From Lytechinus pictus (Eukaryota), in NCBI RefSeq assembly GCF_037042905.1, contig NC_087250.1:20896001-20960000 (forward strand): a stretch of 64,000 nt of DNA, given 5' to 3'. The position numbers and the translations under genes were made by a program. Positions 1 to 64,000 of the stretch are shown piece by piece. The stretch's first letter is position 1, and each line of letters starts with the position of its first letter. Under the pieces are notes generated by a model. That model saw only the letters and a list, made by a program, of their open reading frames with translations, ran no database searches and was not told the DNA's origin.

Positions 1-229
1 GCATGAAGGATAGCGGATGAACAAATTTCCACGCAGTGCTGTGGATAAATTGTAGCTACATCAAGGCCCCATGGCCAAATCCATTGTGGAAGGTTTCATT
101 TTGAAGCTAGAACTATAGGATAAATATATTACTATAAATTAGATCAATACAATATCAGCAACAAAAACTACCTACAGCACATTATGTTTGCAGTTACAGG
201 GGTGGTGGAGCCGGCGGATGCGGAAAATG

Positions 230-400
230 ATAAAAATGATCATATTTACAACAATAAATATGCGTATAAAATGAACATATTTACAATAATGAATAAGCAT
301 ATAAACATGAATTTATTTGTAGTAATAACATGTGTAAAATTAAGAATGAGCACATTTAAAATCAAGGTGAGTAAAGATTTAGAACCCTTTCCGGTACTTG
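230..400. repeat. Degenerate minisatellite (ATGAA(C/T)ATATTTACAATA-like units); paralogous copy at ~3760-3915
   Basis: Repeated 'atatttacaataatgaa' and 'cgtataaaatgaaca' units; both copies end in 'aatcaag...ccggtac'. Confidence 0.6.
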
Positions 401-1469
401 CATGACACCACCCCCCCCCCCCCGAACCAATCACCGGAACTTTTCATCACGTGGTCGGCGAGATATGAGACTTGAATTCTTTTACACAAAGTAACCAAGT
501 TACATGAATGGAGTTTTAAATAATGCCTTAAATGAATATTTCATGAAGTTGAGAGAAATGAGATCATTTTCCATCCATTTTATGCTAGTGATTATATTAA
601 AAAATATGTGCCAAATATCTCTGGAAGAAAGTGCGTAATTGCTGAGAAATGAGCAAAATAGGCACGGAATTCCATACAATGTCGGGTATTTTTCATTACT
701 AATACACTGTGCCAAGTATGCTTTTCTGTGTAATTGATCATCAGAATTATCGATTTTGAGCTAAGATTTCATGATTTTACAAAGATAAGTTTACATTGAT
801 ATACCAGATCTAGATATATGATAATATTTCGACAATTAACCTTGATTTAAAAGACTTTCTCATGAATAATTGTTTGCCGCAACTACTACAAATTCACGTA
901 TGAATGATTACAAATCATCAAGTGTGATAATGCATATTTTCATATTTTTTGTGATCATTGAAGCGTAATTCGTAATGCTTCAAGGATCATGACTTATTTC
1001 TTATTTTTCTGAGAGATTAGACGACATGCTTTCATTTCATATAAAATTCAGATCCTTTTCACCTGTTTTATCTATTTTGACAAGAAATGAAATATTAAAA
1101 ATGAATCTAATTACACCCCTGTACAAAAATCAATAGGGCAACAGCTGTCAGGCATCAATTCGTTTAAAATTGTTTATGAAATCTAAAATACCGACTGAAA
1201 TATTAAGAAATGTATATCAATTGAAAGCATAACATCTCTCGAGAAAAAAGGAGAAATAAGTCGTGATCAATGAAGCATAGCGCGCTACGCTCTATAATCA
1301 CAGCAAGGCTTAAAAATATGCATTACTGCATTTCATAATCCATAACCGTTCATCCGTGACCGATCACAATTTCCAACTAGGTGCAAAAAATTGCTATACT
1401 TCCCTCTTTCATATGGTAGGCCTATATAATTTATTGTATTTTATGATGGCTAAATAAGGATTTTTTTTT

Positions 1470-3395
1470 TATTTTTTGTGGAAAAGATAAGGAAGATTAA
1501 AAAAGGAATTGACGCTTTGAATGTTGTCCCTGACACTAGGTGTGTTGATTCAGTTGATGAAACTTATTCCTCTCTTTGAAAGCTTGCAATCATAATACTC
1601 AATCTGACGTGTCCAAGCTTATTATACATTTCACTAACACATCCTGTATGTTAGATCCCATCCCGACATGGCTTCTAAGAGATAATCTTGTGCAGCTATT
1701 GCCATTAATCACTGACATTATTAATATCTCTTTATCTACAGGTAGTTTCCCTTTAGGAGCACATTCATCAATTGTTAGACCCCTGTTGAAAAAACCGAAT
1801 CTGGATCAAAATTAACTTTCAAACTACAGACCAGTTTCTAATCTCTCTTTCCTTGCTAAACTCATTAAAAAAGCAGCTTGTTCACAACTAGTTCAACACA
1901 TCTAAAGCAATAATATGTTTGATTATGTTCAATCTGCTTACAGGTCGTATCATAGCACAGAGTCGGCACTGGTTAAAGTTAAAAACGATATCATGTTTTC
2001 CCTTGACTGTAACAGAGTTGTTTTTATCACACTTTTAGATTTATCTGCTGCCTTCGACACGATCCACAAAATTCTTTTATCTCGTCTTTACAGCAGAATA
2101 GGTGTGAGATCTACAGCTCTGTCATGGTTTGAGTCATACCTCACAGGATGGTCCTCCAGAGTTAACATTACTGGTGAACTATCTAAACCCACTAACCTTG
2201 ATTTTGGTCTTCCTCAAGGTTCGGTAGTAGGCCCCATCGGGTATTCTATATACACCCTACCAGTTGGTAACATCATTTGATTGATTTTATTTGATTTTAT
2301 TTACCAATATAAAAACAATACATATAAAATCACAACATAATATAATACATGATAAAATAACATTGGATGGATCGCCCTACTCAGCTGAGCCATTACAGCA
2401 CAACTGTTCATTGAATCAACTACCATCTTTATGCCGATGACACCCAATTGTATATTTCATTCTATCCGAAAATCCCAGGAGATTTAGTTGTTGCTATGTT
2501 TCGACTTCAGAACTCTATTTCAGATATTAGAAACTGGATGACAGTTAATGAATTAAAGTTAAATGACTCAAAAATAGAATTCTTCATAACGGCCTCTCCA
2601 CACAGCCTGCGCAATCTGCCAGATCTAAAGTTAATAGTTGGCGATATATCCATAAGCCCTTCAGTTACTGTTAAAATATTGGTGTAATTTTTTTATATAG
2701 AAATGTCAATGGTGAACCGTGTTTCTCAAATATGCACTACTGTAACTTTCATTTAAGGAATATTTCTCGAATTAGAAGTTATATTACTCAATCGGCCTGT
2801 AACAATGCAATTCGTTCTCTAGTTCTGTCCCGTTTAGATTACTGCAATGGTCTTCTCTCTAACATCCCCATTACTCAAGTAGATCGCATTCAAATGCTTC
2901 AAAATTGGGCAGCTTGAATTATTTATCAAGTAACAAGATTTCGCTTCTCTAAACCATGCACTCCTTGAATCGTTACACTGGCTCCCATACGACATCATAT
3001 AGTTTTTAAGTTACTTTTGTTAGTTTTTAAGTCTCTTGATAAGCAGGCACCTTTATATCTGCGTGATTGTTTGACCCTATACACCCCTCGCAGGAATGTA
3101 CGAGCCTCCAGTGACCCATTCCGTCTCACAAATAAAATTACTAAGAAATTCGCTGGAGATAGTTCTTTTACCATAACCGCTTCAAAATATTGGAATCGCT
3201 TACCTTTTACTCTTAGACAATCACCATCTGTTGCTTCATTTAAAAAGGGACTTAAAACCTTTATTTTTTCCAATCCAGATTTTTGGGATTGTAAGTTTTC
3301 ATTAGTATAGTTGTAACAATTTCTTTTTCTTGTTGTAAGCGCTTTGGGCCATTCTGGGAAAAGCGCAGTACATAAATAAAAAAATAAGAATAAAT
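1470..3395 (+). mobile_element. 5'-truncated, decayed L2/CR1-group LINE (reverse transcriptase pseudogene)
   Basis: Frameshifted RT motifs LDPIP, NYRPVSNL, QSAYRSYHSTESAL, LLDLSAAFDT, GLPQGSVVGP, YADD (tatgccgatgac ~2430), LKLNDSKIEF, SRLDYCN and LHWLP. L2-type 3' stem-loop 'aagcgctttggg...gaaaagcgc' followed by an A-rich tail. A ~135 bp insertion lies at ~2277-2412. Confidence 0.92.
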
Positions 3396-5234
3396 ATTCC
3401 ATCGTAGTTCATCTTCTTATTTCGCATTGTTGTATGTAGTTTACAAATAATTCTTGTAGATAATGTATAGGGACGCGATCTTTTAATTACAAGTACGTTA
3501 TAATAGTTAAGTGCAGAGCCTGGTCCCTGATATAAGCATGACACAGCAGACACATATTCTTGAAAAAAAATATCTCAATTTTCATGATTTTGCTCTAGAT
3601 GTCTGATTTGGATGAAAAAAAAAATTGACTGGCACTCCTTTCGGGGAAAAATCAAATTAAATATATTGCCCTCGTCTAAAGACTCTGGCCAATATGATTC
3701 TTTTGTGGGCAATATATTTGATGTTCTCCTCAAGGTCAGTCGAATAACTATGAGTCTCAACAATAACATATTTACAATAATGAATTTGTGTATGACGATG
3801 AATATATTTACAATAATGAATGTACGTATAAAAATGAACATTAAATTGACATTAATGCATATGCGTATAAAAATGAACACATTTACAATCAAGATAAAGA
3901 CCCCGTTCCGGTACCCAGGTGAAAGGTTATATGAACAGACGTACGTTGGACCAAAGAAATACAATTTCTGGTCTGGCAAAATATCTTGTTTAATAATAAA
4001 ATCGATAGCATATCTAAAGAACGAGGTTGAGTACTAAATATTTTATATGTAAAATGTAATCTAGTTTGATTGTATCGGGCAATCATTCTTTTTTTTTCTA
4101 TTTTGAAAGGCAAAGTTTAGTTTTGATAAATTTCTATTCATTCAATATGAAGATATTGGAAGAAAAAGACATTGTTACCAACTTTCCATAACTTATTTTC
4201 TGGGTAGTTCCCTATAGAAATAGTTTTTCCAATAGTATAATCGATTACAAAATTATTTGCCGTCTTTCTTTTGTTTGGTGTGTCATGTTACCATAAGTAA
4301 TCACAAAGTAGGTAACTAATCTATAGTCTAGACAACAAGGTTTTACCTCAAACAAAATATGTATTTGTTACTGCAACAAATTTCTATTATATATTCGTAA
4401 TGATACTGATAATAATAATATTAATAATAATACTAATTCTGATAACAATAATGATGATGATAATGATGATAATAATAATGATAATAATAGTGATGATGAT
4501 GATGATGATGCTAACAATAATAATAATAATATCATTAATAATAACAATAATGATAATAATAATAATAGCAATGCTAATAACGATTTTGGTCCCCAACAAA
4601 ATAAAAGACAAATAAATAAATGACATCGGCACAAAGATTTTGAAAGTGCATACAAATTAAGCTGATGAATTGTCATTGCTATTGAAATGTAACTATGTTT
4701 TTAAACTAATATGAGAGAGGGGAAGGGGGGAGATGAGTAAAGGAGTGTACAAATAAGGATCATTATTCGTAAACTGAATGGCCCCTATTGTGAACTCCGG
4801 TGTAAATTAATCCCTGGTTTTATATATCTAAAGTTGTTGTTCAACTACGGAGAGTCAATAGTGGCACAAATCCCTTACAGTACACATTCAATTTATTAAC
4901 TCATTTGACACCCAAATTGTTCATAATTGTCTCGGAGTGATTTTTTTTCTTCACTATGAAAGCTGAGGGAAACAAAATAGTATACATAAGGAATATACAA
5001 TATAAACTTAATTTTTTGAATTTTTGGCTCCCCATAATTTTAGTACAAAGTTAGATCATGGTCTAAGTGAAGCCTGACATAAGAATACGTGCCAGTGTGT
5101 TTCGATGACGTTGCAACAGTGTGGATGATTTACACAACTTTCAGGTTTCCTGGATATCAATTCTCCACATCTTCTCCACTTTGACTTCACATCATATAAC
5201 AGCCATGAAATGATTGGTAACACTTAGTATACAA

Positions 5235-5300
5235 GGGACCAAAGAAAACATATGTCTCGGCCCGCCAAAATTTATATTTTATGACTAAATTTAACAATTA
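5235..5300 (-). ncRNA. Candidate Sm-class small RNA (Sm site + 3' stem-loop), module copy
   Basis: Minus strand AAUUUUGG (5272-5265) followed by a GGCC...GGUC hairpin with a G-U pair. 5' end is estimated. Confidence 0.3.
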
Positions 5301-6803
5301 ATTATTAGAAGTATCAGATTACTATAAAATTTATTTTGTAAACTTTATTCTAGTTTACGAAATGTTGGCCTGTAAAGATTTTTAACTATATTTTTTAGTG
5401 CAATGTTTCATTGTCTGTTTTTTCTTTTTAGGTTATTAAAAAAAAATAATACATTGCATCAAAACTATTTACCAAAAAATGGTGTGTGGATATAATTGAA
5501 AAGAAATTTAAAAGCATAATAGTTACTATATAATCGATTACATATTTATTTGCTGTCTATAATTACTTCGCGTTGTTGTATCCTGCCATATCTTAAATAG
5601 AGTACCGAAGTGTGACGTCATGATGTCATGACAACGGACCGACTGGGTCTAAACTTAGTCTCAACTCCACGATCGTCCATACACATTTGTATGACCATCA
5701 TTCTGAGAGTCATAACAAGGCGCCGGTTCATTGAGCTGATAGTAAGTTCACGACTTTAAGAACGACTGGTGATCCATAAAGTTAATGGTATAATCGGCGA
5801 TGGTTTAGCCAGTAAAAAGAATCACCAGTCGTTCTTAAGGTCGCTCCTAACTTATAAACAGCTTCTTGAAACGGCATAAGGGTTCATCTGTTTAGAACCA
5901 AGCCGCCATGACACCATGGCAACAGACGTCATCGCTTCGGTACTCCACAACCAATAGGAACCAACCTGCGTTTGTACTACAGGAAAAATGAGGTTTTACC
6001 CCGAACAAAATGATTGGCATGCACATATTTTTCACTGCAATGCATTTCTATTAGATAATAATTATAATAAAAAATAGCAATGGTGATAATAATCACGATG
6101 ATTTTTTCAACTAATTTTATAGAGATAAAGGGGAAAGAGAGATAGCATGAGAGAGTAACAATATGAATCATTATTTGTGAAAGAGTTTTTAGGTGAAGTT
6201 GAAACACAGTGGGAGATCTGAAGGAACTAGCAGATTTCTTGGAACGGTATACAACCAGACTGTAGAGCCTGATGCTGATGAGCAGATAAGCAAGATTTAT
6301 TTTAGCCCTCTCGTTGGTGAATTCACCTCCCTGCCAGGTCTCGTGTTGCATCATTGGAAAGAGTCAATGTGACTCTCTGAGAATGGTCATTTATTTCGAA
6401 TAATAGATGAAAAAATAATAATAATAGAGTAATAATAATAATAATAATTACAATAGTAATGATTATAATGATTATGGTCCGCACCAAAATAAGTGACAAA
6501 TAAATAAATGACATTGGCCCAGAGAATTTGAAAGGAAATGAATTAAGCTGATGAATTTTAAATGCTATGGAAAAATGTAATTATGGTTTTTAAGCAATAT
6601 GAGAGAGGGGAAGGGGAGAAAGTAGAGTAAAGAAGGGTGAAAATATGGATCATTATCCGATGACAGTTTGTTTGGGTGACGTTGCAACAGCGTGTGGGAT
6701 CTGGATAATTCCCAAGTTTTATAAAATGGTATAACAATTTTCTTTATTTTAGTGAATTTTTCTCACATCACAGCCATGAAGAGAATGGTTGCATATATTA
6801 TAG

Positions 6804-6865
6804 AGACCAGAGAAACCATAGTTCTCGGTCTGCCAAAATTTTGTAGATTTAATTTAGAAGTATAA
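6804..6865 (-). ncRNA. Candidate Sm-class small RNA, best-formed hairpin
   Basis: Minus strand AAUUUUGG (6840-6833), C, AGACCGAGAAC-UAUG-GUUUCUCUGGUCU. TAATCGATTA 258 bp and TGACGTCA 340 bp upstream. 5' end is estimated. Confidence 0.35.
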
Positions 6866-7489
6866 TATTACATGTGTAAGGGCATAACCAATTTCATATT
6901 AATCATTAGGTAAATTTTATTCTAGTTTAAAAAATGCCGGATTGTAAAATTTGTCGTTCATATTTTGTAGTGCAATATTTCATTAATTTTTCAATAAAAT
7001 ACATTAAAAAAAAGGAAATACATTTCTTTAAAACTATTTCTTAAGAAATTGTTGTGTGGATATAATTAAAAAGGAATTGAAAAGCGTATTGACTCTATAA
7101 TCGATTACATATTTATTTGCTGTCTATAAATACTTCATCTTGTTGTGTCCTGTCATATCATAAATAGAGTACCGAAGTGTGACGTCATAATGTGCCAGGA
7201 ACGGAATTTAATGCAATTATAATGTTTCGATTAGAGCTCAAACATGTGTTTTAAATATATTTTCACTGTAAGGACATTTCGGCAAATGGTTCATAGTAAG
7301 TTTTATTTGTAAAATGTATTCTAGTTTAAGAATGTTAGACTATTATTCTTCATTCATCTATACTTTGCAGGGCAATATTTTTTATAGAATCCTTTTTTTT
7401 CTATGTCATTCAAAAAAAATCCAATACTTTTAATAAACTTTCTTTAAGTTGGTGTTGGGATATTCCTGGTTGGAAACGGTCATTATATA

Positions 7490-9545
7490 CACAACAAAAA
7501 AAGTAAGTCCCCCCTTAAACAACCATCAATAATTTCCGAACCAATGCGAGTTTTTAATACATGTATTTTTTACATGAGCGTGTAGGTAATTTTATAAGCT
7601 ACCCTCTGAGTAAACGTTATGGACGTATTTCACTTCATGCTTCAGTGAGCACCGTCAGAAGGCAAAAATGTCACTTTTCAAAAGTCACAAGCCAAATATC
7701 ATGACTTTGATTACATTTTATTGGAACTAATTCCACATTCTCATCATAAAAAATAGTCAGAAGGCTTGTAAAAGGTACTCTCTAAAAGACGATACAACTT
7801 TTTTGGCTAAATTTCACGGTTGAATAAACACAAGTCCAAGTTTGCTATAATTGGATTTTTTACACATTTATATCAATAAAAATGATAGAATATGATGACA
7901 GTTATGTTCGGAAGAGTTTCTTCAACAATATTCATCGTTTCACGGTTCAATGAACATTTATTGAAAACAAAAAATACGATTTTCAAATATCATAGGCAAG
8001 TATTGGTTCATTTTTGGAACTGAAAATGATCTTTTCTCAACTTTTTCGTTATGTTCATGACCAATTAACATGCTTCAATGATTCAAAGGCGTTTAATTAA
8101 ATATCCACGCTTGAATGAACATGTGGAATGCGATTAGCTCTTTTGTACGTTATTGGAAAAAATGCAATTTGTTACTATGGATATCTGTCACAAACCTCCT
8201 TGCATAGTTCATTTGATTCGATTTTTATGAAAACCCCGACGTTTAATGCATCAGTGAGCACACAATATTCGAAAATTATGCAAATGAGAAGAAAGTTCAA
8301 GGCCTTGGCCCCACTCTGTGTCGTATCGAATGGTTATTTTGGTGTGCGCGCCTTTTGGATAGTGTTACTCTGAAGCCATGTACGAAGTTTCATGAAATAA
8401 CTATTGGCAGAAGTAACAAAAACCGTCCATGAAACAAACCCTCATTTCATATTTGTTAAAATTTTGACTTCGTCTCTCATAGACTTGTGTACATTATGGG
8501 TGCACATGTTTAAGAATAAGTAACCCCTGATTCAATATGGTGGAACTTTTTTTCACGGCTGTTTTTAGCAATGTCATTTGGCAGTAATGTTTATCAACCT
8601 ATGGGCAGAATTCTGTGCGAAAATGAAATCGATTTGTTTATTTATGGATGAGTGAGCACGCATCAAAGTGGGAAAATTGGTATTTTCAATGTCACAGACT
8701 CATTTTAAAGGGTAATAAAGTGAATATTGGGGGCAAATTCTGTTTCAAATAAGACTTTAATTGCTAATGTTTTTATCATACATCATTTCTATCACCACAC
8801 ACTTTCCGAACTTTAAACATTTTCATGGTTGAGCGAGCACATTCGAAAACTTAGGAATGAATACTCTTTACACTGCATACATGTATTCTTTTCCTAACAA
8901 TTTCTCATGATCAGTTTAATTTATGGACAAATCAGTGGTGGGTCCAGAATTTTAAAATGGGGGAGGGCCTATAATGGGGGGAGCCACCAACATTTTCAAA
9001 TTTTAACATGATCTAACAAGTTGTAGAGGATACTATACCATAAACCCCTATGATGATACGTCACAATACAGGGGCCGGGGAGGGGTTTTCAAAGTGGGGG
9101 GGTGGGTTGACCATGCAAAAAATCACAATCGTATGGTCATTTTTACATTTTTTTTACACGCTTTTGGAAAAAAGTGGGGGGGGGACTGAAGGTCCCTGCA
9201 ATACATTGTGCTCACTCAACCATGAACATATGATATCAAAATTGTGTGTGGAGTGGCTAAATGATGGATAGTAAACCAGCATAACACCATAAAATTCACC
9301 TAAAGACAACATTTGCCCAACTTTGTATTTGCACAATCTGAAAAACGACTCTTGTGACTTTTAAAAATTGTCATTTTTAATTCAATCTTTAATTACTCAT
9401 GCATGACTCAACCGATCAATCTTATTTTCCCCCAGGAGTTGCTTAATGAGTATAGAAAACCACCTACGGAATATCATATCTCAAAATAATTCCGTTCAAA
9501 AGTTACAGCAATTTGATTTAGGGGGGACTTACTTTTTTTGTTGTG
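7490..9545. mobile_element. Non-autonomous TIR DNA transposon with TA target duplication (Tc1/mariner-type)
   Basis: Perfect 26-bp TIR CACAACAAAAAAAGTAAGTCCCCCCT, flanked by TA on both sides; no transposase ORF. Confidence 0.85.
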
Positions 9546-11889
9546 TATATATATATATATATATCGTTATTTTTGTGTTGTGTGTTATCACAAACAATAA
9601 TTTTCAGGTTTCATGGAATGGTGTAACACTTTTCTTCATTTTTATCGAAGATAATATCTATGTTTACCTGAATATTTTTTCACATCATAGTCAACAAGAG
9701 AATGGTAGCATTTGGTATATGATACCAGAGAAACCAAAGTTTCTGTTGCGCCAAAATTTGTAGACAAAATAATTTCGTGATAATAACTATTTACGGCATA
9801 AGCTGTGCAAACTAATCATTAAGTAAATTTTAATCTATTTTGTAAAATGTTGGATTGTACATTTTTTTATTTATATTTTGTAGTACAATATTTCATTACA
9901 AAATTTGTTTTAAGAGAAAGGTTTAAAAAGAAAATACATTTCGTTAAAACTGTTTTCTAAAATTTGGTGTGTGGACATAATAAAAAGAAGTTAAGAAGCG
10001 CAGTGATTTTAATATAATCGATTATATAATTTTTTGCTGTCTGTAATTACTTTGCTTTGCTGTGTCCTCTCCTATCATAAAGAGTATCGAAGTGTGACGT
10101 CATGATGTCATGACAACGAACCGGCTGGTTCTAAACTTAGTCTCAGCTGCACGATCGTCTATACACATTTGTATTTGCAAAAATGGTGATGGGATTTGTC
10201 TCTAATTGTTACCATCATTCTGAGAGTCACAACAAGGCGCCGGTTCATTAAGCTCTTCGTAAGAGCGACTTTAAGAACGACTGGTGATGCTTTCTTAAGG
10301 TAAATGGTATACTTGGAGATGGTTTAGCGCGTAAAATAGAATCGCCAGTCGTTCTTAAAGTCGCTTCTAACTTCTAACTTTATAAAACGGCCCACGGGTT
10401 CATTTTGTTTAGAACCAGGCTTGTCTGCTTTGCAAACCCTTTTATCGAGTAAAGGGTCTGAATTGCAGCCTACTCATGCCTTGTGTACTGAAGGCCCTCT
10501 CGCTCAGGCAAGTTTTCTATGTGATAGTCTTTGCGTGGAGACACACTTGTTGATCAAAGTTTCAATCAGGGTCTGTGCCTGGCAACTGACGTCATCTCTT
10601 CGGTACTCTATATGATAACCCTTTGGAACCAACCTGCGTTTATACTACAGGAAAAATAAGGCTTCACCTCGAACAAATTGCAAAGCATATTTTTTTCACT
10701 GCAATGCATTTCTGTTAGATAATATTGATAATAAATGATGGTAATAATGATCATAATCACGATGATTTAAACTAATATAAAAAAAATAAAGAGGAAAGAG
10801 AGAGAGAGAAAGAGAGCGACAGAGAGCAATGTAGATCATTATTCGTAGACCCCCCCCCCCCCCCCCCCGGTATTTCCACCTTGAAGCAAACTTCCGGATC
10901 ATTTTCAGGTAATTTTCGGGAAATGAAAAAGTTCATGGAAATTTAGGGAAATCCGAAAATTACTCTTAAACAACAATTAAACGTAGCCACTTTCATTATC
11001 CGTCATATTCATAATCTAGACAGATGATTGTTCTAAATCTCCTCATGACTGTGACCAAAGAGAGTTCCAACTAATGTCACGAAAGTGCCATGAATCCCGG
11101 TATCTGAAGTCACAACCTGGGAATAGTACCCCGAGCCGTGACGTCAGACGTAAATAATTCAAAAACTATTTACGGGTGGGCGGGGCTTAACCCAAACTCA
11201 TGTCCCATGTGCACGTATACAAAGCGCGTATGTGATCAAGCCAGGGGCATCACCAAAGCTAATTAAAAGAACTGATGAATTCTCCCTCAAAGATTGCTAT
11301 TCATTCATTTATAATTACATTCCTTTCTGATGTTAATTCCGATGATGGATATAAATAAAATATATACGGCCTTCGATCCAGTGGCGTACCATGGGTCACG
11401 GCTTTAGGGGGGCACCAGCAAAACTTTTTAGTCACTTAATGAGCGCGCGAAGCTGCCATATATATACTGAACTAATAGAGACATTTTAAGCACAGTGTAA
11501 TTAAACGGATATGCATCTCACTGATCAAATAATGCGAGCGCGAAGCGCGAGCTGAAAATTTGCAGTGTGTGTACATAGCTGATTCAACGAGTCTGCATAG
11601 CAGACTAGCCCTGGAGTGGAAGTATTTTGAATTGTAGGTTGTATGTTGTCTCTTTGACCAATCAGAGTGCAGCATTCTTGCTTGTAAGCTGCGAAATATA
11701 CTTGACTCTCCAATAGGTAGATGCTGACCGTATTCCAACACCTTTTCTTATAACCAATAATATATTTAATTAAAGATTAGATCTTCAGCTTTATCGTGAT
11801 TCATAAATCATATTTGCTCGAAAAGAAATAAAGTGTAAGAAATAACAACTTTTGTCAAGTGAAAATAATTATTTTGTAGCATTTTTTAT

Positions 11890-12995
11890 GAAAGGCTTCC
11901 TCATATGGCATTCCTTCCAAGCTTATGCCAGCTGGCAATCTTGCTACGCCTCCATCTTTGAATCTGAATTCAGATACTTCTCTGTACTGGTTAGTTGATA
12001 TCTGTTCCCGTATCACCTCTTCATGCTCAACGGCGTCACAAGCCACGTTATCATTAGCAGTAGAGGTTATAATCTCATGTATGTCCACTTCGATTGAGCC
12101 CTCTACCAACTTTACACATACGTCTTTGCGTGATTCCATCAAAGACGCAGATGCCAAATTCGAGTGAGGTGGTATGGTTACTTCAACTTCTCCAACATTA
12201 GCAACAAGAATATCCACTGTGTGATCCCCAGAGATGCAACCTTCTATCACTTCAAGGAAAGGTATTGATGCTTCCGAGTTAGCTTGTTTCACAAGCCACA
12301 CATCATCTGACTTGTCTCCCTTGTTCTCGACCTGGGAACGATCCAAATGACACTGCATATGTCGGACTGTCCTTGGTGCAATCACCACCTGTTGTGACCC
12401 ACTCACAACATGCTGTGTCCTTATCTGTTTCGTCTCACTCGCAAGATTTAGACAAGCCTTCGTTAACTCAAGGTCATCCATTTCCTCACCTAGAAGTGGT
12501 CTTAATCCATTGCTGCCAATAAGTATTGGAAACTCTTGTCGTTTGCCATAAGTTGACATCTTCTGTCCAATCAGAAATCCAACCACAGCTTCATGATCAT
12601 CGATGCACACTCGGGCACGTACATACCCTTCAACTGGCACTTCAGTTCCCGAGATTCCAGTGATTTTTACTAAGGTTTCTAGCTTTTCAGGGCACCCAAT
12701 TGCTGTTGTGAACTGAGAATGGAACACATCAGAAGGGATGATTGACACTTCTGACCCAGTGTCTAAGATGCATCCAACATTAACACCAGCAACATTGGCT
12801 ATTACTGTGGGGCTGGATGAGACCAAAAGGTCCTTGATATTCAAATTGGTGCCCTTCTCCTTAGCCTTTCCATCTGTCCCTTTTCCCGGGCTTTCAGTCC
12901 CTGTGTTGGCACACATGAAGTGGTCACTGGCCATGGGCTTTTGGTTCCTGAACCCCACCGTTTCGCCCTCAACAATGGAGCTAGTTAGTTTCCCG
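11890..12995 (-). pseudogene. pol: Truncated Gypsy Pol: aspartic protease + linker, cut before RT
   Basis: CILDTGSEVS and ILIGSN protease motifs. The frame opens through GGG AAA C at 12994-12988 and runs into flanking DNA at ~11889. Confidence 0.88.
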
Positions 12996-13892
12996 AATCT
13001 TCAATGACATTTGCGGACAATTCCTTATGTAATGTCCCATTTTATGGCACTTGTAACATGCGTCGTTGTTCAATGACCTCTTCTTACCAGTTTTTAATCT
13101 GCGCACTGTTTCATTTAGTGATGTCACATCTGTCTTTAGTCTTTCAACTTCAGACAAAATCGCCTTCTGTTGTTCTAGTATCTCCTTAAGGGTGCTTTTT
13201 TCAGACTTTGCTGTGGTTGTTGCTGTATGGACAAACTCTGACTCCACCTCTCTAGCTCTAGGTTTTACAAAGGACATTGGTGCTTCTTGAAACAACCGTA
13301 GAGCTTCACTACGCACCGCACTGAAACCAGATTTTCCATGGTCAAGCTGGATACGTCGAAGTTCACGCCTAACAGAGGCATCGCGTGCTCCATTAACAAA
13401 TTTGTCACACAACGCATGATCTTTCAACTGTGCAAGGGCAGCTCGATCTTCCTTTTCTGCAGATTTCACCATCCTGCAATAGGTTCGCAAAAGTGATCTA
13501 CTAAAGTCGCAAAGAGATTCTCCATCGTATTGCTTGCGATTGTGAAATTCACTGCTAAGAGTTTGGGTTGTCTCTTGATATCCAAAACACAGTTTAAGGG
13601 CAGTCACAACTTCGTCGAAATCATGTCGATTTTCATCCTGTAAGCACATAACTTCCTCTCGTGCTGAGCCTTCGAGATGATCAAGAAGTAATCTGGCCTT
13701 CTCGATATTTGACAAATTGAATTGAGCTGTGACTTCCTCAAACTCTTCAAGCCATTCTGGAAGTGAAAGCTCACCCACACGTTCAGGATGCCCCTTAAAC
13801 TTTGATAGGTGGCTCTGCGAGATTCCTTGCAGTCCCATTGATCGACGAAAGAATTGAGTCATCATAGTCAAGGGTTTGTCCTGACGTAGCAT
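12981..13892 (-). CDS. gag: Gypsy Gag (capsid-like domain + CCHC zinc knuckle)
   Basis: 303-aa ORF with FKG..WLEEFE, L.G.A and Q..GESL..F capsid motifs and CYKCHKMGHYIRNC. Confidence 0.9.
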   Translation of the reverse strand: MLRQDKPLTMMTQFFRRSMGLQGISQSHLSKFKGHPERVGELSLPEWLEEFEEVTAQFNLSNIEKARLLLDHLEGSAREEVMCLQDENRHDFDEVVTALKLCFGYQETTQTLSSEFHNRKQYDGESLCDFSRSLLRTYCRMVKSAEKEDRAALAQLKDHALCDKFVNGARDASVRRELRRIQLDHGKSGFSAVRSEALRLFQEAPMSFVKPRAREVESEFVHTATTTAKSEKSTLKEILEQQKAILSEVERLKTDVTSLNETVRRLKTGKKRSLNNDACYKCHKMGHYIRNCPQMSLKIRETN

Positions 13893-14184
13893 TCATAGTG
13901 AAAGTAAGGCACTAATACAAATTAAAGGCACAATTTGAAAGTAATAGGTATTGATACAACTGAAAGATTAGCTTAATTGTCACAACAGAGTTATATAATT
14001 CAGAATACTCGAAGTTCGAACCCGCCGTTAGTTTCCAGTGAACCGAGGCTGTCTCTTCACTTTCGCTACACAAAGTCCTAAAGTTTTTATCCGTTGATTC
14101 CACATTAGCTCCTGATCTTAATACCCCATCGCGACAGTCTTGGTATTGCGTAGATCCTTTGATGAACTTGGTGGACAAAGCATC

Positions 14185-14203
14185 AATCCCACTTCTGACA
14201 CCA
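14185..14203 (-). promoter_or_regulatory. Primer-binding site (probably tRNA-Leu)
   Basis: TGGTGTCAGAAGTGGGATT is complementary to a tRNA 3' end ...AATCCCACTTCTGACACCA. The Leu assignment is from recall. Confidence 0.85.
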
Positions 14204-14204
14204 A

Positions 14205-14882
14205 TGAAAGAAAGCCAATTCCAGACTGGTTTTGCAGTGGTAAAGGTATTTTAATCCAAGAAAGACAGCCTCGCTGCAGAGACATAAATAATAAAAATAC
14301 AACGTAAATACATATTGATAAAATAACATCATATGACCCATGTACAACATTTATTCCATGTGATAATTTACAATTATTTCAATAAATAGTTTATACAATA
14401 TTATGATTATAAGTCTCAATATGACATTTCTTTATTCTTGCTTCACACATAAGGGTTGATAAAAATTCATATAAAGTAATCCCATAGGCATCAATAATTA
14501 GTAAGTAAGAGTAAAATACATGATCACACAAAGTTTACAAGTATACAGTAGTATAATAACAATAATAATTAACTCACTTGTACTTTGACTCAAACTAACA
14601 CGGGGAAGACAACCTTCTTCTTCAAAAGCTCAATCTCTTCTGCCCTCTTCCCGCCAAATTTGTGCTCTAGCTGGCTTGAAAAGAAAGCCTCCTACACCTA
14701 TTGGGGGTACATTATTGCTACCCCCAACTGACTCTTGATTGGTCAAGAGATCAACCCAGCCAAGTATATCCAGGGATGCTTAAGTGCATACCTGAATACA
14801 CTTTGAACAATAGCCATTGTTCACCAAACTACAGCAAATTTAAATAGCCTGATGCAACCCAATAGGGGTAGCCAATTTCACA
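14205..14882 (-). repeat. 5' LTR of the Gypsy element
   Basis: Minus strand TGTGAAAT...CTTTCA, followed after 1 nt by the PBS. Confidence 0.8.
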
Positions 14883-15100
14883 TTTATATCAAAAGTTTCA
14901 CCTACGTCACATTTTAAAAATTATAAATTCAATGACAGAATTATTCGTCCTTTTTACAATGGTACAAAATTTATAAAATTTGATCTATGTTTAGAGCAGT
15001 AATGACCGAATTAAAGGAGTTGTTTGGTCAACACCTACCTTATTAAAGCTCATTAAATATGGAAAACTTCTACAGTCACGAATATCACCGAAATAATTAA

Positions 15101-15607
15101 AGGACAAGTCCATCTCAACACAATGTTGATTCAAATAAAAAGAAAAAATCCAAAAAGCATAACACTGAAAATTTCATCAAAATCGGATGTAAAATAAGAA
15201 AGTTATGGCATTTTAAAGTTTCACTTAATTTTAAAAAATAGTTACATGCACATCCGGTCAGTATGCAAATGAGGGAACTGATGACATCACTCACTCACTG
15301 TTTCTTTTGTATTTTATGATATGACATATTCTAATTTTCCCATCATTGTCCTGTGAAACAAAGTTTTATATCTCCCTGAACATGTGGCATTACCATTGTT
15401 TAACATGTCATGGTTCAGTGAAGTCGGTCCTTATTGTCAAATCTGTAAAAATTGAAATATTGTAAAATTCAAACAATAAAAAAACAACAGAAAATAGTGA
15501 GGGACATCATCGATTCCCTCATTTGCATGTGGCTAAATTATGCCTATAACTATCTGATTTTCCTCTATTGATTCAAATCAAAAGAATTTCTGAAGTGGAC
15601 TATAGCT
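15101..15607. mobile_element. Palindromic MITE with TTAA-AGG termini (Kolobok-like); copies at ~16825-17421, 23653-24255, 25506-26102, 52520-53117 and partial ~32316-32780
   Basis: ttaaAGGACAAGTCC...GGACT...CTttaa ends and long internal inverted arms (aaatcggatgtaaaataagaaag / catccgatttt). Confidence 0.78.
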
Positions 15608-16015
15608 TTAAGCTTCTTTTTGAGGGCCTGCTGACTGACTGTATTGCAATTTCTTCATGGGTGATTTCTATTCACATCAAAGATATGAAGTGAATGATGG
15701 TGTTGTCTTTATTTCATGGTTATTACACCCATTACGATATTACAGTGTTTCCATAGATCAAAAACAAACTTCCCGAGACAGAATCCAGAATTTCACGGAG
15801 TGCGAGCGGAAATGTACGTATCGAGGTAAAAAATAAAATAAAATCTGTAAATATACATGGAACATGATTATTGACAGTTTGTACGTCAATTGTTTTTTCA
15901 GTTCCCAAACCCCTGTCTGGAAGATGTCGGAATACCTCGAATTTTCCGCTTTCAGGGTAGGTGAGAACATACTGCGGGAGCCGGTTGAAAGGTTACAATG
16001 CATGGGTAAGATTTT

Positions 16016-16080
16016 AGACCAAGAAAAATGTAAATCTTTGGTCTGCCAAAAGTTGGAAATCAAATTTAAAACTTATTTAC
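16016..16080 (-). ncRNA. Candidate Sm-class small RNA (variant AACUUUUGG); paralogue at ~24703-24765
   Basis: AACUUUUGG followed by AGACCAAAGA...UCUUGGUCU hairpin. Confidence 0.25.
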
Positions 16081-17724
16081 ATTGTAATTAGCAAAATTTG
16101 GCAATTCCTTATTAGTAATTTTTATTTGTAAAATATGTTCTAGTTTTAAGAATTGTTAGTCTATGAATATTTATTCAACTATATCTTACAGGGCAATTTT
16201 TCTCATAGAATTTTCTTAAAATGTTATTTTTTTTAAAAAGCCACTACATTTAATTAACTTTCTTTAAGTTGGTGTTTGGATATTTCTGGATGGAAACGGA
16301 CGTTAACATTACATAGTCGATCACTTGATATTTGCTATTTGTGTTGTGTGTTATAACAAATAGCCCAGATATAACTACCTGCTCCAACATTCCAGGAAAA
16401 ATAAGATTTTACCTCGAACAAATTACAATGCATATATTTTTTTCACTACAGTGCATTTCTCATGAATAATGATGGTAATATCGTGATGAAAATAACACCA
16501 TTATTGATTTTTCTAACTAATATCACAGAGAGGGGGGACAAGAGGGGGAGGGGGGGGGGTGGGAATGTGGATCATCATTCGTAAGAGTGTTTTGAGGTGA
16601 TGTTGAAACACTTTTGGTGATCTAAAGCAATTTTCAGATTTCCTGGAACGGTATAACAGTTTTTTTTTTATCATTGGCGTTTTCATTTTCATTCGAATTA
16701 AGGATTTATTCCTCCCTGACCATGTGGAATTACCACTATTGTATGTTTGGTAAACACCTACCTTATTAAAGCTCATTAAATATGGAACACTTCTACAGTC
16801 ACGAATATCACCGAAATAAATTAAAGGACAAGTCCATCTCAACACAATGTTGATTCAAATAAAGAGAAAAAATCCAACAAGCATAACTCTGAAACTTTCA
16901 TCCAAATCGGATGTAAAATAAGAAAGTTTTGACATTTTGAAGTTTCGCTTAATTGTACAAAATAGTTATATGCACATACGGTCGGTATGCAAATGAGGGA
17001 ACTGATGACATTACTCACTCACTGTTTCTTTTGTATTTTATGATATGACATATTCTAATTTTCCCATCATTGTCCTTTAAAACAAAGTTTTATTTGTCCC
17101 TGAACATGTGGCATTACCATCGTTTAACATGTTATGGTTCAGTGAAGTCGGTCCTTATTGTCAAATCTGTAAAAATTGAAATATTGTATAATTCAAACAA
17201 TAAAAGAAACAAGAGAAATAGTGAGCGAGGGACATCATCGATTCCCTCATTTGCATGTGGCTAAATTGTGCCTATAACTATTTTGTGAAAAATAAGCGAA
17301 ACTTAAGCATATCATAACTTTTTTATTTCACATCCGATTTTGATGAAATTTTCAGCATTATGCTTGTCTGATTTTTCTTTATTGATTCAAATCAAAAAAT
17401 TTATGAATTGAAATTTAGCTTTAAGCTTCTTTTTGAGGGCCTGCTGACTGTATTGCAATTTCTTCATGGGTGATTTCTATTCACATCAAATATATGAAGT
17501 GAATGATGGTGTTGTCTTTAATTCATGGTTATTATCGTCATGGTAACACCCATTACGATATCACAGTGTTTCCATAGATCAAAAACAAATTTCCCGAAAC
17601 AGAATCCAGAATTTCACGGAGTGCGAGCGGAATGTACGTATCAAGGTAAAAATAAAAAAAAATATGTAAATATACATGGAACATGAATATTGACAGTTTG
17701 TACGTCAATTGCTGTTAGTTGAAA

Positions 17725-18554
17725 CATGGACCTATTACGAATGGACATTCAACGAGAGCATTTTCCTTTTTCCAGCTGTCAAAATTGCTGTCACACAGTT
17801 GACTTTCTCTTTGCGCTTTTTTTGCGACGAGCGCCCGGGGCGGTTGTGTACTCAATCCCTTCTCGGACATTGACAGTCACCGCCCGATCTCTGGCCCTCT
17901 TTCGACCAGATGCGGTCATGTAAGCTCGATTGCTGCGATCAGGGAAAGTCCCTGCATTACCTGTAATGCAATGCGCAATTTATTTCCGGTTTTCAATATA
18001 TTATTTCACGCTGTCAATACTGTGCAATTGTCGTCTGATCATCACAAAAATCCTATTAAATTTCGCCAATCCTCTATAATTTTACGCCCAAACGAAAATC
18101 AACTTGTGACCGAAGGTAAGCGCTACTATCGACATAATTACTGTCCGGAAAAGATGCATTTTAAACGTTTTTTCGCACATTTTTCCGTCAAATTTCAACT
18201 GCTTTTTTGCCGTAGATATAATGATCTGCAAGGTGATGCCAATGCATTTCATGTGCGGTTGTTTGCGATGTATGTAAAAACTACGTTTATGCATGCCTGT
18301 TTTCTTGTTTCTGCAATCATTTTCATAGCGCTAACGTTCGCTGCTGTGCGTTGCTTTTGATAAAGTGAACGAACAACATCGCAATGGGTAGGAGCAGCGT
18401 ACAATTGATTTCCGCTGTCCATCAGTGATAGCGTGTTTTACGATCGGCTTGATGGGCGTCAGCTGCCAGCGCTCTGTTTATAAAAGAATTAGCGGTGACG
18501 GCCTTTGGCCCAAAGGAGGAGATTCGTTGAATGTCCATTTGTGATAAGTCAATG
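17725..18554. mobile_element. Non-autonomous P-like DNA transposon (CAT termini, 7-bp TSD); second copy at 26406-27235
   Basis: Imperfect ~31-bp TIR CATGGACCTATTACGAATGGACATTCAACGA / TCGTTGAATGTCCATTTGTGATAAGTCAATG; TSD GTTGAAA. Confidence 0.8.
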
Positions 18555-18701
18555 GTTGAAATATTATTAATTTCTGGATTTCTTCATTTCCCAAACCCCT
18601 GTCTGGAAAATGTCAAAATATATCGGAACTTTCCGCTAACAGTGTACGTGAAAACATACTGCGGGAACCAGTTGAAAGGTTACATGCATGAGTAAGATAA
18701 T

Positions 18702-18765
18702 AGACCAAGAAAAATGGAAATCTTTGGTCTGCCAAAATTTGGAATCAAATTTAAAACTAAATTTT
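18702..18765 (-). ncRNA. Candidate Sm-class small RNA; near-identical copy at ~27383-27445
   Basis: AAUUUUGG (18739-18732) followed by an AGACC...GGUCU hairpin. Confidence 0.3.
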
Positions 18766-19803
18766 CCTTTAAGTGCATCAAATCGGCAATTGCTTAGTAG
18801 TAATTTTTATTTGTAAAATATGTTCTAGTTTAAGAATTGTTAGTCTATTAATCTTTATTTATCCATATCTTACAGGGCAATTTTTCTTATAGAATTTTTT
18901 AAATGTTAGTTAAAAAAAAAAAGCTACTACATTCAGTTGACATTCTTTAAGTTGGTGTTTGGATATTTCTGGATATTTCTGGATGGAAACGGTCGTTAAA
19001 TTACATAATCGATCACATGATATTTGCTATTATGTGTTGTGTACACAAAATAACCCCAGATATAACTACCTGCTTCAACTTACATTCCAGGAAAAATAAG
19101 ATTTTACTTCGAACAAATTGCAATGCATATATATTTTCACTGCAGTGCATTTCTCATGAATAATGATGATAATATTGATGATGAAAATTACAACACTAAT
19201 AATTATTTTTCTAACTAATTAACAGAGAGGGGGAAGAAAGAGAGGGGTGCAAATGTGGATCATCATTCGTAAAAGTGTTTTGAGGTGATGTTGAAACACT
19301 TTTGGTGATCTAAAGCAATTTTCGGATTTACTGGAACGGTATAACAATTTTTATCATTGGCGTTTTCATTTTTATTCTAATTAAGGATTTATTCCTCCCT
19401 GACCATGTGGAATTACCACTATTTTATCATCATGTGCCCCCCCCCCCTCCCTCCGAGGAACTTACAAATTTTCAAATTTGATTCTGTGTGACCTAAACGG
19501 TTATCATGTTTTCAAAATCAAACCAAAATAAGAAGTTTCTTTTCGTTTGTCCAATCAATATAACTTTTGTTTTCTTCCTATTGACATATTAATTCATAAC
19601 TTTTTAATATAAAATGAAATAATAATAATAATAAATGCAATAAAAATAATGATGATGATAATAATGATGATAATGATTATGGTCCTCAAAAAAATAAATG
19701 ACAAATAAACATAACAAACAAATAAATGATATTAGCCCACAGAATTTGAAAGGAAATGAATCAAGCTGATGAACTGTAAATGCTATGGAAAATGTAACTG
19801 TGG

Positions 19804-20774
19804 TTTTTGTCTCACCTGCATAGCAGAGTGAGACTATAGGTGCCGCTTTTCCGACGGCGACGGCGGCGGCGACGGCGGCGGCGGCGTCAACACCAAATCT
19901 TAACCTGAGGTTAAGTTTTTGAAATGACAGCATAACTTAGAAAGTATATGGACCTTGTTCATGAAACTTGGCCATAAGGTTAATCAAGTATTACTGAACA
20001 TCCTGTCTGAGTTTCATGTCACATGACCAAGGTCAAAGGTCATTTAGGGTCAATGAACTTAGACCATGTTGGGGGAATCAACATCAAAATCTTAACCTAA
20101 GGTTAAGTTTTTGAAATGTCATCATAAATTAGAAAATATATGGACCTAGTTCATGAAACTTGTACATAAGGTTAATCAAGTATCACTGAACATCCTGCAT
20201 GAGTTTCACGACACATGACCAAGGTCAAAGGTCATTTAGGGTCAATGAACTTTGGCCGAATTGGGGGTATCTGTTGAATTACCATCATAACTTTGAAAGT
20301 TTATGGATCTGATTCATGAAACTTGGACATAATAGTAATCAAGTATTACTGAACATCCTGTGCAAGTTTCAGGTCACATGATCAAGGTCAAAGGTCATTT
20401 AGGGTCAATGAACTTTGGCCGAATTGGGGGTATTTGTTGAATTACAGCCATAAATTTGAAAGTGTGTTGGTCTAGTTCATAAAACTTGGACATAAGAGTA
20501 ATCAAGTATCACTGAACATCCTGTGCGAGTTTCAGGTCACATGATCAAGGTCAAAGGTCATGTAAGGTCAAAGAACTTTGGCCATGTTAGGGGTATTTGT
20601 TGAATTGCCATCATATCTCTATAAGTGTATTGGTCTAATTCATAAAACGTGGAAATACGAGTAACCAAGTATCACTGAACATCTTGTGCGAGTTATAGTA
20701 GTTTTCAAAATCAGCACTGCTGCTATATTGAATCGCGTGATGCAGGTGAGACGGCCAGAGGCATTCCACTTGTT
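19804..20774 (+). mobile_element. Helentron-type non-autonomous element (HINE/DINE-like) with internal tandem repeats
   Basis: Subterminal inverted repeats GTCTCACCTGCAT (19809) and ATGCAGGTGAGAC (20740), a (GGC)n tract, four ~163-192 bp repeats (catgaccaaggtcaaaggtcatttagggtc), and insertion into a T run with no TSD. Absent from paralogous modules. Confidence 0.72.
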
Positions 20775-23077
20775 AAGTAATATGAGAGAGGGGAAGGAGA
20801 GAGTAAAGGGTGGTACAAATATGGATCATTATTCGTAAAAAGAGTTTGTTTGGGTGACGTTGCAACAGCGTGGGTGATTTCAATAATTTTTAGGTTTCAT
20901 GGAATGGTGTAACATTTTTCTTCATTTTCATCAAAGATAATATCTTTGTTTACCTGAATATTTTTTCACATCATAGTCAACAAGAGAATGGTAGCGTTTG
21001 GTATATGATACCAGAGAAACCAAAGTTTCTGTTCCGCCAGAATTTGTAGACAAAATAATTTCGTGATAATAACTATTCAGGGCATTAGCTGTGCATAATA
21101 ATCATTAAGTAAATTTTAATCTATTTTATAAAATGTTGGATTGTAATTTTTTTTTTATATATATTTTTAGTAGTACAATATTTCATTAAAAAATTTGTTT
21201 TTTTTTTGGTGTGTGGACATAATAAAAAGAAGTTAAAAAGCGCAGTGATTTTAATATAATCGATTATATAATTATTTGCTGTCTGTAATTACTTTGCTTT
21301 GCTGTGTCCTCTCCTATCATGAAGAGTACCGAAATGTGACGTCATGATGTCATGACAACGAACCGGCTGGTTCTAAACTTAGTCTCAGCTGCACGATCGT
21401 CTATACACATTTGTATTTGCAAAAATGGTGATGGGATTTATCTCTAATTGTTACCATCATTCTGAGAGTCACAACAAGGCGCCGGTTCATTAAGCTCTTC
21501 GTAAGACCGACTTTAAGAACGACTGGTGATGCTTTCTTAAGGTACAGATGGTATACTTGGCGATGGTTTAGCGCGTAAAATAGAATCGCCAGTCGTTCTT
21601 AAAGTCGCTTCTAACTTATGAACAGCTTTATGAAACGGCCCACGGGTTCATTTTGTTTAGAACCAGGCTTGTCTGCTCTGCAAACCCTTTACTCGAGTAA
21701 AGGGTCTGAATTGCAGCCTACTCATGCCTTGTGTACTGAAGGCCCTCTCGCTCAGGCAAGTTTTCTATGTGATAGTCTTTGCGTGGAGACACACTTGTTG
21801 ATCAAAGTTTCAATCAGGGTCTGTGCATGTAGGCTAGAACCAGGCCGCCATGACACCATGGCAACTGACGTCATCTCTTCGGTACTCTATATGATAATCC
21901 TTTGGAACCAACCTGCGTTTATACTACAGGAAAAATAAGGCTTCACCTCGAACACATTGCAAAGCACATATTTTTCACTGCAATGCATTTCTGTTAGATA
22001 ATAATGATAATAAATTATGGTAATAATGATAATAATCACGATGATTTAAACTAATATAAAAAAATAAAGAGGAAAGAGAGAGAGAAAGAGAGCGACAGAG
22101 AGCAATGTAGATCATTATCCGTAGACCCCCCCCCCCCCCCCCCCCGGTATTTCCACCTTGAAGCAAACTTCCGGATCATTTTCAGGTAATTTTCGGGAAA
22201 TGAAAAAGTTCATGGAAATTTAGGGAAATCCGAAAATTACTCTAAAACAACAATTAAACGTAGCCACTTTCATTATCCGTCATAATCATAATCTAGACAG
22301 ATGATTGTTCTAAATCTCCTCATGACTGTGACCAAAGAGAGTTCCAACTAATGTCACGAAAGTGCCATGAATCCCGGTATCTGAAGTCACAACCTGGGAA
22401 TAGTACCCCGAGCCGTGACGTCAGACGTAAATAATTCAAACACTATTTACTAGTGGGCGGGGTTTAACCCAAACTTATGTCCCATGTGCACGTATACAAT
22501 GCGCGTATGTGATCAAGCCAGGGGCATCACCAAAGCTAATTAATAGAACTGATGAATTCTCCCTCAAAGATTGCTATTCATTCAGTGATAATTACATTCC
22601 TTTCTGATGTTAATTCCGATGATGGATATAAATCAAATATATACGGCCTTCGATCCAGTGGCGTACCATGGGTCACGGCTTTAGGGGGGCACCAGCAAAA
22701 CTTTTTAGTCACTTAATGAGCGCACGAAGCTGCCATATATACTGAACTAATAGAGACATTTTAAGCACAGTGTAATTAAACGGATATGCATCTCACTGAT
22801 CAAATAATGCGAGCGCGAAGCGCGAGCTGAAAATTTGCAATGTTTGTACATAGCTGATTCAACGAGTCTGCATAGCAGACTAGCCCTGGAGTGGAAGCCT
22901 TATGAATGTTGGGTTGTGTGTTGTCTCTTTGACCAATCAGAGTGCTGCATTCTTGCTTGTAAGCTGGGAAATAAAGGTGGATGCTGACCGTATTCCAACA
23001 CCTGGATCTGGATCTGGATCTGGATGTAATACAGTGCAGGACCGTTAGGTATAATGCACCAATAGTCTATTTAATTA

Positions 23078-23322
23078 CACTGCAAAAACTCCGGTGGAGA
23101 TTTAACACCAGCCTGGAATCTATATATGTCCACACCAGAGAAGTGTTAAACAACACCAGTTTGTTTTTGGTCTAACACCAGAAAGGTGTTTATACAATTA
23201 ACACCAATTATATTAAAACAGCATCGGTTAGATTCCAAACTTATGTTGTTTCAATACTTCTCTGGTGTGGACATATATAGATTCCGGGCTGGTGTTAAAA
23301 CAACACCGGAGTTTTTGCAGTG
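23078..23322. mobile_element. MITE with TA TSD
   Basis: TIR CACTGCAAAAACTCCGGTG; empty site 'ttaatTAaag' in the duplicate at ~11770. Confidence 0.9.
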
Positions 23323-26300
23323 TAAAGCTTATATCTTCAGCTTTATTGTGATTTATAAATCATCTTGGCTCAAACAGAAATAAAGTATTAAAATAACAAC
23401 TTTTGCAAAGTAAAAATAATTATTTTGTAGCATGTTTTATATCAAAAGTTTCACCTACGTCACATTTTTAAAATTATAAATTCAATGACAGAATGATTCT
23501 TCCTTTTGACAATGGTACCAAAATGATGAAATTTGATCTATGTTTAGAGCAGTAATGACCGAATTAAAGAGTTGTTTGGTCAACACCTAGCTTATTGAAG
23601 CTCATTAAATATGGAAAACTTCTACAGTCACGAATATCACCGAAATAATTAAAGGACAAGTCCATCTCAACACAATGTCGATTCAAATAAAAAGAAAAAA
23701 ATCCAACAAGCATAATACTGAAAATTTCATCCAAATCGGATGTAAAATAAGAAAGTTATGACATTTTGAAGTTTCACTTAATTTTACAAAATAGTTATAT
23801 GCACATCCGGTCAGTATGCAAATGAGGGAACTGATGACATCACACACTCACTGTTTCTTTTGTATTATATGATATGAAATATGACATATTCTAATTTTCT
23901 CATCATTGTCCTGTGAAAAAAAGTTTTATTTCTCCCTGAACGTGTGGCATTACCATTGTTTAACATGTTATGGTTCAGTGAAGTCGGTTCTTATTGTCAA
24001 ATCTGTAAAAATTGAAATATTGTAAACTTCAAACAATAAAAAAACAAGAGACATAATGAGTGAGGGACATCATCGATTCCTTCATTTGCATGTGGCTAAA
24101 TTGTGCCTATAACTATTTTGTGAAAAATAAGCGAAACCTTAAAATATCATAACTTTCTTATTTCACATTCGATTTTGATGAAATTTTCAGCATTATGCTT
24201 GTCTGATTTTTCTCTATTGATTCAAATAAAAAAATTCTGAAGTGGACTTTAGCTTTAAGCTTCTTTATGAGGGACTGCTGACTGACTGTATTGCAATTTC
24301 TTCATGGGTGATTTCTATTTACATCAAAGATATGAAGTGAATGATGGTGTTGTCTTTAATTCATGGTTATTATCGTCATGGTAACACCCATTACGATATC
24401 ACAGTGTTTCCCTAGATCCAAAACAAATTTCCCGAAACTGAATCCAGAATTTCACGAAGTGCGAGCGGAAATGTACGTATCGAGGTAAAAATTAAAAAAA
24501 TCTGTAAATATATACATGGAACATGAATATTGACAGTTTGTACGTCAATTGCTGTTAGTTGAAACATGGACCTTCTGGATTTCTTCATTTCCCAAACCCC
24601 TGTCTGGAAAATGTCGAATTATCTCGGAATTTTCCGCTTACAGGATAGGTGATAACATACTGCGGGAAACAGTTGAAAAGTTACATGCATGGGTAAGAGA
24701 TTAAACCAAGAAAATTGTTAATCTTAGGTCTGCCAAAAGTTAGAAATCAAATTTAAAACTAAATTTTCAATGTTATTGTCAATTTCTTGGCAATTGATTA
24801 TTAGTAAATTTTATTTGTAAAATATGTTCTAGTTTAAGAATTGTTAGTCTATGAATATTTATTCAACTATATCTTACAGGGCAATTTTTCTCATAGAATT
24901 TTCTAAAATGTTATTTTTGAAAAAAAAGCCACTACATTTAATTAACTTTCTTTAAGTTGGTGTTTGGATATTTCTGGATGGAAACGGACGTTAACATTAC
25001 ATAACCGATCACATGATATTTGCTATTTGTGTTGTGTGTTATAACAAATAACCCAGAGATAACTACCTGCTCCAACACTCCAGGAAAAATAAGATTTTAA
25101 ATCGAACAAATTACAATGCATATATATTTCCACTACAGTGCATTTCTCATGAATAATGATGGTAATATCGATGATGAAAATAACACCATTATTGATTTTT
25201 CTAACTAATACCACAGAGAGGGGGGACAAGAGGGGGGGGGGTGCGAATGTGGATCATCATTCGTAAGAGTGTTTTGAGGTGATGTTGAAACACTTTTGGT
25301 GATCTAAAGCAAATTTCAGATTTTCTGGAACGGTATAACAATTTTTTTTTATCATTGGCGTTTTCATTTTCATTCTAACTAAGGATTTATTCCTCCCTGA
25401 CCATGTGGAATTACCACTATTGTATGTTTGGTAAACACCTACCTTATTAAAGCTCATTAAATATGGAACTCTTCTACAGTCACGAATATCACCAAAATAA
25501 ATCAAAGGACAAGTCCATCTCAACACAATGTTGATTCAAATAAAGAGAAAAAATCCAACAAGCATAACTCTGAAACTTTCATCCAAATCGGATGTAAAAT
25601 AAGAAAGTTTTGACATTTTGAAGTTTCGCTTAATTGTACAAAATAGTTATATGCACATACGGTCGGTATGCAAATGAGGGAACTGATGACATCACTCACT
25701 CACTGTTTCTTTTGTATTTTATGATATGACATATTCTAATTTTCACATCATTGTCCTTTAAAACAAAGTTTTATTTGTCCCTGAACATGTGGCATTACCA
25801 TCGTTTAACATGTTATGGTTCAGTGAAGTCGGTCCTTATTGTCAAATCTGTAAAAATTGAAATATTGTATAATTCAAACAATAAAAGAAACAAGAGAAAT
25901 AGTGAGCGAGGGACATCATCGATTCCCTCATTTGCATGTGGCTAAATTGTGCCTATAACTATTTTGTGAAAAATAAGCGAAACTTAAGCATATCATAACT
26001 TTTTTATTTCACATCCGATTTTGATGAAATTTTCAGCATTATGCTTGTCTGATTTTTCTTTATTGATTCAAATAAAAAAATTTATGAATTGAAATTTAGC
26101 TTTAAGCTTCTTTTTGAGGGCCTGCTGACTGTATTGCAATTTCTTCATGGGTGATTTCTATTCACATCAAATATATGAAGTGAATGATGGTGTTGTCTTT
26201 AATTCATGGTTATTATCGTCATGGTAACACCCATTACGATATCACAGTGTTTCCATAGATCAAAAACAAATTTCCCGAAACAGAATCCAGAATTTCACGG

Positions 26301-28754
26301 AGTGCGAGCGGAATGTACGTATCAAGGTAAAAATAAAAAAAAATATGTAAATATACATGGAACATGAATATTGACAGTTTGTACGTCAATTGCTGTTAGT
26401 TGAAACATGGACCTATTACGAATGGACATTCAACGAGAGCATTTTCCTTTTTCCAGCTGTCAAAATTGCTGTCACACAGTTGACTTTCTCTTTGCGCTTT
26501 TTTTGCGACGAGCGCCCGGGGCGGTTGTGTACTCAATCCCTTCTCGGACATTGACAGTCACCGCCCGATCTCTGGCCCTCTTTCGACCAGATGCGGTCAT
26601 GTAAGCTCGATTGCTGCGATCAGGGAAAGTCCCTGCATTACCTGTAATGCAATGCGCAATTTATTTCCGGTTTTCAATATATTATTTCACGCTGTCAATA
26701 CTGTGCAATTGTCGTCTGATCATCACAAAAATCCTATTAAATTTCGCCAATCCTCTATAATTTTACGCCCAAACGAAAATCAACTTGTGACCGAAGGTAA
26801 GCGCTACTATCGACATGATTACTGTCCGGAAAAGATGCATTTTAAACGTTTTTTCGCACATTTTTCCGTCAAATTTCAACTGCTTTTTTGCCGTAGATAT
26901 AATGATCTGCAAGGTGATGCCAATGCATTTCATGTGCGGTTGTTTGCGATGTATGTAAAAACTACGTTTATGCATGCCTGTTTTCTTGTTTCTGCAATCA
27001 TTTTCATAGCGCTAACGTTCGCTGCTGTGCGTTGCTTTTGATAAAGTGAACGAACAACATCGCAATGGGTAGGAGCAGCGTACAATTGATTTCCGCTGTC
27101 CATCAGTGATAGCGTGTTTTACGATCGGCTTGATGGGCGTCAGCTGCCAGCGCTCTGTTTATAAAAGAATTAGCGGTGACGGCCTTTGGCCCAAAGGAGT
27201 AGATTCGTTGAATGTCCATTTGTGATAAGTCAATGGTTGAAATATTATTAATTTCTGGATTTCTTCATTTCCCAAACCCCTGTCTGGAAAATGTCAAAAT
27301 ATATCGGAACTTTCCGCTAACAGTGTACGTGAAAACATACTGCGGGAACCAGTTGAAAGGTTACATGCATGAGTAAGATAATAGACCAAGAAAAATGGAA
27401 ATCTTTGGTCTGCCAAAATTTGGAATCAAATTTAAAACTAAATTTTCCTTTAAGTGCATCAAATCGGCAATTGCTTAGTAGTAATTTTTATTTGTAAAAT
27501 ATGTTCTAGTTTAAGAATTGTTAGTCTATTAATCTTTATTTATCCATATCTTACAGGGCAATTTTTCTTATAGAATTTTTTAAATGTTAGTTAAAAAAAA
27601 AAAGCTACTACATTCAGTTGACATTCTTTAAGTTGGTGTTTGGATATTTCTGGATATTTCTGGATGGAAACGGTCGTTAAATTACATAATCGATCACATG
27701 ATATTTGCTATTATGTGTTGTGTACACAAAATAACCCCAGATATAACTACCTGCTTCAACTTACATTCCAGGAAAAATAAGATTTTACTTCGAACAAATT
27801 GCAATGCATATATATTTTCACTGCAGTGCATTTCTCATGAATAATGATGATAATATTGATGATGAAAATTACAACACTAATAATTATTTTTCTAACTAAT
27901 TAACAGAGAGGGGGAAGAAAGAGAGGGGTGCAAATGTGGATCATCATTCGTAAAAGTGTTTTGAGGTGATGTTGAAACACTTTTGGAGATCTAAAGCAAT
28001 TTTCGGATTTACTGGAACGGTATAACAATTTTTATCATTGGCGTTTTCATTTTTATTCTAATTAAGGATTTATTTCTCCCTGACCATGTGGAATTACCAC
28101 TATTTTATCATCATGTGCCCCCCCCCCCCTCCGAGGAACTTACAAATTTTCAAATTTGATTCTGTGTGACCTAAACGGTTATCATGTTTTCAAAATCAAA
28201 CCAAAATAAGAAGTTTCTTTTCGTTTGTCCAATCAATTTCATTTTTGTTTTCTTACGATTTACATATTAATTCCTAATTTTTTAAATATAAAATGTAGTA
28301 ATCAATAATATCAATATTAATAATAATAATAATAATGTTAATAATGATAATAATGCAATAATAATAATGATGATAATAATAATGATAATAATGATTATGG
28401 TCCCCAACAAAATAAATGACAAATAAACATAACAAACAAATAAATAAATGACATTGGCCCACAGAATTTGAAAGGAAATGAATTAAGCTGATGAACTGTA
28501 AATGCTATGGAAACTGTAACTATGTTTTTTTTTTATAATTTGGGAGAGGGGATGGAAGAAAGAAGAGTAAAGGGGGGGGGGTACAAATATGGATCATTAT
28601 CTGGAAACAGAGTTTGTTTGGGTGACGTTGCAACCGCGTGGGTGATATAAATAATTTTCTGGTTTCATGGAATTGTTTAACAATTTTCTTCAGTTTCAGG
28701 AATTGTTTTTCACATCACAGCCATGAAGAGAATGGTAACACATGTTATAAGAGA

Positions 28755-29320
28755 AAATTGCCCAGAAAATAATCGGTCTTGAATTACCCCCAATTGAAAC
28801 TCTGTACAACGAGAGATTACTGGCTAAAGTTCAGGCTATCTTAAAAGATCCATCTCACCCTCTACACTGCTATTATAACTTCAATAGGTCTGGGCCCCGT
28901 TGTACAAAGAGTTACGATTGATCCAATCAATCGTAACTCTATGGAAATCCATAAGTGTCATAATTTTTTCTACAGGAAATGTGCAAAATGTCCTTTGTAA
29001 TCAAAGGAGAACACCCCAAATTGTCAAGAAATCAATGAATTTATGGATATGCATTCATATCTAGAATTTTTTTTGAACAAACATGCATTTCATATGTTGA
29101 CGTTGCTGGCTTTCCATAGTTGCGATTGATCGGATCAATCGTAACTCTTTGTACAACGGGGCCCTGGTGTACGCCTCTGTGTCTCCCGTACTAACAGAGT
29201 ACGTTTTAGGCAGTCATTTCAATTCTCAACATGTGTTTAATAGTACAGTTATCAGATAGAATGGGGAATTGCACTTAGCTTACTATGAAACCCGACCCCT
29301 TTTAATACTTGTTCACCTTT
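28755..29320 (+). mobile_element. 3' fragment of a non-LTR retrotransposon (L2/Crack/Rex-like), interrupted by a MITE at 28893-29163
   Basis: Translates ILKDPSHPLH...RSGVRLCVSRTNRVRFRQSF once the MITE (TIR GGCCCCGTTGTACAAAGAGTTACGATTGATCC, CTG TSD) is removed. Confidence 0.7.
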
Positions 29321-29322
29321 TA

Positions 29323-29738
29323 AGGCGACCGCACACCTTACGACTGGTCTGCGACCCGATTTTGGAACAAATCGCATTTTGCTCATTTTCTGAAGATGTG
29401 AATGGAACATATCATTTTATTTGAGGTTAAAATGAATTGAAATAATAATTTCATAACAATTTTGAATGATTGCAAGCCCTTATTTTGGAGGAAAGTCCAA
29501 ATTAGTTTCAAATCGTAGCCAATCGTAAGACTGCTATGACGTCATTACGACTAGATATTAAATTCGCTTTTATTCTAAGAAGGATGATAGCATAGTCACA
29601 AATTTGATCATAGGTATTCGTACGATGATTTTGAACATTACACAGTAAGATATTCCAAGTCTCAATATTAGCATCAAATTCTATTACATTTTATTCTGAA
29701 ATCGGGTCGCAGACCAGTCGTAAGGTGTGCGGTGGCCT
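29323..29738. mobile_element. PIF/Harbinger-like MITE
   Basis: ~40-bp TIR AGGC(G/C)ACCGCACACCTTACGACTGGTCTGCGACCCGATTT; TTA TSD. Confidence 0.85.
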
Positions 29739-29824
29739 TTATTTACCTTCTCGCAATACTCATTCTACCCCCCCCCCCTCCCTCTGTATTCGGGCTGGAG
29801 ATGGAATCACAAACCAGTTAATAC

Positions 29825-30960
29825 TTTTTTTTCATAACTTCATATACATATAACAAACATAATCATTATACATTATACATATTGTATACAAAATGAAATA
29901 AAATACAAAACAAAGCATGATAAAAAAGGAAATAAGATAACATTTCAGGATTGAATGGTTATGACATCACATTTAATTTCGTTTTCCATCAAGCTGCCCA
30001 AACTATTATATGAATGAGGGATGTAGAATTTTCCATTTTTCTTTTCAAACTTAGATAATTGTTTATTCTGAATGCCAATTTGTTTTTCTAGTTTGTATAT
30101 TCGTTTCAGCTTTACAAAGAACAAATCAAAAGACGGTAAAATATTCAAATGTCTGCATGTATATATCATTTGTTTAGCTACAACTAAGCATTGATTCAAA
30201 AGTAATTTATGTGGTCTTCCATCTGATATACCAAACAATATATCTTTACCATTTAGTTGTAAATTAATATTAAATTTTGTTTACCACCCTTTCAAAAACT
30301 CTTCCCAAAAGGTACATGCATGCTGACATTCTGTAAAAAGATACTCTGTTGTTTCCGCCTCTTGTTTACAAAAGCTGCATAATTCAGATTCTACAATTTT
30401 CATTTTATATAATTTTTTATATAAGGAGTGTTCTTGTTTTTATTTTATTTTGAAAAGTTCTACTCTTAGTATCCATTAGAAACACAAAAGGCATTTTATA
30501 TATAATCTTCCATATATCTTTTTCTATATTATATTTATTGTTCCAGTAAATTTCTGATATTGGAGCCTCAAAAAGTTTGCTTTTCAAAATTAAATTGATA
30601 TTCTGTGTTGTCAACTTCATAAGTCTACATCTTTGTCTTTGAAATTACATACAAGTTTTAAGTCTGTTAACTCTCCTTGATTATGAAGACATCTGATCTT
30701 CAATTCTTTTGGAATGGCCGAAACAATTAAACACCATTTAATATAAAATTTCTTTTCCACTCCTCTTTTCATCCATATATTGAAATCTATAAGTTTACCT
30801 TCACCGTCATATAAGTCTGAGATGTACCATAAACCAGCTATAAAAAAAATCTTTAACAAACAAAGGTTTACCTCCTACTATAACACTTTCATTGTTCCAT
30901 ATAATTGTTTTAAAGATAAGATGAATATCAAGGTTTTTTAAGGAAGACAACCAATTAATA
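29825..30960 (-). mobile_element. L1/Tx1-clade LINE 3' fragment
   Basis: Frameshifted ORF2 C-terminus with zinc-binding CSFCKQEAETTEYLFTEC..FW and 'AKQMIYTCR'; T-run (poly-A on minus) at ~29825. Confidence 0.8.
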
Positions 30961-31160
30961 CTTGAATAATTAATCAATTTATATATCTGGAATTGTACTT
31001 ATTCTATTATATTTGAAATCACCATATACGGCATTTTGTATGTGTATGTAATCTCACAGTATTGTAAGTCTATTCATTCTGTGTATGTGCATAAGTATTT
31101 GTAATTTTGTAAACCCGATGTGAAAGGAATTTCCTACACAGGACAATAAATACATTCAAG

Positions 31161-31611
31161 CAAAGATACTACAAGGGGGAGATCGGACAGTACATAGACC
31201 GCGTAATGAAACACTCGGGAAGAGCGCCCTACAGCGTTGAGTAAGTAACGACCCTTTTTTACCTTTGCGTAATGCGAGATGGTTGTGTATAAAACATATG
31301 AGAGAAATGGTGAAGGGGTGAAGGAAGAGACGATTTTTACATTTTAAATTCCCCCCCCCCCCTTAATTCTGAGATGAATTATTTCAGAGATTTCTTGGTA
31401 ATAAAATGTGGAATTATTCCCATGTGCCACCCTTTAGCTCTCTCCAAACTCCCCTCTCTCATTTACCCCATATGTTTTATACAGAGTTGCGTGCCGATAT
31501 GCGAAGGTTTACTTACTTAACGCTGTTGGGCGCCCTTCCCCTTAAGCATTTATCGAGCGTTTCAAATAATCGTCGAAGTGTCCGATCTTCCCCTCGTACG
31601 TAGTATCTTTG
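31161..31611. mobile_element. P-like MITE (CA termini, 7-bp TSD); left-end fragments at ~34053 and ~36425
   Basis: TIR CAAAGATACTAC..GGGG(G/A)AGATCGGACA; TSD ATTCAAG. Confidence 0.8.
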
Positions 31612-31630
31612 ATTCAAGTTATTTCAAAAG

Positions 31631-31695
31631 AGACCATAGAAACAATTGGTTCTGGTCTGTCAAAATTAGCATTCAGTAAAAATAAAAAATTACCT
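31631..31695 (-). ncRNA. Candidate Sm-class small RNA
   Basis: AAUUUUGA (31667-31660) followed by AGACCAGAA...UUCUAUGGUCU hairpin. Confidence 0.3.
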
Positions 31696-34600
31696 AGAAG
31701 GGGCATAAGCTCGACATATTAATCAATAAGTAAATTTTATTCTAGTTTATAAAATGTTCGTTTGTAAACAAAAAAATATTTATATTTTTTAGTGCAATAT
31801 TTCATTATAATTTTTTTTTTAAGATTAAAAAAGAAAAAAACATTTCGTTAAAAGCATTTTCAAAAAATTGGTGGGTGGACATAATAAAAAGCGTATTGAT
31901 TGTAATGTAATCGATTATATAATTATTTGCTGTCTGTAATTAATGGGTAAAATAAGAAAGCCGTTTCGCTGAATTAGGCTTCGTACAAAGGTGTCAACTT
32001 GTTACTGTGCCAACACTAGTCTTTTTACTTTTGTTGATGTTCTTAGTTGAGGTTTTCTGTTATGTATAAGCGTTTGGAGTGTATTATTTTACTGTATTCA
32101 TGGTATGTGTATTACATGTACTGAGTGTATGTAAATATTGTATATATGTTGATATTTTCATGAATAAAATTATTGAAAGAAAAAAAATTACTTTGTGTTG
32201 CTGTGTCCTGTCCTATCATAAACAGTACCGAAGTGTGACGTCAAGATATCATGACAACGAACCGGCTGGTTCTAAGCTTAGTGTCAGCTGCACGATCGTT
32301 TATACACATTTTTATTTTGTGAAAACAGTCATGAATATTCATTAGGTGGGATGATGATGTCACATCCCCACTCTCCTTTTTCTTACGTTATGACATGAAC
32401 TCATAATTTTTTTGATTTTTTCATCCATTTGTAAATGATGTGTCTCCATTATGATAGAATAAGTTGCGGCAATAAATAACAAATGCACTTAATCAGTTGT
32501 CAATCCGATTGTTATAGTTCTTGGTAGAAATTTTTTGAATAAACCTAATTTCAGATAATAAAATGCAAAAGAACAAGTTTGGATATGACATCATCAGCCC
32601 ACCTAATGAATATTAATAATGACATGCCTAGAACTGTTTCGCCGGAAAAATGCAAATCTTTAAAAATCAATATTTCTGATTCAATTCAATATTTCTGATC
32701 TGATTTTGATCCAATTTTCAACACTTTTTGAATTTTACTCTATTTATTGAGATATCAATTACGTCAGCCTGGACCATCCTGTTGATTGTAATTATCTGAA
32801 TTTTCTGCATTGTTTTTTTCATTCTCGAACTTTTCCTGTAAAAGAGTAAAAATTTACCGATTTCCCGCACTGCGAAAAGAGTTGAAACATACTGTGGGAT
32901 CCAGAGAGAAGTTTACAAGAATGAAGGTTTAAGGATTTATAGACCAAAAGTGTCATGACTTTTTTTTTTCTTTCAATAATTTTATTCATCAAAATATCAA
33001 CATAATTATATACAATATTTACATACACTCAGTACATGTAATATACATACCATGCATACAGTAAAATACTACACTCCAAAACGCTTATACATAACAGGAA
33101 ACTTTACCTAAGAACATCAACAAAAGTAAACCGTCAAGTGTAAAACCACCACGGTAACAAGTTGGCACCTTTGTACGAAGCCTAATTCGACGAAAAGGCC
33201 TTCTTCCCCCCCCCCCCCAACCATTACTCTAAGCAGGGACGTCCCTGCTCGAAGCCATGTGATGTACTCACTCCCTTTAAAACTATCCGCTTATAAACCA
33301 AGGCTTGCGCACTTGCCATTCTCTAAAATGTATTACTTTCCCTTTAAACACATTGAAATTTTAGCAAATATTACTTCTACTTGGAAAAGAGGCTTGGGCT
33401 TATCAGTATATTTTATTTATAAAATATAATCTAGTTTAAAATTATTGCCCATAATTTTTTTTCTACATTTTACAGGGCACAATTGAAAAAAATAATATTC
33501 TTTTGATATGTAAGTGGTAAAAATATATACAATACACTTAAATAACTTTCTATAAATTGGTGTTTGGGTATTTATGCATGGAAACGGTTATCGACAGTCG
33601 TATAATCGATCACATGATATTTCCTATCTTTATTTTGTGTTTTCTTATCACAAATAACCGCCTAGATAGCTCTTTGCTTTAACACTCCAGGGTAAATAAG
33701 ATTTTACCCCGAAAAGAAAGCGATTCGTATATATTTTCACTGCAATATATTTCTATTGAATAATGGTAATAATAACGATGACTGTAATGATATTTATATT
33801 TTTTTAACTAATGTAAGAGAGTTTTGGAAGAGAGAGTGAGATAAGGAGATAAGGTGGAATTTGGATCGTTATTCGTAAAAAGAGCATGTTTGGGTGACGT
33901 TGAAATACTACCCTGAAAATGTAAAGCTATTTTTTTTCATGTCTTTTTTATTTTCACAACAAAGCTATGAAGTGAATGACAGCGAGCTGTATTTGAATCA
34001 AGAACGATGTTATGTTAAATACATGGTTTGCAACTAAATAAATAAATTAAGTCAAAGATACTACTAGGGTAAGATCGGACGGTACATAGACCGCGTACTG
34101 AAACGCTCGGGAAGAGCGCCCCCACAGCGTTGATTAAGTAACGACCTTTAATTTACCTTTGCATATCGCGATATACCTCAAGAGGTGTTCGTGTACGTTC
34201 CAGTCCACTTCACCACCTACCCGAACAACAAGGTGGTGAACTCGCTCTGATACTCCGAGTGACAAAGGTGTGATTTTATGGGGGGGGGGGGGGGGGGGGT
34301 ATAAAACTCATGCACCAAGACGATCTTTAAAAAGAATTAAAAATACGTATCTTCTTACTTTCATTTCTCTTTCACTCCATATCCATCCTCCAGTTAGTCT
34401 CTAAATTGATGATTTAGAGCCAGTATCGGGTTCCTCACACGTATTGATTCACTGCCGATTCCAAAACATCTTAAACGCATATATGCGCATGCGCTGAAAT
34501 CCGGCACAAATTATGAATATTCATGAGAGGTCGAGATCTGTGCGAAAAACCAAGGAGCTTCCAACACAAAACTACCCCGATCTACAATAGTCAAATAAAA

Positions 34601-35114
34601 AGATATTAAAAAAGCTGAAGCGTATTGAAAAAGTCTGAAATAGAAAGAGCTCCCATACTTTTTTGTACAGAGGAAAGCCAAATATAAGCTGAAATTCAGC
34701 TGAAAATCAATACAAAAATATCTGATATCAAATAAAAATCTGAACTCTCGCACGCCTGAATAGTCCTATCATGAATATTCATAAATTGAGCTGCGATTTC
34801 CTTGCTTGAGGTGAAATCTACACAATGCTAAAGAAAGATAGGAAATAATTATGTAATCGATTGTGTATAAATTATGTTTAAAATCAACGACTCCGAATAA
34901 GTAGTAAGCAATAATCCAAAATTTGTATGAAATATTTTTATGAACTAGTGCGTTCCATTTGTAATATTAATTGTTAAAAAAACCAAACCTTCTCCCTAAA
35001 AGATACGTTCAATAAAAAATAATAATTAAATAAAAGTTCTATGACTAAGAATATCAGCTAGAAAATATTTTACAAACTTGATATACTAGCATGTGCTCAA
35101 TACCCAAAGTATTG

Positions 35115-35175
35115 ATTTGAATATATTTTAACAACATAGAATTTTGATGGCCCGAAACATTAGTTTCTATGGGTT
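35115..35175 (+). ncRNA. Candidate Sm-class small RNA, inverted module; paralogue at ~37495-37556
   Basis: AAUUUUGA (35140-35147; 37521-37528) followed by GGCCCGAAAC...GUUUCUAUGGGUU, versus GGCUCGAAAC...GUUUCUAUGAGCU in the paralogue (compensatory C-G/U-A change). Confidence 0.33.
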
Positions 35176-37875
35176 GATTGATACTCAAGTTTAATTTAGA
35201 AAGTCAAAAAGGGGCCTAAGCTTTCGATCCTAGCAGAATCTTCGTCGATAAAGTCCATCAGTCTGCATGAGCAAGATTTATCCAAGTCCTCTCGTTGCTG
35301 AATTCATGTCCCTGCAAAATCTCGTAAATTGTGAGACTTTCCTTTCTCAAAGAAGTTTTTTTTCTTTTCTTTCAATAATTTTATTCATCAAAATATCAAC
35401 ATATATACAATATTTACATACACTCAGTACATGTAATATACATACCATGCATACAGTAAAATACTACACTCCAAACGCTTATACATAACAGGAAACTTTA
35501 CCTAAGAACATCAACAAAAGTAAACCGTCAAGTGTAAAACCACCACGGTAACAAGTTGGCACCTTTGTACGAAGCCTAATTCGACGAAAAGGCCTTCTCC
35601 CCCCCCCCCCAACCATTCCCTGCTCGAAGCCATGTGATGTACTCACTCCCTTTAAAACTACCCGCTTATAAAGCAAGGCTTGCGCACTTGCCATTCTCTA
35701 AAATGTATTACTTTCCCTTTAAACACATTGAAATTTTAGCAAATATTACTTCTACTTGGAAAAGAGGCTTGGGCTTATCAGTATATTTTATTTATTAAAA
35801 ATAATCTAGTTTAAAATTATTGCCCATGATTTTTTTTCTACATTTTACAGGGCACAATTGAAAAAAATAATATTCTTTTTATATGTAAGTGGTAAAAATA
35901 TATACAATACACTTAAATAACTTTCTATAAATTGGTGTTTGGGTATTTATGCATGGAAACGGTTATCGACAGTCGTATAATCGATCACATGATATTTCCT
36001 ATCTTTATTTTGTGTTTTCTTATCACAAATAATCGCCTAGATAGCTCTTTGCATTAACACTCCAGGGTAAATAAGATTTTACCCCGAAAAGAAAGCGATT
36101 CGTATATATTTTCACTGCAATATATTTCTATTGAATAATGGTAATAATAACGATGACTGTAATGATATATATTCTTTTAACTAATGTAAGAGTGTATTGG
36201 AAGAGAGAGTGAGATAAGAAGATAGGGTGGAATTTGGATCGTTATTCGTAAAAAGAGCATGTTTGGGTGACGTTGAAATACTACTCTGAAAATGTAAAGC
36301 TATTTTTTTTTATGTCTTTTCATTTTTACAACAAAGCTATGAAGTGAATGGCAGCGAGCGGTATTTGAATCAAGAACGATGTTATGTTAAATTCATGGTT
36401 TGCAACTAAATAAATAAATTAAGTCAAAGATACTACTAGGGTAAGATCGGACGGTACATAGACCGCGTAATGAAACGCTCGGGAAGAGCGCCCCCACAGC
36501 GTTGATTAAGTAACGACCTTTAATTTGCCTTTGCATATCGCGATATACCTCAATAGGTGTTCGTGTAAGTTCCAGTCCACTTCACCACTTACCCGAACAA
36601 CAAGGTGGTGAACTCGCTCTGATACTCCGAGTGACAAAGGTGGGATTTTATGGGGGGGGGGGGGGGGTATAAAACTCACGCACCAACACGATCTTTAAAA
36701 AGAATTAAAAATACGTATCTTCTTACTTTCATTTCTCTTTCACTCCATATCCATCCTCTGGTTAGTCTCTAAATTGATGATTTAGAGCCAGTATCGGGTT
36801 CCTCACACGTATTGATTCACTGCCGATTCCAAAACATCTTAAACGCATATATGCGCATGCGCTGAAATCCGGCACAAATTATGAATATTCATGAGAGGTC
36901 GAGATCTGTGCGAAAAACCAAGGAGCTTCCAACACAAAACTACCCCGATCTACAATAGTCAAATAAAAAGATATGAAAAGAGCTGAAGCGTATTGAAAAA
37001 GTCTGAAATAGAATGAGCTCCCATACTTTTTTGTACAGAGGAAAGCCAAATATAAGCTGAAATTCAGCTGAAAATCAATTAAAAAAAATCTGATATCAGA
37101 TAAAAATTTGAACTCTCGCACGCCTGAATAGTCCTATCATGAATATTCATAAATTGAGCTGCGACTTCCTTGCTTGAGGTGAAATCTACACAAGACTAAA
37201 GAAAGATAGGAAATAATTATGTAATCGATTGCGTATAAGATTATGTTTAAAAGCAACGACTCCGAATAAGTAGTAAGCAATAATTCCAAATTAACATTAG
37301 CAATTGTATGAAATATTTTTATGAACTAGTGCATTTAATTTGTAATATTAATTGTTAAATAAACCAAACCTTCCCCCTAAAAGATACTTTCAATAAAAAA
37401 TAATAATTAAATAAAAGTTCTATGACTAAGAATATCAACTAGAAAATATTTTACAAACTTGATATACTAAAATGTGCTCACTATATATGGTTTTAATTTG
37501 ATTAGATTTTAACAAAATAAAATTTTGATGGCTCGAAACATTAGTTTCTATGAGCTGATTGATACTCATGTTTAATTTAAGATCATGTACATCAGTCTGC
37601 AAGCCCCTGTGCAAATGAGCAAATGAGTAAGATTTATCCAAGTCCTCTCGTTACTGAATTCATGTCTCTGCAAGATCTCGTGAATTGTACGTGAGACTTT
37701 CTTTCTCAAAGAATTTTTTTTTTCTTTCAATAGTTTTATTCATCAAAATATCAACATAATTATATACAATATTTACATACACTCAGTACATGTAATATAC
37801 ATACCATGCATTCAGTAAAATAATACACTCCAAACGCTTATACATAACATACAACTTTAACTTTCTTTATGCCAT

Positions 37876-38095
37876 TGTTATGTTATGTTATATCGAGGTT
37901 TTTTACCTGACTGCTAAGAAAGCACGAATGCATGTGAGCAAGCAACCAGGGGACCGACAGCTTAAGGTCCTCTCCGAGGGACCTGGTAATGAGGATACAT
38001 GCCTTACCAAAGGGCACTAGCGCACCACTTGGGAATCGAACCCGGGTCACCGGAATCCGAAACCCCCGCTCTACCGACTGAGCTATCGCGCCTCC
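37876..38095 (-). mobile_element. tRNA-derived SINE
   Basis: Minus strand GGAGGCGCGA-TAGCTCAGTCGG (A box)...GGTTCGATTCC (B box), body 'gtgccctttggtaaggca', (ATAAC)n tail. Confidence 0.88.
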
Positions 38096-39127
38096 ACTCT
38101 TTCAACCCTTAGTCTGTTAAAAGTTGTACTTAGTCTTAAGAAGTAGTTATTTCATATTAATATGTAATTTAATGGTGAAAATAATGTGTAATCAAATTTG
38201 TAACATTACAATTGTAAACTTCATGTAATTCAGCTTTTGGGCTGCGATGTGTTGCTTTTGCCAATAAATACAATTTTACTACTACTTTACTACTACTACT
38301 TAACTAAGCACATCAACAAAAGTAAACAGTCGAGTGTAAAACCACCACGGTAACAAGTTGGCACCTTTGTACGAAGCCTAATTCAACGAAAAGGCCCTCC
38401 CCCCCCCCCCCACCGTTACTCTAGGCCATGTGATGTACTCACTCCCTTTAAAACTACCCGCTTTTGAATCAAGGCTTGCACACTTGCCATTCTCTAAAAT
38501 TTATCACTTTCCCTTTAAACCCAAAGCCCCGGCCAGGACTGCCAAGGATAATGGGCCATTCAGCCAATTATGGGACATTCTTGAAATTTCTGAGATGCCA
38601 TAAAAACACATTGTGAGGTCATGATAACTCACACAAAGTATATTCTAACTTTACCCTCTTCTATTGAACATAATCTTGACACTTTACCCACAGCTTTTCA
38701 AACTGTCTCCTAGTTACTCTTGTTAAAATCTATCTCTATTCTTACTCTTATCTCATTTTTAATTCTCAAAATTAACCCGTCATCTGTTTTTCTTTCCTTC
38801 GAAAACAAAAACCCGCATCGCTTAGCCCAAATAGCATTTTTTACAACAAACCAGGTTCGAGGCCAAGTGACCACATTCAAATTTAAATTAGGGAATCCAT
38901 AAACAAACAATGATTTAACTAATGCGTGATCAAAACCTATAAATGACGATTTGCAAAATCTTCGACCCAGTCAAGAATTTCACTCAAAGACTTACATTCC
39001 CAGAACACATGAGATATATTTTCTAGTTTCCTACAAAATGGGCATTTCCCATTTGTCACTCCCCATTTGAGAAGTTTCTCACCAACTCCCAACGCCCCAT
39101 GGGACACCTTCCAACAAAATGATCTTA

Positions 39128-39507
39128 TACCCCTTTCATAAACCCAATTATGCGGCTAATAGCAGCATAATTTGGTCGTAAAATCGGAGGACGACCAGAG
39201 TTATCCGTATTATTTTGATGCTGCAATTATCCGCATAATAGCAGCATCGGGACAATATTTTGAGTTTATGAACGTATATCCAAATAATGCGGATAATTGC
39301 CATGGTGCGGTCACAAGGTCACCCTTTTCCAACACAACCGCATCGGAGGGGGCATGTCCAGTTGTCATGACGATTATCCGCCTTCTTTAGGACGGGCGCT
39401 CGTAAAAATAATGCGGATAATTTTCGGAGTTTGTGAACGCAATTTTTATTGAATTATCCGCATTACTATTAGGCGGCTAATTGGAGGATAGGTTTATGAA
39501 AGGGGTA
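39128..39507. mobile_element. PIF/Harbinger-like MITE
   Basis: TIR TACCCCTTTCATAAACC; TTA TSD. Confidence 0.82.
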
Positions 39508-42172
39508 TTAATTTATTGCATAGCAGACGATTATTACTTATTTTCCAAACACTGTCCCATTCCCAACTTGGATCCTTAACCCTACATTTTGGAACAAAAT
39601 CTATTGTTAACAAAGAAATAACATCCTTTAGTGTTTTACAAGTGGTAACAAAATCTTGCTTACGACTGTATAGAATTTAACCACTTTCTCCTATTTTTGT
39701 ACAATGAGAAAGAGTAAATGTTACTTTTTTATATTTGTTATTTCTTTGAATAAAATATTTTGATAAATAAGTGAATAAGCTTCCTCTAGCTTGATTTACC
39801 TTTACCATCGGGGTCTTGAATGGTCAATGTCAGTTATCCTCAATTTGGTGTTCCTTTAGATGGCCTGATTAATAGGGAAGGTAAATGAAAGCCATCTTTA
39901 ATTGTTTTAGAGATATGTCCGATATGTATTCATTTATTTCAAATATTTAAAAGAAGGGTAGCCCAATCAGCAACAAGCTGGTTTTCGTTGGGGCCCCTTC
40001 GTAAACAAACATAAATATAAAACATGTCACATATCCGTAGATAAAACCTAAGTTTGTGTCTTGTAATGGTTCTCTCTTAAAAGAGAGAATCAGTCTGTTT
40101 GACAGGATTTTGTTGAGGTGTTGAAATGGTCGGAGTGCGCCTCTCCATGACTGCAATGAATTTCATGAGTAGTGTCCCATTTTCTATTTATCAAACTTCT
40201 TATATTGAAACATGGAGCTGACGTCTTCGTAGAACAGCTTTTTCTATTAGCTTATACGAAGAGATCTTCCATCTGGAACAAATAAAAAGGGAGAGCTTTG
40301 CCATGTATAAATGCAATCGTATATGCACAAAAGTAAACATCTAGAATTAAACCTGTGTCAGATTAGAGTCTGCGGGTGACACTGTTATCATACTAGCCGA
40401 TTTCGGATTGAATTATTATCACTACTCGCATGTAAAGGGGACTTAAATCTGTTTTCATTGTAATCGATTATAACAAAATGTATAACTCATGAAAAAATGT
40501 ACTGACACTTTTATCAGTAATAATCACATATTGATAATTAGAATAAAATGAATTAGAAAAAATCTCAACCAAAAAACATATGATGTAAATTTGTTCTAGT
40601 TCCTTTATTTACCTACAAATTCATATCAATAATTATAAACCTCTCTTTAAGAATGTCGAATAATCCGTTCCTTTGATACTATATGAAAACATGAAACTAT
40701 ACTTCCTGAAGCATACGGACGGACATTTTTGTCGCAACAGAATTGTATAAGTTTTATAACACCATCACCGACGGATGGTCCAATATCCTATATATGAAAG
40801 AAAATACATGTTCATTACATAGCTTTCCTCATAAATCTGCTCAAATGTGGTCGGTCACAGATTACAACCGTTTGGGATTTATGATAAAGGGATGGTCCGG
40901 GCTGAAAATATGGAGGCTTTTTAAGCAGCTGTGAGTGAGCGAAGTGAACGAGCAAAATATTCGATCTCTTCAATACAAAAAGAATCTTATTTTGCGATAG
41001 ATTTAAACATACCTGTAATACGCTAAAATGAAACTTGTGACAGGTAAGAATCTGCGAATGACACTGTTATCATACTAACGGATTTGGGATTGTATCACGA
41101 TCACTATTCGCATATAACAAGAGACATACATTTTTATCATAATCGATTATTATAAAGTATAACTAATGAAAAAAAATTACAATTATGTCAGTAATGAAAA
41201 ATAATGAACAATGAACATTAAGTAACAGGCTTTTTTAATTTTTTAATTTTTATGATGAACCAAAACATATGATGTAAATATTTTGAAGCCATTTTTTATA
41301 TAAGTACAAATTTACATCATTAACTAGGATATACCATGAATATATATTTTATATTAAAGAGAAGCTCCGTCTGTATTTCGACGGACGACATTTGGTCGTA
41401 ACAGAATTGTATCCTTTTTGGAAGACCACTACTGACGGATGTGGTCTATTGTACTCAAAAGAAAGAACATGTTCATTGCATCCTCCACATACATATTCAT
41501 CGTTATCGTTCCCTAATTGTGAATGGCCACAGTTTACAGTCGCTGCGGATTTATTATAAATCGTTGAAATTCATAGAAGTCAAAGACTGGAGGGGCAAGA
41601 CTTGGCGTATGATGGAGGCTTTATACACAGCTCGCTGCAAGGGAGCAAAATATTTTCACCTCAAAAATACAAAGATGTAATTCTTAGATAGGTTTTAAAA
41701 TACTAGTATAATAATAAAAAATATAATTTAGGATTTCCCGGCGAATTCGCTCAATTTTCATTTTAATCAATATTTTTGGCATTTGAATTAGCTTAGATCG
41801 GTTTTACCGTGCAAATTGTCATTACATATTTTTATTTTTACATAAGATTAACGATGTTTGTCAAAGATTTGTGAGTTCTTTTCATTGAAATTAGAAACGA
41901 ACCAGTTAGCAACTGTCAGTGATTATCAAAGCGTCATTTCTAGCTTTAAAGTTAGCGATTGGAATTCTTTTTTTTTTTTTGAAGGGATCATTCAAGTTAA
42001 GAATGCATGGGAATAAATGTTAAAAGTGCTTAAAAATCTTAGAATGTGCCGAAAATGCCTGTTTGTCGTTTTGATCTACTATGTCATTTCCTCTATTCGT
42101 TATCAAGAACGAAGTATCTGGGTCTATTCAGAATTTTAGCTATAATATAAGAAGGGGAGTAATAAATGCACT

Positions 42173-42360
42173 GGGCTGGGCGTTGTGGCGTGCGCATGTA
42201 ATCCAAGCTGTGGGGAAGTTACAAATTGATGCAGAGGTTCGAGCCCTGGTCACGCCTTTCGGATGGTGACGTTAAAGGTCGGTCCCAGACGTAAATAATC
42301 ATATCTGATTTGATTGATACACGTCTGACAAAACTCAAATACACACACACACACACGCAC
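42173..42360 (+). mobile_element. SINE with a 7SL/Alu-domain-like head, B box, Deu-like core and (CA)n tail
   Basis: GCTGGGCGTTGTGGCGTGCGCATGTAATCCAAGCT matches the recalled 7SL 5' end at 27/35 positions; then GGTTCGAGCCC and CTTTCGGATGGTGACGTTAAA. Confidence 0.65.
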
Positions 42361-43451
42361 ATTATGCACAGACACGTCTATAGCATATTGAGCATGATGT
42401 GATGGTCACATCTGTGCAGTACCCTCAACTCTCCCTTTCGCTGTACAGATTTGGAATATAACAAGAATACTGAACTCACAAGGGCGCCAACCTAACAACA
42501 ACCAACCACAATAAAATTATGATGAATATAAGTAAGATTAATCGCACATATTGATACATGCAGATATATATATATATAATATATATAATATGTTTGTATA
42601 TATATATGTAATTATAGATATATTGTAGATCTTTTTTTTCATTTCATTTTATGTGGTGATGGATAAAACAAGATCTGACAAATTCTTAAGTTAAGCATTA
42701 TAATTGCAAAACCTAGCATGATTATACTGTATACGAAAAAAAAAGAAACAAAAATAAAAGAAAGGTGGAGAAATAAATGAAGAACACTCTCTAATGTCGA
42801 TAAAGTAAGAATAAAAGATAAAGAATAGGAATCCCATGAGCACTGCATAAATTAGAGGCAAATTATAATGCACTTTGTGCTGATTTGATTGCTATACTGC
42901 GAAATTAAATAATAAAATCATGCCGTCGCGAGAACCGAAAACCATTTGTGCTAAAAAGGAGGACCGCTTTGCAAAAGAAGGACATTGTTCATTGATTAAA
43001 AAGAAACTACAATTCATGCTAATAGAACTTCGTAAATATTTAAACAAGAAAAGGATTATAAAGCAAATATATCCCAGAGTGCACGGAATCCGTCGAATTT
43101 GAAAGAATTTAAAATTTAACATCAATCCTCTACTCCCGATACCGTCCGGGATATCCTATATTATTTCCTTTTTCTCTTTGTTCTTCTCCATTTTTTTTCT
43201 TGACTATGATGATCATATTGATTTGATAAACATTAATTCACTTTCGGAATTCAAAGTGAGGTTCTACGTGGTATTGGATAGAGCCCTCCCTGCTCAAGTT
43301 TGAGACACATAGGGGGTACATGTACTCAGTGGCGTACCTAGGATTTTCCACAGGGGGGGCAAAACCGTCCGCCAAAAAATTTGACAAGCAAAAAAAAATA
43401 AAGGTCTTCGATCAAAAATAAGGGATTCCGTACCTGAAAAAAAATTTGACA

Positions 43452-43486
<35 letters not shown>

Positions 43487-45019
43487 TCTTCAAGCTCGTC
43501 AGGGGGGGCAATAAAGATGAAGAAATTTGCTAGAATAGTAAATTTTTCAATAAGTGACGTCATAAACGAGCAGCTACCCCATTTCTTATGTAATATAAAA
43601 TTCTTGAGTTTACTTGGATTTTTTTTTTTTTTGCTTTCAGTGGCATTTTTGAAATGATATGTTGGTTGATATATTGAAGGTGCAATGAAAACATTTACAT
43701 TATTTTTGTTAGAAAGTGGCATTTTATTGTTTATTTCTAATTCACGTAGTATGACGTCACAAATGAAAAATAAACTCCTGATAACTGTTTTAAGTAGCTG
43801 TGAGTGAGTGAAGCGAACGAGCAAAATTGTTGATCTCTGTAATAAAAAAATTATTATGTGATAGATTTAAACACACCAGTAATATTCAGAAAATAACATG
43901 TTCCACTCTTTCCTTTTCTTTTCGTCATTTTCATTGGCCATGGAAAATTTGGGGTCCATTACACCAAAGCCCCCCCCCAAAAAAAAAAAAAAAATAATAA
44001 ATAAAATATATATATATATATATAATACACTGTAGCAATGTTCAATCAAAATGTAGCAGGCTTATTGCTAAGATAACTGAATGCAACACATTTTACATGT
44101 TGAGTTCTATGGGAAAAAAATGTGGGAAATTGAGATATTAAGAGGAGGGAAAAGTGGAAATAGCCTCCAACAGGAACAAATAAAAGAGGGGAGCTTTGCT
44201 CTGTATGACTGCATACAGCAAATTACTAAGAAACTTGTGACAGATAAGAGTCTGTGGATCGATTTGGGATTGTATCACTATTCGCATATAAAAAGTGACA
44301 TACATTTTTTATTTATAATCGATTATAAAAGTAAAAACTTGTAAAAAGTACTGAAAAATTGAACACTTATGTCAGTGATATTTTAAAAATTATTGTTAAT
44401 TAACATTGTTTTTCAATAAATTCTTTAATTGTTCAATTTTATTGATGAAAATTAAAAATAAAATATTTAGAAGTTAATGTTTAGTTAGGTTCAAATTTAT
44501 ATCAATAACTAGAATATATTATTACTAAATTTTGTATAAATACATGAAGCTTCTTTCATCCTCTGACGGACGACATTTGGTCGTAACAGAATTGTATCCT
44601 TTTTGGAAGACCATCAAGGACGGATGGTCTGATTATATTGCAAAGAAAGTTCATCTTCATCACACAAATATTTCGTACATCCATTCCAAATGTGAATGGT
44701 CACAGTTTACAGCTATATGGATTTGTTAAATTTCAATGGAATCTAAATTTTGAGGGGCGAGACTTGACGTATGGACATGATAGAAGCTTTATAAACAGCT
44801 CGCTGCGATTGAGCAAAATATTTTCACCTCTCTAATACAACAAATGACATTTTGAGATAATATAGGTTTAGAAATACTAGTATAATACTCAAATGTAATA
44901 CAGGATTTCCCGGCGAAATTAACGCATTTTATTTGGAATCGATATTTTGGGCATTTAAATTAGCGTAGATAATAATTATAGTAATAACAATAATAATAGT
45001 TCTTAATTACCCAGGGTAT

Positions 45020-45975
45020 ATAGCCACTATCAGCTGTTCTTCTAGTCTAGATTCTAGACGTCGGTCTACTTGTTATTTCTATCCCCTTGCTTCATTCTCC
45101 CCTGCGCGCCATTCCCAGTGACCGCGCTATCCCCTCTTTCACGATGAGGGCAGGAAATTGTGGGGCTGTTTTCATTTCGGGCGTAGAGGTCGAGGATTGT
45201 GTTATTGATCAACTGAAAAGCAGAACAGTCCTGGCAAAGGACTACTGTTCTTCAAGCGGGCCCTGCATTATGTTATTACCCTTCTCCATTCTCATACGCC
45301 AAGCGCCTGAGAAGGAGGTCCCATTTTTATAGGATGGTATGACTCGACGGAGGATCGAACCCACGACCTCCCGTTCATGAGGCGGGCGCTCTACCCCCGG
45401 GGGGGGGGGGGCACTCAGTATATAATGCATAGTGGGTATGTGCCGCGGAGGGGACCCCCATTTTTACACTCAAATTTCCGTTCCAAGGCATAGCATTTTT
45501 GTCTTTTTGAGAAAAAGAACAAAGAAAGCCGCTCCAAGGCATTGCATTTCCTTCTTATCGAGAAAAAAGAAGAAAGAAATCCGTTCCAAAGCTTTGCATA
45601 TTTTTCGTTACGCCGTTCCGGTCGCATTGATTTGCTACAAGGAGTTGCAATTTGGTGAAAAGCGGCCGTAGAGCGCTTTTCGACCATCGCCTAAGCGAGA
45701 GCGCACCCGGCGGAGGCCGCGCTAGCTGCGTCATGCACGATTGCCCGTTCCATAGGGATGCATACGCACTCACAGAGACACGGAGATCCGTTCCGAGGAC
45801 CCCCGTTTTCACAAACATTTGTAGTTCCGAAGCCCGTTCCGAGGACCCTCCTTTTTACAATAAGCCCGCTCCAAGGCCCCCGTTTTTTGCCTCGCCCGCG
45901 GCACACCCCTACCACTTTTTTGGTCGAGTGCCCCCCCCCCCCCCCCCCGGGGCTCTACCACTGAGCCGCCGTGTC
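45020..45975 (-). mobile_element. tRNA-derived SINE split by a CCCGGG-terminated TIR element (45396-45951, 8-bp TSD)
   Basis: A box GGCTCAGTGGTAGAGC and B box GGTTCGATCC are rejoined when the insert is removed; TSD GCTCTACC at 45388-45395 and 45952-45959. Confidence 0.82.
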
Positions 45976-47679
45976 CAGTTTTGCCGTGCAAATTGCCATT
46001 AAATATTTTTATTTTCACATGAGATTTGGGATGTTTGTCTAATGAGTTTTGTTCATTCAATTTCAAAACGAGCAAGTTACTAATCAAAACAGTCAGTGAT
46101 TTTCGATTATTTCTAGGTTTTTAAATTAGCGATTTGATTTTTTTTGTAAGGGATCATTCAAGTTAAGAATGCAGGGGAATAAATGTAACAATATTAGTGT
46201 TTACCAATCTAAGAATGTGCTAAAAATGTTCATCTAATCGTTTTCAAGAACAAACAAAACTGACATCAATTGGAAGGCTAATAAAAAACAGAAAAAGAGT
46301 GATCTCGAACCTGAACCAAAATCCTTAATATTACATGCACAGATCATTCTGTTTGCAGATGTTGAGTGAGAGTTGTTTAATTGTGACGTCATTCACTTCA
46401 GCTGTTTTCTCTTTTAGAAGAGGGTAGGGCATTTCTGATGATATTGACCCTGAAACAAAATATCACTTTTTTATAATAAATAACATAGCACAAATATAGA
46501 TCAAAGAACTGCTCGTTTGTGACTTCACAAAATCAACCATTTTTCAATTCATAATTCTATAACTCTTTATTTTGTTTCTATTCCTTTTATTAAATCCAAC
46601 TTATATTGTCAGTGTTGGCTTTCCTTTTAAAACAAAAGAGAAAAATAAAATACCAAAAATATGAAAAATTACATCATAATTACAAAGCTTGGTTTGAACG
46701 TACAATTATTGTGATCAACACATCCATACATTTGACAATTCTTAACGAAAATGAAGTAAAACAATGTCATGAATAACTTCTAAATCAATTAAATTTGTTC
46801 TCAAAGTATCTGATATACATTTTTTTTCTAGAGTCTTTTCTCTTACATTTATACACATACATAATATATATGTCTAATTGAAAAACAGTATACGCTAAAA
46901 TCGAACAAATTATTTACCATTTCTTGATGGTTGTATCACACACACAAAAAAAGAATCTTGAATCCTGTAAATTATTAAAATACACTAATAAGATTTATGA
47001 GAGAAGATTTAATATTCATAATCCTCGGACACACTCACATCCCACCCCCACCACACTCAACACAGATTCACGCACAAACACCCCCCCCCTGCACACACAC
47101 ACACACACATACACTCTCACACACACACACATACATACATCCACCAAATCAAATGCATTTCATCTGTCCGCATAAGTGTCATGGCAGCCGTCATGAAAAT
47201 AAGTGCATGTCTAAGTTTAGTTCCCCGTTGCTATTGCAACGGGGAACGATTCTAGAACATACTAAAATGTATTGAAAGTGCCCAAATTACAATAAACAGC
47301 AGAGAGGTCTTTGTCGGAAGTTGTTGAACCGGGACAGCAAATCGTCCTAAGATTTGGAGCTGACAGAAAATTGCAAATATGTAGTTTGTTTAGAATCAAA
47401 GAAAAAACTGCTGTTTTGATTCATCGATTTAAAAAAAACATGACTGCTTTGTCATAAAGGATTTTTTTTACAATATAATTCTTTATGTTCGAGAAAGCTT
47501 CTGAGTAGGGATTGCGAAAGCTCACTGTTGTAAAAAAAAAAAAATCGAAAAATCGAGAATGTTAAGCCATTATCATGGTGATTGGATTTTTTTGCATCAA
47601 TAGTGAAATCAGGTAAGACATGCAAGAAAATGTCCGCCTTGGCAAATACCAAAGAGTGGTTTGCTTCTTATTTTAAATA

Positions 47680-47860
47680 ATTTTTCCCCCATGGTTTGTT
47701 TTCACGATCTTAGCCATAATTATGAAGAACGGTCTTTGCATAAACCAGAAACCAAGTTCTTTTAATCTTTTGATTTCGGAGGCGGCGTTCTTAATCCAGT
47801 TCTTGTAAATTATCATGGGCTGTTGTTCTGTATGCAGCGCCCTCAACGATCAAATATAGC
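47680..47860 (-). pseudogene. Degenerate duplicate of the glycosyltransferase C-terminus
   Basis: Translates LRALHTEQQPMIIYKNWIKNAASEIKRLKELGFWF, versus WRALHTEQQPVMIHNNWIKNSASKVKRFKELGLWY in the gene; out of frame with the gene. Confidence 0.85.
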
Positions 47861-49666
47861 TTAGATATACCATAAACCCAGTTCTTTAAATCGTTTAACT
47901 TTTGAGGCTGAGTTCTTAATCCAGTTGTTGTGAATCATCACTGGTTGCTGTTCCGTGTGTAGCGCCCTCCACGACTGGTCGAAATAGTATCGTCCGCTGA
48001 CGAAAAGGTCACCATTCATTGGGTGAATCCGCACCATTTTTTTAATATCCCTTTCTCGAAGCAGTCTGTTAAGGATCACTTGATCAGGGGTCTTTGGGTC
48101 TGCTGCTATCCGCTCCATGAATCGCTTGAGGAATTCCCGCGTGGCATTCGTAGATTGGTAATACACAAAGCCAGCACAAAAGACATCCGAATGGTTGTGA
48201 TTGTCTTTCTTCCAGACATCCATTTGGAGAGTGACATCGAGATCATCGTCAAAGTGTGGGAAAGGATCCTGGAGAAGAACGATGTCGACGTCAGAAAAGA
48301 GCACGTCAAATCCTTTTTTGAGGAAGTGAGAGATATACGAAGGACGTTTATTGACAAATTTAAGGTAGCCTTCGGAGCTGAACTTCAGAACACCTTCTTT
48401 ATGATGTTTGGCATCGGCTGCTAGTTTGACCTCGAGGCTTGGATAGTCGGTGAAAGCATTGATGGCTTTGAACGATGCAGCGTCTTCGGCCACGATGACA
48501 ATTCTGTCCTGAACACCACTGCGTTTCAGGCTTTCTAGCCAGTTCTTGGTGAAGTGCAGGAAGCCTGAATTGGTTGTTGCCAAGATCATTCGCTTGTTTC
48601 TTGGGACAATGTCGGTGGCGCCCTCTACATCTTCATCAGCAATGTCGGTGGTGGCGACTACGTCTCTATCAGCGATGGAACCCCTGATTTGAGGCAATGA
48701 CCTGCATGTGAAATGCAGATTTATGTTAGTGCTTCAACTAATGTGGATTAGGCGTATACTCTAAAAAAGAAAAGTCTAAAAAATACACAATTTAAGGGGG
48801 AAAATATGCCATGAACACAGAATTATTATATATGGCCTAAAAGAATATGTTCTCCCAAATAGTTTGATACCTTATCTATGTGTTATTCCTCCACGCTTGA
48901 ATAATCAGTAGGTATTCTTTGCGGTTATTTGAATTGTTATTCCCTTCAAGTAAAGGCATGGCTGCAATAAATGAATCCAGATCTCAATAATGTAATAATC
49001 CTGCAATGGTTGCATGAAAATCATTTCAAATCACCTTGTCAGTAATTTACAATAATGTTTTTAATACATATTTTTGGTATCAATAAATTGTTAAGATATA
49101 TTCATCGAAAAAGGGAATTGCAAATAATTATGTTAACTAACTTATGTAGAATTATGACATCATTGGCATCTATGCCGTGAATTTATTTGTTTATATATAT
49201 GTATTATTGTCATTATTAATTCATGTATTTATTTAATATTGTTGAACCTCACACTGCACATACATTACAAGGCAAAGTTTTCTTGATGCCATGCTGCTTT
49301 GTTTTTATATACACATGTACATAATATATATCGTATCCAGTATTTTCCAAAGGGGGGGGGGGCACATTTTGCCGAGGAAAAACTTGCCAAGCAAAATAGA
49401 AAAAGGCCTTCACGTTCAAAAGGAAGGGCACACTTCTGTTTAAACGGCATTTTACATAAAAAAAATAATAATTGTGTCCAGGCTCTCAGGGGGGGGGGGG
49501 GGGGGGCGGCCATGGGCCGGCTTTATATATCATACATTTAAATACAATTTTACCTGGGAGTTATTCTCGGACCAAGGTAGACTGGACCTGTAAAAGTAAA
49601 AATAATTGTCATGGCAACTGCTCCAGAAATCCATCCTGCCAAATATGGCCTCAAAGAAGCCGCCAT
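47861..49666 (-). CDS. Nucleotide-diphospho-sugar transferase (GT77/Nucleotid_trans family), type II membrane protein, 317 aa
   Basis: Coding exons 49666-49554 (MAASLRPYLAGWISGAVAMTIIFTFTGPVYLGPRITP, signal anchor) and 48701-47861, joined by a phase-2 GT-AG intron. DxD motif (FSDVD), CAGF, DQ and HNNW. Acceptor at 49717; probable 5'UTR exon with donor at 50194. Confidence 0.9.
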
Positions 49667-52296
49667 TTGTTTGTCTTTTTTATGTTCTTTCTTTCTGATG
49701 TCACCTTTCAATCAATCTGCAAAAAAATGAACGAAACTAAATAGTAGATAAATATTATTATATCGACCCCCCCCCCCCCCAAAAAAAAAAAAGGCGCAGT
49801 CTATGGCACAAAGAAATACGTTATCATAAGAGTATGTCTTTGATACAAAACACATTTAGTATATTTCACCATAACCATAATACTGGTAAATTATTGCGTT
49901 TCTTGACCCCCCCCCCTCCCGCCCCTACTCGTAATTCATTCGCACCACGCCCCTCTACACACATGACACTATTCACATTATATTAGCCGTTTTTACTAAA
50001 CTGAGGAGGATATCATTTAGTGTTTTAAAAGTGGGAGGGGGGGTGTTAACATTTAGATGGTATTAAAAAAAAAGAACCTATGTACACGGTATTGGCAAAT
50101 GTGTGTGGGAGGGGGGTGGGGGTTGTGAAGTCGCAGCCCCCCCCCCCCCCCACCTCCACATGACCCCCGTTATAAATATAAAAACTAGTCTTACCTTTTG
50201 CGACTTTATTTCCTCTTTGGGCTTATGATGAAACGAAATCCATGATTGATTGTTACGATCACATCCAGATTGATGAAATAAGATGTATTGATTTGAAATG
50301 TAAGTGTGTAACGACATAGGGTCTTTAACAAGCAGCTTGATGAAACGCCGAAATCCAGGATTGATTTGACTTCTAACGTCGTAGCACTCTTTTCACAAAA
50401 TCACACTTATCCAACACATCCTTGCAAATGATATTGGCCGTATACCCGCATTCATACATGGGGATGTACAATCGATGACACTTTCATGAAACAAGGTCTG
50501 TTGAGATGGATTCGAGCCAGTACATATGCAATGAAAATTTATTTTCTAATATGCATTTCCAACGTCTATTACCATGACCCTATGCCAGATGAGTTGGAAT
50601 ATACATGACGGTATATTAGTCGCATGTATCTAAATGTATCGAATAAGCTTGACCACTTGAAAGGATTTTGAGTGGGTAGGTCTATTTGTTTACCCAAGAA
50701 AATAGTACTCCTCTGTGAAGACTTATTGCATTTTGTTTGACACGGGCAAACACGGTGATGGTAGGAAACTTTCTTTATATTCTTGTCGGTCCGTTATTTA
50801 CTTGATATCTTGCATTTTGTTGTCCTCCTCGTCGTTTTATGCATGGGTGTCGACCGGTGCTCATGGGGGGGGGGGGGGGGGGTGACCATAGAAGTGGATA
50901 TACTAAGCATCTTTATAATGGGGGATGACACAGATTCTGTGAAAAAGATAAGGGGAATTCAGCCTTGGTCATAAAATGTTGTGTTGGAAAGGAGAAAATA
51001 AATTAAACAGAATGGTGAAAGTTGGAAAGAATTACCGAACAAGCAGTAAGAAGGTATCACTATATAAGACTATGTAGATTTCGAATTGGCAACTGGGTAA
51101 GTAAATTATGACAAGGGGTAAGGACAACTCTCCCATAGGCCATGTACTTAATGATCAGGGATTTGTGGTTTTCTCCTATAAGTACCCATTTCCTTGGGGC
51201 GGTAATCTAAATATAACTCAGGTATATTGGTTTATGTCCTCATGGAAATAAATTTTTTGGGAAAAATAACATTTTAGCCATTTTAAGTATTGGAGTACAT
51301 CGGCCCTTGCCTTACATCACTATGACATCACAAATGCAGCCAATTTGAAGTCTCCATGTGTATAGTGATTACCAATATTTACAACTTTTAACGATTCATA
51401 ACTTTCTTATCGTTTGTCAGATATTGTTCAAACTTTCACCTGTCAACTTGTCTGACATTTCTTTTTCCTATAAAACAAGGTTTTAGTGGGGTTGGATTCC
51501 CCTTTCAACTCAAAGATCTATATAAAAGTGTATTTTTTTATTTAAGGGGGGGGGGTGGGGTGTTATTCAGCCTGAAGTTTTAAGTGCATCGTTAGCTTCG
51601 TAGTCCAATACAACAAGACTTGCAAATTCGTGAGAACTAGATCCATAACGCGAGCGGGAAGTGAGAGTTTTTTTTTTATGGTATATTGGCTTGGAAATGA
51701 ACAATTTTAATGGCCCTTCAATAATCTATTTCCACAAAAATAAAAATAAAAATCAATATATTACAATATTCAATACATACTAGTATTAGTGAAGGAACCT
51801 CAACCACCCCCCCCCCCCCCCAAAAAAAATGAATATAGAAATAGCTTGAATTGCAAATGATCCCTTTTTTTTCCCCTTTTATCCCGGGTCCTTTTTAAAA
51901 TTTTGATGTTCATTCTTTTGAACTTTTCCACCCATTTCATATTATAAACCCGAAAAAATAAAACTGACAAAAGTGAAGATCGAAATGAATGTAAAATAAA
52001 CAGGGTCACAACGTATTGTTTGGTTGTGGGCGGTTTTAATATCTTCCACCACCCCCGACATCCATGATTTTTTTTTCTCCAACTTGGTTTTGCGTAGTTT
52101 TATTTTTTCCCTTCAGCATCCTATTGACCGTGGTTTTGTTTATTATATAACATTATTTATTTTGTTTCCTTTAAGATCCCCTTTAATGTGTAGAGATCTT
52201 TCTATATAGGCATTTTGCTTCTTTGTCGATCGAGTTTTACATTTGAAAATGATACTGTTGAAGAGAGAGCAGGGGTACAAACAAAAAAGGGAAATG

Positions 52297-52396
<100 letters not shown>

Positions 52397-54699
52397 AGAC
52401 TGGTGCCCAGGGGCCAGTCAAATACATTGCTGTACACACGCGTGACCAAAAAAAAAACGCGTTTAAAGGGGGCGTTTTTTTCAGTTTTGGACGAGGGCAA
52501 TGCATGCACTCGTTAATTAAAGATCAAGTCCACCCCCCCCCCAAAAAAAAAGTGTTTGATCTTAATAAATAGAAAAAAGTCAAACTAGCACAACGCTGAA
52601 AATTTCATCAAAATCGGATGTAAAATAAAAAAGTTATGACATTTAAATTTTTGCTTATTTTTCACAAAACAGTGATATACTCAACTCAAATAAGACAGTC
52701 GATGATGTCAATCACTCAATCACTATTTCTTTTGTTTTTTTATTGTTTGAATTATACAATATTTCATTTTTTTATAGATTTGACAATACGGACCAACTTG
52801 ACTTAATATATTATTAAGCAATTCTCATTCTACATTATTCAGGGAGGAATTAACCGTTGTTTCACTTGACAATGAGGAGAAAAATATAATATTCCCTATT
52901 TCATATAATTAAAAAAAAAAGGGAGTGGATGACGTCATCAGTCTTCTCATTTGCATACCCACCAGGATGTGCTTATAACTGTTTTGAGAAATTAAGCAAA
53001 ACGTTAAAATGTCATAACTTTTTTATTTTACATCCGATTTTGACGAATTTTTTAGCGTAATGCTTGTTGGATTAAAAAAAAATCAAATCAACTCTTTTTT
53101 GGGGTGGACTTTTCCTTTAAGGGTATCAATACCGATTAAGAAAAGGTGGTTTTGAAAATCTGGTTAGTACGCAGGGTCAAACGTATTTAGGGTATGTTTT
53201 TCTTGTTTGTGGGCCAAAATGTGAAAATGAAGCCCGCAAAAAACGTTTCTCTATAGGGTTATTTTTCGCACAGAGAGAAACTCGTTTAGGGGTGCTTGGA
53301 AATACGGTCACGCATGCCCCCGGGGGACTGATGGGGGGGGGGGGGGTAACTCGAGGGAGATAGAGAGGTTGAGGTATAGAGAGAGTAGTGAAAGGGGGGC
53401 GACGAAGACAAGAGAGGGGTGGGGATCGAGGGAGGACTCAGAAAGAGATGTGGTGGATATGCATATCTTGACAGACTCAAAAAAATTGGCATTTTTGTTT
53501 GCTGTTAAGATTAGAAAACATGTGTGTGCGTAATACAGACATGAATAATCAGAAAGAATTTAATACGCCTTGGACCGATATTGGACTTCAGGTTCAAATG
53601 GTGCCCTGGGCTTGGTGGCTCTCGCACCCCCCCCCCCCAAAAAAAAAAACACGACCAAATAAAAAAAGAAAGGGAAAAGAAAAGGAAAGGGAGAAGGAAG
53701 AAACACGATATCATATTTTCTTGACATTGTGTGAAAATCTATCACAAACTTTGATTTTAAAATTTCAAAATTTTTGCTCGCTCATGACATTTTTTATAAA
53801 TTGTACGCGGCGTGCCATATCTAGCCCCTCAAGAAATGAAGAGTTTAGTTGCAAAAGGGGTTAGGTCCACTTTGGACCATTCCGAGAAAAACCATGTTTT
53901 TTATGATCACTTATTGCAATACTCTTATGAGAAACTAAATTGTCATGATGTCACTACCTTATCATGTCAACATAAAATTGGGGATAAAAGAAATCTACCT
54001 GTCTTAAATTTTTTTCTATATATTAAAAAAAATTGTCATTGTGCAAGTAATTATCTTTTGCAATTATCTTTTGCAAGTAAACTGTATTGAATCCAATCTC
54101 TTTTGATAAAAAAAGTGATTTTTCTTTGCCACTTTCATTCACGTTTTCATTTGAATTTCATATTGTCTTTGGTATCATCAGAGTGACTAAAAAATTATAG
54201 GTTTAGAGACAGAAAACAATAAAATTTATGAAAAATGGACCTAACCCCTTTTGATAAATGAGTTTTTCAGAAGAGTTTCGTTGCAAAAGGGGTTAGGTCC
54301 ACTCCAAGAAAATCATTTTTAAATTCTCCCATATTGCAATATTCTTATGCGAAACTGAATTATCATGATACCCTACCATGAGAACATGAAATTGGGTATA
54401 AGTGAAATCTACCTGTCTTCATATTTTTTAAAGATATTCTTTTCCAAAAAAATTATGTGTGAACCTAACCCCTTTTGCAACTAAACTGAAATGGACCTAA
54501 CCCCTTTTGAATTTTTTTTTGGCCATTTTAGTTCACTTTTTAATAGGAATTTCAACTTATCTTTGGTATCATTTTATAGAGCTACTAAAAATCTATACAT
54601 TACGACATAAAAATCAAATTTGATGAAAAATTGATTTGACCTAACCTCTTCAAATATTTTGCTCTTTACTCAACTATCGTAAGACGTGGGCTCCCTTTG

Positions 54700-54760
54700 T
54701 AACTATAATTCCACCAGCAGAGGGCGTTTATTAAAATTGTCCTTTTTCTCTTCGACTCGT
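54700..54760 (+). promoter_or_regulatory. RPL12 core promoter: TCT/5'TOP pyrimidine tract, CTCF-like motif
   Basis: CCTTTTTCTCTT at 54741; CCAGCAGAGGGCG at 54714-54726; ACTATAATTCC just upstream. Confidence 0.6.
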
Positions 54761-54861
54761 CAAGAAGTGATTGTGCAACTCTTCGGTCGTTTCCAAAATC
54801 GGATTCATCCGACACTTTCACTTCTATTTTTCAACTGAAAATCCACATTCTTTGAAGAATC

Positions 54862-57800
54862 ATGCCTGCCAAATTCGATCCTAATGAAATCAAAATTGGT
54901 AATTAATATTTAAAGATATTTTATCGATCTCGACATTTGGATGTTACATAGCCATTTTTGTATAGTCCCATCTATCGAACTTTGTGTTGTTGCCTTAATT
55001 TTAGGGCCCACAATTTGTTATATATTTTTAAATGAACATGTGCACTGCAGAGCACTCGCAGTCGCACATTACACAGCACATATTAATAGCAAATGCAAGG
55101 GATAGCGGAGAAGGGGGGGGGGGGGGGTTGGCTGGGGTAGTATGATGGGGTGATCTTGATCATGTTGATTGATGACCAGGGATAGCGGAGAAGGGGGGGG
55201 GGGGGTTGGCTGGGGTAGTATGATGGGGTGATCTTGATCATGTTGATTGATGACCAGGGATAGCGGAGAAGGGGGGGGGGGGGGGTTGGCTGGGGTAGTA
55301 TGATGGGGTGATCTTGATCATGTTGATTGATGACCAGGCATAATTTGCAGTTTTTGGATTTTGCACACAAAAAAATAATGACAATTAACCGGTATGAACA
55401 TGATCGATAAATGCGCCGGAGCTAGCCAGGAGGCTTCCAGAAAATCATTTACTAACGTATGCTTACTCTCAATGAAGCCAGGGATTCGATCCCATTCCTC
55501 TACACGCACCATCGAAAAATCCCAGGCCAAAGTCAAAGAGTTGAACTTTCGTCCCCGAGATTTCTAAAAATTCTAATTTCTACTTCAATCTTAAAAAAGA
55601 TCTAGGCCTAGCCCTAAATCATGTAGGCCTACATGGGAAACAACTTCATTTCCGACATTTCTATGCTACGGTATTGATTTCATTTTAAACAAGAATTCAT
55701 TCAAAAACGAGAAAAAAGTTATGAAAAGATGGGAAATAATTGACTTTGACTTTTTGTGACATTACCCTATGCCTTTTCTGAATGCATCTTTGAATTCCTC
55801 AGACAATTTCCACTCAGAATATATATACTTTTATGGGTATAGGATGTCAAACATAACAAAAAGATGTAATGGTGCGATTTTGTAGGAAAATTTGAGTTGT
55901 ATTGTAAAAACTAATGGAAATGGGCCCAACACAAAACGCATGGCCATATAAAAGTCATTATGACATGGAGCCTTGTTGAACTGCCTGCCATATAATATGT
56001 ATCAGAGACATATGTAAACAAAGATGGATTTCCCTAGGAAATCCATCTTTTATGTTAAAAATCATGTAAATGTTTTTTATTATTTATTTTTACACCTTCA
56101 ATGAATTCATACGCCTAATGAAGGTTTCCAAAATTGGTAAATGAAAAGGCGAAAAATTGAAGGTTTCTTACCAGACCGATCTGGTGTAGATCCCTCGACA
56201 CATGCACATGTCCGTTTGTCAACAAAGCAAATACAATGGTTCTGACCCTTGAACCGTTCGTTATGACGTACCTTCGATTGGTATCAATTAGCGATGTTAC
56301 AAAATGCCGTTTTGAAGAACAATTTATAGATAAAAATTTTAATCACGTATTAAATTTTAGTATTGATTATGATTACAAATGAGGGCTCATACTACCGTCA
56401 GTGAATGGGATGATAGTAAAATGTCAGGAATTGTTAAATAAATCCCCAGAAACGACGGTTATTCCTGTCTAATCGACGTGTAGAGTTGTGTGCCGCAATC
56501 AATTTTGACGATTTAAATTGCGCTCTAAATCGCAAAATAATTGCTTGAATGTTGAGAAAATAACTTATTTCAGCTGCGCAAATGCCGATTTTGATTATCA
56601 CTATCAATAATTTTGATATAGAAATTGGTAAATAATAATTATTTACGGACCTCTTTTGGCTCTAAACATCAAACGTCTTCGTTATGCTGCATGCGATTTT
56701 GTTCAGAAAACAAGCTCGCGTGCATCAACAGCATGCATTTCCAATTCAATTGGCCGATATGTCTGATGTTTGGGAGAGTGCCATATTTTGAAAGGTGTCA
56801 ATTTTCCCGTCGTCTGGAACCCCTGCTTTGGCCAGTGCAGAAAAAAACACTTGTTATTTCCATTTGAATTCAAAATTATTGGGAAAATTGTGTACGTTCT
56901 CTATGGGGACAAAATGTCCCATACGTAACATGTCATTAATTTGTTTAATTAGAGTCTGTAATTAGAGGGTTTTGGCTTGACATGAAACTTGCCTTATAAT
57001 CACTGGCGTAAATCCGTGTTGAGGGGTGGGGGGGATGACTGAAATATTTTGGCTTTTTTTTGTTATCATGTTTTTAGATATACAAGGAATTGTAATTGAT
57101 ATGTCCACAGTGGCATACCGTGGGTCACGGCATTGTGGGGGCACCAGCAAAATTTTCGAATCACTGAGTGAGCGCGCGAAGCGCGCTCGGTTGCTAGTTA
57201 TTCTGACCTAATAGAGACATTTTAAGGACAATATCATTGAACGGATATGTATCTCACCCGGGGGGGCCACTTCCATTGACGAGTGGATACCATGCGCGAC
57301 CATGGGGTCTCGAAAAGCACCCTAAACACGTATTTTCCATATTCTGAAACTGATCAAATAATGCGAGCGCGAAGCGCGAGCTGATTTTTTTATATTCACA
57401 CCTAAGAAGGGACATTATAATCAAATTTGTGTAATCATGATAGGTACCTGTCTCGCTAAACAATGCGAGCGCGAAGCGCGAGCTGAAATTTTCGTATATT
57501 TTGACCCCAAACAGCGAGATTTTAAGGAATATATTTTAGGAATCCATTAAGAGTATGCATATCTCACCATAGTCATCTAATGCAAGTGCCAAGCGCTTGC
57601 TGATTTTATTAGAATTACATCTGAACACATGAAACACTTTTTGTACTCATTGCAATCATGATTATCATACGCATCTCACTAATCAAATATTGCGAGCGTG
57701 AAGCGCGAGCTGAAAATTTAGATAATTTAGATAATTAAGACCTGAAGTGGGGCATTCTAAGGTTTCTTTGTAGGAATTAACTAGGACCATACGTATTTCA

Positions 57801-60800
57801 TTAACCAAATGATGCGAGCGCGAAGCGCGAGCTGAAAATTTTTGATATTCAGATCAGAAGAAGGGACATTTCAAGGACTGATTTTAGGAATTCATGAAGA
57901 GCAGACATATCTCACCAATCCACTAATGCGAACGTAATCACGGAAGGAAATGTTTTTATATGTACGAAGACCTTAACATTGGGCAATCACCTTTTTAATC
58001 ATGTAAAAGAAGCTCATGTCACTACATAAAACAATGATAACTCAAGTGCTAGGAAATATATTTAGTTTATATTGACTTGAAAACGGGATGTTTTAGTACA
58101 ACAAGATTATATATCTCGTTGAACAGACAATGCGAGCACCAGGAACTATGAAGACGTAGGCCCTGGGCAAATTATGTTTCATGAAGTTATGATAAAAATA
58201 TTTCTTATGTAATGTAACAAAATAATTATAATACAACATTATAATGAATAATATTTTCTTCTTTCCCACTACGTTTCTCTTCCTTTCTCCCTCTTTTCTA
58301 TTTTTCCCCATTTCCCCGTTTTTGTTTTGGTCAGCCGATGGGGGGGGGGGGGGGGAGCATGTGCCCCCCATGCCCCCCCCCCCCCCCCGTAGTTACGCCA
58401 CTGTATGTCCATATGGCAAATACCCCTCCAATATTATTATCTTTTTACCCCATGATGGTTTAATTATTTATTAGAGATTACATTGAAAAAAAAATTGACA
58501 TTCCATCTTAATCCCCTCCCAAAGACCCCAACATTGATGAATTGGAAGAAACAGGGATTTCTCTTCAATGTTATAATAAGGACATAAGTATTTCGTTTGG
58601 AAATGGTGAACTGGCTCTTTATTTGCATTTTATGATTCAATAATATTGTTTTATTTGTTAAGCGGTATTTTAGGAAGAATTTTCACCAATAAAACAATTA
58701 TCTCTTGTGATTTTTTTTTTATTTCTTTCGTAAAAAGTGGGGGGGGATGTTTGTACAGGCCATCCCCCCTCCTCGAAAAGTGGGGGGGATATATCCCCCC
58801 CATCCCCCCCGGGATTTACGCCAGTGCTTATAATACTAGAGTGTTGTGACTTCAATCACACTAAGTTACAAGATGTCAAATGAAATAATTTCAGAGAATT
58901 CTCAACTTGAAAAAAATGTTTTAAAAATTGTCTTTTTTCTGCGTCCCATACGTAACGGCACATCTTTTCTCTCTAAAAGGTCATGGTCATAGGTCACCAT
59001 TTTTTGCATCTGTCTACCATCATGAGGGTATTCAATCTAATCAAAGTCATTTAACACTATTTTTCAGGTCATTAAAGCCTCTGAAATGTCCCGTAGGAAA
59101 AGCGCACAAATTCTTGGACTTGTCCATAAATATGTGTGATAATCAACTTCTTTTGCCCAGTTCTTCAACATAGATATATCTCATGTAAATATATTTCAGC
59201 CACATCTTTCATAGGGAATTCAGACTCAGAGCTCTATTTTGTTTTGGTGTCGAATGTCCTAATAGGATGCCTTGGCTGTAGTAGTCTTTGATATATACAC
59301 TGAAGTTAGCCATCAAAATGCAAGCTCGGTGTGAAAGTACCATCTTTGCTTCTGAAAAAGAAAATGGGAATTTGTATATATCCATGGCAATGCATTTATG
59401 AAATTTGATTTTCCCTCCTTTTTTCAGTGTGTCTGAGGGCTGTGGGTGGTGAAGTCGGAGCAACCTCAACTCTTGCCCCTAAGATCGGTCCTCTAGGTCT
59501 GGTGAGTTTTTCATCTTGCAATATTTCATGTGAAATGTGATGATTCTGTGGATGTGACGGTTTTTTTGTGTGTGTGTGGGGGGGGGGGGGGAGGTGGTTC
59601 TGTTCCATAAGACCTGGTATTCTATACATTTCTATGAAACAAAGTATAACTCAGTTCAGCACTTCTACATACAATATGAAGAAAGTCAGATTGTGGTGAA
59701 CAGTGCACACTTCTGTGCCAGCCTGCACGAATCTTTTAACAGTAACGTTGTATAGTTAACAAGCCACCGTTAAACAAATTTTTGGGAAATTTTAAGACAC
59801 TGGATATGCCGTGGCGGAGTGGTCTAAGGCGCCGAATAGACATTTTGAAAGTCCGGGGTTTGACTCCGGCAACGGTACCTATGCTTGGAGCAAGGCATTT
59901 AAATCGGCAGTGCTGTTCTATCCTGCATCAAAATAAATGGAAATGCTACATGCTTTTCCGGAAACTCGGTATGGACTTGTTTAAACAAAAAATAAGGTAC
60001 TGTAAAGATTTAAAGTGTGCATTCATTATTGGAACTTTTATTCATGAACGAAAGCATCTTTATTTCCGAAATGTGAATCAAGGCACTTCTAATGCAAATG
60101 TTCCCAATGAATGTCTAACATTGTCAGAATGTCAGGCGACGTTCACATGCATGTATCAACCTTTTCACCAAAGACTCAGAATGGTGATGAAGGGAATATA
60201 ATTTGTTAACAAATTTTCGGCATTACTCCTATTTGTTTAAGATCAGTATGCTCGATCTGTAAATGAATGAAAGGGAATATAATAAAGGGATGATATTTTT
60301 TGAAACCCCCTTTTCCCCTTGGGGTCCTCATGAGTAGAATTGTTTTAATGAAAAGGTCTGTATGTTTATATTGAAGTTCAAATGTCACACAGAATAATTT
60401 TTCTGGTATCTCCTCGCAATTTGCTCCACATTTTTTAAAGACTACTATACATAAAGTCTTGTATAGCATATTTTTACAAAGGACTGTACATGTACATTAC
60501 CTAGTTGGGAGCCTTTCTCATATGACCAAAAATGCTATTCAAATTTGTAAAGCAAAATTATTCCCTGTCACAATATTTCAAATTCTCTTATTGCACAATA
60601 ATCTTTTATAATACAAACCTTAGTTTCAGACCACCAATATTCCGGATGATTTGGGTACAGAAGGCCTCTCACTCATATGGCCATAAACGGCAGTAGTCAC
60701 AGCAGTTAGGGGGAGAGGGGGTGGCTTGCCAGCGCAGATATATATATATATTTTTGCGTTGGTCATGCTCAATCAATGGCAAGAGATGTGTACTACTCTT

Positions 60801-63454
60801 CTGTGAAGACCCAATTGTTGATCGAATTTTCAAGTAGGGTCTGCACCTGAAGACTAGCTGCTTAATGTTAACTATCTGTGAATGAATGAGTGAGCGAATC
60901 TAATTGAACAGACAGAAGATCTTGGTCTGTAATATGATAGTCAAATCTCTCCACAACAGTCCCCCAAGAAGGTTGGTGATGACATCGCCAAGGCAACCCA
61001 GGAATGGAAGGGTCTGAAGATCACCGTCATGTTGACCATTCAGAACCGTCAGGCCAAGGTCAGTGTGGTCCCAAGTGCTTCGTCCCTCATCATCAGAGCT
61101 CTCAAGGAACCTCCTCGTGATAGAAAGAAGGTCAAGAACAGTAAGTTAAAATGAGAGAGGGGGATAAGAAGGGGGGGGGGTCATTCTCTGCTTGACCATT
61201 TAGAACTGTCAGGTCAAGGCCAGTGTGGTCCCAAGCACTTCGTCTCTCATCATCAGAGCTCTCAAGGAACCTTCTTGTGATAGGAAGAAGATCAAGAACA
61301 GTGAGAAGGGAACACTGCAGGCCTTTCAATATTTCTAGTTGAAGGCCACTTCAAAAGGGCACACTTTGTTTTACAGCACAACTAGCGAAAGTAAAAATAT
61401 GAATCGAAGAAACGTCTCAGGGGTAAACTTGTATAAGTTGACCTTCCAGGAGTCAAGCAAGTTTTTCTACGAGATTATCCAACCATGGGTTAGTCTGCAA
61501 GCACAGACAGACTCATATTTGATACTTCGACCACTAATGGGTCTGAAGGAAAGACTACTGTACATCCATGCGAAAGGCTCTGTCTGGTAGAACCAGCCAT
61601 AGTGACTTTATGCATTATGCACTCTGCGAATTGCAAAATCTACAGGTCTGTGCCTGCAGACTAACCATGGGATATATACCTTCATATATTATAGGTTAAA
61701 TATGTCCCAAGTGAAACTGGTGTCTGATCCCAATAGAATTGACTTTGGCTTAGATACCTGTATTGTCAGTTAATTTCTATATTTCTTTTTTTACCTAGTA
61801 GTGGGTAAGTCCCTGGATCTTGAACTAAAAGGATTGAGGTTCAAATCCCACTGTAGCACTTGACCTTTGACATGGTGATTATCTACATTTTCCACTCTCC
61901 ACCGGGATGTATCTAATATGTGCCAAGTAGGAAGGAATTACTTGAATGTTCGAGCACCTGTTTAGGTTAGCCAATCATAAACCAGGATAATACTATGAAG
62001 CATTTATAAACATTGCATTAACAGAGCTGCGAAGTAGTACTGATATAATGAGAAGAATATTTATGGTTTCATGCAAAATACTGATTTCCGAAGTTCCAGT
62101 TTTATGTGTTGTCCGACTCCTATGGTAGTTATTTGAAAATACTGCTTTCTTCACCAAAATACAGACTTTCAGCTTTTGTAATACTGAAATGTTCTTGTTA
62201 AGGTTGGCAGCTATGTATTGAGTGCTATGTGAATGTTGAGTATAGGTATTATTCATCTTTCTTTCCCTCTCTTCTTGCACAGTCTCACACAGCGGGAACA
62301 TCCCCATCGACGCCATCATCGACATCGCCAGGACGATGAGGGAGCGTTCCATGGCTCGTGAGCTCAAGGGAACAGTCAAGGAAGTCTTGGGAACGGCTCA
62401 GTCTGTAGGATGCACCGTGGAAGGACAGAACCCTCATGATATCATTGAACAGATCAACGATGGAGACATTGAAATCCCAGCGGTGAGTTATTGAGCAGGG
62501 TGTTCTTTGGGGTCTAACAAATGAAATTTTGCCTTGAGATTACATCTTCTCAATGTCATGGGGAGAACTGATTCTGATTCAGACATCATACATTACAAAA
62601 ATCATTTTCATATTTGACATGTCAGTGGGGGAAATCAGAGCTGATCCGGTGGTGATGACACTGCATTGAGTACTGGTTTAAAATGTTGAGCAGTAATAGT
62701 GAAAACCGAGCATTTGAGTAGGAAAATTCAAGTAACATTTGTTATCTCCACCTCCATTTATCCTGTAGTCCCCCCGTTAAGAATGAATTCTGTCAATTTA
62801 ATGGGGTACATTGGTTGCCTTTTGTTGTGCTCTTTTGTCATGTCCCCCTGTGTTCAACGCGAGTGCTGTCTGCGGCAGACCCCTGGGCCCTGTTTCACAA
62901 AGACTTGTTATAATAATGATGGACAATTTCTTTTAACAATTTTACTACAGGTAATAATTTTGCTTTACAAATTTGAATAGCGTTTTGGGTCATTAGAGAA
63001 AAGCTCTCAACTACTAGTAAGTAATTTCCTATGTAAAAAGATGCCATACAAAAGATTATGCATAGCAGTCTTTCAAAATTGTGGAGCAAATTGCGACACG
63101 ATACCAGGAAAATTATTCCCTGTACTATAATCACCCAATCAGATTGAATGATTTCAGTAACTTGTAACTGTTATTGCAAATTTGTTGATATAACAAATTT
63201 TATGAAACCGGGCCCAGGTAGGTGTTTCACAAAGCTATTTATAAAGTTACACAAGACTGGATCATGTTCTTACGTGCTAAGTCAGCTATATAGGGATATA
63301 CGAGTGTGCACGATAAAGGGTTACCAGTCTTTCCTAAAGTCATTCCTAACATACAAACATCTTTATGAAACAACCATCTTGGATTCTTATTAAAACAAGT
63401 AAAAATGTACCCAACTGACACTTTTTTTTTTCCTTTTCTCTCTTGCAGGAATGA
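54862..63454 (+). CDS. RPL12: 60S ribosomal protein L12 (uL11), 165 aa, five coding exons
   Basis: Exons 54862-54898, 59428-59501, 60960-61140, 62283-62482 and 63449-63454 (498 nt, all GT-AG, phases consistent): [165 protein letters not shown]. Confidence 0.98.
55099..55337. repeat. Three tandem ~79-bp G-rich units in RPL12 intron 1
   Basis: GGGATAGCGGAGAAG(G)nTTGGCTGGGGTAGTATGATGGGGTGATCTTGATCATGTTGATTGATGACCA repeated three times. Confidence 0.95.
57001..58826. mobile_element. Nested non-autonomous hAT-type elements in RPL12 intron 1 (inner element 57108-58403)
   Basis: Outer TIR CACTGGCGTAAATCC with TSD CTTATAAT; inner CAGTGGC...GCCACTG with TSD TATGTCCA and repeated GCGAGCGCGAAGCGCGAGCTG. 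Related fragments at ~11379, 22656 and 43328. Confidence 0.85.
59807..59940 (+). mobile_element. Old tRNA-derived SINE remnant (another at ~61795-61990)
   Basis: GTGGCGGAGTGGTCTAAGGCG (A box) and GGTTTGACTCC (B box). Confidence 0.6.
61192..61306 (+). pseudogene. Tandem duplicate of the 3' half of RPL12 exon 3 inside intron 3
   Basis: Close match to 61033-61140 with several C>T changes including CAG>TAG; keeps a donor-like AACA|GTGAG at 61301. Confidence 0.92.
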
Positions 63455-63540
63455 TCTGGACGTGCAAAGCCAGCGGAAGCAAGGAGGCATGATTCTTTGA
63501 TTTCAGTCCAGCATTTAACATCTTGTGCTGTGAATGTGTG

Positions 63541-63546
63541 ATTAAA
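63541..63546 (+). terminator. Probable RPL12 polyadenylation signal
   Basis: ATTAAA 87 nt after the stop codon, with a GT/T-rich tract downstream. Confidence 0.65.
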
Positions 63547-64000
63547 GACATCACAAAAAAAACAACAGCAATGTCCCGTCTGCTTTTGATTTCTGTCAAG
63601 GTGTTTATTTTGATGAGTGGTAATCAGAAGGTTTAAGTGAAAATTACAGATTTTAAGATTTCAGGGCTCGAATGCGAAATCAAAAGGAGCAGGGCCATTT
63701 TTAAAATGGGCATTTTTTTTACCCTTTTTTTTTTTAGTCCAAGGTATTTTTGGAGTTCCTGTGGGGGGGGGGGGCTGCTAGAGGCCCCCCACCCTTGAGA
63801 TCTCAGCCGTTGATCGCGCGATCACACCGAAAATTCGCACGCAAGTTGTCTACAATAATTTACAATATTGTATATTAATTTCTTTCATACAAGTTTCTAA
63901 TTGATTATGCTAATGTATGCGTAATACTTTTTCCTCTAACTCCCTAATAAAGCTCAAAATGTTCAAATTTTTGGTGTAGAAACTATTTCTTGTGTTGGCA

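Follow-up and report, generated by a model that had tools for sequence, protein, structure and literature searches.

A family of snRNA-gene-like modules in Lytechinus pictus that may encode short Sm-class-like RNAs

We identified, in the window analysed here (a 64,000-nucleotide stretch of Lytechinus pictus DNA), 17 homologous units of ~330-350 bp each, spread from 3.9 to 44.7 kb and accompanied by two partial units (Table 1). The units, found by profile and covariance-model searches plus reading, form a family with a fixed anatomy. Judging by their sequence, their description as snRNA-gene-like modules, each with its own promoter, is supported. We consider the chances about even that the cluster consists of paralogous snRNA-type mini-genes, of putative expression, all derived from a single ancestral gene whose product was a short Sm-class-like RNA. 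Some members of the array may be relics.

Table 1. Units of the array, with positions in the window
Unit	Type	Position	Strand	Parts and remarks	Basis
1	C	3941..4247	-	TAATCGAT block 4240-4247; AACTAGAT box ~4066; U-run 3981; hairpin to 3941	nhmmer E=7.5e-72; covariance-model match 45.5 bits
2	A	5229..5540	-	TAATCGAT 5533-5540; AACTAGAA ~5355; AAATTTTGG 5264-5272; hairpin to 5229; upstream, dispersed-repeat insertion with TGACGTCA, 5596-5692	profile, covariance model
3	A	6797..7107	-		profile, covariance model
partial		7249..7487	-	type-B-like promoter blocks, without U-run or hairpin	nhmmer E=5.7e-35, profile positions 73-314 only
4	A	9715..10024	-	box is AAAATAGATT	profile, alignment, covariance model
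5	B	16009..16323	-	AACTTTTGG	profile, covariance model
6	B	18695..19015	-	identical to copy 27376-27696	
7	A	21001..21266	-	U-run is TTCTG; sister of unit 4	
8	B	24696..25011	-		profile, covariance model
9	B	27376..27696	-		profile, covariance model
partial		28662..28780			
10	A	31626..31917	-	insertion in upstream part	profile, covariance model
11	E	33282..33612	-	U-run is ACATTTTAG; hairpin arms mostly replaced or decayed	nhmmer E=1.9e-65; fold
12	D	34854..35182	+	inverted; lower stem GCCC/GGGT	profile, fold, covariance model
13	E	35657..35987	-		profile, fold
14	D	37222..37563	+	inverted; lower stem GCTC/GAGC, changed on both paired sides relative to sisters	profile, fold, covariance model
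15 (G1)	G	40461..40800	+	degenerate copy, probably a relic; box AATTATAA; weak U-run; AAAGAAAAT 3′ of hairpin	
16 (G2)	G	41140..41466	+	TAATCGATTA 41140-41149; AACTAGGA 41322; TATA-like ~-33; putative start 41381; U-run 41415; hairpin to 41446; 3′ box AAAGAAAGA 41458-41466	
17 (G3)	G	44316..44650	+	TAATCGATTA 44316-44325; AACTAGAA 44507; TATAAAT at -31; putative start 44566; U-run 44600; hairpin to 44629; 3′ box AAAGAAAG 44642-44649	

An earlier, sequence-only reading of this DNA had described ~17-18 modules with a set order of motifs, and both the number and the order agree with our searches and alignments. The eight exact occurrences of AATTTTGG/GA that it listed (5265, 6833, 9751, 18732, 27413, 31660, 35140 and 37521) are all present on the strands it gave, and its four variant sites (3977, 16046, 21037 and 24733) are enclosed by covariance-model matches (3941-3987, 16009-16057, 21001-21048 and 24696-24744). 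Alone, AATTTTGR occurs at chance level (27 matches, 26.85 expected; at least 27 in 55 of 100 shuffles), and it is non-random in one respect, namely its fixed place within homologous units. Two upstream motifs are enriched, each with 0 of 100 shuffles: TAATCGAT, whose 15 sites give 24 strand-matches where 3.37 are expected, and CCAMACACCAA (at most one mismatch), with 12 against 2.77. At most of its sites, TAATCGATTA is a perfect palindrome. The U-run lies 252-301 nt from the TAATCGAT-like block (15 of 17 units, those in which this distance is measurable) and 82-108 nt from the ACTAGAA-like box (14 of 17). Throughout the 30 copies retained by a script filter, which itself demanded a box within 130 nt, the box precedes the U-run by 83-97 nt. 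Five blocks and their spacing are retained even between subfamilies whose flanks can no longer be aligned.

The genome's own snRNA genes provide a reference for the box as a proximal promoter element (PSE). In 12 of 16 U1, U2, U4 and U5 genes, AAC[TC][AG][TG] or CACTGT begins at -57 to -59, and a tandem U2 gene has its PSE at -58 and a TATA-like box at -30. Three of the four full-length U6-type genes examined have the box at -64/-65 and a TATA-like element at -31 to -33; in one of these three, on contig C6, the box is CTAACTAGAT, containing the AACTAG hexamer that is common to array units. The 3′ box AAAGAAAGA (at most one mismatch) is found at +12 to +19 in 14 of 16 true snRNA genes. By this comparison, the ACTAGAA box of the units is of the PSE type used by the genome's real snRNA genes, which bears out the earlier proposal of individually promoted, snRNA-like modules.

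The most complete units are those of type G, a distinct subfamily with three units at 40.4-44.7 kb and six copies genome-wide. Here the distance from AACTAG to the first A of the conserved body is exactly 59 nt; we place the putative start site at this A, where conservation begins. With a TATA-like element at -31/-33, the geometry matches that of the tandem U2 gene. The conserved body of ~68 nt is predicted to fold into a 5′ hairpin, a single-stranded U-run (preceded by C rather than A) and a 3′ hairpin of 7-8 bp, with a matched U and A added on opposite hairpin arms in G3. Mean pairwise identity among five type G copies is 0.83 in the body, 0.60 upstream and 0.44 further downstream. Moreover, AAAGAAA[GA] follows ~10-12 nt 3′ of the hairpin in five of six copies, such that the genome's 3′ box AAAGAAAG stands 11-12 nt past the hairpin. 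Type G has the sequence layout of a complete snRNA-type gene, with promoter, conserved body and 3′ box.

The 14 non-G units retain promoter blocks and hairpin, along with a canonical-looking Sm site, and carry a hypervariable segment of ~30 nt where the 5′ end of the RNA is expected, just upstream of the U-run in the A-F units. Across nine sister pairs, mismatches are rarest in conserved blocks (9%), intermediate in the remaining core columns (17%) and commonest in the variable segment (38%), whose columns were picked after the data were seen. In type H, a second array on C6 with 15 copies aligned, the segment extends from ~45 nt past the PSE start to ~8 nt before the U-run, and identity is 0.25-0.48 within it versus 0.46-0.94 in the rest of the unit. 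Five of the six 5′ segments searched in the genome match only themselves or family members. A variable 5′ part, as originally described for the whole array, is found in the 14 non-G units and in type H, but not in the three type G units, where this part is conserved.

The strict Sm consensus RAU3-6GR is satisfied in only 23 of 40 aligned copies. Pairs are formed by 86% of stem cells, compared with 30-61% when the partner columns are slid, and a paired double change keeps the type D stem (GCCC/GGGC versus GCTC/GAGC). Covariation in the hairpin is not significant: the covariation score is not above that of shuffles, and both-side changes occur in one pair and 4 cells, as they do in 33-43 of 500 shuffles. 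The hairpin is kept through sequence conservation, without significant covariation. GU exceed AC mismatches (19 versus 8, p=0.05) in copies that are non-independent and have register problems, and many type H copies have a weak upper stem. RNAalifold returned no consensus structure on a plain MAFFT alignment, and folding energy has no strand asymmetry (mean -8.2 kcal/mol for sense versus -7.6 for antisense). No 3′ box lies within 45 nt of the hairpin in any of 37 non-G copies (scan to +300), or at a comparable place in any of 19 cores. The proposal of Sm-class RNA genes draws support from the PSE and from the TATA-like box, body and 3′ box of type G, but not from the non-G 3′ ends or from covariation.

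Genome-wide, we estimate ~45-50 copies, grouped into a few arrays on contig C6, with a single copy on C9 besides. With unit cores as queries, each of two BLAST searches returned nine matches, all on C6 save one on C9, and a pattern of U-run plus stem gave 18 matches (16 on C6, one on C9 and one on C18) versus two for a reversed control. TGACGTCA, previously taken for a motif of type A units, belongs to a ~96-nt dispersed repeat, and this piece alone makes up 32 of the 42 genome matches listed, on many contigs. We regard it as an insertion outside the ancestral unit, and the array as something other than a dispersed transposon. Several units lie within large, recent segmental duplications (80-100% identity) with transposon debris, and when the window and its flanking loci were checked for ORFs and Pfam domains, they yielded only fragments of transposons and, at 10 kb distance, one glycosyltransferase gene. 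Poly(A)-type cDNA, possibly from a different species and covering 3900-19500 only (type G uncovered), showed no transcripts of the units; read and contig depth was ~0 over the cores and hundreds to tens of thousands on neighbouring transposon pieces. Rfam searches found no family at threshold within the window and, at E up to 10 over 3900-10200 and 40300-44900, nothing relevant; the U7 model had no match there.

Several known systems resemble the array in part. Like the units, the genome's U1, U2, U4 and U5 genes form local arrays and have a proximal element with AACT core ~58-59 nt upstream of the start (joined in the tandem U2 gene by a TATA-like box at -30), a U-rich single-stranded site and then a terminal hairpin, and they share with type G a 3′ box, AAAGAAAG(A), ~11-12 nt past the hairpin. 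Unlike in these genes, the RNA body of the units has no Rfam match and would be much shorter (~60-70 nt), the copies are diverged rather than homogenised, and 14 of 17 units lack a 3′ box and vary in their 5′ part. The HSURs of herpesvirus saimiri are short non-spliceosomal RNAs with an Sm site and a terminal hairpin. The Drosophila Like-U snRNA is reported to be similarly built (PMC4053861). However, each of these systems comprises one gene or a few viral genes, of known expression, and none is known to form a diverged array with a hypervariable 5′ segment. According to PMC5054213, U7 snRNA (57 nt long in sea urchin and at most 70 nt in flies) is of the same size class as the predicted unit RNAs, has a short 5′ part, an Sm-type site and one 3′ hairpin, and is made from a polymerase II snRNA-type promoter by genes that are clustered in sea urchins, frogs and zebrafish. 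Its defining features there, the RUUUNUCYNG site and the UCUUU histone-binding box, are absent from the units, which carry the spliceosomal-type site AAUUUUGG. Caenorhabditis elegans 21U-RNA mini-genes are also reported to be many, clustered and individually promoted, with an upstream motif on which snRNA-type transcription machinery acts, and with short polymerase II transcripts of differing sequence whose ending is aided by Integrator (PMC6317315, PMC6436959 and 10.1101/2020.05.01.072298). Those transcripts are ~28 nt long, are not known to have an Sm-like site or hairpin, and number thousands, whereas here there are tens of units with a conserved U-run and hairpin after the variable part. 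We see this likeness as one of logic, not homology.

In each unit the palindromic TAATCGATTA block, ~210 nt before the putative start, occupies the place of an snRNA-gene distal enhancer, and is followed by two further conserved blocks, the proximal element AACTAGAA and an AT-rich TATA-like stretch. Another ~25-38 nt separate this stretch from the U-run, which in most units reads AAAUUUUGG, and the 9-10 bp hairpin. If the units are snRNA-type mini-genes, the proximal element would be bound by the snRNA-activating complex, with RNA polymerase II starting ~59 nt past it and yielding an RNA of ~60-70 nt. The U-run beside the terminal hairpin could be the loading signal for an Sm ring, and the type G 3′ box would be for 3′-end formation.

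A rather unlikely alternative is that type G alone is or was a working snRNA-type gene and that the others are duplicated pseudogenes without functional RNA, their common motifs surviving through recent duplication and gene conversion. The missing 3′ box within 45 nt of the hairpin in all 37 non-G copies scanned, the lack of significant covariation, the decay of the upper stem in many type H copies and of the hairpin in type E, and the segmental duplications with their transposon debris would all suit such a history. However, the five blocks keep equal spacing across subfamilies with non-aligning flanks, change half as fast as neighbouring core columns between sisters, and are accompanied by 86% stem complementarity; nor is a segment with about double the divergence of the remaining core, present again in an independent array (type H), expected under a pseudogene model. 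Less probable still are repeated protein-binding modules acting as DNA (an enhancer, insulator or chromatin array) without a stable RNA. The protein-binding sites would then be the palindromic TAATCGATTA, the block with CCAMACACCAA and an inverted repeat, GGACCA...TGGTCC. Several short conserved blocks do resemble factor sites, the two strands fold equally, and both hairpin arms are conserved as sequence. Against this stand the box, which has the identity and distance of the PSE of real snRNA genes, its company in type G (TATA-like box, RNA-sized body, 3′ box), the few double changes that keep the stem in type D and G3, and the absence of accompanying protein-coding gene copies in the window and flanking loci.

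We think it improbable to a marked degree that the units are U6-type RNA polymerase III mini-genes, with PSE and TATA, a very short RNA terminated at the U-run, and the hairpin outside. TTTT is a polymerase III stop signal, PSE and TATA-like stretch are both there, and the AACTAG hexamer is shared with a U6-type gene on C6. However, U6-type PSEs lie at -64/-65 and that of type G at -59, as in polymerase II genes and the tandem U2; the conserved hairpin and type G 3′ box beyond the terminator would be left unexplained, and in some type B units a TTTT already occurs within the variable stretch. A decayed array of Helitron-like or other mobile elements with a terminal hairpin, also raised by the sequence-only reading, can be nearly dismissed: there is a hairpin near one unit end and the arrays are full of transposon fragments, but the cores are confined to a few C6 arrays and one C9 copy, cDNA depth over them contrasts with that on neighbouring transposon pieces, and dispersal is limited to the ~96-nt TGACGTCA piece.

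Under the mini-gene reading, which we prefer, the 14 non-G units and ~30 others on C6 and C9 would be transcribed variants with differing 5′ ends, some relics among them. They may encode a family of undescribed short RNAs, whose variable 5′ ends could, as one example, act as guides by pairing with targets.

The array lies in AT-rich sequence (31-44% G+C in the window) of a genome of 812 Mb in 368 contigs. Its recurring unit, about 330-350 bp long, is laid out like an snRNA gene, with an upstream block, an ACTAGAA-like box of the proximal sequence element (PSE) type, a variable stretch, a U-run that is a candidate Sm site, and a hairpin. A search profile, built first from five copies and later from 19, found 14 full and two partial units within 3863-37569, and a covariance model of the U-run and hairpin, together with direct reading, added three units on the + strand at 40.4-44.7 kb, which we call type G (G1-G3). 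The resulting count of 17 units agrees with the roughly 17-18 copies proposed in an earlier, sequence-only reading, and all eight exact AATTTTGG/GA sites listed there are present, on the strands given. Taken alone, this octamer, AATTTTGG/GA, is at chance level in the window (27 occurrences, 26.85 expected). TAATCGAT is enriched in the window (24 strand-matches at 15 sites, against 3.37 expected), as is CCAMACACCAA (12 against 2.77), and the spacing of the parts is fixed: the U-run lies 252-301 nt from the TAATCGAT-like block in 15 of the 17 window units, and 82-108 nt from the ACTAGAA-like box in 14. One motif of the sequence-only reading has to be removed from the unit. TGACGTCA, described as a feature of type A only, sits in a dispersed repeat of about 96 nt, and 32 of the 42 genome matches listed are this repeat alone, on many contigs. 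Because the conserved block of the D14 family abuts the core directly in types B and E, we regard the ~96-nt piece as an insertion. Splice-site-like strings were noticed by eye near the D14 block.

The true snRNA genes of this genome, flanks included, served as a yardstick (16 U1/U2/U4/U5 genes and five U6-type genes). Tandem U1 and U2 repeats with a 3′ box are an arrangement known from sea urchins; here, U1 is found in 1405-bp and U2 in 1037-bp tandem repeats. Among the 16 U1/U2/U4/U5 genes, the 3′ box AAAGAAAGA (at most one mismatch) starts +12 to +19 after the RNA in 14, and a core reading AAC[TC][AG][TG] or CACTGT starts at -57 to -59 in 12; the tandem U2 gene has its core at -58 and TATATA at -30. 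The PSE was scored in four of the five U6-type genes, the fifth, on contig C16, ending in poly(A) and resembling a retro-copy. Three of the four scored genes have the core at -64/-65 and a TATA-like box at -31 to -33, and one of these PSEs reads CTAACTAGAT, which has the hexamer AACTAG in common with type G. Three U6-type genes on C2 and C6 (loci L037, L038 and L039) differ from the best U6 match, on C18, by an altered 5′ stem, GTCGACAAGAAATTGTTGAC..., and may be expressed U6 variants, each with its own PSE and TATA box.

Measured against these genes, type G is well supported as a predicted gene with all its parts, for an Sm-class-like RNA some 68 nt long. There are six copies in the genome, all on C6; G1 is degenerate, and G2 and G3 are identical over the 50-nt stretch before the hairpin. 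The alignment begins with a conserved TAATCGATTA block and a conserved TTAACTAG(G/A)ATAT box; after a TATA-like stretch and a spacer of lower conservation, it ends with a body that extends from GACGGACGAC to the end of the hairpin, with identities among five copies of 0.83 in the body, 0.60 upstream and 0.44 further downstream. When the body's first A, at the onset of conservation, is taken as the start, AACTAG begins at position -59, with the TATA-like box at -31/-33, the same geometry as in the tandem U2 gene. The predicted RNA, of about 68-70 nt, would consist of a 5′ hairpin, a single-stranded stretch containing the U-run (UCCUUUUUGG), and a 3′ hairpin of 7-8 bp, to which G3 adds one base per arm, mutually paired; z-scores of the fold relative to shuffles are modest (-1.3 to -2.0). 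AAAGAAA[GA] occurs about 10-12 nt after the hairpin in five of the six copies, and a rough hand calculation from base composition gives a probability of about 0.005 per lineage for a 3′ box in this position. It is this 3′ box, together with the PSE and TATA positions, that leads us to predict an snRNA-type gene.

The non-G units comprise the other 14 in the window (types A-E) and types found elsewhere (F and H). Since the TAATCGATTA block, the box, its distance to the U-run and a GACCA...TGGTC stem all recur in type G, we take these units as homologous to it. Many non-G copies carry a canonical-looking U-run, AAAUUUUGG; the U-run columns vary little or not at all, the strict Sm consensus RAU3-6GR is present in 23 of 40 aligned copies, and the hairpin begins within 1-4 nt of the U-run in all copies. 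The PSE-like box (at most one mismatch) is present in 14 of the 17 window units, the -59 spacing being measurable for type G, by way of its assigned start. In nine sister pairs, the conserved blocks accumulated half the change of the remaining core columns (9% versus 17%). Cells of the stem are paired in 86% of cases, as compared to 30-61% in slid controls. Covariation, which the sequence-only reading had proposed as a further check, did not rise above shuffles in the hairpin, RNAalifold gave no consensus structure for a MAFFT alignment, and the two strands of non-G units fold equally well. Paired double changes, e.g. GCCC/GGGC versus GCTC/GAGC in type D, are too few for a test. No 3′ box was found within 45 nt of the hairpin in the 37 non-G copies scanned. 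A 3′ box on the opposite strand was also considered, since the 3′ arm looks like one when read backwards (CCAAAGAAA), but we reject it because the middle base of this stretch varies freely among copies. On these features, a non-G unit would combine a promoter and a loading module with a divergent 5′ part and no recognisable 3′ box, and such units might, like nematode piRNA mini-genes, end their transcripts by promoter-proximal termination.

The divergence of the 5′ part is concentrated. Parsimony on a 20-copy tree gives a peak of 6-9 changes per column (mean 3.2) in a stretch of about 30 columns that lies 25-55 nt ahead of the U-run, and sister pairs mismatch at 38% in this segment, figures that may be inflated by misaligned indel-rich AT sequence and, for the latter, refer to columns selected post hoc. 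The type H array, which was not used to define the segment, agrees, with identities of 0.25-0.48 inside the segment and 0.46-0.94 elsewhere in the unit; its limits there are about 45 nt after the start of the box and about 8 nt before the U-run. At the spacing of type G and the true genes, with a start 59 nt past the box, the segment would span roughly -14 to +22 and take in the region of the start plus some 20 nt at the 5′ end of the RNA. Mismatches between very recent duplicates are not in excess (3/31 and 0/31), and the divergence is therefore not ongoing hypermutation. Partners for the 5′ segments, as envisaged in the sequence-only reading, did not emerge: six 71-nt queries, run against the genome in a search that requires long exact words and that short complementarity escapes, gave no recurrent outside match, and five of them match only themselves or family members. 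One segment has a perfect 30-nt match on C12, on the same strand, where there is no unit.

BLAST searches with two unit cores returned nine matches each, all on C6 except for one on C9. A genome-wide search for the family by a short pattern, U-run plus stem, gave 18 matches, versus two with a reversed control, and exposed a further array at C6:22.135-22.165 Mb (loci L031-L033), with 17 model matches at E<=0.25, on one strand and spaced by 0.3-1.3 kb. The family thus counted has about 45-50 members, in arrays at C6:20.15, 20.89, 22.135-22.165 and 25.74 Mb plus the C9 copy; these genome-wide figures come from filtered searches and are lower bounds.

This distribution speaks against a Helitron-like or other dispersed transposon, an alternative that the sequence-only reading had raised: the unit cores are confined to the C6 arrays and the single C9 copy, and the ~96-nt insert alone is dispersed. 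Expressed sequences point the same way. Two raw cDNA runs and two contig sets (with another species label, so that the species may differ) were mapped to 3900-19500 at 90% likeness, and depth was about zero over the unit cores, in libraries unable to capture non-polyadenylated RNAs of 60-70 nt, versus very high on adjoining transposon pieces. Most mapped reads are 90-95% alike, lie on both strands equally and run on into unlike sequence, and we therefore take them to be transposon copies. Overall, a transposon origin of the units is scarcely credible. Nor does a protein-coding gene accompany the units, according to ORF and Pfam analysis of the window and of the flanks of the other arrays, where there was no coding signal. 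ORFs of at least 90 aa within the array resemble translated microsatellites or non-conserved frames, and the only Pfam matches are to a reverse-transcriptase fragment, a gag/PNMA-like ORF and a glycosyltransferase outside the array.

Known RNA classes fit no better. No Rfam family reaches its gathering threshold in the whole window, and at E up to 10 there is nothing relevant in 3900-10200 or 40300-44900; type G matches no family. U7 is defined by the Sm variant RUUUNUCYNG and a UCUUU histone-binding box (PMC5054213), and type G is without both; the aligned units have AAAUUUUGGC at this place and type G has CCUUUUUGGA, no UCUUU lies ahead, and the Rfam U7 model finds nothing at E up to 10 in 3900-10200 or 40300-44900. 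A spliced-leader RNA would have a conserved 5′ mini-exon ending at a GU donor, but in types A-F and H conservation is lowest in the 5′ part, and no donor-like GU occurs at a fixed position in the unit alignments. Type-3 polymerase III mini-genes are very improbable, since the PSE of type G is at -59, as opposed to -64/-65 in U6-type genes, and the hairpin and 3′ box lie beyond the T-run. That the units act as a DNA-level element is an unlikely reading, and that they are mostly relics is somewhat easier to entertain, though still improbable. The best-supported account on present sequence evidence is a cluster of snRNA-type mini-genes from one ancestor. According to this account, the units would derive from one ancestral snRNA-type mini-gene, transcription would start about 59 nt downstream of the AACTAGAA box, at the spacing of type G and the true genes, and an Sm ring would load on the module of U-run and hairpin; start, polymerase and Sm binding are all predicted. 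Whether the cluster is an expressed gene family for a short Sm-class-like RNA we consider evenly balanced. A bolder version, in which some 45-50 mini-genes make products of about 60-70 nt that share an Sm loading module and pair with different targets through a fast-evolving 5′ segment of about 25 nt, is speculative and probably incorrect; such ‘programmable’ Sm-class particles would resemble a diversified U7, or a guide system driven by the snRNA machinery, parallel to nematode piRNA mini-genes.

Features of the array and of neighbouring sequence (window positions unless a contig or another extracted locus, L0xx, is named)
Feature	Position	Strand	Details
Type G unit G2	41140..41466	+	start assigned to 41381; 3′ box AAAGAAAGA at 41458-41466, 11-12 nt past hairpin
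Type G unit G3	44316..44650	+	start assigned to 44566; 3′ box AAAGAAAG at 44642-44649, 11-12 nt past hairpin
Dispersed ~96-nt repeat	5596-5692; also L004-L006	-	ends in TGACGTCACACTTCGGT; inserted into type A units; copies 85-91% identical on at least 14 contigs
30-nt perfect match of a 5′ segment	L001:6480-6509 and L044:532-561 (C12:28753431-28753460)		directly before type C U-run; C12 site adjoins common repeat
tRNA-Arg gene	38020-38091	-	anticodon TCG; between inverted type D and type G units
LTR-retrotransposon-like element	11855-13892	-	two long ORFs, gag/PNMA-like with zinc knuckle, then protease-like region; no Pfam match for protease-like region
6165-nt contig of run X1	11894-14232		covers this stretch with few differences
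SRP RNA-like piece	42175-42315	+	resembles weakly the Alu (5′) domain of SRP RNA of metazoans (21.9 bits, E=0.009, sub-threshold); possible head of a 7SL-derived SINE
GCTGGGCGTTGTGGCG... piece like 42175-42315	L032, about 3960-4060		upstream of one type H unit
Tandem array	19887-20694		periods 163 and 192 bp, 86-91% matches; just beyond type B unit, adjoins (CGG)n run
Uninterrupted 290-aa ORF	47861-48733	-	nucleotide-diphospho-sugar transferase domain, Pfam PF03407, E=3.7e-38
35-aa repeat of the PF03407 ORF C-terminus	47739-47843		just downstream of the ORF
(AAT)n microsatellites	4398-4567, 6399-6469, 19605-19690, 28299-28392; L002, L028		conserved flank …ATTATGGTCC…AAATGACAAATAAA… common to all; one in each larger repeat unit; kilobase expansion at C9 locus
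80-bp tandem repeat	55098-55342		3.1 copies, 97% matches, ~15-G run in each copy

If the type G RNA is made, it would be an undescribed Sm-class-like small nuclear RNA of a deuterostome, outside every Rfam family. Nematode piRNA mini-genes are likewise clustered units driven by the snRNA machinery, to which the units described here would add an Sm loading module. Transcription of the non-G units as well would make them the first clustered snRNA-machinery mini-genes with diversifying transcribed 5′ parts outside nematodes, and also the first such mini-genes with an Sm loading module attached, which raises the question of whether Sm-class particles can act as a platform for guide RNAs other than in U7. 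Even as relics, the non-G units would leave a locus that records how an snRNA-type gene family arises and decays, and that gives a clean picture of the PSE and 3′ box rules of this genome.
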